DNA from: Candidatus Kaiserbacteria bacterium | Lineage (GTDB): Bacteria; Patescibacteriota; Minisyncoccia; Phycocordibacterales; UBA918 | DNA length: 43,482 bases | Reading direction: 5' to 3' | NCBI GenBank assembly: GCA_043771035.1 | Contig: JAYVHQ010000017.1 | Span: forward strand, 1-43,482 | In this document: positions 1-43,482 of the stretch, one piece after another | Layout of the letters: each line of letters opens with the position of its first letter | Numbering within the stretch: position 1 is the first letter of the stretch | Translations under genes and position numbers: made by a program | Notes under the pieces: model-generated | Told to the model about the DNA's origin: nothing | Seen by the model: only the letters and a program-made list of their open reading frames with translations | Databases searched by the model: none

Positions 1-935
1 TATAGTTTGATTGCAAAACTAAACATCCACAACAAACTTATAATAACTAAAAGAGCAATTACTATCTGTTTAAGCGGGATTATCCAAAAAAATACCGTAC
101 TGGTTACAAAATTTTTTTCATTTTCTCCGAAGCCTAACGTAGCTACCGCTTTAAACCTGCCGATATCATACAATGACGATTCACCAGTCCAGCTGAAATT
201 GAACTTACGAATACTGTTTGGTAAAACATTACCAAAATGTGTTTGATAATTTATCGGAATGATTCCCCTCTGCGCACCCCACATGTTGGTGATAGTGATA
301 TCTCCTTGTGGCTGAAGATGTACATTGCCCGTATTTTGAAAACGAATCTCAAACTCTACTTCTGGCTTAGGTACAATAGAATCTACAGTGGTAAACTCAC
401 GAATATTACCCACTTCTACAATATCACCAGATATTCGAACAAACAGCAAAGAAGTGACAAATTGGGCTGTTTGCACCTGAGGACTAGTGGCCGAAGTTTG
501 CGGTGGTTTTGTGCCAATTAAAATAGCGGCGTAATGACCCCCGGGAGCAGCCGTAGCTGAAACAGTGACCGAAAAAGGGATGCTCACTGTTTGTCCAGGC
601 GGTATGACAAAAGCGCTACCAGAAAGTGCCACCCATTCAGCTAAAGTTTGCCCCTTTGTTTCATCTGAAAATATAGGAACCATGGCTCCTTGACCATTCT
701 CACCTGACGGAGCGAAATTTACGACTTGGGGATAGACAGTAATTTCGTAATCGTTTACGTTTATAACACGAACTTCACTTGACCAAGACTGACTTGGATT
801 GGCAGACATTTGAAAGAGAGTTGGCGACACGCTCAAAGTTTGAGCCTGCATATCTTGAGCTCTCACTACAAGACCGTGTGTAAAAAGTACACACAACAAT
901 ACAAAGAAATAACTATTTTTTAAGATTGATATCAT
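1..935 (-). CDS. Surface-complex anchor-like protein, paralog 1 (3' end cut by the window edge). It has a signal peptide, two beta-sandwich-like domains and a C-terminal TM helix, an architecture like CscA (DUF916/DUF3324-type).
   Basis: The minus-strand frame is open from ATG 935..933 to position 3, with no stop before the window edge, so it is absent from the supplied track. I checked the frame by hand at three places (935, ~569-513, 32-3). The translation starts MISILKNSYFFVLLCVLFTHGLVVRAQD (signal peptide). It continues ...GQTVSIPFSVTVSATAAPGGHYAAILIG... and ...EFEIRFQNTGNVHLQPQGDITITN.... It ends in the hydrophobic helix IVIALLVIISLLWMFSFAI at the edge. The start overlaps the upstream gene end by 23 nt. 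Confidence 0.6.
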   Translation of the reverse strand, partial: MISILKNSYFFVLLCVLFTHGLVVRAQDMQAQTLSVSPTLFQMSANPSQSWSSEVRVINVNDYEITVYPQVVNFAPSGENGQGAMVPIFSDETKGQTLAEWVALSGSAFVIPPGQTVSIPFSVTVSATAAPGGHYAAILIGTKPPQTSATSPQVQTAQFVTSLLFVRISGDIVEVGNIREFTTVDSIVPKPEVEFEIRFQNTGNVHLQPQGDITITNMWGAQRGIIPINYQTHFGNVLPNSIRKFNFSWTGESSLYDIGRFKAVATLGFGENEKNFVTSTVFFWIIPLKQIVIALLVIISLLWMFSFAIKL

Positions 936-1890
936 GATCTTTTTCAATGCCGACAATTCCACTACGAACATACATGGACACATCCCCCTGATCGACTACA
1001 AGCTTGTTTCTTTTTTTATTATAGTATAAAGCTAACATAATCGAACCTAAGAGCATTATTACAAATGAAAGCAATAAATAAACCAAAGGTACTACATTAA
1101 AATAGGCAGTATCATATAAATTAGCTCGCTGGGTTGTGCCGTACTCAATATTGAGCAATGCCTTATGCCGACCAATAATACCTAAATAAGGAATAGTCTG
1201 CTCAAATTTTTCATTACTGCCAGACTTTATTTCTTTTCTTTCCGGATTAACGGGAATAGATGTAACCTCTACTCCACGAGCGTCATAAAAAATAATCTCA
1301 CCCAAAGGGACTATAGGAAGACCGCCAATATTTTCTAATTGGTACGAGACAGTGGCTATACGATCACTCGTGATAAAGCGATTGATATTAAAGAGATTTA
1401 ATCTTAGATATTCATTTCTTTTTTCTACAATTGATAACCGCACGACTACCCCGGGAGCTTGGCCTGAAATCACCAAGGCATCGACCTCGTCACGCTTTGA
1501 ACCCTCGGCAAAGCCTACAAACGCATAGTACTCGCCCGCTTCAGCACTAGGATTTATAGCGAATGAAACTGGTATTTTGATAGTTTCGTTGGGATTTATT
1601 TCCACCCGACCGCGGGTTACTGATATCCAACTAGTGACACTGGTTGAGTTATCACTCATCGAGGCTGGTACAAAAGACCGGACTTCCCCTTCATCACCAA
1701 CCGTAATAGCATTTACTGTAGGGAAAATACGTATTTTTCTATTCGACGTATTGGTTATTTTGACAGTTTCTTCGAAGATATCTCGCGGTTCAACAGTATT
1801 TTCAATAAGTAACGGTGTCACGGCGTATTCAGCAGCCGAAGCTACCTGTGTCATAACGGCAAACAATAAAAGAAAAAAGAAATATTTCAT
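913..1890 (-). CDS. Surface-complex anchor-like protein, paralog 2. It has a signal peptide, two beta-sandwich-like domains, a C-terminal TM helix and a basic tail (CscA/DUF916-DUF3324-like architecture).
   Basis: Track ORF 913..2232 is trimmed to the internal ATG at 1890, which gives MKYFFFLLLFAVMTQVASA/AEY, a clean signal peptide. This start lies 7 nt after the stop of 1898..8059, and the 114 upstream codons only overlap that gene. The C-terminus is VVPLVYLLLSFVIMLLGSIMLALYY followed by NKKRNK. The motifs VSFAINPSAEAGEYYAFVGF and QLENIGGLPIVPLGEIIFYD parallel paralogs 1 and 3. Confidence 0.75.
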   Translation of the reverse strand: MKYFFFLLLFAVMTQVASAAEYAVTPLLIENTVEPRDIFEETVKITNTSNRKIRIFPTVNAITVGDEGEVRSFVPASMSDNSTSVTSWISVTRGRVEINPNETIKIPVSFAINPSAEAGEYYAFVGFAEGSKRDEVDALVISGQAPGVVVRLSIVEKRNEYLRLNLFNINRFITSDRIATVSYQLENIGGLPIVPLGEIIFYDARGVEVTSIPVNPERKEIKSGSNEKFEQTIPYLGIIGRHKALLNIEYGTTQRANLYDTAYFNVVPLVYLLLSFVIMLLGSIMLALYYNKKRNKLVVDQGDVSMYVRSGIVGIEKDHDINLKK

Positions 1891-1897
1891 ACAGTAA

Positions 1898-4800
1898 TTA
1901 ATAGGTTGGGACAGCCAGGTAAACAATTTCTGTTTCATATATACCGGCAGGTTGCAGCGAACTGACACTGACTCTATACAGGATATCATGAACATCACTC
2001 GCGGGAAGAGAGCTGTACATGACTTCTTGTGGCGTAGTCTGCAAGCCAGCATAGCTGTCAAGTGGCGCAAAGCGTGTGGAACCCAAGCCCAAAGTAGCGT
2101 CAGTAGTATGATAACCAATACAACCCGTCGAACTAGCCACACATCCGAGAGCCCAGCTCGATGGCGCAAGATTTGTAGCTGCAATTGAAGGAATTGCGGT
2201 ACCGTAACTATTAAGCAACTGCTGCCGAGCATAACTTAACACCCGATACCCTTCGGTCGCATTAGTGTTAATTTGTATTCTGTGCGCTGAATACCAAGGA
2301 GTATCAAGAGGGATGAAGCCAAAATTAATCGCAGCTGGTGTTGAGGTGGCTGTTGTAACCACTCCAGCAGTAGTCGTTCCTGATGGCAAACCGGTAATGG
2401 TGAGAGATAATTTTGCTGTTTCAGAAACTAAACTAGGATTAACACTGCCGACTTTGAGCGGTACCTGGACTTCATTTAAGGTATCATATAACCTAAAGTA
2501 ATAAACGACTCCTACCCTAGCGATACCCTGTTTCAGATAAAAGGCATACTCTCGATTAGCACTCGGCAGATGGGTATCGCCCAGCGCAAATGTTCCTGAG
2601 GTATTATGAGTACCACAGCCAATACCAGCACTACTGGCACAGCTATTAGCATCAGACAACACTTTTGTGGTGATAGTGGCATTATCAAGTCCGCCACCAA
2701 GCGCGTAACACCAGGTAGAAGTGGCGACACAACTTGAGGTGGACGTTACATCTCGGGGATTGGTGAAGTTTGGATTTTCATCAAACTGCACTTTAAATTT
2801 GACATTCTGTCCCCGTACATTTTTTGCTTCACCGACCGTTACACGCAATGCCAGATTATTACCGTTTTGTATTTCTACTGGCGCATTGTTTTCTACAGCT
2901 AGTGGCCCGCTGGGTGTTTCGCTGGCAGAATCATCATACCAACGCCAATTTTGTGTTTGCGGAGTAAAACCAGCCGTTCTGATTTGCGGATAATTAAAGT
3001 AGCCATCAAGCGTAGTCCCGTCGGCTCTCACCATTTTAAAACAATAGACACTGCGCTCAAGGGCGCCGTTGTGTTCAAGTTGCCAGTCGAATTCAATTTC
3101 TTCGGTGGGATTGGCACCATAGGGGTTAGCGGGGGCGGGATTTTCTTCTACATAACTTCCCGCTCTGTCTGACACAGACAGTAACAAGTCCCCAAAAACC
3201 GGCGGGTTGGTTGAGAGAGGTACGCCGTTTGTTGTACCGGTAGCATTATAGCCGCGCCAAACTGCTGCTCCGCCAGCAGCACCGACGTCGGTCCACGGCG
3301 AGACCGCGGTACAGGAAGTAACGCGTAGACCATACTGTAATTTAAAATCATACAACCCAGCCGGCAGGTTGGCATTTGTTACTCTCAGTGACATGCGCAG
3401 ACGCACCCGGTCGGCTTCGCCGAGCGGCTGATCGGTAATTGATAAAGGCGTATTTTCACCTAGATTACTTACTCCTGGCGGCCAGGGATCAGTTGGTAAG
3501 AGAGAATTATTATCAGCGTATATTCGATAATAATTTTGTCGGACAGCTAAACCGTTAATTGGCCACTCGACAATTTCTGTGCGGTACGTGAGCAAAGCAG
3601 TTGATGCTTCACTCCTCCATACAACATAGGACGAAGTAGATGTGATACTCAGTCCGGTCATCGCTAACGGAAAGTTGGAGTTTGCACCAACAACTCGTGC
3701 TGTCCCCCAAATTGAGGCATTGGTGACGGTTTCCAGTGGCGAGAAAATCGGTACGGCCAAGACGACTGGTTCAGTGCCGTCAGTGGTATTTCCATTACTT
3801 CTTTGCACCTTCATTGCGCCAGCACTGGTTTGCTGATTCTCAATCACCCAAGCTACTGAAGTGTGTGAAGCCGGAGTAGTTGCGGCATCTTCTAATTTAA
3901 ACGACAACGACCCGATACTCGAGAGCCAGACTTCGTGTCCAAAGTTATTGACGTTACCAAGGGCATTGATTCTTTTTTGGGTATGAATAAAGGTTCGCGC
4001 CAAACTGTTTACGGGTGAAATAGATTCTGTTTCAATGACGGTACTTGAGGAATAGGTATGTTCTACCCGCTCTATGTTCCAGTTGATCCCGGTGTACTCT
4101 ACCACTGCGTAACTAACATCGATTATCGCTCCACCAGCACCGCGCTCTAAAAATGGGCGACTGGTAGAACTAATCCACTGCGAAGTGACTGCTCCAGCAT
4201 AGTAAAAGTTACGACCGGCATCTCGATTAGCTATTCCGGTAATAAACACTACTACATCAGCATTATCTGAGACTCCAGGCACGATAAACCCGGTCGAAGA
4301 AGTCGCGATGCTCGCCAAAGAAGTAGTAGCCACTGACAGAACCTTCATCTCATTGTCAGTCCCCGCTTCGGCGATAAACTCAATAATTTCCCAGTAAACT
4401 TGCGTGTTGTTAATAGGTGATGGTGGTCGAGCAATAGTAAAGCTCGTTGCTAAATTGCCAGGATTAGAAATATAAGCAGTCACATCTTTAGCATTTTGTG
4501 CCCCGCCAAGGGTATTTTTACCAGCCCCAGTTATTTGCGTATTCGTAATACGGACAAAGGCGCGCGTCGAGGATGCAGGAGCTACATAGTCTACTCCGGC
4601 AGTGAGTGTCAAGCCGGTCCCTGTGACATTTGACGTACCCCGTTGTATTTTAAAATCACGTTTTGGAGCAGTTTTTATTTCTGCATAATTATCATACTGA
4701 CCAAGTTCAGTACTGGCGTCAGTTACCCGGAAACAATAAATAGTATTGTTGGCAGTAATCCCCGTGGAAGTGATACTGTACTCCAACTCAGTAAAACCCG

Positions 4801-7800
4801 TCTGTGATAATGTGATGCTGCTAGTTAGATCAGACGTGTCTTTAATTCCAGCATTGGCTGACAAAAATGTAACATTGCCATCGATCACTCCACCACTACT
4901 GGTGGCAATATTTGTCGTATTATTTCCGTCGGTGAGATTGGCTGTATTAAACATATTCCAGTCATCATTTGCAGCACCAACGCTCGTCCACACACTAACC
5001 GCACTACAAGAAGTAATTTTTGGCCCATACTCGAGTTGATACTGTACAGCCGATGAAGTGGCTGAGCCTTCATTACTAATACCAATCCGTAACCTGATTG
5101 TGGAGCCGGCTCCATGTTCAGTGAGAAGCGTATTGACACTTCCGCCGGTAGCAGAAGAGGCTGTTGTTTCACTGCCGTTATCAGTCCGCCAATGATAACC
5201 AGTTTGGGCCAAAATTGCGCCTGATAACGTAGTCGTACCTGAAAGCAACACTGGTGTAGTCGGACCAACTGCGCCACTAGAAATAGTGACGTCATTACCT
5301 CCGTTACTAATTTCGATTTCGATTGTTTCGCCATTAGTAGCACCGCTCACGATATCAAACACTACATACACACACATCGCTTGAGTGGTAGTTATCGCTA
5401 CAGAACCAGAAAACGTCGAGCTTCCATTAATATCAGAAAAGCCATCGGTATCTGTTGCCCCAAATTGAAGTTCTGATCCAGCATATGATTCACTGACACA
5501 GTTGTAAGGTGCAGTGGTATCGAGGTCATACCGTAGTTTTATATTATCCAAACTACTCGTGGCATTAACCGTACCAGTTTCGGTGACGGTAATAGCTGTC
5601 ACGTTTCGGGAGCTAACATTTTCTGTGAACGAAAAAGATCCACCGATCATCAGATTTGTTGAGGGAATAACGGCCGAAGAAACTTGCGTCCCCGTTGTAC
5701 CAAGTGTTACATCTGCTGAGACCGTCACCGCTGCATATTGACTATATACAGGCAGAGGTGTGCCAGCGTTTGTTACTCTAAAACAATAGGTGGTTCCCTG
5801 TGAAGCTGATGATGAGGCTACGATAGAGTATTCGATTTCAGTAAAGTTTGTTGTAGCTAAAATCAGTCCTCCAGTCTGTGAAGTGGTATCCAATTGTCCA
5901 CCATTTGGCGTTAAAAAAGTTGTATTTTCATTTACCATTCCCCCGCTTCCCACCGTAATATCAGTTGTATTAGTGCCATTTATGACAAAACTTGAATCAG
6001 ACATACCCCACGCGTCATTCACGGCATTTACATCGGTCCAGCCAGTAGCTACTTCACATGTAGGCGCAGCTTCTGCATATTCCAACCTAAATTGCGTAAC
6101 TGGACTTGAAAGCGTTCCTTCGTTTGAAACTTGTACTCTTAAACGACGGGGTGTGTTTTGGAGTAACGCTGGTAATGGGGTGTCAGCGGTACCGAGGGTG
6201 GCTGAGGTAGCAGCCGTTTCGTTGCCGTTATCATTGCGCCAATGGTAGTGAGTCTGGGTTAAGGTATCGTTATTAATCACTGTCCCAGAGAGAAATGCTA
6301 CGGCAGTTGCAGGAGTAACTACTCCCCCACCTGAAACCAAAATGTCGACTGCGGGATTATTAACATACATTCGTAATGTAGAAGAACTTAAAGCTGAGTC
6401 TAATACATCAACCACGGTATACACACACATTGCCCGAACTGGACTAATATTTACCAAGCCATTGAAAGAAGAAACTCCATCACTACCACTAAAACCATTT
6501 ATATCAGTTGAACCAAATTGAGCTTCTAAACCAGAGTAGGATTCACTGACACAGTCATACGGCGTAGTGGTATCAATATCATACAAAACTTTTATATTTT
6601 TTATGGCGTTACTGGCGTCCACTGTGCCATTTTCTGAAATAGTAATATCTGTCACGTTACGGCTAACCTGATTTTCTTTTAGTAATATTGTGCCTCCAGT
6701 ATAAACATTAGTGGAACTCGCCGACACAGACGCAGTTGGGGTACCTAAAGTAGAAGCTTTTGTAACCGGCGCAATATCGGCTACGGTATTTCCAAAAATT
6801 TCGTCAGGATTAGTCCCGGGGTCTTCCCATGACGCATAAATACGTTCGTCACTCATGATGTTCATATCAAGACCATACATATCGGCAGTCACGGTATTAA
6901 CCGGTCCTCTCTCGGCACTCCAGGCAGACATGGCGCTCGTTGAGGTAGCGTAATAGACATTACCAGTAGTAGCAGTAGCGGGGGTTGTACGCAAAACGTA
7001 CGCTACGTACACCTCGCCTAGATTTACATCTAGGGATATAGCAACTCCATGTAAGCCTCTGGTTGTATTTGTAAATACATTTGCTGTTGCTGACCATGAA
7101 CCACTCACGTATTTTGCCGTTCTCACATCGTGGTCAAGTACCGTATAGTTATCATTATCAGCCGCATAGGCTAAATAGATATCTCCCGTTATCTGATCTT
7201 GTGTCAAAGCCATACCAACATCATAGGTAGCGCTGTGAACAGCGTTACTATCAACCGCTAACCAGCTACCAGACCAAGCTGTTCCATTCCAGACTTTTGA
7301 TCGAATATCAAAAGCAGAAATATCACGATTTACCAAAAGCATGTCACCTCCTAAAAGCGGCATTAAGATACTCCAGTCATTGGCCGCCTCAGTGTATGGC
7401 GTCGTAATTTCACCCCAACCACCAGTTGTATTACAGCTACTACTACACCTGACTACAAATGAATCCGAGACGGCAGGCGAAGTCATATAAAGCACGCCGT
7501 CAGTACCTTTAGAGATTGACTGTTCATTTGTTCCCGCGACATACACAGGAACTTGGCCGGAATTTACGATAGTACTGATGGGTGCCGACCCCAGTAACCT
7601 GGTATCACTAGTTGTATCGAGCCTGTTATACCAAAGATCGTCATTACCAACATCCATAGTTGAGATGTGAATGTTGGTTCCAGAGTCCCCGGGCGTCCAA
7701 CCGTCATACCACACAGCAATGCTGGTACAGTCAGTTTGAGCATCAACAATAACGGCGGCACTCCACGCATTACCACCGTTGGTAGTTTTACTATAGGAAC

Positions 7801-8059
7801 ATTCTCCACCACCATCTACAAAAAATTTATACCCGACTTGATCAGATATAAACACTGTCTGTGAACCAGCAAATAAATGCTCAGTAGCAGTAGTACTAAC
7901 AGCTCCGTCAATAGTGACTACCGCAGCTTCGGCGACTTTTGGCACTAAGAATTCTAAAAAAGTTAATTGCGTTGCCACAATTACAAAAATAAGTCCGGCC
8001 GTAATAATACGCTGTCTAAAGTTACAACTAAAAAACGAAGGATACCTCCCCATGGTCAT
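1898..8059 (-). CDS. Giant (2,053 aa) secreted surface protein. It has an N-terminal signal anchor, a BNR/Asp-box-like beta-propeller, a 2 x 350-codon tandem repeat, a unique ~370-aa region, further YxW/YCFR-type beta-sandwich modules and a C-terminal pilin/WxL-like domain.
   Basis: The ORF is uninterrupted for 6.2 kb. The N-terminus IITAGLIFVIVATQLTFLEFLVPKVAEAA/VV looks like a signal peptide or anchor. The composition is Thr/Ser/Gly/Asn-rich and poor in charged residues, typical of extracellular beta-rich proteins. There is no LPXTG and no C-terminal TM. Confidence 0.9.
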   Translation of the reverse strand: MTMGRYPSFFSCNFRQRIITAGLIFVIVATQLTFLEFLVPKVAEAAVVTIDGAVSTTATEHLFAGSQTVFISDQVGYKFFVDGGGECSYSKTTNGGNAWSAAVIVDAQTDCTSIAVWYDGWTPGDSGTNIHISTMDVGNDDLWYNRLDTTSDTRLLGSAPISTIVNSGQVPVYVAGTNEQSISKGTDGVLYMTSPAVSDSFVVRCSSSCNTTGGWGEITTPYTEAANDWSILMPLLGGDMLLVNRDISAFDIRSKVWNGTAWSGSWLAVDSNAVHSATYDVGMALTQDQITGDIYLAYAADNDNYTVLDHDVRTAKYVSGSWSATANVFTNTTRGLHGVAISLDVNLGEVYVAYVLRTTPATATTGNVYYATSTSAMSAWSAERGPVNTVTADMYGLDMNIMSDERIYASWEDPGTNPDEIFGNTVADIAPVTKASTLGTPTASVSASSTNVYTGGTILLKENQVSRNVTDITISENGTVDASNAIKNIKVLYDIDTTTPYDCVSESYSGLEAQFGSTDINGFSGSDGVSSFNGLVNISPVRAMCVYTVVDVLDSALSSSTLRMYVNNPAVDILVSGGGVVTPATAVAFLSGTVINNDTLTQTHYHWRNDNGNETAATSATLGTADTPLPALLQNTPRRLRVQVSNEGTLSSPVTQFRLEYAEAAPTCEVATGWTDVNAVNDAWGMSDSSFVINGTNTTDITVGSGGMVNENTTFLTPNGGQLDTTSQTGGLILATTNFTEIEYSIVASSSASQGTTYCFRVTNAGTPLPVYSQYAAVTVSADVTLGTTGTQVSSAVIPSTNLMIGGSFSFTENVSSRNVTAITVTETGTVNATSSLDNIKLRYDLDTTAPYNCVSESYAGSELQFGATDTDGFSDINGSSTFSGSVAITTTQAMCVYVVFDIVSGATNGETIEIEISNGGNDVTISSGAVGPTTPVLLSGTTTLSGAILAQTGYHWRTDNGSETTASSATGGSVNTLLTEHGAGSTIRLRIGISNEGSATSSAVQYQLEYGPKITSCSAVSVWTSVGAANDDWNMFNTANLTDGNNTTNIATSSGGVIDGNVTFLSANAGIKDTSDLTSSITLSQTGFTELEYSITSTGITANNTIYCFRVTDASTELGQYDNYAEIKTAPKRDFKIQRGTSNVTGTGLTLTAGVDYVAPASSTRAFVRITNTQITGAGKNTLGGAQNAKDVTAYISNPGNLATSFTIARPPSPINNTQVYWEIIEFIAEAGTDNEMKVLSVATTSLASIATSSTGFIVPGVSDNADVVVFITGIANRDAGRNFYYAGAVTSQWISSTSRPFLERGAGGAIIDVSYAVVEYTGINWNIERVEHTYSSSTVIETESISPVNSLARTFIHTQKRINALGNVNNFGHEVWLSSIGSLSFKLEDAATTPASHTSVAWVIENQQTSAGAMKVQRSNGNTTDGTEPVVLAVPIFSPLETVTNASIWGTARVVGANSNFPLAMTGLSITSTSSYVVWRSEASTALLTYRTEIVEWPINGLAVRQNYYRIYADNNSLLPTDPWPPGVSNLGENTPLSITDQPLGEADRVRLRMSLRVTNANLPAGLYDFKLQYGLRVTSCTAVSPWTDVGAAGGAAVWRGYNATGTTNGVPLSTNPPVFGDLLLSVSDRAGSYVEENPAPANPYGANPTEEIEFDWQLEHNGALERSVYCFKMVRADGTTLDGYFNYPQIRTAGFTPQTQNWRWYDDSASETPSGPLAVENNAPVEIQNGNNLALRVTVGEAKNVRGQNVKFKVQFDENPNFTNPRDVTSTSSCVATSTWCYALGGGLDNATITTKVLSDANSCASSAGIGCGTHNTSGTFALGDTHLPSANREYAFYLKQGIARVGVVYYFRLYDTLNEVQVPLKVGSVNPSLVSETAKLSLTITGLPSGTTTAGVVTTATSTPAAINFGFIPLDTPWYSAHRIQINTNATEGYRVLSYARQQLLNSYGTAIPSIAATNLAPSSWALGCVASSTGCIGYHTTDATLGLGSTRFAPLDSYAGLQTTPQEVMYSSLPASDVHDILYRVSVSSLQPAGIYETEIVYLAVPTY
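1901..2415 (-). other. C-terminal class-1 module (pilin/WxL-like beta-sandwich) of the 2,053-aa protein.
   Basis: The segment LSLTITGLPSGTT..AAINFGFIPLD..HRIQINTNATEGYRVLSYARQQL...LQPAGIYETEIVYLAVPTY aligns motif for motif with the C-terminus of the 383-aa protein (14106..14670): FTFTVAGLPGGTD..TAIPFGQLVAD..QRLSVSTNASYGFAVTVQVDQQL...LQEAGNDYTATLTYVATPVF. Confidence 0.5.
4660..6770 (-). repeat. Tandem duplication of a ~1.05-kb (350-codon) unit inside the 2,053-aa gene.
   Basis: Homologous landmarks HYHWRNDNG (Y codon at 6247) and GYHWRTDNG (Y codon at 5197) are exactly 1,050 nt apart. The flanking peptides are collinear: NVTDITISENGTVDASNAIKNIKVLYDIDTTTPYDCVSESYSG versus NVTAITVTETGTVNATSSLDNIKLRYDLDTTAPYNCVSESYAG. 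Both units end in YCFRVT. Confidence 0.85.
6770..7925 (-). other. BNR/sialidase-like beta-propeller region (N-terminal domain of the 2,053-aa protein).
   Basis: There is an Asp-box-like KTTNGGNAWS (compare S-x-D-x-G-x-T-W). Blade-like motifs recur: VWNGTAWSGSW, YVSGSWSATANV and AMSAWSAERG. Confidence 0.4.
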
Positions 8060-8142
8060 ATTTTCTCATGTTTATGTGTGGACTCAAACCACCCCCTGTA
8101 GAGAGTGAATATTACACCACAAGAAGATTTAGTTTGGCTCAA

Positions 8143-9651
8143 CTAAATACTAACGGCTTCTGATGCTGGAGCCACATATGGTGGTATCGATAGCGTTCCG
8201 GTATCTTCAGTCATAATTACAGGCGGATTTAAATCCAAAGTAAGCTCGTGAAGACTGCCTGAAGTTGAGGAAGCTACTACAGTACTACCAGCAGTAGCAT
8301 TAGAGGATGAAGCGATTACCAAATCGTTTGGTTGTGGACTAGGTGGGTTACTACCGACTGGCTCTTTAGGGGGAAGGATGTTCTCTGCAATATCAGTATC
8401 TTCCTTAGTAGGATTCTTCCCTTGTAGTAGTGCTCTAGTCTCACCGGTGGAGTCAGGTTCAGGTAAGTCCTCTGGCAAATCGGCCGCTTTACTAGCTAGG
8501 GGGGTAATTTCACCAGTATCTACATCATACCCTTTGGTTATGATGTCACCATTAGCAAACTCCGTTTCATAGACTAAAACCATCCGGGGGTTAGATAGTG
8601 CGCCGCCTTCTGTATCACTAATGGTGGTCAGTTCTTTGGTGACAATGTCATACAATTCAATAGTCTGGGTGTTGTCAGAATTTAAACGATTCCACATTAC
8701 TAAATCACCTTTTATTTTAGGAGCAATGTCATGTTGCTCACTCTGTGTAAGGTACATTGTTTCAACACCGTCATACAACACAACATCCCAGTTGTTATTA
8801 TTCCATCTTTGCCAAACAGTGAAGTCGCCCGCCCTACTGGGCTCCATATTGTTAACGGTATCAGCCGTTAATTGAACTTCGGTGTTGGATGTTAAATCAA
8901 AAGAAATTATTTGGTATCTTTCATTAATCTGTCTATGCCAGACTATGGTGTTTGATTTTGAATCAAAATAAGGGGCAGCATCATCAACTGTATTGAATGT
9001 AAGCTGTGTCAGTTCAGCATTTTTTTGTAAAAAAATCTCTAAGTCCCCATCAATATCTTGAAGGGAATACAGTCCATCAGTTGTAGTATCCGTCGCATCT
9101 TTTTTAACTTGGCAATAAAATGATCCGTCCTCGACTGTCACACAGTCACTCTTATCGAACTGCACTACTTGGTCACTGTAGACAGTAGAAATAGCTACGG
9201 GGATTTCGGTTGAAGATGCGGTGGTCGTGCTGGCTTCTGCTATATCATAAGCAGCAATCTCATCTTCATCATTGATAAGATCTTGGATTTCTTGATCAGA
9301 AAATATAGTAGTGGTCACCGTAGTACTAGCATTATCACTAGTAGCAAGCGAGGTTGAGGTTGAGGTTGTAGAGGTTGGGTCAGTGGTACTCACAGAAGGT
9401 ATGGTCACAGATTCAGTAGTGTCAGTAGTAGTGTTAGTTAAATTAGCATCAACAGCCAAGTTAATTATCTCAGGAACAGCTAGCTCAGCAAAGTCAGTTT
9501 GACTCGCATATAAACGAGACATTGGTTGTAGTAAAAAAGAAAGGCACAAACACAAAACCACCGCAGTAGATACACGGGAACAAAACACGTTACGGTAGAG
9601 AGTTACCTGACGTGGTCTTATATTTTTTTGAATTTGGTTGGCTTTGTTCAC
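8143..9651 (-). CDS. Membrane-anchored surface protein with a Thr/Ser-rich stalk, beta-propeller-type repeats and a Pro/Ser-rich C-terminal tail.
   Basis: The 502-codon ORF has a GTG start at 9651 (the codon reads gtg on the minus strand). There is a hydrophobic segment VSTAVVLCLCLSFLL. A low-complexity stretch TTDTTESVTIPSVSTTDPTSTTSTSTS follows. Repeats of the type IVWHRQINERYQIISFDLTSNTEVQLT, FTVWQRWNNNNWDVVLYDG and LVMWNRLNSDNTQTIELYDIVTKELTTIS resemble TolB-like or archaeal beta-propeller repeats. Confidence 0.75.
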   Translation of the reverse strand: MNKANQIQKNIRPRQVTLYRNVFCSRVSTAVVLCLCLSFLLQPMSRLYASQTDFAELAVPEIINLAVDANLTNTTTDTTESVTIPSVSTTDPTSTTSTSTSLATSDNASTTVTTTIFSDQEIQDLINDEDEIAAYDIAEASTTTASSTEIPVAISTVYSDQVVQFDKSDCVTVEDGSFYCQVKKDATDTTTDGLYSLQDIDGDLEIFLQKNAELTQLTFNTVDDAAPYFDSKSNTIVWHRQINERYQIISFDLTSNTEVQLTADTVNNMEPSRAGDFTVWQRWNNNNWDVVLYDGVETMYLTQSEQHDIAPKIKGDLVMWNRLNSDNTQTIELYDIVTKELTTISDTEGGALSNPRMVLVYETEFANGDIITKGYDVDTGEITPLASKAADLPEDLPEPDSTGETRALLQGKNPTKEDTDIAENILPPKEPVGSNPPSPQPNDLVIASSSNATAGSTVVASSTSGSLHELTLDLNPPVIMTEDTGTLSIPPYVAPASEAVSI

Positions 9652-9765
9652 TTTCTTTTCAGCCGATTTATTGGAGTGGATTCACGGTCCAATCCCAATT
9701 TCCCATCTAGTACATAATAGCAGTTACGTTGTAGCTAAAAACGTCTATTATCAACAGATACCTGC

Positions 9766-10524
9766 TTATTTTGTAAAGTAATCTGAAAGTAAAATAGAAA
9801 AATCCCGGAACGTCATTTGCCCATCATTATTAAAATCAAATTTTTGCTGGCGACTGGTCCAGTTGGCCATAAAAGAACTAATATCACGCAGTGATACCTC
9901 ACCATCGCCATCTATGTCCGTCACCACAGCAAAACCTACACTCCCCTCCAAAGTAGTGCCATCAGCTGGTTTTGCACCCAAAGCAAACACCTGAGTAGTA
10001 ATTTTCGCTCGCGATATATCGGCGTTGATAGCAGTACCTTTCCCATCTCCCGCTAAAAGCTTTACCTCACCGGCAAAAAATTGTGCGCTACCAGCTGTTT
10101 TAGCCTTAACATTAATCGTAGCAATTTTATGCTCACCCACAAATCCTCTTTTAAAAGTACCACCACGCAAAATAACTTTATCGTTACTCACAAAGGGCTC
10201 TTCTGTCCACAAGGTAATTACCGAATTACCTTTATCGATACCTAAAACTTCGACCTGACCTAAAGGATAGGCCAAACTGATGTCAACAGCGTTCACGGGA
10301 GCATCAGCAAAGACAAATACATCAAGTGAAAATGTCGAACCAATTTCAACATTAGTCTCACTAGACACTACTTTTATATAGGACCCCTTCGTACCAGAGA
10401 CGGCCGCAATGCTCGCAATCGCCGCAAAGACAAACAAAAAAGAAAAGGCATAGCGAACAGTCGGAGAGTTTTTTAAGCCCAGAGTTGGAAAAACTTTGAT
10501 TAAAGCTCTCCGTACTAAACTCAT
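9766..10524 (-). CDS. Secreted or anchored protein with a cohesin-like domain and a C-terminal type-I-dockerin-like module.
   Basis: The N-terminal hydrophobic segment is YAFSFLFVFAAIASIAAVSG. The cohesin-like core (about 10014..10389) reads VEIGSTFSLDVFVFADAPVNAVDISLAYPLGQVEVLGIDKGNSVITLW...KIATINVKAKTAGSAQFF..LLAGDGKGT. The dockerin-like duplicated Ca-loop (9769..9927) reads DIDGDGEVSLRDISSFMANW ... DFNNDGQMTFRDFSILLSDY. The ATGA start/stop overlap with 10521..11198 indicates translational coupling. Confidence 0.8.
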   Translation of the reverse strand: MSLVRRALIKVFPTLGLKNSPTVRYAFSFLFVFAAIASIAAVSGTKGSYIKVVSSETNVEIGSTFSLDVFVFADAPVNAVDISLAYPLGQVEVLGIDKGNSVITLWTEEPFVSNDKVILRGGTFKRGFVGEHKIATINVKAKTAGSAQFFAGEVKLLAGDGKGTAINADISRAKITTQVFALGAKPADGTTLEGSVGFAVVTDIDGDGEVSLRDISSFMANWTSRQQKFDFNNDGQMTFRDFSILLSDYFTK

Positions 10525-11198
10525 AGAGCTAAAGCCTCAGTTTTATTTACCTCAATCTGTTTACTTAAAACAACCATTTGACCTCTCACCTTGTTAACTT
10601 CACCAAGAGTGGCGACAATTTCCGGAGAAGCAGAACTCTTGCCTGTACGTAGTTCATTAATAATAGTCCCTTGCAGAGATACTAAACTATTAAAATATTC
10701 AGCCGTCTTTAGTTCGGCTTCAGCCAATGCCTGCCACGATTGAATTTTTTTGCTTTGATCTGACGGCATTTTTTGTAAAGATTCACGAAGGGTAATGTAG
10801 TCTGAAAATATTTGTACTTCACGAACAAGTCTCGTGGCCATGACAGATTTACGATCAGCGTAAAATCCTCCACATTTATAAAATAAAGTATCAAGCTCGG
10901 CTAATTCAACTGCGGTAATTGCCCCCGACAATGAATCAAGCAGCACATCAAATCTTTGTCTCTGTGTGGCTTTGCAGTCGACAATGATTCTTTCTGTTGG
11001 TGCATCTGCACCATTAACTCTCGTGATATCAGCTAGTTTAACAAGCAGGAGTTCTTGCGCGGATATCGCAGCATCAATTTGAGTAAGCGCTAGTTTACTT
11101 TGCCCATACAAGTACTGTTTTATTCCAAAAAAAGAAATTATAAACAAGGTAATAACGCCAGCAATAATCAGACTTATTCTTTTGGTGTTTGCTTTCAT
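10521..11198 (-). CDS. Single-pass membrane protein with a helical extracytoplasmic domain. Function unknown.
   Basis: The 225-aa ORF has an N-terminal TM (ISLIIAGVITLFIISFFGI), and the rest is helix-prone. It is packed tightly in the cohesin operon, 8 nt after the upstream stop, with a 4-nt overlap onto the downstream start. Confidence 0.65.
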   Translation of the reverse strand: MKANTKRISLIIAGVITLFIISFFGIKQYLYGQSKLALTQIDAAISAQELLLVKLADITRVNGADAPTERIIVDCKATQRQRFDVLLDSLSGAITAVELAELDTLFYKCGGFYADRKSVMATRLVREVQIFSDYITLRESLQKMPSDQSKKIQSWQALAEAELKTAEYFNSLVSLQGTIINELRTGKSSASPEIVATLGEVNKVRGQMVVLSKQIEVNKTEALAL

Positions 11199-11206
11199 AT
11201 CAGGAA

Positions 11207-12958
11207 TTATTTTTTAAAGACAGTAGTAACATCATGCACCTCTTTTCCTACTCGATTTTTTGCTTCAGCAATCACTGCTCTTAGCTCTGAGAATAATTCG
11301 GTTTCAAATTTACTCAATTTGTTAGTTTTATGTGAAGCCACACATTTTGCTTCTTGAGCTTTCAGGACCTGTTCCAGATGGTAAAACTCTGCCTCTAACA
11401 TCAGCTCAGCTTCATTAGATTCTACTATAACTCGTTTACGCAAGCGACCCATTTTTTGGATTGAATACAAAAGTGTCAACCATGTCAATACACACAAAGC
11501 AATCAAAGGAATAAGCACCGAGAGGAAACTAATGAGAAATGTACCAACCGCTACATAGCCTGGCTTTGATACAGTAATAGTTACGGTATCTGAAGGTTCA
11601 CTTTGGGCACCAAAGGTATCGGTAGCAGTGACACTCAAGGTATACCGTCCGACAACAAACGACTCAGCTGGTATTAATGAAAACGCACCACTGCCGTCAG
11701 CTGTTGCGCTCAGAGTCTGCTCTACTCCAGCTGGTGAAGTGAGTAAACCAACTACCGTAGCATTTGGTTTGGTGGTACCTAAAAAGGCAGGTATAACACC
11801 AACATTGAGAGTTGCTGGAAATTGTGTAATAAGTGGCTTTTCAAAAGAGGTAATGGTAAACGAGAGTGTGGCTATAAGTGAATTCATCGCCGCATCAAAC
11901 CCTTCAATCACCACTGTATGATAACCAGGAGCAAGCGAGGGCAAGATAAGGTTTGCTGGTGTATTAGTTGCGCTGTATTCATAAGGTACGGCTCCATCAA
12001 TCTGTACTTTAAAAAGCTTTACACTCGAGGTTTTATCTACAGTATTAAGAGAAACAGTTTGATTTGGATTTGAAAAGTCAGCATTATCTGCCAGTTTAAT
12101 TTCAAACGACTCAGGTTTTTGTGAATCAATGGCAATTTTATAATGTTTGATTTTACCCCAACCATCAGCATTTTTAAACTGAACATGGAGATAAGACACT
12201 CCCTCAGGCACATCTGAAATAGATAGTGTTTTAATTGGACTGTCGTAGACTTTGGTGGGAATGGCTATCGGACTGGTATCAAGACCGGTTCGTACGGCTA
12301 CTACACCAGCTGGCACCGTCCAGTTAAAGACCGCATTTTTTTCCTTTGACCACTTTGCTTCGTCAGGGTGGGAATTTGAGGTAATTTGTGGCGCTGCTGG
12401 TGTATTGGCTGGCGCAACGAATTCCACTATTACCTCAGGTGCTGGCTGGGATTCCACCACTGATAGAGTGTAGGTTCCGCCGCTCATATTTGTGAGAACA
12501 TTAGTCCCCTTTCCATCAGCAGCCAAAACAGAGGCCCCCGTTAGTGAAATCCGGGCAGCACCTGAAGTAAGTGATTTGAAGGTAACGGTAAACACAGCCC
12601 CCGCAGTACCGGTATAGCCAGTAGGAACTCCACCACTAAATGTCACCGTACCGGCTGAGTTTGAAAACGTTGGCTCGGTAGTCCATAAACTAAAAATAGA
12701 TGAGCTCCGAGAGGCGGCCACGACCGATAGTTCACGAGGATTAAACGACAGTGTTCCGTCAGCGGCATTAACAGGAACTCCAGAGGTGTTGACATACACG
12801 GTGACTGAAAAAGTCGCGCCTGTTTTATAGACTCCCGTACTCGGTGATACAAGCAACGTAGCCGCACTTGCAAAATAAGGCGTTACCAAAAAGAGCGCCC
12901 CAAACAGGATAGCTACGACTGTAGTATGTTTTAGTGTTCGCACTTTTGTTATTAGCAT
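11207..12958 (-). CDS. Membrane-anchored cohesin-like scaffold protein. It has a signal peptide, a cohesin-like domain, Ig-like domains, a TM helix and a cytoplasmic coiled-coil tail.
   Basis: The signal peptide is VVAILFGALFLVTPYFASA/ATL. The cohesin-like core (about 12463..12862) reads LLVSPSTGVYKTGATFSVTVYVNTSGVPVNAADGTLSFNPRELSVV...SIFSLWTTEP...GAVFTVTFKSLTSGAARISL..VLAADGKGT. The TM helix is VAVGTFLISFLSVLIPLIALCVLTWLTLLY. A charged helical tail follows. Confidence 0.8.
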   Translation of the reverse strand: MLITKVRTLKHTTVVAILFGALFLVTPYFASAATLLVSPSTGVYKTGATFSVTVYVNTSGVPVNAADGTLSFNPRELSVVAASRSSSIFSLWTTEPTFSNSAGTVTFSGGVPTGYTGTAGAVFTVTFKSLTSGAARISLTGASVLAADGKGTNVLTNMSGGTYTLSVVESQPAPEVIVEFVAPANTPAAPQITSNSHPDEAKWSKEKNAVFNWTVPAGVVAVRTGLDTSPIAIPTKVYDSPIKTLSISDVPEGVSYLHVQFKNADGWGKIKHYKIAIDSQKPESFEIKLADNADFSNPNQTVSLNTVDKTSSVKLFKVQIDGAVPYEYSATNTPANLILPSLAPGYHTVVIEGFDAAMNSLIATLSFTITSFEKPLITQFPATLNVGVIPAFLGTTKPNATVVGLLTSPAGVEQTLSATADGSGAFSLIPAESFVVGRYTLSVTATDTFGAQSEPSDTVTITVSKPGYVAVGTFLISFLSVLIPLIALCVLTWLTLLYSIQKMGRLRKRVIVESNEAELMLEAEFYHLEQVLKAQEAKCVASHKTNKLSKFETELFSELRAVIAEAKNRVGKEVHDVTTVFKK

Positions 12959-12967
12959 AGGAAATGA

Positions 12968-13972
12968 TTAAAGGACTATATCGTCACTGGCCGGTGAAAC
13001 AAACTTTTTTTGCGCTCGTCTTTTCCGCACTTGCCAAATCACCAATAGAACAACAATGAACAAAGTTGCACCCAGAGCCAGTAGCACCAATAGCTCGGTA
13101 CTGAGAACAAATTTTTGGTGAGCGGTATCGATAGGTAGGGTGACAATATATTCATTACCAGCTTTATCAATGGCACGCACCCGGACTACACTATTACGAC
13201 TTTGGTCTTTGAGTAAATGTGGGCTTTTAGTTTTTACCCAAGGTGCATTGGCTGCTCCAAAGTTAAATAATTTAGACTGTTTATAACTCTCTTCAATCAC
13301 TTCATAATGGCTAATGCCTGTCTGTTTATCAGTAGTGTTAAAGACTACGTACCATTGATTATTTATAGATTCTATGCTGGCACTAAAGTCCTCAGGTGGC
13401 AGTTCGTCAGACTGCACATCAGTACTCCACGGATCTAAAATTTCGGCTCCTACTGTATCAGCCAGAGTAAAATTAGCACCAAACTTTTGTAGATTTGCTT
13501 GCGTACCTTTACCGTCATTTAGATACGCTGTTGTGGCATCAGTAAATTGTACAGTGGCGGCGCTACGGGCCTCCCCACCACCCACCTGCATACCGGGTGC
13601 CCTAAAGAAAATTTCAACTAACGTATTAGTGAGATTGGGGTCACCTTGCACCCGTCCACAATAGCCATTAGGGATGCCTCCGGCGAAACTTATAGTCCGA
13701 TTTTCTTTATTAATAACGGGTGCCTCTACCCAAATTGGAAAGATAGATTTACCAACGGTAATGTCGACAGGAATAATACTCTCACTATAGGAAACAACCG
13801 CGTCCACGGCATTAATACACTCACCTGCTGCCTCATCAGTATCTAATCTAATCGAAATTTTAGTAGCGTCGCCACGATTTAGACTGGCTGTGTTTGGGTC
13901 CATGTACAAAGTGGCAGCCGAAACTGTCTGCACCGAAAATAGCAAAAAAAGAATCCCGAGAAAATACCTCAT
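12968..13972 (-). CDS. Membrane-anchored cohesin-like protein with a signal peptide, a cohesin-like domain, a second beta domain and a C-terminal TM plus basic tail.
   Basis: Track ORF 12968..14029 is trimmed to ATG 13972, giving MRYFLGILFLLFSVQTVSA/ATLYMDP. The 19 upstream codons overlap the terminator hairpin of the preceding gene. The cohesin-like core (about 13460..13915) reads ATKISIRLDTDEAAGECINAVDAVVSYSESIIPVDITVGKSIFPIW...LVEIFFRAPG...YLNDGKGT. The TM is LLVLLALGATLFIVVLLVIW followed by QVRKRRAQKK. Confidence 0.75.
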   Translation of the reverse strand: MRYFLGILFLLFSVQTVSAATLYMDPNTASLNRGDATKISIRLDTDEAAGECINAVDAVVSYSESIIPVDITVGKSIFPIWVEAPVINKENRTISFAGGIPNGYCGRVQGDPNLTNTLVEIFFRAPGMQVGGGEARSAATVQFTDATTAYLNDGKGTQANLQKFGANFTLADTVGAEILDPWSTDVQSDELPPEDFSASIESINNQWYVVFNTTDKQTGISHYEVIEESYKQSKLFNFGAANAPWVKTKSPHLLKDQSRNSVVRVRAIDKAGNEYIVTLPIDTAHQKFVLSTELLVLLALGATLFIVVLLVIWQVRKRRAQKKFVSPASDDIVL

Positions 13973-14020
13973 AGTGATTATAGTATAGCTCAAAGTAAAG
14001 TACCTAAGGCCAGCTTGTAC

Positions 14021-14059
14021 ACAAAGCAAAAACCCTACTCGTGGTGGGAGATAGGGTTT
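14021..14059 (-). terminator. Rho-independent terminator of the 383-aa gene.
   Basis: The minus strand reads AAACCCTATCTCC-CACCAC-GAGTAGGGTTT followed by TTGCTTTGT. The stem is 8+3 bp (30-37 pairing with 52-59, and 38-40 with 48-50) with a 1-nt bulge. It lies 44 nt after the stop at 14103. Confidence 0.6.
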
Positions 14060-14102
14060 ATTGCATTGTACTCCAAGCTTGGATCCACTATTCTAAATTA
14101 AT

Positions 14103-15254
14103 TTAGAATACTGGTGTTGCTACGTATGTCAGCGTAGCGGTGTAATCATTTCCTGCTTCTTGCAAAGCAGTTATTTCAACTTGATAGGCCACATCAGCAC
14201 GCCCAATATTTTGAGTCGTACCATCAGCTGGTCCACCGTGACGAAATACCTGTACTGGTGTCGTTGACGCTGAAACAAAACGGTCACCAGTTGAACTTGC
14301 GTTAAATGGGTCCAACAATCCGAACGTTGCGTCATTAGAGGTAATACCCCAGTGACCCCACGTATTTTCGTTTGAGATTGATGGTGATGGTGGCGCCCAA
14401 GACACAGGTGTTGATGTGTAGGCCCCATCAATGAAACCGTCAATATCCGCACCTGATGACGAAGTCAACTGCTGATCTACCTGCACTGTTACCGCAAAGC
14501 CATAACTAGCATTAGTAGATACACTTAACCTCTGTCCTGCTGATGAGGCAGTATCAGCAACGAGTTGCCCAAATGGAATCGCGGTTGCCGTTGATGATCC
14601 AGTTGTTATCAGACTGTTGACGTCAGTACCGCCTGGCAAACCAGCTACCGTAAAGGTAAAACTAGTATCCACAGCAGCGGTGACAACAACTGGTGCAATA
14701 ATGGCTACTCGAGTTGACCCAGTATCACTTGCTCCAGCCGTAATATCGATTTCATACGATCCTACAGTAGGGTTTCGTAACTGTCTGGTTCCTGTTACTC
14801 CAAAGTTGGCATGCTTACCAATTTTAATGGTAGTTGTGCCCGCTGGGTCGATTGATGCTCCGTCACCACTACAAAAAGTGAGCGTAATGAGGTTAGTACT
14901 GGTTGCAAATCCAATTTCATCGGTAGCGGCACAACTGGCAGCCACACTAAGGTTAGTGCTACCGTCAATTACGTCAACATCAGCAAAAGTGGTACTCCCG
15001 AGTAGAAACGGTCCATTAGCTAAACTTATAGTAATAGTTGAACCATTTGCAATACCAGTTGGTGTTACAAAGGTCAGCGTATGGTTTGATCCAACACTCG
15101 GTGCTGAATCAGAGAGGGTGTCGCTAAGCGACGTGACACTTGCAGCTTCGGCGAACCGAAGTGACGGCAAACCGATTGACCATAATAATATGGCAAAGGC
15201 TGCAATCGCTGCAATAGCTTGGAGTAGCCCGAACGTGGTATTCGTTCTACTCAT
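14103..15254 (-). CDS. Secreted 383-aa protein with a class-1 pilin/WxL-like C-terminal module. It is a candidate major surface or fibre subunit.
   Basis: The signal peptide is LLQAIAAIAAFAILLWSIGLPSLRFAEAA/S. This is the same AEAA motif as in the 2,053-aa protein. The protein is Thr/Ser/Gly-rich with no TM or LPXTG at the C-terminus. The gene is monocistronic, sitting between a 573-bp AT-rich upstream region and its own terminator. Confidence 0.85.
   Translation of the reverse strand: MSRTNTTFGLLQAIAAIAAFAILLWSIGLPSLRFAEAASVTSLSDTLSDSAPSVGSNHTLTFVTPTGIANGSTITISLANGPFLLGSTTFADVDVIDGSTNLSVAASCAATDEIGFATSTNLITLTFCSGDGASIDPAGTTTIKIGKHANFGVTGTRQLRNPTVGSYEIDITAGASDTGSTRVAIIAPVVVTAAVDTSFTFTVAGLPGGTDVNSLITTGSSTATAIPFGQLVADTASSAGQRLSVSTNASYGFAVTVQVDQQLTSSSGADIDGFIDGAYTSTPVSWAPPSPSISNENTWGHWGITSNDATFGLLDPFNASSTGDRFVSASTTPVQVFRHGGPADGTTQNIGRADVAYQVEITALQEAGNDYTATLTYVATPVF
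14106..14670 (-). other. C-terminal class-1 module of the 383-aa protein, homologous to 1901..2415.
   Basis: See the alignment under feature 1901..2415. The ending GNDYTATLTYVATPVF resembles the terminal G-x-Y-x-x-x-L-x-W-x-L-x-x-x-P motif of WxL domains, with W replaced by Y. Confidence 0.5.
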
Positions 15255-15750
15255 ATATTCTCTACGTTGTATTAGCCTACTATTGCAATCATATGCATGT
15301 ACAAAGACGCACTGACTACTAGATGATTACAATCAAAAACGGTAACTGGTCTCCACACCGATTACGTATATTGAATAATAAGCATACTTGCCTTAGAACG
15401 CCCGGCTGAAGGCCGTCTGGCTACACTGAGTAGCTCAAAGCACCATTATTGATACCCCCAAAACAAGTACCTAGTCATTGTAGCTTGATGAAAATTTTTT
15501 TAGAGATACTTATACACAAAAATTTTTAAAATACTAAAAAATCCATCATTCATTACCTGTAAAATTTTATAACGAACACATTATTACGAGATGTTACAAA
15601 ACCAACCTTAAATTGAATGGAAGCTTGAGCAGTTGAAACAAATAATTTGATACCAAACTGCTGGCTATTTGGTACGATGTCAGCAACACTATTTATATTT
15701 GCACTCGTTTCCAATAGGTGAACAGGTTGGTGTAGGAATTTTGTAAAATA

Positions 15751-15779
15751 TTGATTGTTAAACAATTTTATGTTTTAAT
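15751..15779 (+). promoter_or_regulatory. Candidate sigma70-type promoter for the plus-strand unit.
   Basis: The sequence is TTGATT (15751-15756), a 17-nt spacer, then TTTAAT (15774-15779), about 50 nt upstream of the ATG at 15828. This is pattern matching only. Confidence 0.3.
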
Positions 15780-15814
15780 CCCTAAGGTTACTTCCACTTT
15801 CAAGAAACAATCTC

Positions 15815-15820
15815 AAGGAG
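15815..15820 (+). promoter_or_regulatory. Shine-Dalgarno site.
   Basis: AAGGAG lies 7 nt upstream of ATG 15828. It is the strongest SD in the window. Most minus-strand genes have weak SDs or none. Confidence 0.55.
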
Positions 15821-15827
15821 TCAAAAA

Positions 15828-16400
15828 ATGGAAAGAGTTCCTACTGCAAAGGCAATGATCCTTAGTTTTATCGATAAGGGTATCGCTGAACCCACTTTTG
15901 CCCCAGTGTATTTGACCGCCAAACTCTCAGCAGTTGACGCAAAGAGCATACAAACTGATCTTTCACGCGCCGGCGAAAGTCTCTGGCACGGTCGAGCTTA
16001 TCATAGTAGGATGAAAGGAGATATTCACACTTACCCTACTATCGATCTTACCAAGTTCCCTTGGACGGGACGTGAAAGCGTCATGTTCGAATCAGTTCGC
16101 GACGGCACGCTTATGTCGGATATGCAGCAACAACTCGATGAAGCGCTCGCATCTCTACCTTTCCAAATACGACCGGTCAATGACAGTCGTGGGTTGTGGC
16201 TAGATTCCTTTAAAGATGAGGGGGATTTGAATCGGTACTTTTACTTTGAACTTTTCTGCAAATCCGAAATCCCTGAATGGATCACCGGCCTCGGCTCGAT
16301 GCGGATGAGTGGGTCATGGTATGTATTCCTCCCAAGCCCTTCACCAGACTGGATCTCATTCTTAAGATCAGTAAACTCAGCCGTACAAAAGCGGATTTAG
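15828..16400 (+). CDS. Hypothetical cytoplasmic protein (190 aa). It is the only convincing plus-strand gene.
   Basis: It has a good SD, no signal peptide and a mixed charged composition unlike the rest of the island. I recognise no family. Confidence 0.6.
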   Translation: MERVPTAKAMILSFIDKGIAEPTFAPVYLTAKLSAVDAKSIQTDLSRAGESLWHGRAYHSRMKGDIHTYPTIDLTKFPWTGRESVMFESVRDGTLMSDMQQQLDEALASLPFQIRPVNDSRGLWLDSFKDEGDLNRYFYFELFCKSEIPEWITGLGSMRMSGSWYVFLPSPSPDWISFLRSVNSAVQKRI

Positions 16401-16504
16401 AAAAACTGGCAAATGTTCCATCAGACGCAATCACTGTCAAGGGAATTGAAATCGCTAATCTTAAACAGCAGATTGAAGAAGCGCTTCGTCAAATTGCCGC
16501 TTGA
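16277..16504 (+). CDS. Overlapping -1-frame ORF (75 aa). It may be the true C-terminus of the previous gene after a frameshift, or a coupled small gene.
   Basis: It overlaps the last 124 nt of 15828..16400. There is no SD, and a TGA sits immediately before its ATG. The peptide ...KISKLSRTKADLEKLANVPSDAITVKGIEIANLKQQIEEALRQIAA looks protein-like. It ends 20 nt before the strong terminator. Confidence 0.35.
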   Translation: MDHRPRLDADEWVMVCIPPKPFTRLDLILKISKLSRTKADLEKLANVPSDAITVKGIEIANLKQQIEEALRQIAA

Positions 16505-16523
16505 TAGAAGTAATTCAGTTACA

Positions 16524-16557
16524 GGAGCCCCAGCACAGGGGCTCCTTTCTTTTGTTT
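16524..16557 (+). terminator. Rho-independent terminator of the plus-strand unit.
   Basis: GGAGCCCC-AGCACA-GGGGCTCC forms a perfect 8-bp GC-rich stem (16524-16545), followed by TTTCTTTTGTTT. Confidence 0.8.
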
Positions 16558-16593
16558 ATGGGCTATATTGTACGAAGTTAACGACACTCTATA

Positions 16594-16624
16594 AGCTTCG
16601 CCTAGGACTCTCCTAGGCGAAGCT
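16594..16624. repeat. Perfect 14-bp-arm palindrome AGCTTCGCCTAGGA-CTC-TCCTAGGCGAAGCT (copy A of the AGCTTCGCCTAGG repeat).
   Basis: Read directly from the sequence. The arms are exact reverse complements and each contains CCTAGG. Confidence 0.9.
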
Positions 16625-16801
16625 AGAAACCTACCGTGTTTTTTGTATGCTATACATCAGCAGAAGATTTGAGGTACTCTATGAACTGAACGTGGATTGC
16701 CACGCCTGCGGGCTCGCAAAGACGCTGGGAGCTTCGGAAAATAATACTTTACTGCTTAAAGTAAGCCAGCTCCGCTTAAGACTGACCTATGTAAATCTGT
16801 T

Positions 16802-16851
16802 AAAACTTTAGAAAATTAGTTTCATAAGCTTCGCCTAGGACTCTCCTAGGC
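16802..16851. repeat. Solo left end of the E-element (AAAACTTTAGAAAATTAGT) fused to a truncated copy B of the palindrome (AGCTTCGCCTAGGACTCTCCTAGGC).
   Basis: Positions 16802-16820 match 16976-16994 at 18 of 19 positions. Positions 16827-16851 are identical to the first 25 nt of copy A. Confidence 0.8.
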
Positions 16852-16917
16852 AGAATGGGCAAAATATGAACGTTGTTAGTTTCGCTTATCAATCGACATT
16901 TACTTAAGGACAGAATT

Positions 16918-16961
16918 AGCTTCGCCTAGGACATTTAGCTTCGCCTAGGACTCTCCTAGGG
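16918..16961. repeat. Copies C1 and C2 of the AGCTTCGCCTAGGAC repeat, 19 bp apart.
   Basis: Positions 16918-16932 read AGCTTCGCCTAGGAC. Positions 16937-16961 read AGCTTCGCCTAGGACTCTCCTAGGG. Confidence 0.85.
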
Positions 16962-16974
16962 AGTAGGCAGACAT

Positions 16975-17099
16975 TAAAACTTTATAAAATTAGTGCAATT
17001 CGAGGCAGGCAAGGAAAATCTTGCGAGCCGTACTTATTGTACGGTGAGTAAGATTTTACCGCAGCCTAACGAAGAAGTGTGCAATTTTATAAAGTTTTA
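16975..17099 (+). repeat. E-element copy E1, a 125-bp unit with 17-bp perfect terminal inverted repeats and a conserved internal hairpin. It is either MITE-like or a structured RNA.
   Basis: The ends read TAAAACTTTATAAAATT ... AATTTTATAAAGTTTTA. The internal part reads GCAAGGAAAATCTTGCGAGCCGTAC-TTATT-GTACGGTGAGTAAGATTTTACCGCAGC. The right end supplies part of the TAA stop (17097-17099) of the dockerin gene. Confidence 0.75.
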
Positions 17100-18212
17100 G
17101 CCGGTCCAGTTGAAAAGTAGGATAGAAAAGTCTTCAAGACTCACTCTTCCATTCGCATTGATATCAGCCGGTGGATTTGAGTCGCCGCCGGCACTTTGCC
17201 ACCAGAAGATGAGGATGGAGAAGTCGACGAGGTTTACTTTGCCGTCACGACTGAGGTCTGACGGTGAGGTGGTTTTGCCATCGACACCAACAAATAGCTG
17301 TACCGAGCTACTAAAACCACTCTGAGTTAAGAGAGGGGCGGTGCCAGAAACTGACCGGGCTTTAATAGTGTACTCGGCATTTCTTAGTCTGCTTGAATTA
17401 AAGTTTAGGGCGAATTTGCCGTCAGGTCCACTTTGAATCGACTCAACAATTTCACTATTATTAAAATGTACATCAACTTTGACTGACGGAATACTTTGGC
17501 CAGTAATGGCAATGATACTGCCGGGGATGACATTCGCGTTGGCCACAATCATGGTCGGTGGCAAGATAAGCCCGCTAACGTTCGTTACGGCCCCCTGGGT
17601 GACATCAAAGGTGTTATTGAGTGTAATGGAGCGTTTACCAGCGGAATCAAGCGCCCAGACGCCAAGCGTGGCCGCGCCTGGTGAAGCATTGGCTGCAAAT
17701 TCAAACCGGCCAGTACTATTGGCGCGGACAGAACCGATAGATTTAGTATCGAGTAAAAAATTTATTGTTTGATTAGGGTAACCAAGCCCGGTAACACTGA
17801 CTTGAGTGGCTCCTAATTCTTTGACACCTCCCCCACTACTACCGCCACCGCCAGAGGAACCGCCACCACCACTACCGGCTGGTTCGATCTTACACAAAGC
17901 CGAACAAAAGTCTAAACTGGTATTATTTCCGTCATCACACTCCTCCGTAAATTGTGTCTGTAAAACCCCGTCACCACAGTAAGGCCCATAGTTACAACTG
18001 ACCGTACACTGCCTGCCCGTAATGGTTGTACTGTAGACACCGGTCTCACCAGGAGCGTCACATTGTTCTGAGGCATCTACCAAACTATTACCACAAATAC
18101 TTAGGGTAATTGTTGTAGTCGCAACACCGACTGTTTCAGCGAACACAAATGGCGTACATGTAAAAATAATGACTACGAGCTGTAGTAATGAAAAAAGGGC
18201 AGGTAGTTTCAT
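17097..18212 (-). CDS. Secreted protein with Cys-rich repeats (Myxococcus-type CxxCDDGN repeats), a Gly/Ser linker, Ig-like domains and a C-terminal dockerin-like module.
   Basis: The signal peptide is MKLPALFSLLQLVVIIFTCTPFVFA/ETV. The Cys-rich repeats (about 17888..18095) read CGNSLVDASEQCDAPGE...C and YCGDGVLQTQFTEECDDGNNTSLDFCSALC. The linker is GSGGGGSSGGGGSSGGG. The dockerin-like module (17100..17261) reads DLSRDGKVNLVDFSILIFWW ... DINANGRVSLEDFSILLFNW. The gene starts 1 nt after the upstream stop. Confidence 0.8.
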   Translation of the reverse strand: MKLPALFSLLQLVVIIFTCTPFVFAETVGVATTTITLSICGNSLVDASEQCDAPGETGVYSTTITGRQCTVSCNYGPYCGDGVLQTQFTEECDDGNNTSLDFCSALCKIEPAGSGGGGSSGGGGSSGGGVKELGATQVSVTGLGYPNQTINFLLDTKSIGSVRANSTGRFEFAANASPGAATLGVWALDSAGKRSITLNNTFDVTQGAVTNVSGLILPPTMIVANANVIPGSIIAITGQSIPSVKVDVHFNNSEIVESIQSGPDGKFALNFNSSRLRNAEYTIKARSVSGTAPLLTQSGFSSSVQLFVGVDGKTTSPSDLSRDGKVNLVDFSILIFWWQSAGGDSNPPADINANGRVSLEDFSILLFNWTG

Positions 18213-18213
18213 A

Positions 18214-19179
18214 TTAGCTAATCAGCGAATCATCCTTACGTCCTTGACGTCTGTAGTAAATGAAATACAAAACAGCGATTATAAAGGCAAATAATGGCAG
18301 TAACACCGAAATCTTATGCGGGATTGAAAGACCACCAAAACCGTACCCGGCAGTTTGTAGAGTGCCATACGCCAAGATACTGAGATTAAGTTCTCCTTCT
18401 TGTTTCACCTCATCATTATTAAAAATTGTATAACGTGCCATATAACTACCTGCTGGTAGTTTAGTTGGTAAGTACGCAGTAATTTCTTCGGTTGCATACG
18501 GTGCAATCTTTTTTAGCCTACCGCTATGTTTTGTCTCTTCGAGTAAAACTGCTCCCGTTCTATCATAAATTCTAAATTGAACTTTCGAAGGTGCGATATC
18601 TACGTTACCGGTATTTTCGAGCGACATCTTGAAATTGATTTTTCCAGGGAAAAATAACCAGCCGAGTTTATGTCCCGCATCAAGATCAAGAACATCAATT
18701 TTTCGCACTCTAAAATCCTCGATTACACGATCAATCACATTGAGATTAATATCAACTTGGGCTCCAAGAGAAATACTGACAACTCCTTCAGCTACCTGAT
18801 CATCGGTCGGTTGTGTCCTGATACGAATCTTTCCTTCATATTCACGGTACGCGGCATCAGCTGGAACTTTAACTCGTACAGTCATGGCGACTTTTTGTTC
18901 ACCACGCGGCATAAGTATAGTTGTCCCTTCAACAATTTCTATCCAGTCTTGAATTTCTGGAGCATCAACCATAATCTGAGCATTCAGTGGTGCGTTAGGG
19001 TCACCACGTACGAGCAGTATCTGCTGCTCGTACGTTGAGTTACGGGTAAGACTGGTATTACGAACATACGGTGGAGTGATACCAAAACTGGCGCTCGCAA
19101 CCAATGTGCCAAACGCAAAATAAAGTATGACAACGAGCGAGCTCAATTGAAATAATGATGTGCAGGTGAGTGACTTCAT
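18214..19179 (-). CDS. Surface-complex anchor-like protein, paralog 3. It has a signal peptide, two beta-sandwich-like domains, a C-terminal TM helix and a basic tail.
   Basis: The signal peptide is LSSLVVILYFAFGTLVASA/SFG. Domain 1 ends in ...AYREYEGKIRIRTQP. Domain 2 contains KMSLENTGNVDIAPSKVQFRIYD...LPAGSYMARYTIFN. The TM is ISVLLPLFAFIIAVLYFIYY followed by RRQGRKDD. The layout matches paralogs 1 and 2. Confidence 0.8.
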   Translation of the reverse strand: MKSLTCTSLFQLSSLVVILYFAFGTLVASASFGITPPYVRNTSLTRNSTYEQQILLVRGDPNAPLNAQIMVDAPEIQDWIEIVEGTTILMPRGEQKVAMTVRVKVPADAAYREYEGKIRIRTQPTDDQVAEGVVSISLGAQVDINLNVIDRVIEDFRVRKIDVLDLDAGHKLGWLFFPGKINFKMSLENTGNVDIAPSKVQFRIYDRTGAVLLEETKHSGRLKKIAPYATEEITAYLPTKLPAGSYMARYTIFNNDEVKQEGELNLSILAYGTLQTAGYGFGGLSIPHKISVLLPLFAFIIAVLYFIYYRRQGRKDDSLIS

Positions 19180-19207
19180 GCGAATGATACTATTATCAAA
19201 AATATTT

Positions 19208-19253
19208 CAATAAAAAGCAATAACCACCGGTCTAATAGCGGTGGTTATTGCTT
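19208..19253 (-). terminator. Strong rho-independent terminator after the 631-aa gene.
   Basis: A perfect 15-bp stem pairs AAGCAATAACCACCG (19215-19229) with CGGTGGTTATTGCTT (19239-19253) around a 9-nt loop. On the minus strand it is followed by TTTTATTG. Confidence 0.8.
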
Positions 19254-19271
19254 CAATTTGAAATGTTTATT

Positions 19272-21167
19272 CTACCAACTCAAAGGTGCAGAGACTGCTC
19301 CAGTGAAAGTGTTTTGCCCCGTGTACGACCCAGCAAGAGTAATTGCTGCTGGTACAGCGATACCCCAGAAGGTCTGGCCAGTTGACGGTGTAGAGGTACT
19401 TATTGGTTTTGGAATTTGATTAAGTAGTGTTAGTGGCGAAGACGTTGGCGCTAACGATACTCCTGCACCATACGCTACAGCTGATGTAGCGTATTTTTGC
19501 TCACTCTGAGGGATGGTTGAGGTAGCAGACACGCGACACGGGTTGGCTACAGAATACGTACCACACATTGAATCCCCTCCGAGTAACTGGTTTAGTCCTG
19601 TATTACCGAGTACTCGTAATGTTGTTGAGGCACTAAGGGTTGGCATATTTGTACCAGGCTCGAGCTGCGTGTAAGCAATGAGGTTTGTGAGCAAGCCAAT
19701 AGCGACCAAACCATTTAACTCCACAGGACTGGTTGAAGTGGACATAGATCCAGTGGCTGAGTTGTTATCAACTCCAGATACTCCAGCTGCCCAGGTTTGA
19801 GCAAAGAATGGAGTGTCCGTTGATGTGCCGTTTGTTGGGTCAGCAATAAACCAAAGTGGAAACGTACAGTTATAAATAATTGTGTCATCTGCTCCACCGG
19901 CTGTACAGCTAGTAGTTGAAGCTGTACAGGCCAGGTTCCAAGTTGAGGTGGCGACACCGCTTGGGTAACAGTTGTTAGGATTATAACTACCAGCTGAACC
20001 GTTACATGAAGAGGTACCCACTCCTGAACGGAATACTGAGGCAACATAACCGGTAATCTCGTCCGCATTTCCGCCACCGACCGCATCACAACTATTGGCA
20101 TCAGCTACAACGTACGACATTGTAAAGCCAGTTGTTTGACCACCAGGGTTTGATAACGTGATGTTCGTCCCGCCGTTAAGACTCAAAGTAGCACCGGCAA
20201 CTGTTGGCGCAACATTACTAACAGTATACTGAACGTTTACACCCTGAGCTCCACCAGTCGCACTATGCCCGTGCTGATCAAAAATATAAGGGAAAGCATT
20301 GTATGTACTTGCATCTTGCATAATGGCTGCTAACACTCTAGAAGTTGTTGCGTTTGTGAGCGAACCTGGTACAGAGGAAGAGGCGACTGTATCACCAGCT
20401 CCACACAAGTTAGTGGTGGTACTGTATGAAGCTGAACCGCAAACTACTAGGAAAATTGTGTCTTCTGCATCAACGATGTCGGGGTCAGTAGAGGTAGAGA
20501 GAAATTGTACTGTTCCGCCAGGAGCTGTTGCTCCACCGTTAGCAAAGGTTGTAAAGACGGGCCTTCGGTTTACGTTAAAAGGTGAACTATTTGTAGCGGT
20601 GGTTCCTTGAGACGAAGTAGTGCTGCAGCGTGGATTCACTGGATCATCGTCACATACCCATCCGTACCAGATGTTAGACTCAGAGAAAGGGGCCACCTCG
20701 GTAGTGGTAGTAGCTGCTCGAGCTTGGTTACCACTGATAGTAGAAGTTGAGACTGCCCAACGCGTACCCGCAGCACAGACTGGCGGCGCAGTACCAAGCG
20801 TTGAGGTTGACATCATAGGTGTTGGGGTAGCTGAGGTGCTACATAAAATCAAGAAATATGGTGCTCCGTTAGCATCCGTTGCTGTACCAATCCATGAGAC
20901 AGTGTTGCCTGAATTGGAGGGGGTCGTCGTTGAAGACTCAATCTGTTCACGGGCCTCCTGCCCCACTACCCACACTGGTGGGGTGTTAAGTACTGTCAAA
21001 GTAGTGGTGGCCGTACCTGACTGTGCTGATGCGATTTGTAACTCTGTTTTACCAATATTTAAGATAAAAACAAAGGCAAAGATTAATACTCCTGATAAGG
21101 CTGTTAATATGGTTATTTTTCCAGCAGTCTCTACATACTGCGGCAGTTCTTGTTTGTTGTACGTCAT
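19272..21167 (-). CDS. 631-aa Thr/Ser/Cys-rich secreted protein with an N-terminal signal anchor and a class-2 C-terminal module shared with the giant ORF.
   Basis: The N-terminal TM is ITILTALSGVLIFAFVFILNI. There are many paired Cys residues. There is no C-terminal anchor, and the protein ends ...FWGIAVPAAITLAGSYTGQNTFTGAVSAPLSW. Confidence 0.85.
   Translation of the reverse strand: MTYNKQELPQYVETAGKITILTALSGVLIFAFVFILNIGKTELQIASAQSGTATTTLTVLNTPPVWVVGQEAREQIESSTTTPSNSGNTVSWIGTATDANGAPYFLILCSTSATPTPMMSTSTLGTAPPVCAAGTRWAVSTSTISGNQARAATTTTEVAPFSESNIWYGWVCDDDPVNPRCSTTSSQGTTATNSSPFNVNRRPVFTTFANGGATAPGGTVQFLSTSTDPDIVDAEDTIFLVVCGSASYSTTTNLCGAGDTVASSSVPGSLTNATTSRVLAAIMQDASTYNAFPYIFDQHGHSATGGAQGVNVQYTVSNVAPTVAGATLSLNGGTNITLSNPGGQTTGFTMSYVVADANSCDAVGGGNADEITGYVASVFRSGVGTSSCNGSAGSYNPNNCYPSGVATSTWNLACTASTTSCTAGGADDTIIYNCTFPLWFIADPTNGTSTDTPFFAQTWAAGVSGVDNNSATGSMSTSTSPVELNGLVAIGLLTNLIAYTQLEPGTNMPTLSASTTLRVLGNTGLNQLLGGDSMCGTYSVANPCRVSATSTIPQSEQKYATSAVAYGAGVSLAPTSSPLTLLNQIPKPISTSTPSTGQTFWGIAVPAAITLAGSYTGQNTFTGAVSAPLSW
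19275..20215 (-). other. Class-2 C-terminal module of the 631-aa protein, homologous to 26210..27025.
   Basis: Several segments align between the two proteins. LSLNGGTNITLSNPGGQTT pairs with VTLNGGLDINLTPGTTT. NNCYPSG pairs with NNCYKGD. IAYTQLEPGTN..ASTTLRVLGN pairs with INYGSLALGGN..ASTTVTNVGN. IPQSEQKYATS pairs with IPANEQRFATS. IPKP....FWGIAVPA pairs with LAKP....YWGVAVPA. Confidence 0.55.
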
Positions 21168-21267
21168 AATAATTTACCTATTCATTTTAGCTGATATTCA
21201 CCCGACTATACCCAAGTTATACACACACTTACTCACTCGTTATCAAAATAATTTATACTTAATTGAG

Positions 21268-21436
21268 CAAACTTTCAGAAATGAGTGCAGTGCTAGGAGC
21301 GCAAGGACATTTTCTGTAGGCGTACTGATTGTACGACGAAAGAAAATGTACCGCAGCGGCGGTCCAGCGATTTTCCTGAGGATGAAAAATCGGGACAGAA
21401 ATTCAGAATAGTCGCTATCGCTCGTTTCTTCATTCC
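21268..21436 (+). repeat. E-element copy E2 (~170 bp) in the permease/631-aa gene gap.
   Basis: The left end reads CAAACTTTCAGAAATGAGTGCAGTGCTAGGAGCGCAAGGA. The hairpin is ACATTTTCTGTAGGCGTAC-TGATT-GTACGACGAAAGAAAATGT. Next comes ACCGCAGCGGCGGTCCAGCGATTTTCCTGAGGATGAAAAATCGGGACAGAAATTC. The right end CGCTCGTTTCTTCATTCC pairs with GAAATGAGTG at the left end. Confidence 0.75.
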
Positions 21437-21467
21437 ACAACTAATGTGCGATTTATGGAAGTTTGAT

Positions 21468-22676
21468 TTATTCATAGCGAATGGCGTCGAGGGGATTCAA
21501 AGACGATGCACGGCGAGCGGGAAAAATTCCGGTCAAGTAACCCACAATGGCCGAGAAGACAATAATGAATGCGAGAAATCCAAGCGGAAATGCGAACAGT
21601 GTTACCGACTGACCTCCAAATTGACCGGCAACAAGATTGAGAAACAAATTTATAGTCATCCCTAATGTCACTCCCATCAACACACCAGTTAACCCTCCCA
21701 TAAAACCGACCACCACTGACTCAGATACGAAAAGATATTTCACATCGTTTGGTGACGCACCAATAGTACGCATAATTCCAATTTCTTTGGTTCGTTCGAG
21801 CAAGGTTACCGTCATCGTATTAAACATGCCGATAGCTGACACCAAAAGCGCAATACCCCCAAAAGTTGCTAACACCGCTTGTACCCCTTGGAAAATCTTT
21901 GAAGCTTGCTCGACAGTTTTAGACAAGGCGGTTACGCGGTACCCTTCTTCAATAAGCTGTTTTTCAATAATTGGTAAATTTTCATTACTGTCTACGCGAA
22001 CTTGGATACGTTCATATTCCTCGACACCAACATAATTACGCAGCTCAGGTAACATCATCATGGCATTGAGCACGCCTTCTTCTTTGGTAATACCACGGAC
22101 GGTATATTCTTTATCGATTACTACTTCAGTATTAGTATCTGAGCCATCCTCTGCTGGTATAAGCAATCTGAAACTTACCTTTTGCCCGATGAACGCCTTA
22201 GGATCTTCTATGCCGAACAATTTTAATACTGCCGGCGACAGCATCACCGAATTTACATCAGCAGCATCAGCGTCAGTAAAAACTACTCCTTCAGTAGCGG
22301 TTACTCCAGCATATCGCAAGTAAGGCGGCTCAACCCCTTGAATAAATACATTGCCCGTCAAACCTTTAAACGTAACCAGGGCAGGAAATTTAGCGAGCGG
22401 GGCAGCGTCGAGTACCTCAGGTTTTTTTTCAAAGGCGGCGACAGTTTCCGAAGTAAGTTTTAGGTTTTGGGCACCAGTAGCTGACACTCCGAGGGAAAGC
22501 AGGGTTTCGCCGAACACAATTTGCTCCAAAATAATCTGCTGCAGGCCAAAACCTAAACCCACAAGAATAACCACTGCCCCCGTCCCCACACCCATACCCA
22601 AAATCGTCAACCACGTTCGCAGTGGATTAGTCTTAAACATACGCGTCGAGAGCTGAGCGAGATCTTGAATTCTCAT
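21468..22676 (-). CDS. ABC transporter permease, FtsX/MacB family, with four TM helices and a large extracytoplasmic domain between TM1 and TM2.
   Basis: The N-terminus MRIQDLAQLSTRMFKTNPLRTWLTILGMGVGTGAVVILVGLGFG is typical of MacB/FtsX permeases. A soluble insert of ~215 aa follows. The C-terminal FtsX-type three-TM bundle ends ...GIFPARRASSLNPLDAIRYE, the family-typical tail. Confidence 0.85.
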   Translation of the reverse strand: MRIQDLAQLSTRMFKTNPLRTWLTILGMGVGTGAVVILVGLGFGLQQIILEQIVFGETLLSLGVSATGAQNLKLTSETVAAFEKKPEVLDAAPLAKFPALVTFKGLTGNVFIQGVEPPYLRYAGVTATEGVVFTDADAADVNSVMLSPAVLKLFGIEDPKAFIGQKVSFRLLIPAEDGSDTNTEVVIDKEYTVRGITKEEGVLNAMMMLPELRNYVGVEEYERIQVRVDSNENLPIIEKQLIEEGYRVTALSKTVEQASKIFQGVQAVLATFGGIALLVSAIGMFNTMTVTLLERTKEIGIMRTIGASPNDVKYLFVSESVVVGFMGGLTGVLMGVTLGMTINLFLNLVAGQFGGQSVTLFAFPLGFLAFIIVFSAIVGYLTGIFPARRASSLNPLDAIRYE

Positions 22677-22747
22677 TTGTTACATTATGACACGTACACA
22701 ACACGTAACTAAGGACAACTCACAGTTTAATTGAAAAGGTAAGTGAT

Positions 22748-22902
22748 ATTGAAAACGAGTGTAGTTGGTGGTGAGAGGAGTTACTAAATGTCACGCAACC
22801 TTGCGGACAGCGACTTGAGTCAGACACTCCGGTTGAGCTAGCTCACTCTTAGAGCGAACGTTCCATCGATTGGCTCTAGGAAAGAGCAAATCGGGAACAA
22901 AG
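22748..22902 (+). repeat. Degenerate E-element-like copy (E3) in the ATPase/permease spacer.
   Basis: ATTGAAAACGAGTGTAG (22748-22764) resembles the E left-end motif CAGAAACGAGTG. CTCTAGGAAAGAGCAAATCGGGAACAAAG (22874-22902) resembles CCTAGGGAAGAAAAAATCGGGACAGAAAT of E4b. The similarity is weaker than for the other copies. Confidence 0.35.
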
Positions 22903-22936
22903 CATAAACATACAACCTTGCGGTTGTTGTTATGCT
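22901..22936 (-). terminator. Hairpin with a GCAA tetraloop overlapping the ATPase stop codon. It may be an intra-operon attenuator or stabiliser.
   Basis: The minus strand reads AGCATAA-CA-ACAACC-GCAA-GGTTGT-ATGT-TTATGCT, followed by TTGTTCCCGATTTGC. That is two 6-bp helices with an internal loop. The U-tract is weak. Confidence 0.3.
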
Positions 22937-24252
22937 TTATAGCTGACGTCTACCCCTTGGGCAATCAACTTCTCAAAATACCTTGTCAGCTCATCGGCTT
23001 CACTTTCTGATAGTGCCAACCCCCGTTGTCTAATACCCGCCATGAGACGCGTATTAAACTCCAGTTCTTCTATCACACCGGTCACTCTATCAGCAATCAG
23101 CTCAACTAAATTCGTGTCTTGTTCTTTGGATAATTTAATCCTAAATATTTCCATTAAATGATCTTTGAGCCGCTCAGCCAACTTATGCTGACTAAAAAAT
23201 ATCCCGGGATTATCTTTTTTGGCCCGAAAGCGTCTAATATCATCTGATTGATGAATCATCAACTCAGATTTTTTTGCCATAGCCTTGGCAATTGCTTCTG
23301 GCATCTCTACCCCGCCCTGCTCACTCGGCAAGATTAGGGTTTTAATAAACGCGTCGTGATCTATTTTACCTTTAATAAAATGGCCGACCGCACGCTCTAG
23401 TTTATTAAGCTGATTAAAGGTGTAGTCTTGGGTCAGGTAATTAACCATACTTTTTACCCGTAGAGTATCTACTGAATCATACGGGAAAAGACGAGCCAGC
23501 TGTTCGAGCTCAGTCACGATTGTCTCCCCTTCTCGTACCGGTTTGATTTGTTTACGCTGCGGGTTTACTACTTCACGCACGATAAATCCATCTTTAAGAT
23601 AATACACCCGGTGCGCGTAACTCAGGTGCGCCGCATTGTGAGACACCATAATAATGGTTCGCCTATCAAAGGTATTGATCTCATCAATTTTGTCCATTAC
23701 CTGCTGTGTTGAAACCGAGTCGAGGTTACCTGTTGGTTCGTCTGCCAAAAGAATCTTAGGGTCATTTACCATTGATCTGGCTACTGACACACGTTGTTGC
23801 TGCCCTCCTGAGAGCATTGACGGGATTTTGTGCGACACGTGCCCTACTCCAAACCGATCAAGCAAAGACTGCGCCCGTCTGTCGCGGGTTGGTTTATCAA
23901 CGTCACAGAAAATTTGCGGTAGGGCGACGTTGTCGAGTACCGATAAAGAACCTATCAAGTTAAACGATTGAAAAATAATACCCATCACATACCGCTGAAA
24001 ATACACCCGCTCACTCGGTGGATAGGAGTAAATATCATCACCACGAATAAGGAGTGTCCCATCACCCGGTGGCAGTGAACCTTGGATAGAATACATCAGC
24101 GTTGATTTTCCTGACCCAGAGGCGCCGAAAAGAATAATGTACTCGCCTTCATAAATGTCAGTATTAACATTTTGCAGAGCTCGAAATTCGTTTTGTTTAC
24201 CTTTATTATAAATAATAGAAAGGTCTCGACAGGTGATAAAGGGCTTGGCCAT
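22930..24252 (-). CDS. ABC transporter ATP-binding protein (MacB/LolD/FtsE-like NBD) with an unusual ~210-aa helical C-terminal extension.
   Basis: Walker A is GASGSGKST. The Q-loop region is IFQSFNL. The signature is LSGGQQQRVSVARS. Walker B is ILLADEPTGNLD. The H-loop is MVSHN. After about residue 228 (22933..23571) a helical region with two similar halves has no NBD counterpart. Confidence 0.85.
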   Translation of the reverse strand: MAKPFITCRDLSIIYNKGKQNEFRALQNVNTDIYEGEYIILFGASGSGKSTLMYSIQGSLPPGDGTLLIRGDDIYSYPPSERVYFQRYVMGIIFQSFNLIGSLSVLDNVALPQIFCDVDKPTRDRRAQSLLDRFGVGHVSHKIPSMLSGGQQQRVSVARSMVNDPKILLADEPTGNLDSVSTQQVMDKIDEINTFDRRTIIMVSHNAAHLSYAHRVYYLKDGFIVREVVNPQRKQIKPVREGETIVTELEQLARLFPYDSVDTLRVKSMVNYLTQDYTFNQLNKLERAVGHFIKGKIDHDAFIKTLILPSEQGGVEMPEAIAKAMAKKSELMIHQSDDIRRFRAKKDNPGIFFSQHKLAERLKDHLMEIFRIKLSKEQDTNLVELIADRVTGVIEELEFNTRLMAGIRQRGLALSESEADELTRYFEKLIAQGVDVSYKA

Positions 24253-24360
24253 ATTTTTATATTATCGCACGCACGGCAACTGTTCTATCATGCAACCCCC
24301 AGTTTTAAGATATCAATACAAATTATTAAAATAAATAATTCAAAAGTGATCAAAGAGCTA

Positions 24361-24470
24361 AGACTTTCAGAAACGAGTGAAATTCGAGGCACGCAAGGAA
24401 ATTATTGTGAGCCGTACCCATCGTACGGTGAGCAATGATGACACGCTACGGCGCTTACGTGATTTAACTC
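24361..24470 (+). repeat. E-element copy E4a.
   Basis: AGACTTTCAGAAACGAGTGAAATTCGAGGCACGCAAGGAAATTATTGTGAGCCGTAC-CCATC-GTACGGTGAGCAATGATGA is nearly identical to E1 in the block ATTCGAGGCA(G/C)GCAAGGAAA and in GAGCCGTAC...GTACGGTGAG. Confidence 0.7.
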
Positions 24471-24486
24471 AAGTGAGTTAGTCATC

Positions 24487-24724
24487 TAAGACCTCAAAAA
24501 TTGAGTGCAGTGCTAGGAGTGAGAAAGCAAACTGCTTTGCTTTCGTAAGACTCATTGAGAGATTTTGCAAAAATACCCAATGAGTGGACAGCTTCTGTAA
24601 GAAGCAAGGAAATTACCGCAGCGGTCCAGCGATTTTTCCTAGGGAAGAAAAAATCGGGACAGAAATTCATCATCTTGAAAAGCAATCCCATTGCTTTTCA
24701 ACTACGCTCGTTTCTTCATTCACC
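24487..24724 (+). repeat. E-element copy E4b. The central hairpin is replaced by other perfect hairpins.
   Basis: It shares TGAGTGCAGTGCTAGGAG (18/18) with E2. It also shares GGTCCAGCGATTTT(T)CCT..GGA.GAAAAA(A)TCGGGACAGAAATTCA and the right end CGCTCGTTTCTTCATTC with E2. The core is collapsed to GCAAGGAAATTACCGCAGC. Extra hairpins are GAAAGCAAA-CTGC-TTTGCTTTC, ACTCATTG...CAATGAGT and GAAAAGCAAT-CCC-ATTGCTTTTC. Confidence 0.7.
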
Positions 24725-24737
24725 AATTTTGGTGGTC

Positions 24738-26180
24738 TTATTTACCGATGTTCTTCAACCAACCGAATGTACTCTGGAAGTTTTCCAAAATCAAATCGAT
24801 AATATTCTTTTCCTGAATTGGAGTGAACAGTACGAAGTTCTCTGACTGAATAGTGTTCTTGGCTTCGTCAGTACAATTGAGCCAAAATTGGTAGACAGTG
24901 GCGGGGGCGAAGTCAACAATTACCTCTACGTGGGTAGTTGAATACTGGACGTTTTCTTGTTCAATCGTGATGGGTTCTACGCCGCCGGCCACCCCTTCAC
25001 GATAGGTCATAAGACAACTGGCTGATTCATCAGTGTTCCACTCGACAATCGTCTGAATCCGGGATTCTCCACCGGGGAAAATAGTTGATTCGTTGGTCAC
25101 GTTTGTAATAATCGGCGGCGCGATATCACGGACGGTAATAAATTGAATTGGCTGGCTACGGACGCGATCTCCACCCGAGTTTTCTGCAATCACAAACGCC
25201 ACGTAGCGCGTACCCAGCGTCAGGTCCGCTAAGCGCATTTGGTGCGTTGTAGCTAAGGTCGGGCGACCAACTGAGTTTTGCACACCGGTGGTTAAGTCTT
25301 GAAATTCAATCAGGGCTTTGGCTGGCACAGTAGTATCCCACGCTAAAGTCGCGGCGTTTTCTTCTACTTTTACAATCCGCAGGTTACGTATATCGGGTAA
25401 AGATGCTTTGGTTCTAAAGGTGTAGTTGCGACTTTCACCGGTGATGCTGTACGTATCTTTAGACAGAACTTTAAAGGTATACTCCGTAAATGGCTCAAGT
25501 CCAATTAATCTAATTTCATGATCACTTGATGGCTCACCAGTTGATGACTGAGAAAATTCGTAGGTACCGTCAAAGCCCTGAGTTTTAGAAAATTGCACTT
25601 CTGAAGTAGCAGGTCTGTCGGTTACCCACTTCACCAGTGCAGTGTTTGTTTCTGGGATCACTGTTGGTGGCCCAACAATCGCTAAGACTTGGGAGATACC
25701 TTTGATGACCTTGATGGTTTCATCAATAATCTCTTGTAGTTTCGGGATACTGGTGATCTGCTTTATTTGTTCGATTATTTCTTTGGTTGGCTCAGAATCA
25801 CTCTTCCCCTCCCCGATAGCCGGTGTACCATCTGTTTGGATTTTGTAGTCAGCTGAAATGCCCTGGTTTCCTTCGAGGTCAGCTGATACGACACGGAAAT
25901 AGTAGGTTCGGCCGGGTTCGAGATTATTTAAGGTGACTGAGTGAGTGGTTCTGTCAGCTACTGGTACACGCACAATACCGTAGTCAGCTTGCAGGCCGTA
26001 GTTTACCGCCGAGTCAGCTTTTTCACTCGTTTCCCAGGTGAGCGTCACACTCTCCTTGGTCGTAGTACCAATTTTTACATTACTAATCTCCGGCGCTTTT
26101 GTGTCATTTGATTGAGCAATAACTGTCTGACTACTAAGAAGAGCCAGACACACCACTACAAATAAGAAGTACCCGCGCAT
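24738..26180 (-). CDS. Secreted protein with four FN3-like (purple-acid-phosphatase-N-like) domains and a helical linker.
   Basis: The signal peptide is MRGYFLFVVVCLALLSSQTVIA/QS. Repeats include VTLTWETSEKADSAVNYG...HSVTLNNLEPGRTYYFRVVS, ALVKWVTDRPATSEVQF...LEPFTEYTFKVLS, ATLAWDTTVPAKALIEF...LTLGTRYVAFVIA and a fourth copy. The gene starts 26 nt after the giant ORF stop. Confidence 0.8.
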   Translation of the reverse strand: MRGYFLFVVVCLALLSSQTVIAQSNDTKAPEISNVKIGTTTKESVTLTWETSEKADSAVNYGLQADYGIVRVPVADRTTHSVTLNNLEPGRTYYFRVVSADLEGNQGISADYKIQTDGTPAIGEGKSDSEPTKEIIEQIKQITSIPKLQEIIDETIKVIKGISQVLAIVGPPTVIPETNTALVKWVTDRPATSEVQFSKTQGFDGTYEFSQSSTGEPSSDHEIRLIGLEPFTEYTFKVLSKDTYSITGESRNYTFRTKASLPDIRNLRIVKVEENAATLAWDTTVPAKALIEFQDLTTGVQNSVGRPTLATTHQMRLADLTLGTRYVAFVIAENSGGDRVRSQPIQFITVRDIAPPIITNVTNESTIFPGGESRIQTIVEWNTDESASCLMTYREGVAGGVEPITIEQENVQYSTTHVEVIVDFAPATVYQFWLNCTDEAKNTIQSENFVLFTPIQEKNIIDLILENFQSTFGWLKNIGK

Positions 26181-26206
26181 AAATGTACATAAAGTATACC
26201 ACTAGA

Positions 26207-29200
26207 CTATATCGATACTGGCGTAAAGACGTTGATACCGGAGTGCGGCGCACTGTTGACTCCAGTCGCTGGTACTGCAACACCCCAATAGATTGGAACA
26301 ACTACCGGTGGTGTAGGTGCGGTTGGTTTTGCTAATCCGATTGCAAGATTAGTTGGTGTCGTGCTCGACATCACGCTACAAGCCGTACATCCGCTATACG
26401 TAAAGGTTGAGGTCGCAAACCTTTGTTCATTGGCAGGAATACGTGAGCTACCACCATCAGAGAGATCGGTACCAAGCACTTCAATATTAAAGGCAATATT
26501 TCCAACATTAGTCACCGTGGTACTCGCATTTGCGGCACCAGTATTTCCGCCAAGTGCTAGCGAGCCATAATTAATCGAGTTATTTACTGACGCTGCTCTT
26601 AAGGTAATAAGTTCCTGAGCAATCGCAGACTCAAAGTCATATGTACCACTCGAGTCACGCACTTCAAGATAGGCTGACCATTTTTCACCTTCATAGAGAT
26701 TAACCGCTGGTAAAATATACGCATCAGTTGCTTCAGCGTTAAAGTAAATATCAGCACGACATGAAAGCGTACAAGTATTGCCGGCACAATTAATAAACGA
26801 ACAACTTGAACTTGAAGTCGTATCTCCTTTGTAACAATTATTAGTATTGGCAGTACAGCTTGGACCCGCTCCAGTACGATAGATAGTTGAACTGCCGGCA
26901 ATAATATCGGCATAGCCGTTAAGGTCAGTTACCGTTCCAGTAGCAAAGACCGTTGTTGTCGTACCGGGAGTTAGATTAATATCAAGACCACCATTAAGAG
27001 TCACCGCGCCAAATACCGGATCAAACTGGAGATTCATTTCAGCCACTTTGTTGTAGAAATCAAGTGGAGTGCCGCCATTGGTAACGCGCAAACAGTATGA
27101 TGAAGTCGCATTGATAGTCGGCGTCAGAACATATTCAAGTTCAGTATATTTATTTTGATTAAGGTTAAGTGCGGTTGTGATATTTGACGGACTTTCAATT
27201 ACTTTACCTGCAGCGAATGCACCCGAAGTCGAAGCCAGGTGATCGGTACTAGCGTCACCGTCAGCTACAAACGTTGAAGTCTGCATACAGATTGGTGAAC
27301 TACCACAAGAAGCTTGATTTGGTACAGCGCTAAAGTTCCCTGTTGGCACAGCTTCACAACTAGGTGCCGCTCCCTTTGGTGCCGCTTCCAGTCTAAAGGT
27401 TTGATTTACGATATCGAGACCAGAATTTTCAATGGCAAAGCGCAGGCGTTTATTTACACCCGTCACACCGCTGCCGGCTACGTTCTGCAGCTTCTCCCAC
27501 GTTGCTCCTCCGTCCGTTTGCTCGGCGCCAAAATAAACTGTCGGTGCAATCATCGCTTTAGCCCGGGCGGTATAACTATCCCACGAACCATTTTGGAACC
27601 AGAAGGTAAAGCCGACGCCACCAGTAGTGTAACTACTATCGGTTGTAGAAGCGGTGGCAACAAGTGCGCCAGCGGCAGTCCGCAAGTAGGCAGTCATAGA
27701 GTTGTTAGTCCTCCAGTCAACTTCTACTTCATACCAACCTGTCGCGTAGGTAACAGTAGATGAAGCGAGAACCGTTCCTGAAGAATCGTTGTCATAAATA
27801 TTTTTAGCAATCACCATTCTATCAATACCGAACTGTTGTAGACAGATAGCGTAGTTGTTGTTGTTTACCCCTGGGCTCTGCACCCCAAACAACGTACAAG
27901 CATCGTCGCCTGAACCGGCTGTATCAATGTACTGCATCCATCTGATGATTTGTCCTTGCGATACCGTCATTGTTGTTCTAAAGATACCGTCGGTAGTACG
28001 ACCACTCTTGTTTTGTGCTTCAAGTGAGTAGGTTCCTCCGTAGACTGGCGCTGTGTCAGTTTGGAACAAACTAGTATCACCTGAATACTCAGTGATGTTG
28101 TTATCTTCAAAATCATCAAAGGCCGCGAACGTTGTCGCTCCTGAACTCGTGTTAGCAGCAGTTGAACTACCGTAGTACATAAATGTAGTCGCTGTTTCGC
28201 TCGCAGGCAAATTAGGCACCCTAATCCATACTACGGCGTCAGTACTAGCGGTATAACGCTCAATCCAGTACGGAATTTGGGTCAGTCCATCACTTGACGT
28301 AAACCGCAAATCATCAAAGTCTGCCTGCATGTTACTGTCATAGGCCACATTAATTTTGATAGCTGAACTGGCGTAGCTGCTAGTGTCGCTATTTATTACC
28401 CGGACTCGCTGTCTGTAATCAAAACTGGTATTAAACCATTCGGAGGCGGTCGCTCCTTCTCCTCCGTCGTCGTTACGCCACCGATAATGGGTTTGCTGGG
28501 TCAGCAAACACCCACTGTTATCAAAGCGAATTGATCCACAGGCAGTTACGCCATCGATATCAAACGCTTCCCCGCCAATATTTCCGAAGCTGCCATTAAA
28601 CCGCCACGCATTGCTGGTTGAACCTGTCAGATTAACGTTAAAACCAGTAATCGCTGACGAAGTAGCAAATCCTACATTAGTAAACACTTTTGAAGCGTTG
28701 GCATCAAGTACCGAAGCTGCTACAGAAATCAGTGAGCCCCCGGCGCTTGTCAGTATATAGGAACCGTTTGAGAGGTTCGTGATTGTTGGCGAGCCCGTTA
28801 GAGTGAGGCCACCCGCTCCCAAGTTCGTCATAGTGTAATACTGCGCGTTAAGAGTTCCGCCATTTACGGTAAGGCCGTACGAACCACCGAACAAAGCAGC
28901 GACCGTGGTTGAGGTGGCGGTCGTACCGAGAATCTGAAGCGACCCAGTAGTAACTGTTGTAGAAGCTCCAGCAGCCATTCGCACATTCACTTGGCGCAAA
29001 CTGGCGCCAGCAAGTACCGTACCATCAAAGTCATTTGCATAGTTCCAGTATTCGGTAGTGGTAGCAATAGTCACATTACCGTAAATAGTAAGCGACCCAT
29101 CAACTCCAGCGTGATCTTGGGAATAAAAAGATGCTGAGCCTAAGACAGTCGTAGTAGCGGCACTACTATTCCATGCACGGATAGCCAGTGGGCTGACAAT

Positions 29201-32200
29201 TTCAAGCGTACCATACACATCGCCTCCCAAAGTTTTGGTATTAATGGTGTAGTCGCTCACACCAGAGAGTTTGAGTGTCGAGGTGGCCCAGGTTGTGTTT
29301 GCTCCGCCGACAGTATTAGTGAATACTCCACCAACATTTAGTATCGTATTCGGTTCTTTGGTAAAGGTACTAGCGCCGGTAATTGAGAAATTATTTGTTG
29401 TAGTTGCGTTACCTACAAAGTTCCAGCCACCGGTGGCACTTCCAAACACGACACTATACAGATTATTTGTACCAAAGTTTACTGTCTTACCGACACTGGT
29501 GGCGTTAAAGAGGACAGTACCGCTTGCGTTATTAACGGTACCCGAAGCTATGAGGAAATCCCCGCCGACAGACAACGTGCCGGTAGCAAGGGTGAGTGTG
29601 CCAGTTGCCATTGTGAGCGAGTCAGCTAGGGTTAGATTTACATCACTCATAGTGAACGGACCGACACCTGTGAATCTCACGGCAAAGAGGTTTGAGCTAC
29701 TTGCTTTAAGGCTAGCTGTCGACGTTGCGCTCATAATAATATCTGCCGTATTGTGCACAATTGTACCAGTCAAGTTTTCAAAACTAGCACCAACACCAAG
29801 GTTCCCCGAAGGCAAAGTCACTGTTCCAGAAGCAATCCTGAAGTTACCGGTTGTTGTAGCATTGCTGTCCGCCATACTCCATGAGCCACCTATACCCTGG
29901 AAGCGAACACTCGGTACTACAGAATCATCAAACCGTACGATATTGCCCGTAGTAGTGCTCGTAAACAAGAGGGCCGTGCCACCCATAGTAAACGCCCCAG
30001 CCGTGGCATTAAACGACGCACCGATAGTAGTAGTGCCACTACCAAATGTGATCGCGCCATTTGATTGTACAAATGAACGGCTGGTGGTAAAGATGGCGTC
30101 GGTGATATCCCAAGAACCAGCTCCGGTAAATGCAATGTTATAGAAGGTGTTGCTGTTTACATCAATGGTACGACCCGCTCCAGTTGTTGTGAAGGTTGTA
30201 GTTGACTGTCCCGCTGTAAAGAGAGCCCCTGTGCCAAATATCATACTGCCGCCAATGGTATGAGACTCCGTGCCGAGAGCACGGAAGGTGGCGTTGGTTT
30301 GCGCTTCAAGCGTTCCGTCTTGTGCCGCCCCACCACCGCCACCTGCCACTGTCACATTACCAGCTGGTTCAAAGGTCTTGCCGCTCCAGATCAGAAGCTT
30401 TTGATCAGCCGGCAGTGACAAGGTATCGATTCCTGCATCAACGGCCGTAAAGAGAATATCGCCATCGTCAGAGCTGTCCCAAATTGCCATATCGGCAATA
30501 GACAGTGGACTCGTGTTTTCATGTCGAACAATCACCCGGTTTTCATACAGATTCATATTACTGATTGATGACACGGGGTCGGCGCTCACGGTCACCGCCT
30601 TGCGGATATTGTTATCAATATACACAGAGAGCGTGTCGGCCGGACTAAAGGCAACATTTGGAATACTGTACGCTCCCGTCCCCGCGTTACATGACGCGGT
30701 GTAGGTAGTCAGTCCAGCAACTCTAAGCAGAATATTTTGCGTCACACCGTTACAGACTGGTGATACAGTCACTCCTTCATCACTGTAAACATTTCCTGAG
30801 ACAGTAATCAGCGCCGCTGAGTCATCCCAGACGACATAGCCAGGGTCACCCGCTGGATCATTATCGTACGCTTCACCAGAAAGTAGTCCCGTGTGGTTGG
30901 TAAAGCGCCACGAACTAATTGAGGTACCAGTTGCCGTAACGTTAGTAGCACCAGTTACGCCAGAGGATGAAGCAAACACGTTATTTGTGAAGTTTTTGGC
31001 TTGGTTGGCATCAATGACTGTTCCGTTCACGGTAATACCTGTACCACCATTTACTCCAATTAAATGATCTGTTCGTGAGAAGTTAGCAACTAGTGGGGTC
31101 CCCGTAAATACCACACCAGAGGCATTCATGTTACGGACTAAAACAGTATCCCACGTTGTTGACGCTGTCCCCGACAAGGTCAAACCATACGTACCAGCGC
31201 CCTGATTGGTGATTGTGGTAGAAGCGGTACTGGTACCGATTACTTCAAGCGAGCCACCAGCATACGAAGCACTTGAGCCTGACGCCAGACTGACATCTAC
31301 CTTACGTGCGCCGCCTCCTAAAGCCACTCCATCAAAGTCTGTAGCATAACTCCAATAATCATTACCTGTCACTACCGTGTAGGTACCGTAAATATTGAGC
31401 GTACCATCAACCGCAGCGTGATCTTGTGAGTAAATACTACCAAGCGCAGCGTAAGTCGAGGCACTACTATTCCACATTTTTACGTTGGTACTCGAAGCGA
31501 CAAACAAAGTGGCGTATACATCACCCACTGTTTTGGCATTTATATTTTTTGTTCCGCCGCCAAAGAAACTGAGCGTACTGCTAGCAAACGTAGTAGCCGC
31601 CCCACCGAGAGTATTTGTAAATGCTCCACCGATTGCCATAGTTGTACCCGAAGCCTGCGTGAAGTTTGTGTGATTCAGGAGCGTCAGCGCCACAGTCGTC
31701 GTCGCATTTTGCGACATGGTGAAGTTACCTGCCCCGTTATTTATAAGCAATGATCCAAAGCTTCCGTTCCCGGCGGCCACTGTATTTGAACCTGCTCCGA
31801 CCATCGCTACCAAGCCCCCGTTACTGATGAATGTACCAAAGTTAGTCCAGTTACTACCTACAGAAGTAGTTGCAATGTTGCTAGCTGAAAATGTTCCGTT
31901 ACTGCGAATTGATACACTGCCTCCTACGAGTAAAGCTGGATCACTGCTGTTTACATCAAAAGTAGTCGCTGCTGTGCCGCCAATAGTGAGATTATTTGTC
32001 ACCGCAATACCGACACCAGTTGGGGTATAGGTCGGAGTACCCGCGCCCGCATTAATATCGAGGTTATAGTAGGTGGTTGAAAGAACCTGCGCGCCGGCAC
32101 CACTGTATCTAAAGGTACTAGTATCCTCTTGCAAAGTACCACCTTCGACAAACACCGTGCCCGCACCTGCTAGATCCCAGTTACTATTACCAGCGACGAG

Positions 32201-35200
32201 GAAGTGGGCTGGGCTAATGGTTAGCCTGCCGAGTATAGTAGTGGTAGCTACACTGGCCCTGGTTGTTGTACCAGCAACTAATCCACTACCAAGAACGAGA
32301 TTATTAAATGTCCAAGCCCGAGTACCACCAAGGGTATTGGTGCGATTGATAGTCGTAGTTCCACTACCAAATGAGAGAGTTCCTTCGCCTGAGAGCGAGC
32401 CGTTAGTGAGCGTCACATTGCTTGTACCGGTGACAGTTCCGGTCGCCACATCCATATTGCCATTTACAATCAGTGGCGCGGTAATATTCCACCCACCACC
32501 TACACCTGTAAATTGCACAGCATTAAAGGTAACGGTATTCGGACTCGTAATACTTTTGCCAGTCGTTGAGGCATTAAAGATAAAGGTCGATGACGCTGAG
32601 GTGAGGACTGATGTGGTAGCAAGCAACAGTCTTCCAGCTAAAGTATGGGTCTCGGTACCAGAGGCGGTAAAGGTAGCAGCGGTACCCAATTGGAGAGTTC
32701 CTTCAATAGCTGATGTGCTGGCGTTACCATGAAGCGTGACATTTCCACCCGGCGCAAACGTAGTGGTCGCAAATACAAACAGGCTATTTGGAGCCAGCAC
32801 TCTGAGTGCAGTTACCCCCGTAGTAGTGGCAACAAACTGAATATCCGAATCATCATCATTATCAAATGACGTCATGTCAGCGATTGTGAGTGGAGCTATA
32901 TCCTGATGACGAGTGATTACCCGACCAGCATAGATATTCATGTTGGTAATATTGCCTGACGGAGTTTTCGTCACGACTGAACCGTTCACGCCACCATTGG
33001 TATTAAGGTACACAGTAATTTTTGGATCACCGATGTAATTTACACCCGCAAGAGTGTAAGTGCCGGTGCCAGCAGCGCAAGTAGTGGACGCCGTAAACGT
33101 ACCATTATTTACTACCACACGCACATTTGGTGTAGTGCCGTCGCAAGTTGGTGACGAGAGCGGTGTTATTCCATCATCAGCATATACCACACCGGAAATC
33201 GTAATTGAGTTGGAACTATCATCCCACCGGACTGAACCAGGATTAGCGTCACCTCCATCGTAGGCTTCACCATACAAGTTTCCTGTACCAAGTCGGAACC
33301 AGACAAATGATGAGGTAGTACCAGTTAAGGTGACGTTAGTACCCCCACCTACTGATGAAGTAGCAAATCCAATACCAAAATATTGGGCTGATGGGTTCTG
33401 GGCTACGGTAGTGCTACTGATAGTAATACCAGTATGGCCAGGTACAACGTTGAAGAATCCGTCTTGGAATATTGCTAATGTCGTTGAAGCATTAAGCCTA
33501 AGACCACTAGCGTCGATACCAGTCACGGTAAAGTTTTGTGCAGTAATGGTAGAGGTAGTAGCACTCAGGGTAAAGGTACCCGAGATAGCATCAATGGTAG
33601 TTGAAGCACTTGCTCCACCAACCAGATTGAGTGAGGCGCTGGTAAGGCCAACTTTAGAACTAGAAGCTATACGCACGTCCACTTGTCTACTTGTAGTGCC
33701 CGTGAGAGCAGCCCCATCAAAGTCAGTTGCAAAACTCCAATACTCAGTACCCGTGGTCCTAACATAATCGCCGTAAATATTTAAATCACCGTCAACTGCA
33801 GCATGATCAGCTGAGTAAATTGATGAGGTGCTGGCGGTGCTGTAGGTCGTTGCTGTACTATTCCACATTGTCATATCAGTATCACCGTTTGTCAGAATAG
33901 TGGCGTAAGCGTCTCCACTATGTGATTTTAGATTGATAGCAGCGTCTACTCCCGATAGACTGAGAGTTGAACCAGTCCAGGTGGTACTCGAAGCGGTCGC
34001 GGCATTTGAAAACGTACCCAAAGCTGCAAGTGTCAGTCCGCTTTGTAAGGTAAATGCAGAAGCACTCGTGAGGTTTATGGCAACCGTGGCAGTGGCATTT
34101 TGCGTGACCGTAAAAATACCTGAAGCGCTATTAAATTCAAGCGTCGCAAAGGTTGAGCTACCGACAGCGATTGTCTCGGCTCCTCCAGTTGAGTTAAAAC
34201 GCACAGTACCATTATTTGCGCCGAAGCTGGCGACGTTAGTAAATGAACCAGCTACTCCCAGAACACCAGTTGGAAATGTAGCGTCTCCACCAAGTTCAGA
34301 CACGTAATTACCCAATATAGTTGTGTTAGTGTCAGTAAAGACTCGCACCGTTCTAGATTGCGCTGCGCCGACACTGTAGAAAGCAGTAGAACTTGACTGG
34401 TTATTTTCTTCGGTAGCAATCCAACCAAAGGTTCGCGCCACTGAAGCCAGCCTAAACTCATCAACTCGTCCATCATGGAAGCCACCTCCACCACCTGAAC
34501 CGGCGGCTCCAATTGCAAAACCAGTAATCACAGCCGGGTCGTCTGAGGCTGCCCCGGTAGTTATTTGCGCTCCATCAAGGTAAATACCCATAAACGCGCC
34601 CGCCCCGCCAGCTGACACCAGACCGACATGAGTCCATTTATCTCGATATGCCGTGTAGCCAGCAGTAATACGACCAGTAGCTCCACAACAATTTCCATAA
34701 TCCCAATAGAGGGTATTGTCACTGTATGGAGCGTGGGCAGCAAAACGATCGTCACCAGCGCCCGCATTAAAACCAAACATACTGGCTACTTTAACTTCAG
34801 AAACAGCTACGTTACTCCAAGCGGTGACAGTGACCGGCGTAGACGTCCACGAATACGTACCATTTGTTAGCGTGTCATTTACACCATCAAAATCAATACT
34901 GTTTCCAATGATACCCGCCACACTATTGCCCGCTCCCATACCACCGGCAGAAGTGAGGTTGCGACCATTAACGGTACTGTCTACAAGTACACTGGTTGGA
35001 TTAGTGCCTAGGTGATACACCGCCTCAAAGCCGTTAGTCCAAACATTGTTTCGACCAAAGGTTGACGTAGCGCTGTAAGCGCTCGCTGTCCCATTACCAT
35101 AATAAATATAGAACGTTGTGTTGGTACTTGAACTCACGGTCGGTGCTTTAAAGTGCAGCTCGCCCGTTTTAGCGACTGTATCAATAGCCACTAGTTCGTA

Positions 35201-38200
35201 TGGCACTTCAGTTAGACCATCACTCGTCGTAACTCTGATATCGGTACCACTCGCGTTAACTGAGCTAAAAAAAGTAGTCGGTAAGTTAGCGAGATTTACA
35301 TACACAGGGAAGTCAGTCACGGTGGTTGGTACCTGTGCACTATTTATCACTATTGGTTGTCTGGCAGACCAGCTATCGTTGTACCAAGAACTGGCGGCCA
35401 GCCCACGAATACGTAGGTTGTTAATAGCCGAACCATTCGCTCGTAAGCTGTTGGTGTTTTGCACAAGCAGCACTAGTTCACCACTATTGTGATTAAACGC
35501 CCCTGCACCTGTGACCGTGAAGTCACCACCGACGGTCAGTGTACTCGAAGCTAAAGTGACAGTACCACTTTGAATATTGAGATTACGAGTAGTTGTCGCT
35601 GCACTTTCGGCAAAGCTCCAGGCACCGCTACCGGCAAACACTAAATCATAGAAGGCATTGAGGAAGGCTGAGCCCTTTTGGATAATGGTTTTACCAGTAG
35701 CAGCACTCGTCATTCTCACTTCCCCATTGTTGTGCAGGAACGTACCGCCAACATTTGCAAAGTTACCACCAATAGTAGTTGTGCCGGTTGGTAGTGTGAC
35801 CGTCCCCATGGCGATAGTGAAGTTGTTATTTACAGCCAACGTTGCTGTTGTGAATGACCAATTCGCGCCAATACCACTAAAGGTGACGTTGTTGAAAGCT
35901 GAAGTACCACGGGCGATAGTGCCCGTACTGGTACCTACAAATGTCACCGTGCCTGACTGGGGGATAAACGAGTTGTTATTTGTCCAAGTTTTGTAGACAT
36001 TAATATTAAATCCAGAACCAGAAGCATTGAGGGTATCATCCGCACCAATTGTGACCGACTCGGCAGCCACATTACCACCGAGAGTAATGGTTTTGGCCGC
36101 ACCGTCAATGACAGCAAACCCAATGTTTGTAGAGGAGGCAGAGTTGTCAGTCCAAATATGAGTTCCTGATCCATCAAACGTGGTTGTACCTAGACCAGTG
36201 AGGAAACCGCCTGTACCGATGCGCAGGTTTTGCTCCAAATTAATAGTTGTTGTTCCCCGCGCAAACGTTCCAAAGTCTACAACCAGCGTACCAGTAATAT
36301 CAAGAGGCTTGTTAGCTGACCAGGTGGCACTGCCAGCAGTCTCGCCAAAAGTGACATTATGGAAAAACGTGCTTGTAGCTGAAGAAGTAGAGGTTATCGT
36401 CTCGCTCGAGGTTGTCGCTGAAAATATCACCGTCGATAGTGAAGGGATAAAGGTGCCAGTATTTAACCACGAACCACTTACCCTGACCGTGTTTGTTTCA
36501 GGTAAAAAACGTCCTTGATTCACGATATCGTGCACACTAATATTTGCCCCTGGCATATAGACCGCGGTAGTTTTAATTTTGAGTTTTGCGTCAGCACAAG
36601 CGGCTTCAACGCAGAGTGCCAAAGTTGAGCTACCGCTGACAGTAAAGAAGACATCCTCATCATCGCTACTATCAAATGCTCCAAACAAAGCATTTGATGA
36701 GGTCGCATTATCTGTCGAGCCAAACGTCAGGTGACGTTTATTTAATTCCATCTGAGTCACATCACCCACCCCATCATAGGTCGTGACACCAACTGCCTCA
36801 TCACTATCATTTACACCATCGATAAAAACGGTGATGGCATCACCTACAAATGCCGTCACATTAGGAATCGTCCAGGTGCCAGCTCCACTAATAACTGCTG
36901 TCTTGCCTGATTGCAAAATTCCATTTACCGCCACCGCTACTGTACCGGTAGCTACGGTAGTCGAAGCGTCGTATTCATAGGCAGTACCTGACACGTTAAT
37001 ACCTTGCGACCATTCCAGTGACCAGTCCTGCACAGTTGGACAAGTACCACTATTACAAAGAAGCTCAGCCTCAAGTTTAAGGACGGAGTAAACTGTTCGA
37101 TCAAGTGCCGCAATACTGACAGGACTACTCGTAAAGCCGGTGGAATTACCCGCCAGAGCTACGTCAGGCACCAAGACAAATACGCCCGGCGTTGTTTGAT
37201 AATACAATCGATAGCGCACATCACTAGCTGCTGGTGTAGAATCGTTCCAAGAAATTCGCTCCCAGCGGGGACCTGAACCATCAGCAAAATCAATTGGCGT
37301 TGAACGAATCGTACCATTAGTGAAGTTGGGATAAATTTGAGCAGCTGCTGTAATTGATCCATTGTAAGGCTGGGCAGTAATTGACGGGCTAGTACTAAAG
37401 TTAAACAGAGTTGACCAGGCATTGCCGTTCCATTGACTAGTACTGTACCGATCAGGAGCTGAACCATCATCAAAAGCAAACGTGTGTATAGTGCCGTCTC
37501 CACCACGAACAGTTTGCAAACTCCAACTGTCATTAACAGTATCAAGACTAAATTCTCCAGAGAAGGTACCGGTGGCAGTGGTGTACTGCTGATAGCGAGC
37601 GACTATTGTATCTGAATACGGAATAATCACGTCACCATCTACCCCTTTTAGAGTCTGGTACTCACAATCAACTGGCTGGCCTAATTTACTATTTCCGTCG
37701 ATAGTCATTAGTGTACTCGCACTCCAAGCACTACCGTTCCAGGTCTTGACACCAATATCAATTACGTCATCAATGTAGCAGAATATGAGATTGTCGGTTC
37801 CAACATCACGCTTTAATGAACCCCATTCAAAGTCATTTGAAATAGCTGAAGATGTTGGAGTAGTCCAACTCGAACCGTTCCACGAAGAAAAGATGAAGCT
37901 GGCTAGAGTATCGTTTGAAACTACCGCCAACGCTTGTCCGCCAGAGGCTTCATAGTTTAGAGCGATTCCTTCATTGCTATTTTCGTTAATGTTACCAAAA
38001 GTGAGTGAATTACTGAAGCTTGAACCATTCCACACTAGCGCTTCGTAGTCCGTAGCGCCAGTATTAGTATGACGAAACACGGCAATAATTTCATCTGATA
38101 CAGGATCAGCTGCCAGCTCAACCCACTCACAGTTATTGACGTTGCTAAGTGGAAGCGAAGTTGACGCAGACCAAACGGTACCATTCCAGATGCTGAACCG

Positions 38201-41200
38201 GGCTTCTGTACCCTCACACGCTACGGCAAGCAAATCACCTGAAGTAGTCTCGTACTCAATATCAAACCGGCGTTTGATAGCGTCTGTCGCTTCTGTATAA
38301 ATTTCATACATGTTGTTCCATGACTCAGACACACCATCATAAATTTGAATGTTGATATCAAGATCTGTCCCCAAGGTCGCCAGCGCATACTCAGGTCTCG
38401 TAGGCGAAGCATCTAGTCTAGTCCAGCGTATTTGCGCTCCTACAGTATCAGCAGAAGCAGCATTGTTCCAACTAGTACCATTCCACAAACGAAATTGTGG
38501 CGCCTGTCCTGTTCCCTCACCGTAAGCTGCCATCACCCCACTGACTACCGAAGTAATTTGCGCTCCGCCGAGAGTTGTTTCAATATCCTGATTAGTGTTA
38601 GTTAAAAACTGTTCACCCGTTGTCTGATGCCAAACGGAAACTAAAATACTAGTATCGACCGTAATACTTTCTGGTTGAGAATATTGTGACCAAGCGTTTG
38701 TTCCGAGCGGATCACGGGCCCGAACACGCCACCAGTAGGTACTACCGTTTGTCAGCGATGAGTTTAAAGTGTAACGTACGACATTACCAGAAACAAACGG
38801 TGTGATATCCGAACTAGAGGCTGTGTTTACAAATCCAGCATTGCTACCAGAATTGAATGTCGACGATGACACAAAGTCAGCCGTGCTTGAATATTGAAAT
38901 TCATATTCCAAACTATCACTCTGTGGGTCAGTGGTTGAAAATGTAAAAGCTGGTGTGGTCGTTGCCACTTTAGCGTTATCAAAAGGCGTTACATGAATCG
39001 GTATCTCAATAGTTTGACCCCAAATCAATGTCATCGACAAGAGACGTGGTAAGGTCGGTGTCCCAGAGAATACTGAGGTGATTCGCAACTCGTTATAAAG
39101 AGTTGTATCAAGCGTGCCAAGAGCAACTGGTGAAGCAGTTAGACCAGTACTGTTTCCAGCAATTAAACTATCTGGCACTAAAGCAAAGTTCTCACCACTA
39201 ACCCGATATTCCACATAATGTCGAATAGTTCCTGAAGTGACATTTTGCGCAAACGACAACTCACCCCAGGCGTTTCCAACATCTCGGTCATCGTAATCAA
39301 TAACTGTAGTGGTAGTTGTACCAGCGGTAAACCCGGTGTTAATTCCTACATCATTGGAGCTGGTACCAGCCGTTACATCGAGTAGGTTCCCCGTTGTGAA
39401 TTGCTCACCCGTTGTCTGGAACCAGGTAGTAATCAAAGTACCAGAAGCTATCGTAAAGCTACTAGGGACTGACCAATCACTATATGTACCAGAGCCGTTA
39501 TCATCTTTTGCCCGCACTCGCCACCAATACGTATTTCCCGTTGTCAGAGCGCTACTCGGAATAAACCGGATAGTTTGTCCAGTAGTATAGAGACCACGCT
39601 CAGACGGTGACGCTAAGTTAGTAAAGAGCGCAAAGTTTGCATTTGACTCATTTGTTAAGTCAGGTGAACCAAAAGCGTAATCCGTGTCAACCATGATTTC
39701 ATAAGACACTTCATCACTCACTTCATCTTGGGCTGCAAATTCAAACCAGGGTGTCGTTGAAGAAAATTGTTCGTTGTCAAAGGGGGCTGACAATACAGGG
39801 ACCAGTGGTGGTGAATTAGTAATTAAACGAGGAAATTGCTGGTAGTCACTTAACGTTGAACCATCGGTGTATACCATGCGGAAGCAGTAATTAGTATTTG
39901 GCAAAGCAGCATTATTTTGAATAGTAAAATCCCATTCAGCTGCATTGCCGACCGGCAGTGCTTTGCGGTTACTATTTGTAGGATTACCTTCTTCATAGGT
40001 TTCTGCATTATCTGAACCAGTAAGTACCGTGCTAGGTAAGGCTGCCCCATCACCAACAAACTCTTCCGCCGACAATGCATAGAAACCAGTTGGATTAGAC
40101 TGATTGGTCCGTTCAGTTGAAATGAACCCCGCCGCCCGAGCCACTGACGCAATTCTGAATTCGTCAATTCGCCCCCGATGGAAAGCACCACCAGCTGGAT
40201 CGGTACTACCGATGGCTAAACCTGTTAATGTTGGAGGATTATCTGAGTTAGTGATACTCGTAATAAGGGCGCCATCGAGATAAATACCCATAAAAGCTCC
40301 AGCTCCTCCAGCTGACACTAATCCAATATGCGTCCACTTATCACGGTAGGCGGTATAGTTGGCACTAATACGACCAGGTACCGCACAACAGGTACCGTAA
40401 TCCCAATAAATTGTGTTATCGCTCCACGGCGCATGAGTCGCCAGACGCTCAGATCCTGCAGCCGTAAATCCAAACAAGTTAGAATTCTGTACTTCGCTAG
40501 TATTTACTCTAGACCACGCGGTCACAGTGACGGGTGCCGAGCTCCAGGCAAAGGCTGCGTTAGTAAAGCGATCATTTACTCCATCAAAAGTAACACCTTT
40601 ACCGACTGGACTGCTGGTACTATTACCAGCCGTCATTCCGCCGACTGATGTCAAATTTCGCCCATTAACGGTGCTATCAGTCATGGTGGCACTTGGATCA
40701 GTACCTAAGTGATACACCGCTTGATAGCCGTTGGTCCAAACATTATTTCGACCGTAGGTAGCAGTCGGGCCGTAGCCACTCGCGCCCGAGTTACCATAGT
40801 AGATAAAGAAATCTGTGTCAGTAGTAGAAGCGAGCGTCGCTTTAAAATGAAGCTCACCGATTTTAGCTATCGTATCAATTGATACAAGTTCAAATGGAAC
40901 TTCAGTTAACCCATTGCTAGTAGTAATTCTAATATCGTCACCATCAGACTGGACACTAGCAAAGAAACTGTCAGGTAAATCGTCGAGGTTAACGTACACA
41001 GGGAAATCGGTTTGGGCACCATTAACCAGCGTACCTTTGATAGTAATTTTTGATCGACGTAACCAGGAAGCACTCAACCAATCTGCTCCCACAATTGCGT
41101 TTGCGTAGCCTCGCCACAAGGCGGTAGAGCTACCGACTGCCCCAATATCAGTCCACTCTGTAATGGCACTACAAGAGAGACCGTCGGCGTACTGAAGTTT

Positions 41201-43482
41201 AAAAGCCGCGGTTGATGTAGGGAGAGTCACATTAGCGCCTTCGAGCGATAATCTAAGGCGAATAACATCATTAATGTTGACAGATTCTGATGAACTAAGT
41301 GGTGTATTCTCAGCAATATCAGTCACTCCAAGGGGCCACGGGTCAATTGGTGTAAGGAAACTGCCATTGTCATACCAGCGGTACGTACTTTGAATTAGCT
41401 TTGGCTTTCTGAGCCATGAAACTGACCAATCATCCAAACTAGCACTCGCTGAACCAAGTGTGGTTAAGGTTGCCTCAAGACAGATTTGGCTATAGGTAGT
41501 CGTTGACAGGCCCGTTAATACTAACGGCATTGACCCGGTTCCGAAACCAGCACTGTTTCCCAGTAGCGCTCCATCGGGTACGTACGAATCGCATGTACTA
41601 GTACTCGTGTATCTAAGTCGGATTAGTACATCAGTCCCAAAAGGTTCTGTTGAAGCAAAACTTAAATCTCCCCAGGTAGGCTGATTAGGCACAGCTGAGA
41701 AGTTTATCGGTGTACTCCTTACGACACCTTGCGTAAACTGAAAACGTTTGGCAGCCATCTCAAAAGTTTCAAAAGGTATACCAATGATAGATGAGGGGTT
41801 CGGTGCAATTGTTTGTTTTATTGCCCAACTCGTCCCGTTCCAGTAGGAAGATTCGAGCTCGTCACCAGCAGCCACATCATCATGCCACATTGAAACAATA
41901 GTGCCGTCCCCTGCTCGCTCAGTTTGACCCCAAAATAAACCAGCTGTACCAATCCCCGTGATTGACTGTTCAGCTGACCAGGATGAACTGGCGTAATTAA
42001 ATACTGAATAGCGTGCTCCTACCGTATCCGAATACGACATTAATATATTACCTGTCCGTCCAGCGGTAGTTTCAAATTCACAGTCAATCGGCCGAGCTGC
42101 TTCGGAGTTACCAGCAATATCTTGTTCAAAAAATGTGCTCCAAATACCGCCGTTCCACCTCACCACCCCGATATCAGCATCAGCATCTATGTAACAAAGT
42201 GCCATGTTATCAGAATTAGGATCAGCTGCCAGGTTACCGAACTCAAAATCATCACCGAGCGCTTGCGTTGCATTCACTGTAAAGCTTGTACCATTCCAGG
42301 TGGTATAAATAAGATTGTTGGCAGCACCATTGGTCACGGCAATAATTGCTTGATCACCAGAAGATTCATATTTTAAACCAATCCCCGCCCGACCTTCTTG
42401 CCCCACCTGTCCAGCACCAATCACTCGGTTTGCTATCCAAGCATTTCCATTCCACACTAACGCTTCGTACTGCAAAGTAGCGCCACCATCTCGTACCACC
42501 AAGATTAGCTCGTCCGAAGCTGGGTCAGACGCAATTTCTAAATAGTTACACACACTAACTGAACTTACTGTAATAGATGTCGTAGCGCTCCATGAACTTC
42601 CATTCCAGATACGGTACACCGGACCAGCCCCGTTACTACAAGAGACCGCCATTGCATCACCAGACATACTTTCGTACCCCACAGCCAGACCTCGTCTAGT
42701 AACGTTGGAAACTGTACTACTAAGCAACGTTCGATTGCCCCACGAACTACTACTTGCGCTGTAGACTTGGGCGTAGGCCGCACTGGATTGATCAATCGTA
42801 AGCATCATGTACTCATTACGACTTACACTGGCTGCCGTTCTAACCCAGTTTATAGTACCACCGACAGCCACTGCGCTTTGCTCAGCGTCCCAGCTTATCC
42901 CATTCCATAAACGGTATTTAGGAGTAGCACTGGTACCGTCACCGTAGCCGACAATAATTTCCGTACTTACTGCCGCATCAACGGTTACACTATTATTTAC
43001 TCCAGGAGAAACTGCACCAATGAGGGTATTGCTTTTAAACTGTCCATTAAGGTTTTGATACCAATTCGGAACAATATCACTAAGGTTAACGGTCAGACTC
43101 TGGGTGGTGGAGTAATCACCAAATTCTCCCGAACCATTTACATCTTTCGCCCGCACTCGCCAGTAGTAAGTGGTAAGGTCTAGCAGTACGTCAGCTGGTT
43201 GCAATTGAAAGCGAACTTTATTGGCTTCAATAAACGGTGAAGTGTCAGTTGAAGAAGCGGTGTTTGAAAATCCAGCATTAGCACCTGACACACGCACAGT
43301 AGCAGTTGCAAAATCAGAAGTGGTTGAAATAGAAAATTCATACTGGATATCAGATGTACCATCAGGATCATTACTCTGGAAATCAAAGTATGGTGTAGTA
43401 GAAGCAAATCTTATGTTATCAAAAGGTACACTAAACATCGACGGTGCTGGTGCTCTGAAGTTGAGACTGGCTTTTTTCCACA
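26207..43482 (-). CDS. Giant surface (adhesin-like) protein, 5'-truncated by the window edge. At least 5,757 codons lie inside the window.
   Basis: Track ORF 26207..43438 starts at an internal Met. The same frame stays open for the remaining 14 codons to the window end (WKKASLNFRAPAPS-MFSVPFDN). The first residues lack a signal peptide and sit in the middle of a repeated linker+PFDN module. The protein is a mosaic of recognisable extracellular modules, listed as sub-features. Confidence 0.9.
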   Translation of the reverse strand, partial: WKKASLNFRAPAPSMFSVPFDNIRFASTTPYFDFQSNDPDGTSDIQYEFSISTTSDFATATVRVSGANAGFSNTASSTDTSPFIEANKVRFQLQPADVLLDLTTYYWRVRAKDVNGSGEFGDYSTTQSLTVNLSDIVPNWYQNLNGQFKSNTLIGAVSPGVNNSVTVDAAVSTEIIVGYGDGTSATPKYRLWNGISWDAEQSAVAVGGTINWVRTAASVSRNEYMMLTIDQSSAAYAQVYSASSSSWGNRTLLSSTVSNVTRRGLAVGYESMSGDAMAVSCSNGAGPVYRIWNGSSWSATTSITVSSVSVCNYLEIASDPASDELILVVRDGGATLQYEALVWNGNAWIANRVIGAGQVGQEGRAGIGLKYESSGDQAIIAVTNGAANNLIYTTWNGTSFTVNATQALGDDFEFGNLAADPNSDNMALCYIDADADIGVVRWNGGIWSTFFEQDIAGNSEAARPIDCEFETTAGRTGNILMSYSDTVGARYSVFNYASSSWSAEQSITGIGTAGLFWGQTERAGDGTIVSMWHDDVAAGDELESSYWNGTSWAIKQTIAPNPSSIIGIPFETFEMAAKRFQFTQGVVRSTPINFSAVPNQPTWGDLSFASTEPFGTDVLIRLRYTSTSTCDSYVPDGALLGNSAGFGTGSMPLVLTGLSTTTYSQICLEATLTTLGSASASLDDWSVSWLRKPKLIQSTYRWYDNGSFLTPIDPWPLGVTDIAENTPLSSSESVNINDVIRLRLSLEGANVTLPTSTAAFKLQYADGLSCSAITEWTDIGAVGSSTALWRGYANAIVGADWLSASWLRRSKITIKGTLVNGAQTDFPVYVNLDDLPDSFFASVQSDGDDIRITTSNGLTEVPFELVSIDTIAKIGELHFKATLASTTDTDFFIYYGNSGASGYGPTATYGRNNVWTNGYQAVYHLGTDPSATMTDSTVNGRNLTSVGGMTAGNSTSSPVGKGVTFDGVNDRFTNAAFAWSSAPVTVTAWSRVNTSEVQNSNLFGFTAAGSERLATHAPWSDNTIYWDYGTCCAVPGRISANYTAYRDKWTHIGLVSAGGAGAFMGIYLDGALITSITNSDNPPTLTGLAIGSTDPAGGAFHRGRIDEFRIASVARAAGFISTERTNQSNPTGFYALSAEEFVGDGAALPSTVLTGSDNAETYEEGNPTNSNRKALPVGNAAEWDFTIQNNAALPNTNYCFRMVYTDGSTLSDYQQFPRLITNSPPLVPVLSAPFDNEQFSSTTPWFEFAAQDEVSDEVSYEIMVDTDYAFGSPDLTNESNANFALFTNLASPSERGLYTTGQTIRFIPSSALTTGNTYWWRVRAKDDNGSGTYSDWSVPSSFTIASGTLITTWFQTTGEQFTTGNLLDVTAGTSSNDVGINTGFTAGTTTTTVIDYDDRDVGNAWGELSFAQNVTSGTIRHYVEYRVSGENFALVPDSLIAGNSTGLTASPVALGTLDTTLYNELRITSVFSGTPTLPRLLSMTLIWGQTIEIPIHVTPFDNAKVATTTPAFTFSTTDPQSDSLEYEFQYSSTADFVSSSTFNSGSNAGFVNTASSSDITPFVSGNVVRYTLNSSLTNGSTYWWRVRARDPLGTNAWSQYSQPESITVDTSILVSVWHQTTGEQFLTNTNQDIETTLGGAQITSVVSGVMAAYGEGTGQAPQFRLWNGTSWNNAASADTVGAQIRWTRLDASPTRPEYALATLGTDLDINIQIYDGVSESWNNMYEIYTEATDAIKRRFDIEYETTSGDLLAVACEGTEARFSIWNGTVWSASTSLPLSNVNNCEWVELAADPVSDEIIAVFRHTNTGATDYEALVWNGSSFSNSLTFGNINENSNEGIALNYEASGGQALAVVSNDTLASFIFSSWNGSSWTTPTSSAISNDFEWGSLKRDVGTDNLIFCYIDDVIDIGVKTWNGSAWSASTLMTIDGNSKLGQPVDCEYQTLKGVDGDVIIPYSDTIVARYQQYTTATGTFSGEFSLDTVNDSWSLQTVRGGDGTIHTFAFDDGSAPDRYSTSQWNGNAWSTLFNFSTSPSITAQPYNGSITAAAQIYPNFTNGTIRSTPIDFADGSGPRWERISWNDSTPAASDVRYRLYYQTTPGVFVLVPDVALAGNSTGFTSSPVSIAALDRTVYSVLKLEAELLCNSGTCPTVQDWSLEWSQGINVSGTAYEYDASTTVATGTVAVAVNGILQSGKTAVISGAGTWTIPNVTAFVGDAITVFIDGVNDSDEAVGVTTYDGVGDVTQMELNKRHLTFGSTDNATSSNALFGAFDSSDDEDVFFTVSGSSTLALCVEAACADAKLKIKTTAVYMPGANISVHDIVNQGRFLPETNTVRVSGSWLNTGTFIPSLSTVIFSATTSSETITSTSSATSTFFHNVTFGETAGSATWSANKPLDITGTLVVDFGTFARGTTTINLEQNLRIGTGGFLTGLGTTTFDGSGTHIWTDNSASSTNIGFAVIDGAAKTITLGGNVAAESVTIGADDTLNASGSGFNINVYKTWTNNNSFIPQSGTVTFVGTSTGTIARGTSAFNNVTFSGIGANWSFTTATLAVNNNFTIAMGTVTLPTGTTTIGGNFANVGGTFLHNNGEVRMTSAATGKTIIQKGSAFLNAFYDLVFAGSGAWSFAESAATTTRNLNIQSGTVTLASSTLTVGGDFTVTGAGAFNHNSGELVLLVQNTNSLRANGSAINNLRIRGLAASSWYNDSWSARQPIVINSAQVPTTVTDFPVYVNLANLPTTFFSSVNASGTDIRVTTSDGLTEVPYELVAIDTVAKTGELHFKAPTVSSSTNTTFYIYYGNGTASAYSATSTFGRNNVWTNGFEAVYHLGTNPTSVLVDSTVNGRNLTSAGGMGAGNSVAGIIGNSIDFDGVNDTLTNGTYSWTSTPVTVTAWSNVAVSEVKVASMFGFNAGAGDDRFAAHAPYSDNTLYWDYGNCCGATGRITAGYTAYRDKWTHVGLVSAGGAGAFMGIYLDGAQITTGAASDDPAVITGFAIGAAGSGGGGGFHDGRVDEFRLASVARTFGWIATEENNQSSSTAFYSVGAAQSRTVRVFTDTNTTILGNYVSELGGDATFPTGVLGVAGSFTNVASFGANNGTVRFNSTGGAETIAVGSSTFATLEFNSASGIFTVTQNATATVAINLTSASAFTLQSGLTLAALGTFSNAATASSTTWTGSTLSLSGVDAAINLKSHSGDAYATILTNGDTDMTMWNSTATTYSTASTSSIYSADHAAVDGDLNIYGDYVRTTGTEYWSFATDFDGAALTGTTSRQVDVRIASSSKVGLTSASLNLVGGASASTTIDAISGTFTLSATTSTITAQNFTVTGIDASGLRLNASTTLAIFQDGFFNVVPGHTGITISSTTVAQNPSAQYFGIGFATSSVGGGTNVTLTGTTSSFVWFRLGTGNLYGEAYDGGDANPGSVRWDDSSNSITISGVVYADDGITPLSSPTCDGTTPNVRVVVNNGTFTASTTCAAGTGTYTLAGVNYIGDPKITVYLNTNGGVNGSVVTKTPSGNITNMNIYAGRVITRHQDIAPLTIADMTSFDNDDDSDIQFVATTTGVTALRVLAPNSLFVFATTTFAPGGNVTLHGNASTSAIEGTLQLGTAATFTASGTETHTLAGRLLLATTSVLTSASSTFIFNASTTGKSITSPNTVTFNAVQFTGVGGGWNITAPLIVNGNMDVATGTVTGTSNVTLTNGSLSGEGTLSFGSGTTTINRTNTLGGTRAWTFNNLVLGSGLVAGTTTRASVATTTILGRLTISPAHFLVAGNSNWDLAGAGTVFVEGGTLQEDTSTFRYSGAGAQVLSTTYYNLDINAGAGTPTYTPTGVGIAVTNNLTIGGTAATTFDVNSSDPALLVGGSVSIRSNGTFSASNIATTSVGSNWTNFGTFISNGGLVAMVGAGSNTVAAGNGSFGSLLINNGAGNFTMSQNATTTVALTLLNHTNFTQASGTTMAIGGAFTNTLGGAATTFASSTLSFFGGGTKNINAKTVGDVYATLFVASSTNVKMWNSSASTYAALGSIYSQDHAAVDGTLNIYGTYTVVTGNDYWSYATDFDGVALGGGARKVDVSLASGSSASYAGGSLEVIGTSTASTTITNQGAGTYGLTLSGTASTTWDTVLVRNMNASGVVFTGTPLVANFSRTDHLIGVNGGTGITVNGTVIDANQAKNFTNNVFASSSGVTGATNVTATGTSISSWRFTNHTGLLSGEAYDNDPAGDPGYVVWDDSAALITVSGNVYSDEGVTVSPVCNGVTQNILLRVAGLTTYTASCNAGTGAYSIPNVAFSPADTLSVYIDNNIRKAVTVSADPVSSISNMNLYENRVIVRHENTSPLSIADMAIWDSSDDGDILFTAVDAGIDTLSLPADQKLLIWSGKTFEPAGNVTVAGGGGGAAQDGTLEAQTNATFRALGTESHTIGGSMIFGTGALFTAGQSTTTFTTTGAGRTIDVNSNTFYNIAFTGAGSWDITDAIFTTSRSFVQSNGAITFGSGTTTIGASFNATAGAFTMGGTALLFTSTTTGNIVRFDDSVVPSVRFQGIGGSWSMADSNATTTGNFRIASGTVTLPSGNLGVGASFENLTGTIVHNTADIIMSATSTASLKASSSNLFAVRFTGVGPFTMSDVNLTLADSLTMATGTLTLATGTLSVGGDFLIASGTVNNASGTVLFNATSVGKTVNFGTNNLYSVVFGSATGGWNFVGNATTTNNFSITGASTFTKEPNTILNVGGVFTNTVGGANTTWATSTLKLSGVSDYTINTKTLGGDVYGTLEIVSPLAIRAWNSSAATTTVLGSASFYSQDHAGVDGSLTIYGNVTIATTTEYWNYANDFDGTVLAGASLRQVNVRMAAGASTTVTTGSLQILGTTATSTTVAALFGGSYGLTVNGGTLNAQYYTMTNLGAGGLTLTGSPTITNLSNGSYILTSAGGSLISVAASVLDANASKVFTNVGFATSSAITGFNVNLTGSTSNAWRFNGSFGNIGGEAFDIDGVTACGSIRFDNSGCLLTQQTHYRWRNDDGGEGATASEWFNTSFDYRQRVRVINSDTSSYASSAIKINVAYDSNMQADFDDLRFTSSDGLTQIPYWIERYTASTDAVVWIRVPNLPASETATTFMYYGSSTAANTSSGATTFAAFDDFEDNNITEYSGDTSLFQTDTAPVYGGTYSLEAQNKSGRTTDGIFRTTMTVSQGQIIRWMQYIDTAGSGDDACTLFGVQSPGVNNNNYAICLQQFGIDRMVIAKNIYDNDSSGTVLASSTVTYATGWYEVEVDWRTNNSMTAYLRTAAGALVATASTTDSSYTTGGVGFTFWFQNGSWDSYTARAKAMIAPTVYFGAEQTDGGATWEKLQNVAGSGVTGVNKRLRFAIENSGLDIVNQTFRLEAAPKGAAPSCEAVPTGNFSAVPNQASCGSSPICMQTSTFVADGDASTDHLASTSGAFAAGKVIESPSNITTALNLNQNKYTELEYVLTPTINATSSYCLRVTNGGTPLDFYNKVAEMNLQFDPVFGAVTLNGGLDINLTPGTTTTVFATGTVTDLNGYADIIAGSSTIYRTGAGPSCTANTNNCYKGDTTSSSSCSFINCAGNTCTLSCRADIYFNAEATDAYILPAVNLYEGEKWSAYLEVRDSSGTYDFESAIAQELITLRAASVNNSINYGSLALGGNTGAANASTTVTNVGNIAFNIEVLGTDLSDGGSSRIPANEQRFATSTFTYSGCTACSVMSSTTPTNLAIGLAKPTAPTPPVVVPIYWGVAVPATGVNSAPHSGINVFTPVSI
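26210..27025 (-). other. Class-2 C-terminal module of the giant ORF, homologous to 19275..20215.
   Basis: See the alignment under 19275..20215. The protein ends ...PIYWGVAVPATGVNSAPHSGINVFTPVSI, with no TM and no LPXTG. Confidence 0.55.
27560..28430 (-). other. DUF2341-like + ConA/LamG-like jelly-roll cassette 3.
   Basis: The DUF2341-type part reads FDYRQRVRVINSDTSSYASSAIKINVAYDSNMQADFDDLRFTSSDGLTQIPYWIERYTASTDAVVWIRVPNLPASETATTFMYYGS. The lectin-like part follows: ...GTYSLEAQNKSG...GWYEVEVDWRTNNSMTAYL. Confidence 0.6.
28500..34370 (-). repeat. Three tandem super-repeats of 2.3-2.4 kb. Each has parallel beta-helix-like T/S/G/N-rich repeats plus an Ig/carboxypeptidase-regulatory-like insert. 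The third is truncated.
   Basis: The landmark IYS(A/Q)DHA(A/G)VDG has Y codons at 33817, 31432 and 29125, giving periods of 2,385 and 2,307 nt. Motifs are collinear in each unit: EYWS(F/Y)ATDFDG, GEAYD..D..PG.V.WDDS, ISG.VY.D.G and I(T/V)RH....PL(T/S)IADM. Confidence 0.85.
34370..35380 (-). other. DUF2341-like + LamG (Laminin_G_3-like) cassette 2.
   Basis: The DUF2341-like part reads WSARQPIVINSAQVPTTVTDFPVYVNLANLPTTFFSSVNASGTDIRVTTSDGLTEVPYELVAIDTVAKTGELHFKA. The LamG-like part reads NNVWTNGFEAVYHLG...VDSTVNGRNLTS...IDFDGVNDTL...YRDKWTHVGLVSAGGAGAFMGIYLDGA...GRVDEFRLASVART. Confidence 0.65.
35400..37030 (-). other. Partial zeroth super-repeat (second half only) plus beta-helix repeats.
   Basis: INVSGTAYEYDAS...TWTIPNVTAFVGDAITVFIDG...MELNKRHLTFGS parallels ITISGVVYADDG...TYTLAGVNYIGDPKITVYLN...MNIYAGRVITRH of the full units. 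Repeats of the type NVTF.G.G..WS follow. Confidence 0.5.
37380..38540 (-). other. WNGxxW beta-propeller 2.
   Basis: About seven blades recur: FRLWNGTSWNNA, FSIWNGTVWSAS, ALVWNGSSFSNS, FSSWNGSSWTTP, VKTWNGSAWSAS and SQWNGNAWSTL, spaced ~50-60 aa apart. Confidence 0.5.
38648..38995 (-). other. FN3-like PFDN module 3.
   Basis: TPFDNAKVATTTPAFTFSTTDPQSDSLEYEFQYSSTADF...STYWWRVRARDPLGTNAWSQYS. Confidence 0.5.
39441..39795 (-). other. FN3-like PFDN module 2.
   Basis: APFDNEQFSSTTPWFEFAAQDEVSDEVSYEIMVDTDYAF...NTYWWRVRAKDDNGSGTYSDWS. Confidence 0.5.
40100..41070 (-). other. DUF2341-like + LamG cassette 1, nested inside a YRW/YCFR module.
   Basis: The DUF2341-like part reads WLRRSKITIKGTLVNGAQTDFPVYVNLDDLPDSFFASVQSDGDDIRITTSNGLTEVPFELVSIDTIAKIGELHFKA. 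The LamG-like part reads NNVWTNGYQAVYHLG...TDSTVNGRNLTS...VTFDGVNDRF...YRDKWTHIGLVSAGGAGAFMGIYLDGA...GRIDEFRIASVARA. Confidence 0.65.
41800..42990 (-). other. WNGxxW beta-propeller 1.
   Basis: Blades recur: YRLWNGISWDAE, YRIWNGSSWSAT, ALVWNGNAWIAN, YTTWNGTSFTVN, VVRWNGGIWSTF, FNYASSSWSAE and SSYWNGTSWAIK. Confidence 0.5.
43085..43438 (-). other. FN3-like PFDN module 1.
   Basis: VPFDNIRFASTTPYFDFQSNDPDGTSDIQYEFSISTTSDF...TTYYWRVRAKDVNGSGEFGDYS. Confidence 0.5.

Follow-up and report, generated by a model that had tools for sequence, protein, structure and literature searches.

A MacB-type ABC pair with a helical tandem-repeat extension, encoded beside tail-bearing fn3-repeat proteins of Patescibacteria

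The window analyzed here, the whole stretch of 43,482 nt from a Candidatus Kaiserbacteria bacterium, contains a gene for an ABC ATPase of 440 aa (22930..24252), followed by a gene for a MacB/LolC-type permease of 402 aa (21468..22676). Both lie on the minus strand, as do all features described below, and both reading frames confirm the coordinates given in a preliminary description of this DNA. The two genes are separated by 253 nt (22677..22929). Upstream of the ATPase gene, beyond a gap of 485 nt (24253..24737), a protein with fibronectin type III-like (fn3) repeats is encoded.

Residues 1-227 of the ATPase (23572..24252) constitute a canonical nucleotide-binding domain (NBD) of the MacB/LolD/FtsE type, as judged by Pfam, NCBIfam and Foldseek. 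PF00005 matched residues 26-174 (E 9.7e-32), and the Walker A motif (GASGSGKST), the signature (LSGGQQQR), the Walker B motif (ILLADEPTG), the Q-loop and the H-switch were all read from the sequence, as expected from the earlier account of the motifs as canonical. In Foldseek the predicted domain superimposed on the NBD of E. coli MacB (5lj9) with a TM score of 0.94-0.95, an rmsd of 1.4 Å and 37% identity. The top NCBIfam models were DarD, LolD, MacB and FtsE, each scoring under its curated cut-off. Identity within the NBD is 91% across 78 species. The linker that follows (residues 228-246, VNPQRKQIKPVREGETIVTE, 23515..23571), delimited by conservation and the structure model, is 97% identical among these 78 species of the same clade and is as well conserved as any 20-residue block of the ATPase; its residues 240-246 were predicted with low confidence.

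In the permease, PF12704 (MacB_PCD) matched residues 21-241 (E 1.3e-18) and PF02687 (FtsX) residues 271-395 (E 1.2e-16). Hydropathy analysis revealed four hydrophobic spans, one at residues 21-46 and three between 264 and 388, giving a layout of TM1 at ~21-46, an extracytoplasmic domain at ~47-262 and TM2-4 at ~264-388. The large extracytoplasmic domain of MacB type noted previously is borne out by the PF12704 match. Permease identity is 82% across 80 species (79% in the extracytoplasmic domain), and the gene lies immediately 3' of the ATPase gene in all loci examined. The motifs and fold of the NBD, the four-TM permease of FtsX fold and the large MacB_PCD outer domain between TM1 and TM2 identify the pair, at the level of sequence, as a MacB-type or type VII (MacB-superfamily) ABC machine.

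Beyond the linker the ATPase carries a C-terminal domain made of two helical repeats, delimited with hhalign and AlphaFold2. Repeat 1 comprises residues 247-345 (23218..23514) and is 67% identical across species; repeat 2 comprises residues 346-440 (22933..23217). Two similar halves had been suspected in this region, and a profile-profile comparison of residues 250-345 with residues 346-440 established a real internal repeat (hhalign, 99.4% probability, E 4.3e-21, 81 columns). The alignment yielded a consensus unit of ~90 aa, RLExxIxxRLxGxI...F...L..P...GGxGL...A...E, present twice in tandem. AlphaFold2 predicts four helices per half with a Gly-rich loop of GGVGL type preceding the last helix (mean pLDDT 80); the helices predicted for repeat 1 span residues 248-255, 261-273, 279-293, 299-307 and 319-346. 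These predictions are of single chains, and how the two repeats and the NBD are oriented relative to one another is uncertain (pTM 0.53-0.55). A helix-hairpin-helix reading of the GGxGL loop was rejected, as the spacing misfits and no HhH model matched.

The extension had been described as unassignable to any family, and it remained so in Pfam, NCBIfam, the PDB (by sequence, profile and fold) and BFVD. Searches of Pfam and NCBIfam with the extension alone and with 22 diverse homologues returned no family and only scattered sub-threshold matches, a comparison of sequence and profile with the PDB returned nothing below E 0.17, and Foldseek with the extension alone gave non-significant best matches of E 1.3 (PDB) and 0.25 (BFVD) at TM ~0.2. 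Matches to cyclin/TFIIB and PRD folds were among these non-significant Foldseek matches and were discarded. When the whole ATPase model was used for Foldseek, NBDs alone were returned and the extension was covered by no solved ABC ATPase. Among 1.84 billion cluster representatives (50% identity) only 83 proteins contained the extension, nearly all of them ABC ATPases of ~420-455 aa, or fragments of these, with the domain in an unchanged position. Hence, the extension is not a regulatory domain common to ABC ATPases at large, which had been named as the finding that would speak against a special role.

The same tandem repeat was found in a soluble protein whose gene immediately precedes those of PrgI/VirB3 and VirB4 in type IV secretion system (T4SS) loci of Patescibacteria. 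The tandem pair of the ATPase aligned in register with this protein family (hhalign, 96.9%, E 1.8e-10, 158 columns). Unlike the ATPase, the T4SS-locus protein lacks an ABC domain and has N- and C-terminal domains of its own together with a low-complexity linker, and it is encoded among type IV secretion genes and not beside fn3-tail proteins. A hydropathy scan revealed no TM segment in it. The patescibacterial T4SS itself is described in PMC12102498. From these alignments we propose that the extension represents a previously unnamed tandem-repeat domain family common to an ABC ATPase and a T4SS-locus protein, and it deserves its own family definition because the homology links a motor to a protein of the secretion locus.

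The fn3 gene (24738..26180) encodes a protein of 480 aa that starts with a signal peptide and contains fn3/Pur_ac_phosph_N repeats (Pfam, hydropathy), the hydrophobic N-terminus covering residues 3-24 in the hydropathy scan. It aligned over its full length with the C-terminal ~455 aa of fn3 proteins of 1.8-2.4k aa from distant clades (E 1e-34 to 1e-78). All these fn3 proteins, including those of distant clades, have a common end with the motif ...LTP...NFExxFGW..., which in the window corresponds by alignment to residues 446-480 (...FVLFTPIQEKNIIDLILENFQSTFGWLKNIGK, 24741..24845). This tail is nearly invariant in 70 species and is the best conserved part of the protein, with 88% identity versus 71% over the full length. 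It is amphipathic, with a helical hydrophobic moment of 0.42-0.56 that was equalled by 0.6-3% of shuffles, and no NCBIfam model matched it. Proteins bearing the tail carry a signal or anchor at the N-terminus and lack a TM helix at the C-terminus. In the window's own genome the tail motif occurs a single time.

The gene order within the clade is giant ORF, fn3, ATPase, permease and then six more surface genes (p631, p321, p371, p383, p353 and p583), and it is kept in essentially all loci with sufficient flank among the 80 species. Synteny of the giant ORF and the fn3 gene with the pair was observed in ~70 of the 80 species. In a distant clade with ~36% identity, all six loci have the gene for an fn3 protein of 1.8-2.4k aa immediately 5' of the ATPase gene, either overlapping it or separated by 1-430 nt, and the ATPase gene is tightly coupled to that of the permease. 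Across distant clades overall, a protein of 1.8-2.9k aa with fn3 repeats immediately precedes the pair, and the minimal conserved unit consists of the fn3-tail protein, the ATPase and the permease, no biosynthetic or adaptor gene being kept. Twelve independent genomes all had the permease downstream; the tail protein was located upstream in eight, downstream in one and elsewhere in the genome in three (two of them weak matches).

A phylum sample of 401 genomes was scored for the tail and for the permease family. Both were present in 70 genomes, the tail only in 4, the permease only in 25 and neither in 302, corresponding to an odds ratio of 211, a value that overstates the association because related genomes are not independent. 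Of the 70 genomes with both, 50 had a tail on the permease strand and less than 5 kb 5' of the permease, the usual order being tail protein, ATPase, permease; in the other 20 the two were not adjacent. The gap sizes between tail and permease fit either an ATPase consisting of the NBD only (~750-900 nt) or one that carries the extra domain as well (~1300-1600 nt), and the ATPase type in the phylum sample was read from this spacing. The extra domain was found in ~13 genomes. Because most tail-adjacent permeases have an ATPase without it, the extra domain is an add-on, and its absence from most related pairs suggests that it lies outside the core mechanism.

These data show that the pair is a conserved genomic partner of large Sec-exported fn3-repeat proteins sharing an amphipathic C-terminal tail. 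The preliminary description had linked the pair to the surface locus in which it lies, and the link proved both real and wider than proposed (~70 of 80 species, six distant loci and 8 of 12 genomes). Homologous pairs do not occur mostly away from surface loci, as synteny within the clade and the upstream fn3 genes of distant clades demonstrate. The partner, however, is specifically the fn3 protein with the conserved tail and not the neighboring surface proteins in general. The possible co-occurrence of the extension with giant ORFs, raised earlier as a question, is seen as synteny in ~70 of 80 species, but the extension is unnecessary for the link, most tail-linked pairs having the spacing of an NBD-only ATPase.

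MacB, LolCDE and FtsEX do not pump substrates across the membrane; ATP-driven movement is relayed to the outer domain. By analogy with this family, mechanotransmission rather than trans-membrane transport would also be the mode of action of the present pair. In the reading we favor, with moderate confidence, the pair works as a type VII ABC mechanotransducer on the tail-tagged protein, and the extra domain serves as a regulator or adaptor in the cytoplasm. The outer domain of the permease, or an outer-leaflet cavity, would bind the tail of the exported fn3 protein, a step suggested by gene order and co-occurrence only, and the ATPase cycle would then hold, position or release this protein. Such handling may carry along the surrounding fibre assembly linked by cohesin and dockerin. 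The extra domain may be a regulatory or adaptor module tying ATPase activity to a cytoplasmic partner shared with the secretion system. A role in loading, releasing or remodelling surface proteins, put forward previously on family knowledge, may apply in this form.

Handling of the tail would resemble the action of FtsEX on EnvC/PcsB or of LolCDE on lipoproteins. Akin to FtsEX with EnvC/PcsB/CwlO, the pair combines a separate NBD with a four-TM permease of FtsX fold and is not expected to have a trans-membrane substrate path; in addition, mechanotransmission is probably directed at an exported partner that is co-encoded or co-conserved and has a helical element. In contrast to FtsEX, the outer domain is larger and of MacB_PCD type (permease of 402 aa versus ~300 aa for FtsX), a fibre protein of fn3 repeats with a C-terminal tail takes the place of the coiled-coil hydrolase activator as partner, FtsE has no counterpart of the helical C-terminal domain of ~195 aa, and relatives keep a separate FtsX-sized gene. 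With MacB, LolCDE and YbbAP-TesA the pair has in common the NBD fold and the combination of MacB_PCD and FtsX domains. In LolCDE and YbbAP-TesA the targets are exported lipoproteins or a partner enzyme. The pair does not qualify as a tripartite pump of MacAB-TolC type: the MacB equivalog scored 167 bits versus a cut-off of 966, Pfam identified no HlyD-family membrane-fusion adaptor or outer-membrane factor in neighboring window ORFs, and the gene tables of related loci list none either. Nor is it a LolCDE system, as LolD scored 173 versus 308 bits and lolCE 92 versus 362; a single permease gene is present in every locus, whereas LolCDE has a LolC/LolE pair.

Several alternatives to a mechanotransducer acting on the tail were considered. 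The link might be indirect, the pair extracting or expelling a small molecule or lipid (such as a glycolipid, a precursor of wall polymers, a peptide or some toxic compound), with the fn3 proteins needing or binding the product or just sharing the operon and the tail being recognized by something other than the permease. Many MacB-type systems do handle small or lipid substrates, such as MacAB, HrtBA, DevCA and BceAB. Many genomes encode several tail proteins, and 14 of 18 tail loci checked in such multi-copy genomes were not beside an ABC pair, so that the tail could be read by something else; moreover, the tail was not detectable in the 25 permease-only genomes. Speaking against an indirect link are a minimal unit devoid of biosynthetic or adaptor genes, a tail under stronger constraint than the rest of the fn3 protein and the presence of the permease in 70 of 74 tail-positive genomes; we regard such a link as unlikely, albeit worth serious consideration.

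A second alternative concerns the C-terminal domain, which could be a dimerizing clamp or trans-inhibition domain like those of MalK, MetN and ModC, holding the NBDs together and sensing a cytoplasmic small molecule instead of a protein partner. C-terminal regulatory domains are a recurrent theme on ABC ATPases: in MalK, MetN, ModC and the carbohydrate-binding domain of Wzt, too, the extra domain follows the NBD and is dispensable for the core fold, a property that makes it probably regulatory or substrate-selecting here. The 97% conservation of the linker also favors this view, and the dispensability of the domain in most related pairs is what one would expect of a regulator. Those domains, however, are beta-rich, whereas the extension consists of tandem four-helix repeats with a Gly-rich loop. 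No relation to TOBE/ACT-type domains was detectable by sequence or structure, and neither comparison of 22 extensions with Pfam and NCBIfam nor comparison of the extension with the PDB by sequence, profile and fold placed it among TOBE, NIL or CBS-type regulatory domains. Since the same tandem repeat also exists outside ABC proteins, in the soluble protein of T4SS loci, a portable interaction module fits better, and a clamp appears improbable.

Alternatively, the tail could serve as a secretion or quality-control signal recognized in the cytoplasm by the ATPase, perhaps via the extra domain, the pair driving or gating export of the fn3 end in a manner resembling type 1 secretion. A C-terminal, seemingly uncleaved signal encoded right upstream of an ABC pair is indeed reminiscent of T1SS operons, and the extra domain is cytoplasmic. 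Yet the fn3 proteins already possess Sec-type signals or anchors at their N-terminus, both NBD and permease resemble MacB/LolC/FtsX and not the T1SS exporter fold, and most tail-linked pairs lack the extra domain. To our knowledge, MacB-type permeases have no transmembrane channel. We therefore give this explanation little credence.

The 253-nt spacer between ATPase and permease genes was characterized by folding, a terminator scan and blastn, and it is lineage-specific. Its predicted fold reaches -68.9 kcal/mol (z -3.25), with 0 of 200 shuffles as good, and a terminator-like hairpin with a GCAA loop (22912..22927) lies directly 3' of the ATPase stop codon. A -10-like box (TGT-CATAAT, 22684..22692) matches the consensus 7 nt 5' of the permease ATG. 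The 5' third harbors a dispersed repeat: spacer nt 2-78 recur at 90% identity in a different intergenic region (C26), and C20 contains one more copy. Among close relatives, conservation is confined to the last ~60 nt. No Rfam family matched anywhere in the window, and the spacer therefore corresponds to no described riboswitch or leader. An apparent homology to the 422-nt spacer of locus L001 was dismissed, as only 11 nt beside the start codon match. The 485-nt gap between the fn3 and ATPase genes likewise consists largely of dispersed intergenic repeats of the D2 repeat family, for which blastn located copies on many contigs of the genome that the window comes from, and contains another -10-like box (TGn-GATAAT, 24261..24269) that matches the consensus 8 nt 5' of the ATPase ATG.

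The preliminary description had regarded the structured spacer as uncoupling the two genes and had suggested that it might attenuate permease expression, which would make it a conserved device setting the ratio of ATPase to permease. Structure and hairpin are present here and are compatible with such a role. As a feature of the family the spacer does not hold: the gap measures at most 10 nt in 34 of 80 species and at least 115 nt in 28 of 80, the long gaps arose repeatedly with sequences that are mutually non-homologous except for the last ~60 nt, and the 5' part is a repeat that also resides in other intergenic regions. A conserved attenuator is thus disfavored and seems quite doubtful. The spacer may instead be a local insertion of dispersed repeats that brought the terminator-like hairpin with it. 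Most species whose gap measures at least 24 nt likewise have a -10-like box near the permease ATG, and such a promoter-like sequence following the insertion would give rise to a leaderless permease mRNA.

That the pair is the organism's FtsEX controlling a division wall hydrolase, and lies in the surface island by chance, is very improbable indeed: FtsE is among the best NCBIfam matches and the window's own assembly has one FtsX-type permease only, but FtsE scores 164 bits versus a cut-off of 265 and the FtsX models 31-41 versus 225-255, the permease with its MacB_PCD-sized outer domain is too large, no hydrolase gene is conserved beside the pair, and the single permease reflects an assembly that is 77% complete, three more complete relatives having 3-5 FtsX-domain ORFs, one of them of canonical FtsX size (~310 aa), besides the pair.

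A further reading can be put forward tentatively, as a possibility we hold to be rather less than probable: the tail may be a new C-terminal sorting or anchoring tag of giant surface proteins in Patescibacteria and the MacB-type pair its dedicated handling machine, a monoderm counterpart of Lol at the protein level. In some lineages the pair would be coupled to the type IV secretion apparatus by way of the cytoplasmic tandem-repeat module shared with that apparatus, coordinating fibre display with secretion into the host. LPXTG/sortase, PEP-CTERM/exosortase and T9SS CTD systems similarly feature a short conserved C-terminal element on many large surface proteins per genome and a dedicated membrane machine encoded beside some of the tagged proteins; unlike these tags, the present tail has no TM helix, basic anchor or sortase-like partner, and the co-occurring machine is an ABC pair. 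As cited in PMC12102498, the T4SS locus is reported to be indispensable for growth as an epibiont in the only strain of Patescibacteria studied by genetics.

The conserved pairing with tail-tagged giant proteins suggests a dedicated machine for host-contact fibres. Patescibacteria are ultra-small, account for a large share of bacterial diversity and grow attached to other microbes. Contact is presumably made by their giant surface proteins, on a cell that lacks an outer membrane; the organism studied here is presumably monoderm. The phylum-wide pairing of the tail with a MacB-type motor provides a testable candidate for how giant surface proteins are placed or held and, if true, would give the mechanotransmission ABC family a new type of client, namely a fibre protein gripped at the tail.

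The window encodes an ABC ATPase of 440 aa (22930..24252, minus strand) followed by a permease of 402 aa (21468..22676, minus strand). The ATPase carries a canonical nucleotide-binding domain (NBD; Pfam PF00005, residues 26-174) with the full set of Walker A, signature, Walker B and H-switch motifs. An AlphaFold2 model of the protein (mean pLDDT 80) matched the E. coli MacB NBD with a TM score of 0.94-0.95 and an rmsd of 1.4 A. The permease comprises a MacB_PCD domain (residues 21-241), an FtsX domain (residues 271-395) and four hydrophobic spans. From the domains, motifs, fold and hydrophobic spans, both proteins are therefore members of the type VII (MacB) ABC superfamily. Residues 228-440 of the ATPase form a C-terminal extension, and the length of exactly 440 aa is maintained across hundreds of metagenomic copies in the window's clade.

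In this clade the gene order is giant DUF2341 ORF, fn3 protein, ATPase, permease and the neighbouring genes p631, p321, p371, p383, p353 and p583, and these ten genes keep their order in essentially all of the 80 species-level loci that have enough flanking sequence. The product of p321 (18214-19179, minus strand) combines a signal peptide with a TM helix at its C-terminus, a layout reported also for PamC and PamD, the membrane-anchored chaperones of CPR Pam pili (PMC13278184). Another clade, with ATPases of only ~36% identity, has an fn3/Kelch protein of 1.8-2.4k aa abutting the ATPase in six of six loci, either at a distance of 1-430 nt or with the genes overlapping. ATPase and permease genes are tightly coupled there, and no other gene is conserved among the six loci. 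Across 12 independent genomes of the phylum sample, the permease always follows the ATPase (12/12), while the fn3 protein (2.0-2.9k aa) precedes the ATPase in eight, follows the permease in one and is encoded elsewhere in three (two of these being weak matches).

The window fn3 protein (480 aa, 24738..26180, minus strand) can be aligned along its full length to the last ~455 aa of the large fn3 proteins (E 1e-34 to 1e-78). All share an ending of ~35 residues, ...(F/Y)TxLTPxxxExxhxxhhxNFExxFGWhK..., referred to here as the tail, for which there is no NCBIfam model. The tail occurs once in the window's own genome and is near-invariant across 70 species of the clade, its conservation being 88% compared to 71% for the whole protein.

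A 39-position profile of the tail was searched against 401 genomes of the phylum. Tails were detected in 74 of them, mostly at the ends of ORFs of 1,000-3,400 aa and with a maximum of five per genome; the permease family (E at most 1e-30) was present in 95. Both were found in 70 genomes, the tail only in 4, the permease only in 25 and neither in 302 (odds ratio 211; the p-value of this association is overstated, since genomes that are related do not count as independent observations). Of the 70 genomes with both, 50 have a tail within the 5 kb upstream of a permease on the same strand, at distances that fall into three groups (~750-900 nt, ~1300-1600 nt and ~1700-2300 nt). The first is room for an NBD-only ATPase, the second for an ATPase with the extension. 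Direct inspection of 18 loci from genomes lacking the extension revealed an NBD-only pair after the tail in four; the remaining 14 were additional tail paralogues, and none of them had an ABC pair close by. Co-occurrence, adjacency and the inspected loci thus show that the association of the tail protein with a MacB-type ABC pair is a general one across the phylum. It is likely that the two are functionally linked. That the same pattern reflects an indirect link, through a small substrate, we regard as unlikely.

Some genomes encode three to five tail-bearing ORFs (1,700-3,100 aa), several of them in tandem (G202:C1:182421-200927; G037:C1:226535-234965; G150:C3:63248-71864; G219:C65:4931-15689). 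No ABC pair adjoined the tail ORFs checked at the loci of G202, G037 and G150. A complete genome (G198:C1:378837-388737) displayed a permuted order of ATPase, permease and a 2,447-aa tail protein.

The preliminary description had noted two similar halves in the extension, and these are a true internal duplication (residues 250-345 vs 346-440, 99.4% probability, E 4.3e-21). Each half contains four predicted helices with a Gly-rich loop preceding the last one (consensus RLExxIxxRLxGxI...F...L..P...GGxGL...A...E). Residues 228-440 matched no Pfam or NCBIfam model, alone or as 22 diverse homologues, and no PDB entry by sequence or profile. For the extension modelled alone (pLDDT 80, pTM 0.53), neither PDB nor BFVD returned a significant structural match. 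Among 1.84 billion cluster representatives the domain was found in only 83 clusters, almost all of them ABC ATPases of ~420-455 aa, or fragments, with the domain at the same position. Three ATPase representatives (P0172, P0184, P0202; 703-775 aa) continue after both repeats with a low-complexity, P/T/Q/K-rich stretch of ~270-340 aa. Across 78 species, identity is 91% in the NBD, 97% in the linker (228-246) and 67-68% in the repeats. The extension profile matched 34 of the 401 sampled genomes, about 13 of these matches being full-length ATPase extensions. Given the phylum-wide tail and permease data and the NBD-only pairs after tails, the extension is therefore accessory: only a minority of lineages, spread across several families, have it. 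At one locus with the order tail, ATPase frame, permease (G374:C15:3634-6039), the frame matches one repeat only (profile positions 55-124) and contains an in-frame TAA; this could be an intermediate stage with a single repeat or a copy undergoing decay.

The other extension-profile matches checked belong mostly to a separate family of 480-650 aa without TM segments, in which both repeats align in register with those of the ATPase (profile-profile, 96.9%, E 1.8e-10, 158 columns). Its members also share a conserved domain at the N-terminus and another at the C-terminus (...AWRxSPxxxxYxxL...LNxxIQF). Its tandem helical repeat proteins are encoded at L020:1968-3539 (minus strand), L021:2117-3679, L022:2280-3851, L023:1754-3487, L024:1475-3424 and L025:1563-3014 (minus strand), with a PrgI/VirB3-like gene directly downstream in all six loci. 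In the loci read with longer flanks, a VirB4/TraG-type ATPase is encoded two genes beyond the PrgI/VirB3-like gene. This is the type IV secretion locus published for Patescibacteria (PMC12102498). Repeat homology and locus context thus identify the extension as a portable cytoplasmic module common to two envelope machines. Its role is probably an accessory one, as a regulator or adaptor; a MalK-like clamp is distinctly unlikely.

Tail proteins start with a signal peptide or signal anchor and lack a TM segment at the C-terminus, and hence the tail should be located outside the cell. Taken as a helix, the tail is amphipathic, and its polarity is too high for a TM segment. Recognition of the tail in the cytoplasm, as in a T1SS, is improbable. 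Several 2,000-aa fn3 proteins start with a basic segment of ~60 aa (..KLVREKKLKAIKKGNKWYTTEKW..) that has the look of an excisionase-type helix-turn-helix, and a single TM helix comes next (L027:2490-2700, L108:2829-3250, L110:3709-4180). Such a segment would give a giant surface protein a head in the cytoplasm.

The structured spacer of 253 nt (22677..22929) between the two genes, previously remarked upon as unusual, is real and folded (z -3.25), but the gap is lineage-dependent: in 80 species it measures at most 10 nt in 34 and at least 115 nt in 28, the median being ~29 nt. A 4.2-kb insertion occupies this position in one species (L102:7450-11695). Apart from their last ~60 nt, the long gaps are mutually unrelated. 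In the window, a hairpin with a GCAA loop and a T-rich tract lies directly 3' of the ATPase stop codon. A second intergenic region of this genome carries a copy of spacer nucleotides 2-78 at 90% identity, and a third has a further copy. The operon gaps (24253-24737, 22677-22929, 21168-21467 and 16401-17096) are mosaics of short dispersed repeats, which the genome (829 kb) also has on over 20 further contigs (85-100% identity across 20-105 nt). That the spacer is a conserved attenuator is hardly probable.

The ATG of the permease is preceded at 7 nt by a TGn-CATAAT box (22684-22692), that of the ATPase at 8 nt by a TGn-GATAAT box (24261-24269). In relatives (L028-L107), the 45 nt preceding the permease start contain similar boxes in most species with a gap of at least 24 nt; such extended -10-like boxes (TGnCATAAT / TGnGATAAT / TATACT) lie 7-12 nt before start codons. 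No Shine-Dalgarno sequence was seen in the 80 species. Together, these sequence features suggest that leaderless mRNAs or stop-start coupling are the rule in this lineage. Tight stop-start coupling is the common state and probably the ancestral one. The window spacer would be a local insertion that brought in a terminator-like hairpin, with a promoter-like box after it for a putative leaderless permease mRNA.

The nearest curated models for the ATPase are DarD, LolD, MacB and FtsE, each far under its naming cut-off. A specific assignment to MacAB-TolC, LolCDE or FtsEX was rejected on every count. The locus is without an adaptor gene, the permease gene is single and all equivalog scores are under cut-off. 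More complete relatives keep a separate FtsX-sized gene, and it is highly improbable that the pair is FtsEX.

We propose that the outer domain of the permease, or its outer-leaflet cavity, binds the tail. ATP-driven mechanotransmission could then hold, position or release the fn3 protein and the fibre assembly encoded around it, and the extension would serve as regulator or adaptor between the ATPase and a cytoplasmic partner that it shares with the secretion system. We give this mechanism as a whole an even chance; direct contact between tail and permease is put forward somewhat more tentatively.

Giant DUF2341 proteins (PMC11809585) and a T4SS (PMC12102498) have already been reported in Patescibacteria. 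The CPR Pam pilus is chaperone-usher-like, with membrane-anchored chaperones, and no ABC component is mentioned for it (PMC13278184). A literature search, covering some but not all journals, found no published description of the extension, the tail or their pairing with a MacB-type ABC. The pair described here is a type VII ABC system with a proposed new type of client and a new accessory domain.

What the first reader, a model, noticed from the sequence alone, without database searches (positions are those of the whole stretch)
26210..27025. Class-2 C-terminal module shared by the giant ORF and the 631-aa protein
About 270-310 C-terminal residues of the two proteins (26210..27025 and 19275..20215) are collinear. 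They share an Ig-like LNGGxxIxLxPG domain with a conserved Cys pattern around NNCY. A second domain carries I(N/A)YxxLxxGxN...ASTT(V/L)...GN, IPxxEQ(R/K)(F/Y)ATS, (I/A)(P/K)KP and (Y/F)WG(V/I)AVPA. The second half repeats the FG/YG...N-x-G-N...terminal aromatic logic of class 1, so both classes may be divergent members of one fold. A 631-aa protein and a protein of more than 5,700 aa therefore carry the same tail. That fits a common docking or assembly signal better than a shared catalytic function.
Basis: partly seen in the sequence, partly recalled or inferred. Interest (0 to 1): 0.7.

Follow-up and report, generated by a model that had tools for sequence, protein, structure and literature searches.

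The report
Shared C-terminal surface-attachment module, Patescibacteria
A giant surface protein and a 631-residue protein of an ultra-small (CPR/Patescibacteria) bacterium end in the same unannotated two-domain module. It most likely serves as the common handle by which a neighbouring membrane-anchored, chaperone-like protein holds such proteins on the cell surface or assembles them there.

Summary
The last ~273 residues of the giant ORF and the last ~314 residues of the 631-aa ORF are collinear homologues (BLASTP E 1e-16; z = 20 against shuffles; natural T/S/G-rich segments score far lower).

AlphaFold2 models the tail with pLDDT 95.8 as two beta-sandwich domains. These are a Cys-rich Ig-like D1 and a seven-strand D2 whose last strand is the protein's C-terminus.

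The family has no Pfam, NCBIfam or PDB sequence match. It is large (2,711 cluster representatives) and appears restricted to Patescibacteria. The module is C-terminal in 142 of 145 representatives and in 78 of 80 genomes. Cargo ranges from none (module-only proteins of ~300 aa) to more than 7,000 aa.

Genes for small and medium members are always followed by a highly conserved 321-aa protein: signal peptide, two Ig-like domains, C-terminal TM helix. Its best structural match is enterococcal WxLIP bound to a long WxL protein, followed by the FimC, Caf1M and SafB chaperones.

The layout therefore mirrors WxL clusters of Firmicutes and Pam pili of CPR. The "docking/assembly" reading is supported by context, but binding and strand complementation are inferred. 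Common descent with "class 1", which is a remote Pam-pilin C-terminal domain, is not demonstrated.

The parts
26210..27028 (-). Class-2 module of the giant protein (last ~273 aa). It comprises D1, a linker and D2.
   Evidence: BLASTP E 1e-16 to the 631-aa tail. AF2 pLDDT 95.8, pTM 0.87. HMM hits at residues 5485-5619 (D1) and 5621-5756 (D2) of the window-limited ORF.
26627..27016 (-). D1: Ig-like beta-sandwich of about 8 strands. It carries LNGG, TDxNG, ADPTD and six conserved Cys around NNCY.
   Evidence: DSSP of the AF2 model, tail residues 9-138. Conserved columns are listed. Disulfide and Ca-binding roles are inferred from the motifs only.
26594..26626 (-). Conserved inter-domain linker with the motif GVELxxLxA.
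   Evidence: Family conservation mapped on the model. Only isolated beta-bridges appear in the monomer model.
26210..26593 (-). D2: seven-strand s-type Ig-like sandwich (A'/B/C/C'/E/F/G). Motifs are IxYGxL, xTVxNxGN, IPxxxQ(K/R)FATS, KP, YWGIxVP and GxNxFT. Its last strand is the protein's C-terminus.
   Evidence: AF2 DSSP, tail residues 150-275. The D2 HMM hits only the two C-termini in the window.
26207..43482 (-). Giant surface-protein ORF, truncated by the window edge. More than 5,757 aa lie in the window; a near-identical contig,963 aa.
   Evidence: The frame is open upstream of the first ATG. L007 is 100% identical over the tail and neighbouring genes and,963 aa. Pfam finds DUF2341 and Ig_Rha78A_N. 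Orthologues of 5,300-7,700 aa start with a signal or anchor segment.
19275..20216 (-). Class-2 module of the 631-aa protein (D1 at 19734..20216, D2 at 19275..19730).
19272..21167 (-). 631-aa protein. It has an N-terminal signal/anchor (21024..21167, predicted cleavage ASA|Q), a mature N-terminal strand motif TATTTLTVLNTPP (20976..21014), two further beta-rich domains, and then the class-2 module.
   Evidence: Translation. A single N-terminal hydrophobic segment. The conserved N-terminal motifs recur in about 15 homologues. The cleavage site is inferred from the sequence.
18214..19179 (-). 321-aa WxLIP/PapD-like protein: signal peptide, two beta-sandwich domains, C-terminal TM helix. It is the proposed partner (anchor or chaperone) of the class-2 module.
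   Evidence: AF2 model. Foldseek top hit is 9i25_C, WxLIP bound to long WxL, E 8.5e-9, followed by FimC, DraB, Caf1M and SafB. The top 120 of 1,245 homologues are 65-100% identical. The gene lies directly downstream of a class-2 gene in every independent locus with sequence available.
24738..26180 (-). 480-aa secreted FN3-repeat protein, 26 nt downstream of the giant gene. It is a conserved companion of the giant.
   Evidence: Pfam fn3 / Pur_ac_phosph_N. A homologue lies downstream of the giant tail in 72 of 77 species-representative genomes.
21468..24252 (-). MacB/FtsX-type ABC transporter pair (ATPase 22930..24252, permease 21468..22676), lying between the giant/FN3 genes and the 631-aa gene.
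   Evidence: NCBIfam hits to MacB, LolCDE and FtsX. The position is conserved, with 44-88% identity across loci. Its role in this system is unknown.
14103..15254 (-). 'Class-1' 383-aa pilin-like protein. Its C-terminal domain is a remote member of the Pam-pilin C-terminal family.
   Evidence: NF058581 CPR_Pam_pilin_C, E 6e-4 here; 25/28 family members hit it, best E 6.9e-10.
1898..8059 (-). 2,053-aa protein ending in the class-1 C-terminal domain.
   Evidence: BLASTP E 9e-15 to the 383-aa protein over the last ~200 aa.
913..1890 (-). Second WxLIP-like protein (signal peptide, beta domains, C-terminal TM), immediately after the class-1 giant gene.
   Evidence: Weak homology to the 321-aa protein, E 2e-4. 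Weak Pfam WxLIP_PGBD hit, E 0.025. Start codon chosen.

Best explanation
The shared tail is a self-contained, two-domain all-beta module. D1 is a Cys-rich Ig-like domain, and D2 is a seven-strand PapD/ASH-type Ig-like domain that ends the protein. The module defines a large, unannotated family of secreted surface proteins in Patescibacteria (Paceibacteria, Kaiserbacteria and relatives).

It works as a common handle. Proteins carrying anything from no cargo to more than 7,000 residues of N-terminal cargo are recognised through it by one membrane-anchored protein with two Ig-like domains. Here that protein is the 321-aa product, which has a WxLIP/PapD-like fold and is encoded right after the 631-type gene. 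Recognition is most likely by beta-strand complementation. The cargo proteins are thereby held on the cell surface or assembled into a surface fibre.

This is functionally the same arrangement as short WxL + long WxL + WxLIP in Firmicutes, and as Pam pilins + the TM-anchored chaperones PamC/D in other CPR.

Shown: homology of the two tails, the fold, the C-terminal position, the family's size and taxonomic range, the synteny, and the partner's fold.

Inferred: the physical interaction, the strand complementation, and whether the outcome is static anchoring or polymerisation.
For: - Homology is far above compositional controls.
- The AF2 model is confident and shows two beta-sandwich domains.
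- An exhaustive profile search finds 2,711 representatives. The module ends within 12 aa of the C-terminus in 142/145 of them.
- In 80 species-representative genomes the module ends 0-3 aa from the stop in 78.
- Cargo size ranges from module-only proteins of ~300 aa (P0092, P0098, and L004's 313- and 317-aa genes) to 7,696 aa.
- Lectin-type domains are grafted before the module, inside the D2 E-F loop (Kelch, L004 609-aa protein), or after it (LamG, Kelch, DUF1566-like). This pattern suggests the module is a scaffold rather than the ligand-binding part.
- A WxLIP-like gene follows the class-2 gene or genes in all independent loci where the downstream sequence is available: window, L001, L004, L010, L011, L012, L013.
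- The 321-aa protein has a signal peptide, two beta-sandwich domains and a C-terminal TM helix. Its best PDB match is WxLIP bound to long WxL (9i25_C, E 8.5e-9), followed by chaperone-usher chaperones.
- Its invariant mature N-terminus FGITPPYVRNTSL is predicted disordered when modelled alone. This is a pattern seen in segments that fold on binding.
- The same window holds a parallel set for class 1: a 383-aa protein, a 2,053-aa protein and a second WxLIP-like gene. Class 1 matches the Pam-pilin C-terminal model.
- Published precedents: a WxLIP strand fills a gap in the WxL sandwich (PMC10599100); Pam pili are assembled by TM-anchored chaperones (bioRxiv 10.64898/2026.03.03.709456).
Against: - There is no detectable sequence relationship to WxL, to the Pam-pilin C-terminal domain or to any solved structure.
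- Foldseek of the module returns only generic tandem-Ig hits with TM 0.2-0.35.
- In the monomer model D2 looks like a complete seven-strand sandwich at very high confidence, with no evident missing strand or groove. Coordinates could not be inspected.
- The giant gene is adjacent to the FN3 gene, not to the WxLIP-like gene.
- Among giant orthologues the tail is no better conserved than the 900 residues upstream, about 50% identity throughout.
- Three representatives carry extra domains after the module.
- No co-folding or experiment links the module to the 321-aa protein.
Confidence: 0.55

Rival explanations
1. The tail is the distal functional end, an adhesive or ligand-binding tip, and not a handle. 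The proteins stay attached through their N-terminal signal-anchor and present the shared C-terminal module to the host cell.
For: - Giant orthologues and the 631-type proteins begin with a hydrophobic segment that could be an uncleaved anchor.
- The tail is no more conserved than the rest of the giant.
- D2 appears complete in the monomer model.
- D1 carries TDxNG/ADPTD motifs resembling Ca-dependent adhesion domains (inference from sequence).
Against: - Module-only proteins with ordinary cleavable signal peptides (VVA|D, VLA|D) would then have nothing to hold them.
- Recognisable lectin-type domains (Kelch, LamG, DUF1566-like) are grafted onto the module, which suggests it is not itself the binding part.
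- The strict pairing with a membrane-anchored WxLIP/PapD-like protein is left unexplained.
Confidence: 0.2
2. The module is a non-covalent cell-wall (peptidoglycan or glycopolymer) binding anchor that needs no protein partner, as originally proposed for WxL, SLH or LysM-type C-terminal anchors.
For: - The position is C-terminal and the cargo is variable.
- WxL domains were first described as peptidoglycan-binding (PMC10599100).
- The module has conserved aromatic and polar surface motifs (YWG, Q, K).
Against: - No match to any known wall-binding family.
- The conserved adjacency to the WxLIP-like gene argues for a protein partner.
- A 6,900-aa protein held only by a lectin-like contact is plausible but untested.
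Confidence: 0.12
3. The tail is an export, sorting or processing signal read by the neighbouring MacB/FtsX-type ABC transporter. This would be analogous to C-terminal T1SS signals of giant RTX adhesins or the T9SS C-terminal domain.
For: A highly conserved ABC ATPase + FtsX permease pair lies between the two class-2 genes in all loci. Giant adhesins of other bacteria use C-terminal signals; this rests on my own knowledge and was not tested.
Against: - The proteins have N-terminal Sec-type signals.
- The module is 270 aa of well-folded domains, not a short unstructured signal.
- The transporter is MacB/Lol/FtsX-type, not HlyB-type.
- L001 and L004 have class-2 genes with the WxLIP-like gene but no adjacent ABC pair in the sequence examined.
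- Extra domains can follow the module.
Confidence: 0.05
4. The resemblance is compositional chance between two T/S/G-rich sequences.
For: Both tails are rich in T, S, G and A.
Against: - z = 20 against shuffles, and natural low-complexity-like segments score at most 82 against 237.
- Composition-adjusted BLASTP E is 1e-16.
- There are thousands of homologues with conserved motifs and a confident common fold.
Confidence: 0.01

Closest known systems
WxL gene clusters of Firmicutes (short WxL + long WxL + WxLIP = DUF916/DUF3324 + TM helix; Csc clusters). Sources: PMC10599100 and PDB 9i25/9i1y.
   Same: - A small protein that is little more than the module, and a large protein with N-terminal cargo, share one C-terminal module.
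- The cluster encodes a signal-peptide protein with two Ig-like domains and a C-terminal TM helix.
- The 321-aa protein's best structural match is WxLIP bound to long WxL. Its paralogue weakly hits Pfam WxLIP_PGBD.
   Different: - No WxL Pfam hit and no dual Trp-x-Leu motif.
- The module has two domains and ~270 aa, rather than one domain of ~160-190 aa.
- The host phylum is Patescibacteria.
- Cargo reaches about 7,000 aa.
- Extra conserved companions are present (FN3 protein, MacB-type ABC pair, dockerin and cohesin-like proteins).
- No sequence-level match of the partner to DUF916/DUF3324.
Pam pili of CPR bacteria (PamA/B/E/T pilins, TM-anchored chaperones PamC/D, FN3 anchor PamR). Source: Troman et al. 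2026, bioRxiv 10.64898/2026.03.03.709456.
   Same: - Same superphylum.
- The subunit architecture is a beta-sandwich NTD, a linker and an Ig-like CTD.
- Both have paired cysteines.
- Both have two chaperone-like proteins with C-terminal TM helices per cluster.
- Both have an FN3-repeat protein in the cluster.
- The class-1 proteins of this same window match NCBIfam CPR_Pam_pilin_C.
   Different: - Class 2 does not match the Pam model: 0/77 members.
- Class 2 shows no significant profile similarity to class 1.
- The FN3 protein here has no C-terminal TM helix.
- Polymerisation and donor-strand exchange are unproven for class 2.
- The paper describes neither giant cargo nor the Paceibacteria.
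Chaperone-usher two-domain tip adhesins (FimH, PapG) and their PapD/FimC chaperones.
   Same: - Cargo at the N-terminus and an assembly-competent Ig-like domain at the C-terminus.
- A partner with the PapD-like two-domain fold: FimC, DraB, Caf1M and SafB are among the Foldseek hits, E 1e-7 to 1e-5.
   Different: - There is no outer membrane and no usher.
- The partner is membrane-anchored.
- D2 in the model has its own C-terminal G strand, so it is not the classical G-less pilin fold.
Cohesin-dockerin anchoring (also present in this cluster).
   Same: It is a modular C-terminal docking domain shared by unrelated cargo proteins. Dockerin-bearing proteins (371 aa, 252 aa) and cohesin-like TM proteins lie in the same window.
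   Different: The class-2 module has no dockerin or EF-hand match and is four times larger.

Membership tests
WxL domain (Pfam PF13731) | Significant match to the WxL profile, or the dual Trp-x-Leu motifs. | tested here: not met
   Pfam scan of both tails and of 77 family members at E <= 1 gave no WxL hit. The sequence shows YWG and, in the 631 type, a terminal W, but no paired WxL motifs.
WxL domain (Pfam PF13731) | C-terminal position shared by a short and a long protein of one cluster. | tested here: met
   Module-only proteins are seen.
WxL domain (Pfam PF13731) | The cluster encodes a WxLIP (two Ig-like domains plus a C-terminal TM helix). | tested here: met
   Met at the level of fold and architecture only. 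AF2 model. Foldseek top hit 9i25_C WxLIP, E 8.5e-9. No Pfam DUF916/DUF3324 hit for the 321-aa family. The paralogue 913..1890 gives E 0.025 to WxLIP_PGBD.
WxL domain (Pfam PF13731) | A gap in the beta-sandwich is filled by a WxLIP strand. | not testable with these tools
   No complex prediction and no access to model coordinates. The monomer model shows seven strands in D2.
Pam pilin (NCBIfam NF058581 CPR_Pam_pilin_C) | Match to the Pam pilin C-terminal domain model. | tested here: not met
   0 of 77 class-2 members at E <= 1. For comparison, 25 of 28 class-1 members hit it.
Pam pilin (NCBIfam NF058581 CPR_Pam_pilin_C) | Two-domain subunit: beta-sandwich NTD, linker strand, Ig-like CTD. | tested here: met
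   AF2 model with D1 at 9-138, a conserved linker at 139-149 and D2 at 150-277.
Pam pilin (NCBIfam NF058581 CPR_Pam_pilin_C) | Filament formation by donor-strand exchange. | not testable with these tools
   This needs multimer prediction or cryo-EM. The only hints are a conserved T-rich strand plus NxxP at the mature N-terminus of small and medium members, and four tandem paralogues in L004.
Pam pilin (NCBIfam NF058581 CPR_Pam_pilin_C) | Operon with chaperones that carry a C-terminal TM helix. | tested here: met
   The 321-aa protein and the 913..1890 product.
Chaperone-usher pilin domain | Incomplete Ig fold lacking the C-terminal G strand. | tested here: not met
   The model has a C-terminal strand (residues 270-275, GxNxFT) following the F strand. 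Note the caveat that this is a monomer prediction.
Sortase / LPXTG or other C-terminal sorting signals | An LPXTG-like motif followed by a hydrophobic stretch and a basic tail. | tested here: not met
   The tails end ...NVFTPVSI* and ...SAPLSW*. There is no C-terminal hydrophobic segment.
Dockerin type I | Match to the duplicated EF-hand-like Ca-binding profile. | tested here: not met
   No Dockerin_1 hit in the tails or in the 77 members.

The most novel reading that the evidence does not exclude
The class-2 module defines a second, so far unrecognised donor-strand-type surface fibre of Patescibacteria. In this reading, module-only and 631-type proteins polymerise through their conserved N-terminal T-rich strand into the D1-D2 unit of the preceding subunit. 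The ~7,000-aa giant protein is the tip subunit, comparable to a FimH with a 6,700-residue 'lectin domain'. Assembly is catalysed on the cytoplasmic membrane by a WxLIP/PapD-like chaperone without an usher, possibly helped by the conserved MacB-type ABC transporter. This would also tie WxL clusters of Firmicutes, Pam pili and this system together as one ancient monoderm chaperone-assisted assembly principle.
Probability: 0.25. Interest if true: 0.8.

Novelty: new variant of a known kind. Interest (0 to 1): 0.58.

Why it matters
Patescibacteria/CPR make up a large share of bacterial diversity and live attached to host cells. How Paceibacteria build their attachment apparatus is essentially unknown.

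This module marks thousands of surface proteins, including some of the largest proteins these tiny genomes encode, and it has no annotation in Pfam or NCBIfam. Recognising it, together with its conserved WxLIP/PapD-like neighbour, has three practical consequences:
- It provides a handle to annotate these proteins.
- It predicts which proteins are displayed together.
- It extends the recently described Pam and WxL-WxLIP logic to a new lineage and a new domain family.

It also makes a concrete, testable prediction: strand complementation between the module and the 321-aa protein.

Tried and rejected
1. Pfam and NCBIfam scans of both tails and of all 77 aligned members gave nothing meaningful.

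2. PDB sequence searches with the profiles of class 2, class 1 and the 321-aa family gave nothing. The Pam pilin structures are evidently not in the copy, or are too distant.

3. Foldseek of the two-domain model against PDB and BFVD gave only generic tandem-Ig hits (RbmA, Fabs, integrin, phage Ig-like proteins) with low TM-scores.

4. hhalign of class 2 against class 1, both whole and domain by domain, was not significant. I therefore reject the claim of demonstrated common descent. D2 vs class-1 CTD is the best and a collinear pairing.

5. I asked whether the tail is better conserved than the stalk among giant orthologues. It is not, at about 50% identity everywhere, so this gives no discrimination between a handle and a tip.

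It was repeated with the giant-tail subfamily only, so its taxonomic picture covers that subfamily.

7. tRNA and Rfam scans of the window found nothing.

8. A literature search for a link between WxL and donor-strand mechanisms found no direct paper. The paper behind PDB 9i25 is not in the library.
Full report
**Setting.** The window is a block of minus-strand genes for secreted or membrane proteins. Homologues carry the names Patescibacteria, Parcubacteria, Kaiserbacteria and Paceibacterota. A near-identical metagenomic contig (L007) reproduces the gene order with 99.7-100% identical proteins. The giant ORF is cut by the window edge. Its frame is open upstream of the first ATG, and L007,963 aa.

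**Observation check.**
- The last ~273 residues of the giant ORF (26210..27028) and the last ~314 residues of the 631-aa ORF (19275..20216) align collinearly. BLASTP gives 30% identity over 301 columns, E 1e-16, with composition-based statistics.
- The Smith-Waterman score is 237 against 55 +/- 9 for shuffles (z = 20). The maximum is 82 against 47 natural T/S/G-rich segments of the giant, the 2,053-aa protein and the 631-aa N-terminus.
- HMMs for the two halves hit once each, in the same order, only at the two C-termini. They hit nowhere else in the 5,757 window-encoded residues of the giant or in any other window protein.

**Anatomy.** With the 77-sequence alignment, AlphaFold2 gives pLDDT 95.8 and pTM 0.87.
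- D1 (tail residues 9-138) is an eight-strand Ig-like sandwich. It carries LNGG, TDxNG, ADPTD and six conserved cysteines around NNCY. Disulfides and a Ca site are inferences from the motifs.
- A conserved linker GVELxxLxA follows.
- D2 (150-277) has the A'-B-C signature IxYGxL...TVxNxGN typical of PapD/ASH-type s-type Ig domains. This attribution rests on my own knowledge of that pattern; some members give only insignificant hits to Cep192_D3, DUF11 and similar models.
- D2 ends with an F-G hairpin, YWGIxVP...GxNxFT, whose G strand is the C-terminus of the protein.

**Family.**
- Neither tail nor any of the 77 members matches a Pfam or NCBIfam family. No PDB chain matches by sequence.
- The word-indexed search found 109 relatives.
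- The exhaustive profile search found 2,711 cluster representatives at E <= 1e-3, of which 1,216 are at E <= 1e-30.
- Of the 145 newly returned proteins among the top 150, 142 end within 12 residues after the module. 34 are longer than 3,000 aa (up to 7,696), and 12 are shorter than 400 aa.
- The three exceptions are real architectures in which a DUF2341+LamG, a Kelch propeller or a DUF1566-like domain follows the module.
- In locus L004 a Kelch-like region is inserted inside D2, between the E and F strands.
- A scan of GTDB species representatives with the giant-tail subfamily found 181 genomes. The best 80 carry Patescibacteria-type labels, except one bin labelled 'Acidimicrobiales'.
- In 78 of those 80, the protein stops 0-3 residues from the position equivalent to the giant's C-terminus.
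- Module-only proteins with ordinary signal peptides exist: P0092, P0098, P0104, P0106, P0108, and the 313- and 317-aa genes of L004.

**Context.**
- The gene order is: giant(class-2 tail) - FN3 protein - ABC ATPase - FtsX/MacB permease - 631-type(class-2 tail) - 321-aa protein - Big_6/dockerin protein - class-1 pilin-like protein - two cohesin-like TM proteins. It is conserved in L010, L011, L012 and L013.
- The FN3 gene follows the giant tail in 72 of 77 species representatives.
- Smaller versions keep the core. L001 has a module-only protein followed by a 299-aa homologue of the 321-aa protein. L004 has four tandem class-2 genes followed by one such homologue.
- In every independent locus where downstream sequence exists, the class-2 gene or genes are followed by this protein.

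**The neighbour.**
- The 321-aa protein is one of the best conserved proteins of the cluster. The top 120 of its 1,245 homologues are 65-100% identical.
- Its AF2 model (pLDDT 77.9) shows a signal helix, two beta-sandwich domains and a C-terminal TM helix. The invariant mature N-terminus FGITPPYVRNTSL is predicted disordered.
- The FG(I/V)(T/S)PP start is kept even in the 28-30% identical homologues of L001 and L004.
- Foldseek against the PDB puts 'WxLIP from Enterococcus faecium locus A bound to long WxL' (9i25_C, E 8.5e-9) and free WxLIP (9i1y) at or near the top. The chaperone-usher chaperones FimC, DraB, YadV, CupB2, Caf1M and SafB follow at E 1e-7 to 1e-5. TM-scores are low (0.3-0.4), as expected for a hinged two-domain protein carrying extra helices.
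- A second, distantly related copy (E 2e-4) lies directly after the 2,053-aa class-1 gene. It weakly hits Pfam WxLIP_PGBD (E 0.025).

**What is known.**
- In Firmicutes, WxL clusters encode three proteins. The short WxL protein is the domain alone. The long WxL protein has N-terminal host-binding domains plus the C-terminal WxL domain. WxLIP consists of DUF916 + DUF3324 + a TM helix. AlphaFold predicts that a WxLIP strand fills a gap in the WxL sandwich (PMC10599100).
- In CPR, Pam pili are built from two-domain pilins (NTD sandwich, donated linker strand, truncated Ig-like CTD). PapD/FimC-like chaperones carrying C-terminal TM helices assemble them, with a CTD-only tip and an FN3 anchor (bioRxiv 10.64898/2026.03.03.709456). 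That paper does not mention Paceibacteria, giant proteins or WxL.

**Interpretation.**
- The window contains two parallel sets, each made of a small protein, a giant protein and a WxLIP-like protein.
- The class-1 set is a remote relative of Pam pilins. 25/28 members hit NF058581, best E 6.9e-10, but below the curated cut-off.
- The class-2 set, the subject of this finding, has the same organisation but a C-terminal unit that current methods cannot relate to class 1, Pam or WxL. hhalign gives prob 0.5% for the whole profiles. D2 vs class-1 CTD gives P = 0.025, the best of six domain pairings and collinear, but not significant.
- I therefore read the class-2 tail as the common handle by which cargo of any size is captured by the membrane-anchored 321-aa protein.
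- Strand complementation is inferred from the two precedents and from the partner's fold. It is not shown here.
- Whether the result is static anchoring (the WxL-like reading) or a fibre (the Pam-like reading) is open.
- Hints for a fibre: four tandem paralogues in L004, and a conserved T-rich strand ending in NxxP at the mature N-terminus of all module-only and 631-type proteins seen (TATTTLTVLNTPP in the window's 631-aa protein). In the giant, the equivalent strand belongs to the preceding domain, as expected for a tip subunit.
- Points against: D2 looks complete in the monomer model; the tail is not better conserved than the stalk; and the strand motif could simply be the usual inter-domain connector of tandem Ig arrays.

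**Rivals.**
- A distal adhesive tip, with the N-terminus as the anchor, remains possible (0.2).
- A partner-independent wall-binding anchor is possible (0.12).
- A sorting signal for the MacB-type transporter is unlikely (0.05).
- Chance is excluded.

**Verdict.**
- The docking/assembly interpretation is partly supported. It fits the context and the partner's fold, but binding is untested.
- The 'one fold with class 1' idea is unproven.
- I file the finding as a new variant of a known kind: WxL-WxLIP / Pam-type handle-and-chaperone surface display. The domain family is large, unannotated and specific to Patescibacteria.

Noticed in passing
window 14103..15254, 1898..8059 and 913..1890 (all minus strand): The 'class-1' pair (a 383-aa and a 2,053-aa protein) shares a C-terminal domain that is a remote member of NCBIfam CPR_Pam_pilin_C. 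25/28 family members hit it, best E 6.9e-10, below the cut-off. A second WxLIP-like, TM-anchored protein is encoded right after the 2,053-aa gene. The ~375-aa pilin-like protein is about 60% identical across more than a thousand clusters. This suggests Pam-like pili extend to the Paceibacteria, which the Pam paper does not name.
   Followed up: partly
window 21468..24252 (minus strand): A MacB/Lol/FtsX-type ABC transporter pair sits between the two class-2 genes. The ATPase has a ~210-aa C-terminal extension. It is among the best-conserved parts of the cluster (44-88% identity across loci). Its link to surface-protein assembly is unknown.
   Followed up: partly
window 24738..26180 (minus strand): A secreted 480-aa protein with 3-4 FN3 / Pur_ac_phosph_N-like domains lies 26 nt after the giant gene. 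A homologue follows the giant tail in 72 of 77 species-representative genomes. Unlike PamR, it has no C-terminal TM helix.
   Followed up: partly
window 43379..43482: The giant ORF's reading frame is open up to the window edge, and its window-encoded start has no signal peptide. A near-identical contig (L007),963 aa, and orthologues begin with a signal/anchor segment. The gene is therefore truncated by the window.
   Followed up: yes
window 17097..18212, 9766..10524, 11207..12958 and 12968..14029: Two proteins end in type-I dockerin-like modules. One is the 371-aa protein, which also has Big_6 and a myxo-type Cys-rich repeat; the other is the 252-aa protein. Two TM-anchored proteins look cohesin-like, and the L010 orthologue of the 583-aa protein hits Pfam Cohesin. 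A cohesin-dockerin display system seems interleaved with the pilin-like genes.
   Followed up: partly
L004 12744..14573; proteins P0316, P0328, P0361: Lectin-type domains are grafted onto the class-2 module at different places. A Kelch-like region is inserted in the E-F loop of D2. In rare members, LamG+DUF2341, Kelch or DUF1566-like domains are appended after the module.
   Followed up: partly
window 21024..21167 (N-terminus of the 631-aa protein): The cytoplasmic start MxYNxxELPxYxxTAGK before the hydrophobic segment is conserved in many 631-type homologues (P0067, P0076, P0100, P0280, P0283, P0302, P0314). This suggests a specialised signal or anchor region.
   Followed up: no
window 15255..17096: This is a 1.8-kb stretch without a minus-strand gene. 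Its only sizeable ORF is on the plus strand (15828..16400, 190 aa). That ORF has no Pfam match, and no tRNA or Rfam hit was found anywhere in the window.
   Followed up: partly
window 8143..9651 (minus strand): A 502-aa secreted protein has a T/S-rich N-terminal region and weak TolB-like beta-propeller repeat matches (TIGR04275, E 5e-7).
   Followed up: no

Follow-up and report, generated by a model that had tools for sequence, protein, structure and literature searches.

The window, the whole 43,482-nt stretch of DNA analysed here, contains the 3' part of a giant gene on the minus strand, which runs to the window edge. The frame closed by the stop at 26207 is open to the last base and comprises 5,757 sense codons, and this fragment takes up 17,276 of the 43,482 bases (39.7%; about 40 percent had been given in a preliminary description). 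The ORF track starts the gene at the Met codon 43438, from which 5,743 codons are counted. When read from 43480 (minus strand), the frame gives WKKASLNFRAPAPS, then this Met (43438-43436), then FSVPFDNIRFASTTPYFDF, so that the earlier observation of an ORF still open at the edge, with 14 sense codons ahead of the Met, was confirmed. FN3 and dockerin proteins are encoded downstream. The features of the gene and of its product are collected in Table 1.

Table 1. Features of the giant gene and its product, in window coordinates
Feature	Position	Strand	Support
C-terminal 5,757 codons and stop of the giant gene	26207..43482	-	Open frame to the edge; read-through contigs of the same population; colinear homologues
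Internal Met codon called as start by the track	43436..43438	-	Preceded in frame by 14 sense codons within the window, and by a further 1,225 in contig L024
FN3/Ig-like module copy 1 (PFDN...TTPxFxF...YWRVRAKD)	42977..43450	-	Self-alignment with copies 2 and 3; weak Pfam Ig_Rha78A_N match
'WNG' repeat module 1, predicted lectin-like beta-propeller and following beta domain	41375..42973	-	AlphaFold2 pLDDT 78.9, pTM 0.72
DUF2341 + LamG (concanavalin-A-like lectin) copy 1	40061..41098	-	61% identity to copy 2
FN3/Ig-like module copy 2	39338..39808	-	Pfam Ig_Rha78A_N 3.7e-11; self-alignment
FN3/Ig-like module copy 3	38549..39004	-	39.5% identity to copy 1, E=1e-59 (module and propeller start)
'WNG' repeat module 2, second predicted propeller	36971..38551	-	36-41% identical to module 1 over the whole length
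DUF2341 + LamG copy 2	34358..35404	-	Pfam DUF2341 4.4e-07 (30 bits), Laminin_G_3 3.6e-10
E1, 798-aa predicted all-beta module: short regular beta-solenoid-like strands around an Ig-like insert	31862..34255	-	AlphaFold2 pLDDT 82.6, pTM 0.61
E2, 764-aa tandem copy of E1	29570..31861	-	39-47% identical to E1
Partial third E-type module	28451..29569	-	36-46% identity to E1 and E2 over ~350 aa
Third DUF2341 domain	28094..28321	-	Pfam DUF2341 1.9e-22, 80 bits (cut-off 23.4)
Stop codon (TAA/TAG/TGA) of the giant gene	26207..26209	-	C-terminus ...GINVFTPVSI

Extent of the giant gene beyond the window edge

We give practically no credence to the reading in which translation really begins at Met 43438, giving 5,743 aa, and in which the 14 sense codons before it are open by chance. 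A stop-free run of 14 codons does arise by chance about half of the time, so the open codons alone carry little weight, and the missing Shine-Dalgarno sequence at this Met is uninformative because the genes of the window show no clear one either. The in-window evidence against such a start lies in module homology and in a context unlike that of a start. The residues after the Met form a mid-module FN3 strand and not a signal, and the sequence before it is G+C-rich and coding-like, whereas the other genes of the window have A+T-rich leaders and hydrophobic N-termini. In the self-alignment, the edge module (fragment aa 11-168) matched later copies with E=2e-22 and 1e-59, bearing out the earlier remark that the edge resembles two later junctions of linker and module. 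Both junction strings were present, PLVPVLSAPFDNEQFSSTTPWFEF at fragment aa 1225-1248 (window 39737-39808) and IPIHVTPFDNAKVATTTPAFTF at aa 1493-1514 (window 38939-39004), and comparison of the strings by eye paired Met 43438 with a Leu in the second copy.

Extension to the right was carried out with other assemblies. Contigs of the same population were reached from the upstream neighbour, through orthologue synteny and then through homologues of the Kaiserbacteria cohesin protein. Contigs of several independent metagenome assemblies, 99.7-100% identical to the window, read straight through 43482. Three of them (L024, L025 and L028) overlap the window end by 6,217 nt each and a shorter one (L026) by 1,386 nt, at 99.86-99.97% identity; in all four the frame continues past 43482 without a stop, ...TTDATFLL at the edge being followed by WKKASLNFRAPAPSMFSVPFDN.... 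No in-frame stop was found near the Met, and about 3.7 kb of gene sequence lies past the edge, with 1,206 more codons up to the called GTG. Four assemblies, whose contigs contain the gene whole, yield a called product of 6,963 aa, and six contigs are 99.8-100% identical over the C-terminal 10 kb. Some direct searches gave nothing: an exact 47-mer from the window edge had no match among GTDB genomes, the full-length protein was not among the homologues retrieved with the first 700 aa (best match 44% identical), and exact-sequence cluster look-up found no entry for the window fragment, the Met-started version or a 3,982 aa partial product.

Alignment of orthologues favours a GTG located 19 codons above the called one, which gives a gene of 20,949 nt and a protein of 6,982 aa, in whose numbering Met 43438 is residue 1240. 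This GTG has GGAG 7 nt upstream and an in-frame stop 25 codons above, it was also taken by the gene calls on three partial contigs, and the N-terminal alignment with 10 orthologues begins at it. A promoter/terminator scan around the start did no better than shuffles. The N-terminus that follows the GTG combines a basic n-region with a single hydrophobic helix some 20 residues long and a V-x-A motif that is conserved (MNILSKLLRKSTIISLLALVLVCGFFVYA, followed by YVDRT), and residues 3-35 are the sole hydrophobic segment of the 6,982 aa protein. It is this export signal that the window lacks, as the preliminary description had supposed when it reported the N-terminus missing; the N-terminal 1,225 residues were taken from other assemblies of the same population and not from the window's own contig.

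Homologues in other species led to the same result. Seven GTDB loci of Kaiserbacteria/Parcubacteria were 57-64% identical, six of them with 1,250-1,290 residues upstream of the equivalent of the window edge. The homologues, which measure about 7,100-7,450 aa, are colinear over their entire length: P0015 (7,169 aa) aligned as one segment over 6,806 columns, and P0010, P0016 and P0019 were colinear too. They place window residue 1 at their positions 1,087-1,704. Upstream, where the four other assemblies have 1,225 more codons without a stop, the encoded protein is 45-53% identical to the N-terminal regions of the homologues. All of this argues against a start at Met 43438. As rRNA, tRNA and marker genes are absent from the window, the lineage was assigned by relatives only, and by these the source is an uncultured, ultra-small relative of Candidatus Kaiserbacteria (Parcubacteria, Patescibacteria/CPR). 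All seven related GTDB loci belong to Kaiserbacteria, Parcubacteria or Patescibacteria MAGs, and the named homologues come from Patescibacteria and Daviesbacteria.

The preliminary description had also worried that internal repeats of 2.3-2.4 kb could have caused collapse or expansion in the assembly. Modules do recur inside the gene, at periods of 2.3-2.4 kb and of about 1 kb, and repeats can be mis-joined in short-read metagenome assemblies, so that the giant ORF might have arisen artificially, by collapse or expansion of repeats or by chimeric joining of several genes. We consider this extremely doubtful. The internal repeats are 39-61% identical in protein and nearly undetectable in DNA: those of 2.3-2.4 kb (39-47% protein identity) gave no blastn match, and the sole DNA-level internal repeat, between the two DUF2341 + LamG copies, had 68% identity over 758 nt, far too divergent for assembler confusion. 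The same 6,963 aa product was obtained from contigs of two naming styles (k141_ and scaffold_) and from several samples, which, judging by their names, may be biofilms of glacier-fed streams. Furthermore, homologues from other species are colinear over the full length and have the same tandem E pair, which was found in dozens of homologues and in the majority of them. Since the repeats are so divergent and the homologues share the tandem pair, collapse or expansion is very unlikely, and the worry was not upheld.

The explanation that we favour, and hold as a whole with good confidence, is thus that the window ends inside one genuine gene of about 20.9 kb, of which the window ORF is the 3' 82% and of which the first 1,206-1,225 codons lie beyond the edge. 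The earlier expectation of a gene longer than 17.3 kb and a protein longer than 5,757 aa agrees with the roughly 20.9 kb and 6,963-6,982 aa obtained from assemblies of the same population. The track's protein of 5,743 aa is an artefact of truncation at the window edge. The genuine product is some 21% longer, its export signal being located in the part that is missing, and statistics on domains, localisation or size that are drawn from the window alone would be incorrect. The accompanying claim that proteins of this size are rare in bacteria holds in general, but giant DUF2341 proteins of this kind have been documented within Patescibacteria (PMC11809585).

Modular architecture and comparison with known proteins

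By domain matches and predicted models, the giant protein is a mosaic: it combines FN3/Ig-like modules and 800-aa all-beta modules with lectin modules of the DUF2341 + LamG type and with two beta-propellers that resemble lectins. The third FN3/Ig-like copy showed weak fn3 and Ig_J_second matches in Pfam. The first DUF2341 + LamG copy was assigned by homology because Pfam scored copy 2 only. The third DUF2341 domain is followed by an unannotated C-terminal region of 628 aa (fragment aa 5130-5757). When the reconstructed N-terminal 1,224 aa were scanned against Pfam with E up to 1, only weak matches to MG2, Wzz, SusF_SusE, CopC and TNF appeared; NCBIfam had no match for the giant protein, and PDB sequence searches returned nothing useful.

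The WNG module has seven WNG-type repeats in its sequence, from which alone the blade count was judged. The best PDB matches of the predicted model of module 1 were the seven-bladed fucose lectins PLL/PHL of Photorhabdus (E=2e-10, target-normalised TM 0.67). Together with BP39L of Burkholderia, these propeller lectins (PDB 5c9l, 5mxe, 8q83 and 6gxr) matched with E of about 2e-10 and target-normalised TM of 0.65-0.68 over about 375 aligned columns, a fold match to be read with the caveat that beta-propellers match one another readily. Both the lectins and the predicted WNG propeller have repeated Trp-containing blades. However, the sequence identity is only 12-15%, and each of the known lectins stands alone as a protein of about 350 aa, whereas the WNG propeller would be a module in a chain of 7,000 aa. 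The PDB matches of the E1 model were weak and not significant (Antigen 43 with E=1.7e-3, then EtpA, RsaA and tailspikes; TM <0.2). Like the beta-helix adhesins Antigen 43 and EtpA/HMW1/FhaB, the giant protein has long, predicted all-beta, solenoid-like segments rich in Thr, Gly, Asn and Ala, but it lacks their C-terminal beta-barrel and N-terminal TPS domain. The organism, as a member of the CPR, presumably lacks an outer membrane.

Several known classes of giant surface protein were considered and rejected. An RTX/type I secretion adhesin (LapA, SiiE, MpIBP, FrhA) does not fit, as a regular expression found no GGxGxD/GxGxGxD in the 6,982 aa, Pfam found no RTX match, and no membrane-fusion or TolC-type gene was detected among the neighbours. 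For a two-partner secretion exoprotein (FhaB/HMW1/EtpA), the Pfam scan of the N-terminal 1,224 aa gave no TPS domain; for an autotransporter adhesin of the Antigen 43 type, the C-terminal 778 aa gave no Pfam match to a beta-barrel translocator. As to a sortase-anchored adhesin (Ebh, the Mobiluncus adhesin), the sole LPxTG is internal, at residue 1077, and there is no hydrophobic window outside residues 3-35; the C-terminus has no hydrophobic segment, LPXTG or RTX repeats. A scaffoldin of the cellulosome type was rejected since no cohesin or dockerin match was found in the giant protein by Pfam.

The protein is best placed in a descriptive class, the giant DUF2341 surface proteins of Patescibacteria (PMC11809585), sharing its length above 4,000 aa, the DUF2341 domain (PF10102) and a Patescibacteria genome. 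In the Patescibacterium danicum paper, giant proteins (>4,000 aa) with DUF2341 and/or FhaB belong to the same phylum-level group and size class, and the large DUF2341 proteins were inferred to act in adhesion and host interaction (PMC11809585), an extracellular role like the one that we propose. Large beta-rich repeat proteins of OD1 have been described as adhesin-like as well (PMC4508563). There are two differences from the former. No FhaB/haemagglutination-type domain was detected in the present protein by Pfam, and while those proteins were reported to be without full-length homologues, with rapid domain shuffling suggested (PMC11809585), the present one has many colinear full-length homologues and conserved synteny. 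Since giant DUF2341 proteins of Patescibacteria have already been described, the present protein adds one more, and nothing here contradicts current views. Giant1-5 of Apilactobacillus kunkeei (3,000-8,000 aa) are likewise very large extracellular surface proteins with an outsized share of a small symbiont genome (PMC12863079); they come from an unrelated lineage and are likened here by description. The giant genes of Omnitrophota (Archaeovorins, Dockerin-type) are also giant and mostly extracellular, membrane-associated products of uncultured small-celled bacteria, with a dockerin/cohesin theme and a proposed attachment to other cells (bioRxiv 10.1101/2023.11.21.568195). However, these have at least 30,000 aa, many transmembrane helices, enzymatic and SecA-like domains and internal dockerins, whereas the present protein has about 7,000 aa, one N-terminal helix and no detected enzymatic domain, and cohesin and dockerin occur in neighbouring genes only.

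Possible role at the cell surface

Reading function from folds and domain families only, we propose that the product is probably a Sec-exported giant surface adhesin or fibre that binds sugars; this is the other part of the explanation favoured above. The N-terminus would direct Sec-dependent export, and the protein may be held on the cell by its N-terminal helix. Alternatively, signal peptidase may cut after VYA30, in which case the strongly conserved segment that follows may hold it. A spacer of about 200 residues rich in Ser, Glu, Pro and Thr would raise the rest off the cell, and the remaining ~6,700 residues would form an elongated all-beta fibre. Such a fibre would bear modules of carbohydrate-binding type (two PLL-like beta-propellers and two or three DUF2341/LamG units) with FN3/Ig spacers, besides the beta-solenoid-like 800-aa modules, and it probably binds glycans of a host cell or biofilm matrix, as the attachment fibre of an episymbiont whose cluster of conserved surface-protein genes also encodes the cohesin and dockerin proteins. 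With genomes in this group typically around 1 Mb, a gene of 21 kb would take up a few per cent of the whole. Its end-to-end conservation across species and the adjoining cohesin/dockerin cluster make the protein a prime candidate for contact of the episymbiont with other cells.

One finding counts against an adhesin: a protein conserved end to end (42-60%) in a fixed synteny looks more like a core structural component of the envelope than like a fast-evolving, host-specific adhesin. With the gene full-length as described, the protein could then serve as a sheath, as a coat resembling an S-layer or as a scaffold, and might organise the cohesin/dockerin proteins next to it, a reading that we judge rather unlikely. 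Besides the conservation and the synteny in those Kaiserbacteria/Parcubacteria loci that have upstream sequence, it is favoured by the adjacent cohesin protein, which is 65-91% identical across more than 100 homologues, and by the S-layer protein RsaA among the weak fold matches. However, Pfam found neither an SLH nor another known wall-binding domain, and no cohesin or dockerin, inside the giant protein, and multiple lectin-type modules suit ligand binding better than lattice formation. A released exoprotein that reaches prey or host, as a polymorphic toxin or as an enzyme degrading polysaccharides, seems very unlikely. Beta-helix and propeller folds do occur in glycoside hydrolases, lyases and sialidases, which were seen among the lower fold matches, and FhaB-like giant exoproteins of Patescibacteria have been discussed (PMC11809585). 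But no catalytic, toxin, TPS or peptidase family was found in Pfam or NCBIfam, the C-terminus is conserved and colinear in homologues and not polymorphic, and the next gene encodes a 480 aa FN3 protein instead of a small immunity-like one.

The surroundings of the adhesin or fibre that we favour are conserved. In the four GTDB loci whose upstream sequence is long enough, the genes run in the order ABC exporter, dockerin protein, HSP20, cohesin protein and giant gene, and the two loci with shorter flanks retain HSP20 and the cohesin protein, whose cohesin domain sits in a separate 525 aa protein upstream. It is tempting, and in our opinion quite unlikely, to go further and regard the giant protein, the cohesin protein and the flanking dockerin proteins, of 694, 371 and 252 aa, as one conserved, non-cellulosomal surface machine, with the ABC exporter and the HSP20 chaperone also in the cluster; Kaiserbacteria and other Parcubacteria would then cling to their hosts by an attachment organelle that is assembled through cohesin and dockerin around a lectin fibre of 7,000 aa. 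Among the neighbouring genes, those for transporters encode an ABC half-transporter and a MacB/FtsX pair.

The 5' end of the giant gene

The preliminary description held that the giant frame is open to the window edge and lacks its N-terminus. Translation of the window bore out the first point. On the minus strand from 43480, the 14 in-frame sense codons WKKASLNFRAPAPS lead to the Met at 43438 and then to FSVPFDNIRFASTTPYFDF, and the frame is stop-free until 26207-26209; it has 5,757 sense codons in the window, and the Met-started version in the mechanical ORF list has 5,743 aa. Since 14 stop-free codons alone are not significant (chance ~0.5), more weight was given to the position of this Met within a repeated module junction and to the coding-like sequence 5' of it. 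Real starts in the window show an A+T-rich leader followed by a hydrophobic N-terminus. Both junction strings quoted earlier were recovered, and the edge module was homologous to two later copies in self-alignment (E=2e-22 and 1e-59).

The exact window-edge sequence had no match in GTDB representative genomes. Nine metagenome contigs encode the 480 aa downstream protein without a sequence difference, and on three of the six listed the giant gene lay wholly inside the contig and was called at 6,963 aa. Contigs carrying the 480 aa protein were 99.7-100% identical to the window, with 0-1 amino-acid differences across the last 3,323 residues of the giant protein. The 5' end was approached from the upstream side, via the cohesin-protein neighbour. 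Orthologous Kaiserbacteria and Parcubacteria loci have a conserved upstream gene order whose last gene encodes a cohesin-domain protein, and a homologue search with this orthologous protein gave the candidate P0165, which shares contigs with the giant gene. Three same-population contigs (L024, L025 and L028) matched window 43482-37266 at 99.89-99.97% identity and a fourth (L026) matched the last 1,386 nt at 99.86%. Extension to the right on these four contigs gave stop-free upstream sequence and a continuous frame (...TTDATFLL/WKKASLNFRAPAPSMFSVPFDN) and supplied an N-terminal hydrophobic signal, confirming that the N-terminus is missing from the window. The giant ORF is cut off by the window, with the N-terminus and export signal ~3.7 kb past its edge, and the truncated start is an edge effect.

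The gene-caller start is a GTG that precedes the window edge by 1,206 codons (6,963 aa), and gene callers on three partial contigs chose another GTG 19 codons further upstream. We prefer the upstream GTG as the probable true start, because GGAG stands 7 nt before it, the nearest in-frame stop lies 25 codons above it, and the resulting N-terminus, MNILSKLLRKSTIISLLALVLVCGFFVYA-YVDRTVYTTEQLVIIPGKVTSDTW, aligns residue for residue with those of ten orthologues (M..KAFF.K..L....F.LLVG.FVYA-TIDRTVY.TEQLV.IPD.V.SD.W). With this start the gene spans 20,949 nt and encodes 6,982 aa. The protein's sole hydrophobic stretch, at residues 3-35, is the export signal, with a helix of ~20 residues; V-x-A precedes the conserved DRT motif and fits the -3/-1 rule of signal peptidase I. 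The N-terminus is either a cleaved Gram-positive-type signal peptide or a signal anchor.

Internal repeats and homologues

The concern that internal repeats of 2.3-2.4 kb might have collapsed or expanded in assembly was not borne out. These repeats, the E modules (798 and 764 aa), share only 39-47% protein identity, the two propeller modules 36-41% and the two DUF2341-LamG units 61%; the only internal repeat detected at the DNA level was the DUF2341-LamG pair (68% over 758 nt). The repeats are thus, as far as sequence divergence tells, old. Furthermore, assemblies of several samples, their contigs named in two styles, gave the same product length, and homologues from other species were colinear over the whole length. 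P0015 (7,169 aa) aligned in one segment (6,806 columns, 42% identity), P0010 showed 60% identity across 5,347 columns, and P0019 (7,456 aa) and P0016 (7,083 aa) were likewise colinear. Diverged repeats, agreeing assemblies and colinear homologues together make an assembly artefact very unlikely.

An exhaustive representative search with a cut-off of E=1e-3 gave 10,324 related proteins; a large number match the DUF2341-LamG unit only. Among the best 148, 32 were at least 5,000 aa, and window residue 1 corresponds to positions 1,087-1,704 in these 32. The giant ORF of the orthologue in Parcubacteria OLB19 ends at 2,883 aa, and the next ~4.8 kb hold no ORF of at least 100 aa; this may reflect decay or a frameshift in this copy, or masking of the sequence.

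Domain anatomy and proposed role

Full-length residue numbers equal window-fragment numbers plus 1,225.

Features of the giant protein and of its genomic surroundings
Feature	Position	Reference	Remark
Export signal	1-35	full-length protein	
Ser/Glu/Pro/Thr/Ala-rich low-complexity spacer	~85-290	full-length protein	
Beta domains	~290-790	full-length protein	weak MG2 match
Three diverged ~150 aa repeats	~790-1225	full-length protein	
FN3/Ig-like module, then WNG propeller	from 1226	full-length protein	fragment residue 1
Edge module	11-168	fragment	
Junction strings	1225-1248; 1493-1514	fragment	
First DUF2341-LamG unit	39791-41383(-)	window	after first WNG propeller
Second FN3-like module, short linker domain			after first DUF2341-LamG unit
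Third FN3-like module, then second propeller			after short linker domain
Unannotated, ~520 aa			between second propeller and second DUF2341-LamG unit
Second DUF2341-LamG unit, then E1, E2, partial E3			
Third DUF2341 domain, 628 aa C-terminal region			after partial E3
480 aa FN3/purple-acid-phosphatase-N protein	24738-26180	window	downstream
ABC ATPase with MacB/FtsX permease		window	downstream
Unannotated proteins			downstream, after MacB/FtsX
Big_6/DUF4215/dockerin protein, 371 aa	17097-18212(-)	window	downstream
Big_13 protein		window	downstream
Second downstream dockerin protein, 252 aa	9766-10524(-)	window	downstream
2,053 aa ORF	1898-8059(-)	window	downstream; no Pfam family match
439 aa ORF	913-2232(-)	window	
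Dockerin protein, 694 aa	7178-9262	L024	upstream
Cohesin protein P0165, 525 aa	10001-11578	L024	upstream
Hairpin	~11600-11640	L024	before giant gene
~4.8 kb after the OLB19 giant ORF	14878-19650	L021	

The WNG propeller model (pLDDT 78.9, pTM 0.72) was nearest to the seven-bladed Photorhabdus PLL/PHL and Burkholderia BP39L lectins (E=2e-10, target-normalised TM 0.67), followed by sialidases and fungal fucose lectins. The E1 model was all-beta (pLDDT 82.6), with short strands at regular spacing in its last 300 residues, as in a solenoid, and matched Antigen 43, EtpA, tailspikes and RsaA weakly. Pfam reported neither DUF2341 nor Laminin_G_3 in the first DUF2341-LamG unit and scored both in the second, presumably a filter effect; in a protein of such biased composition, domains are under-reported in the Pfam tables.

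The data show a continuous gene, an N-terminal hydrophobic signal, domain families of lectin type and conserved synteny. No other membrane segments and no known C-terminal anchors or secretion signals were found, nor an anchor motif at the C-terminal end. The protein would be exported via Sec and kept on the cell by its N-terminus, and the extended fibre could display multiple carbohydrate-binding modules for attachment to a host cell or matrix. Its conservation is unusually even, which suggests the main live rival, a structural envelope component; we consider that role unlikely and attachment the preferred reading.

In 2015, large proteins with beta-rich repeats were described from Parcubacteria genomes as adhesin-like (PMC4508563). 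According to a survey of 2024, NCBI held 149 Patescibacteria proteins >4,000 aa; FhaB and/or DUF2341 domains occurred in 82, and adhesion or host interaction was proposed (PMC11809585). The giant protein shows the descriptive features of this FhaB/DUF2341 class (PMC11809585) and belongs to an already recognised kind. The giant proteins of Omnitrophota are far larger and more complex (bioRxiv 10.1101/2023.11.21.568195). RTX/type I secretion adhesins, two-partner secretion exoproteins, autotransporters, sortase-anchored adhesins and scaffoldins were rejected on their defining features.

Cohesin and dockerin neighbours and other features

In the window's population the upstream order is ABC exporter (584 aa), dockerin protein, HSP20 (154 aa), cohesin protein and giant gene. 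The same order was found in the four GTDB loci with sufficient upstream sequence, and HSP20 and the cohesin protein were kept in the two with shorter flanks. The cohesin gene always follows an HSP20 gene, and its product (65-91% identity over >100 Parcubacteria homologues) is far better conserved than the giant protein. From the gene content on both sides, therefore, the region is a surface-protein island. The three dockerin-bearing proteins flanking the giant gene, with the cohesin protein, indicate a putative non-cellulosomal cohesin-dockerin system in a CPR bacterium, and this conserved neighbourhood is the one aspect that could lead to something new.

The short spacer from the cohesin gene stop to the giant gene start contains a perfect GC-rich hairpin (aacgcgcaggc / tttac / cgcctgcgcgtt), at which a simple terminator scan made no call. 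Orthologues (L019-L023) carry another hairpin in the corresponding position 5' of the start, then a conserved ggttgttatgta. The hairpin might serve as a terminator, an attenuator or a processing site.

The 3' end of the 2,053 aa ORF shares 335 nt, in a different frame, with the 439 aa ORF; one of the two calls may therefore be wrong. Two contigs from other samples (L001 and L002) follow the window to ~15528, intergenic between 14103-15254(-) and 15828-16400(+), and then both switch to one shared different sequence; L011 runs through this point as the window does. The divergence suggests an insertion sequence that is polymorphic between strains. The diverging last 135 nt, where both contigs end, open an ORF, MKQKHHFVLTKRDRERIEDWLEVHTQTE, which we take to be putatively transposase-like.
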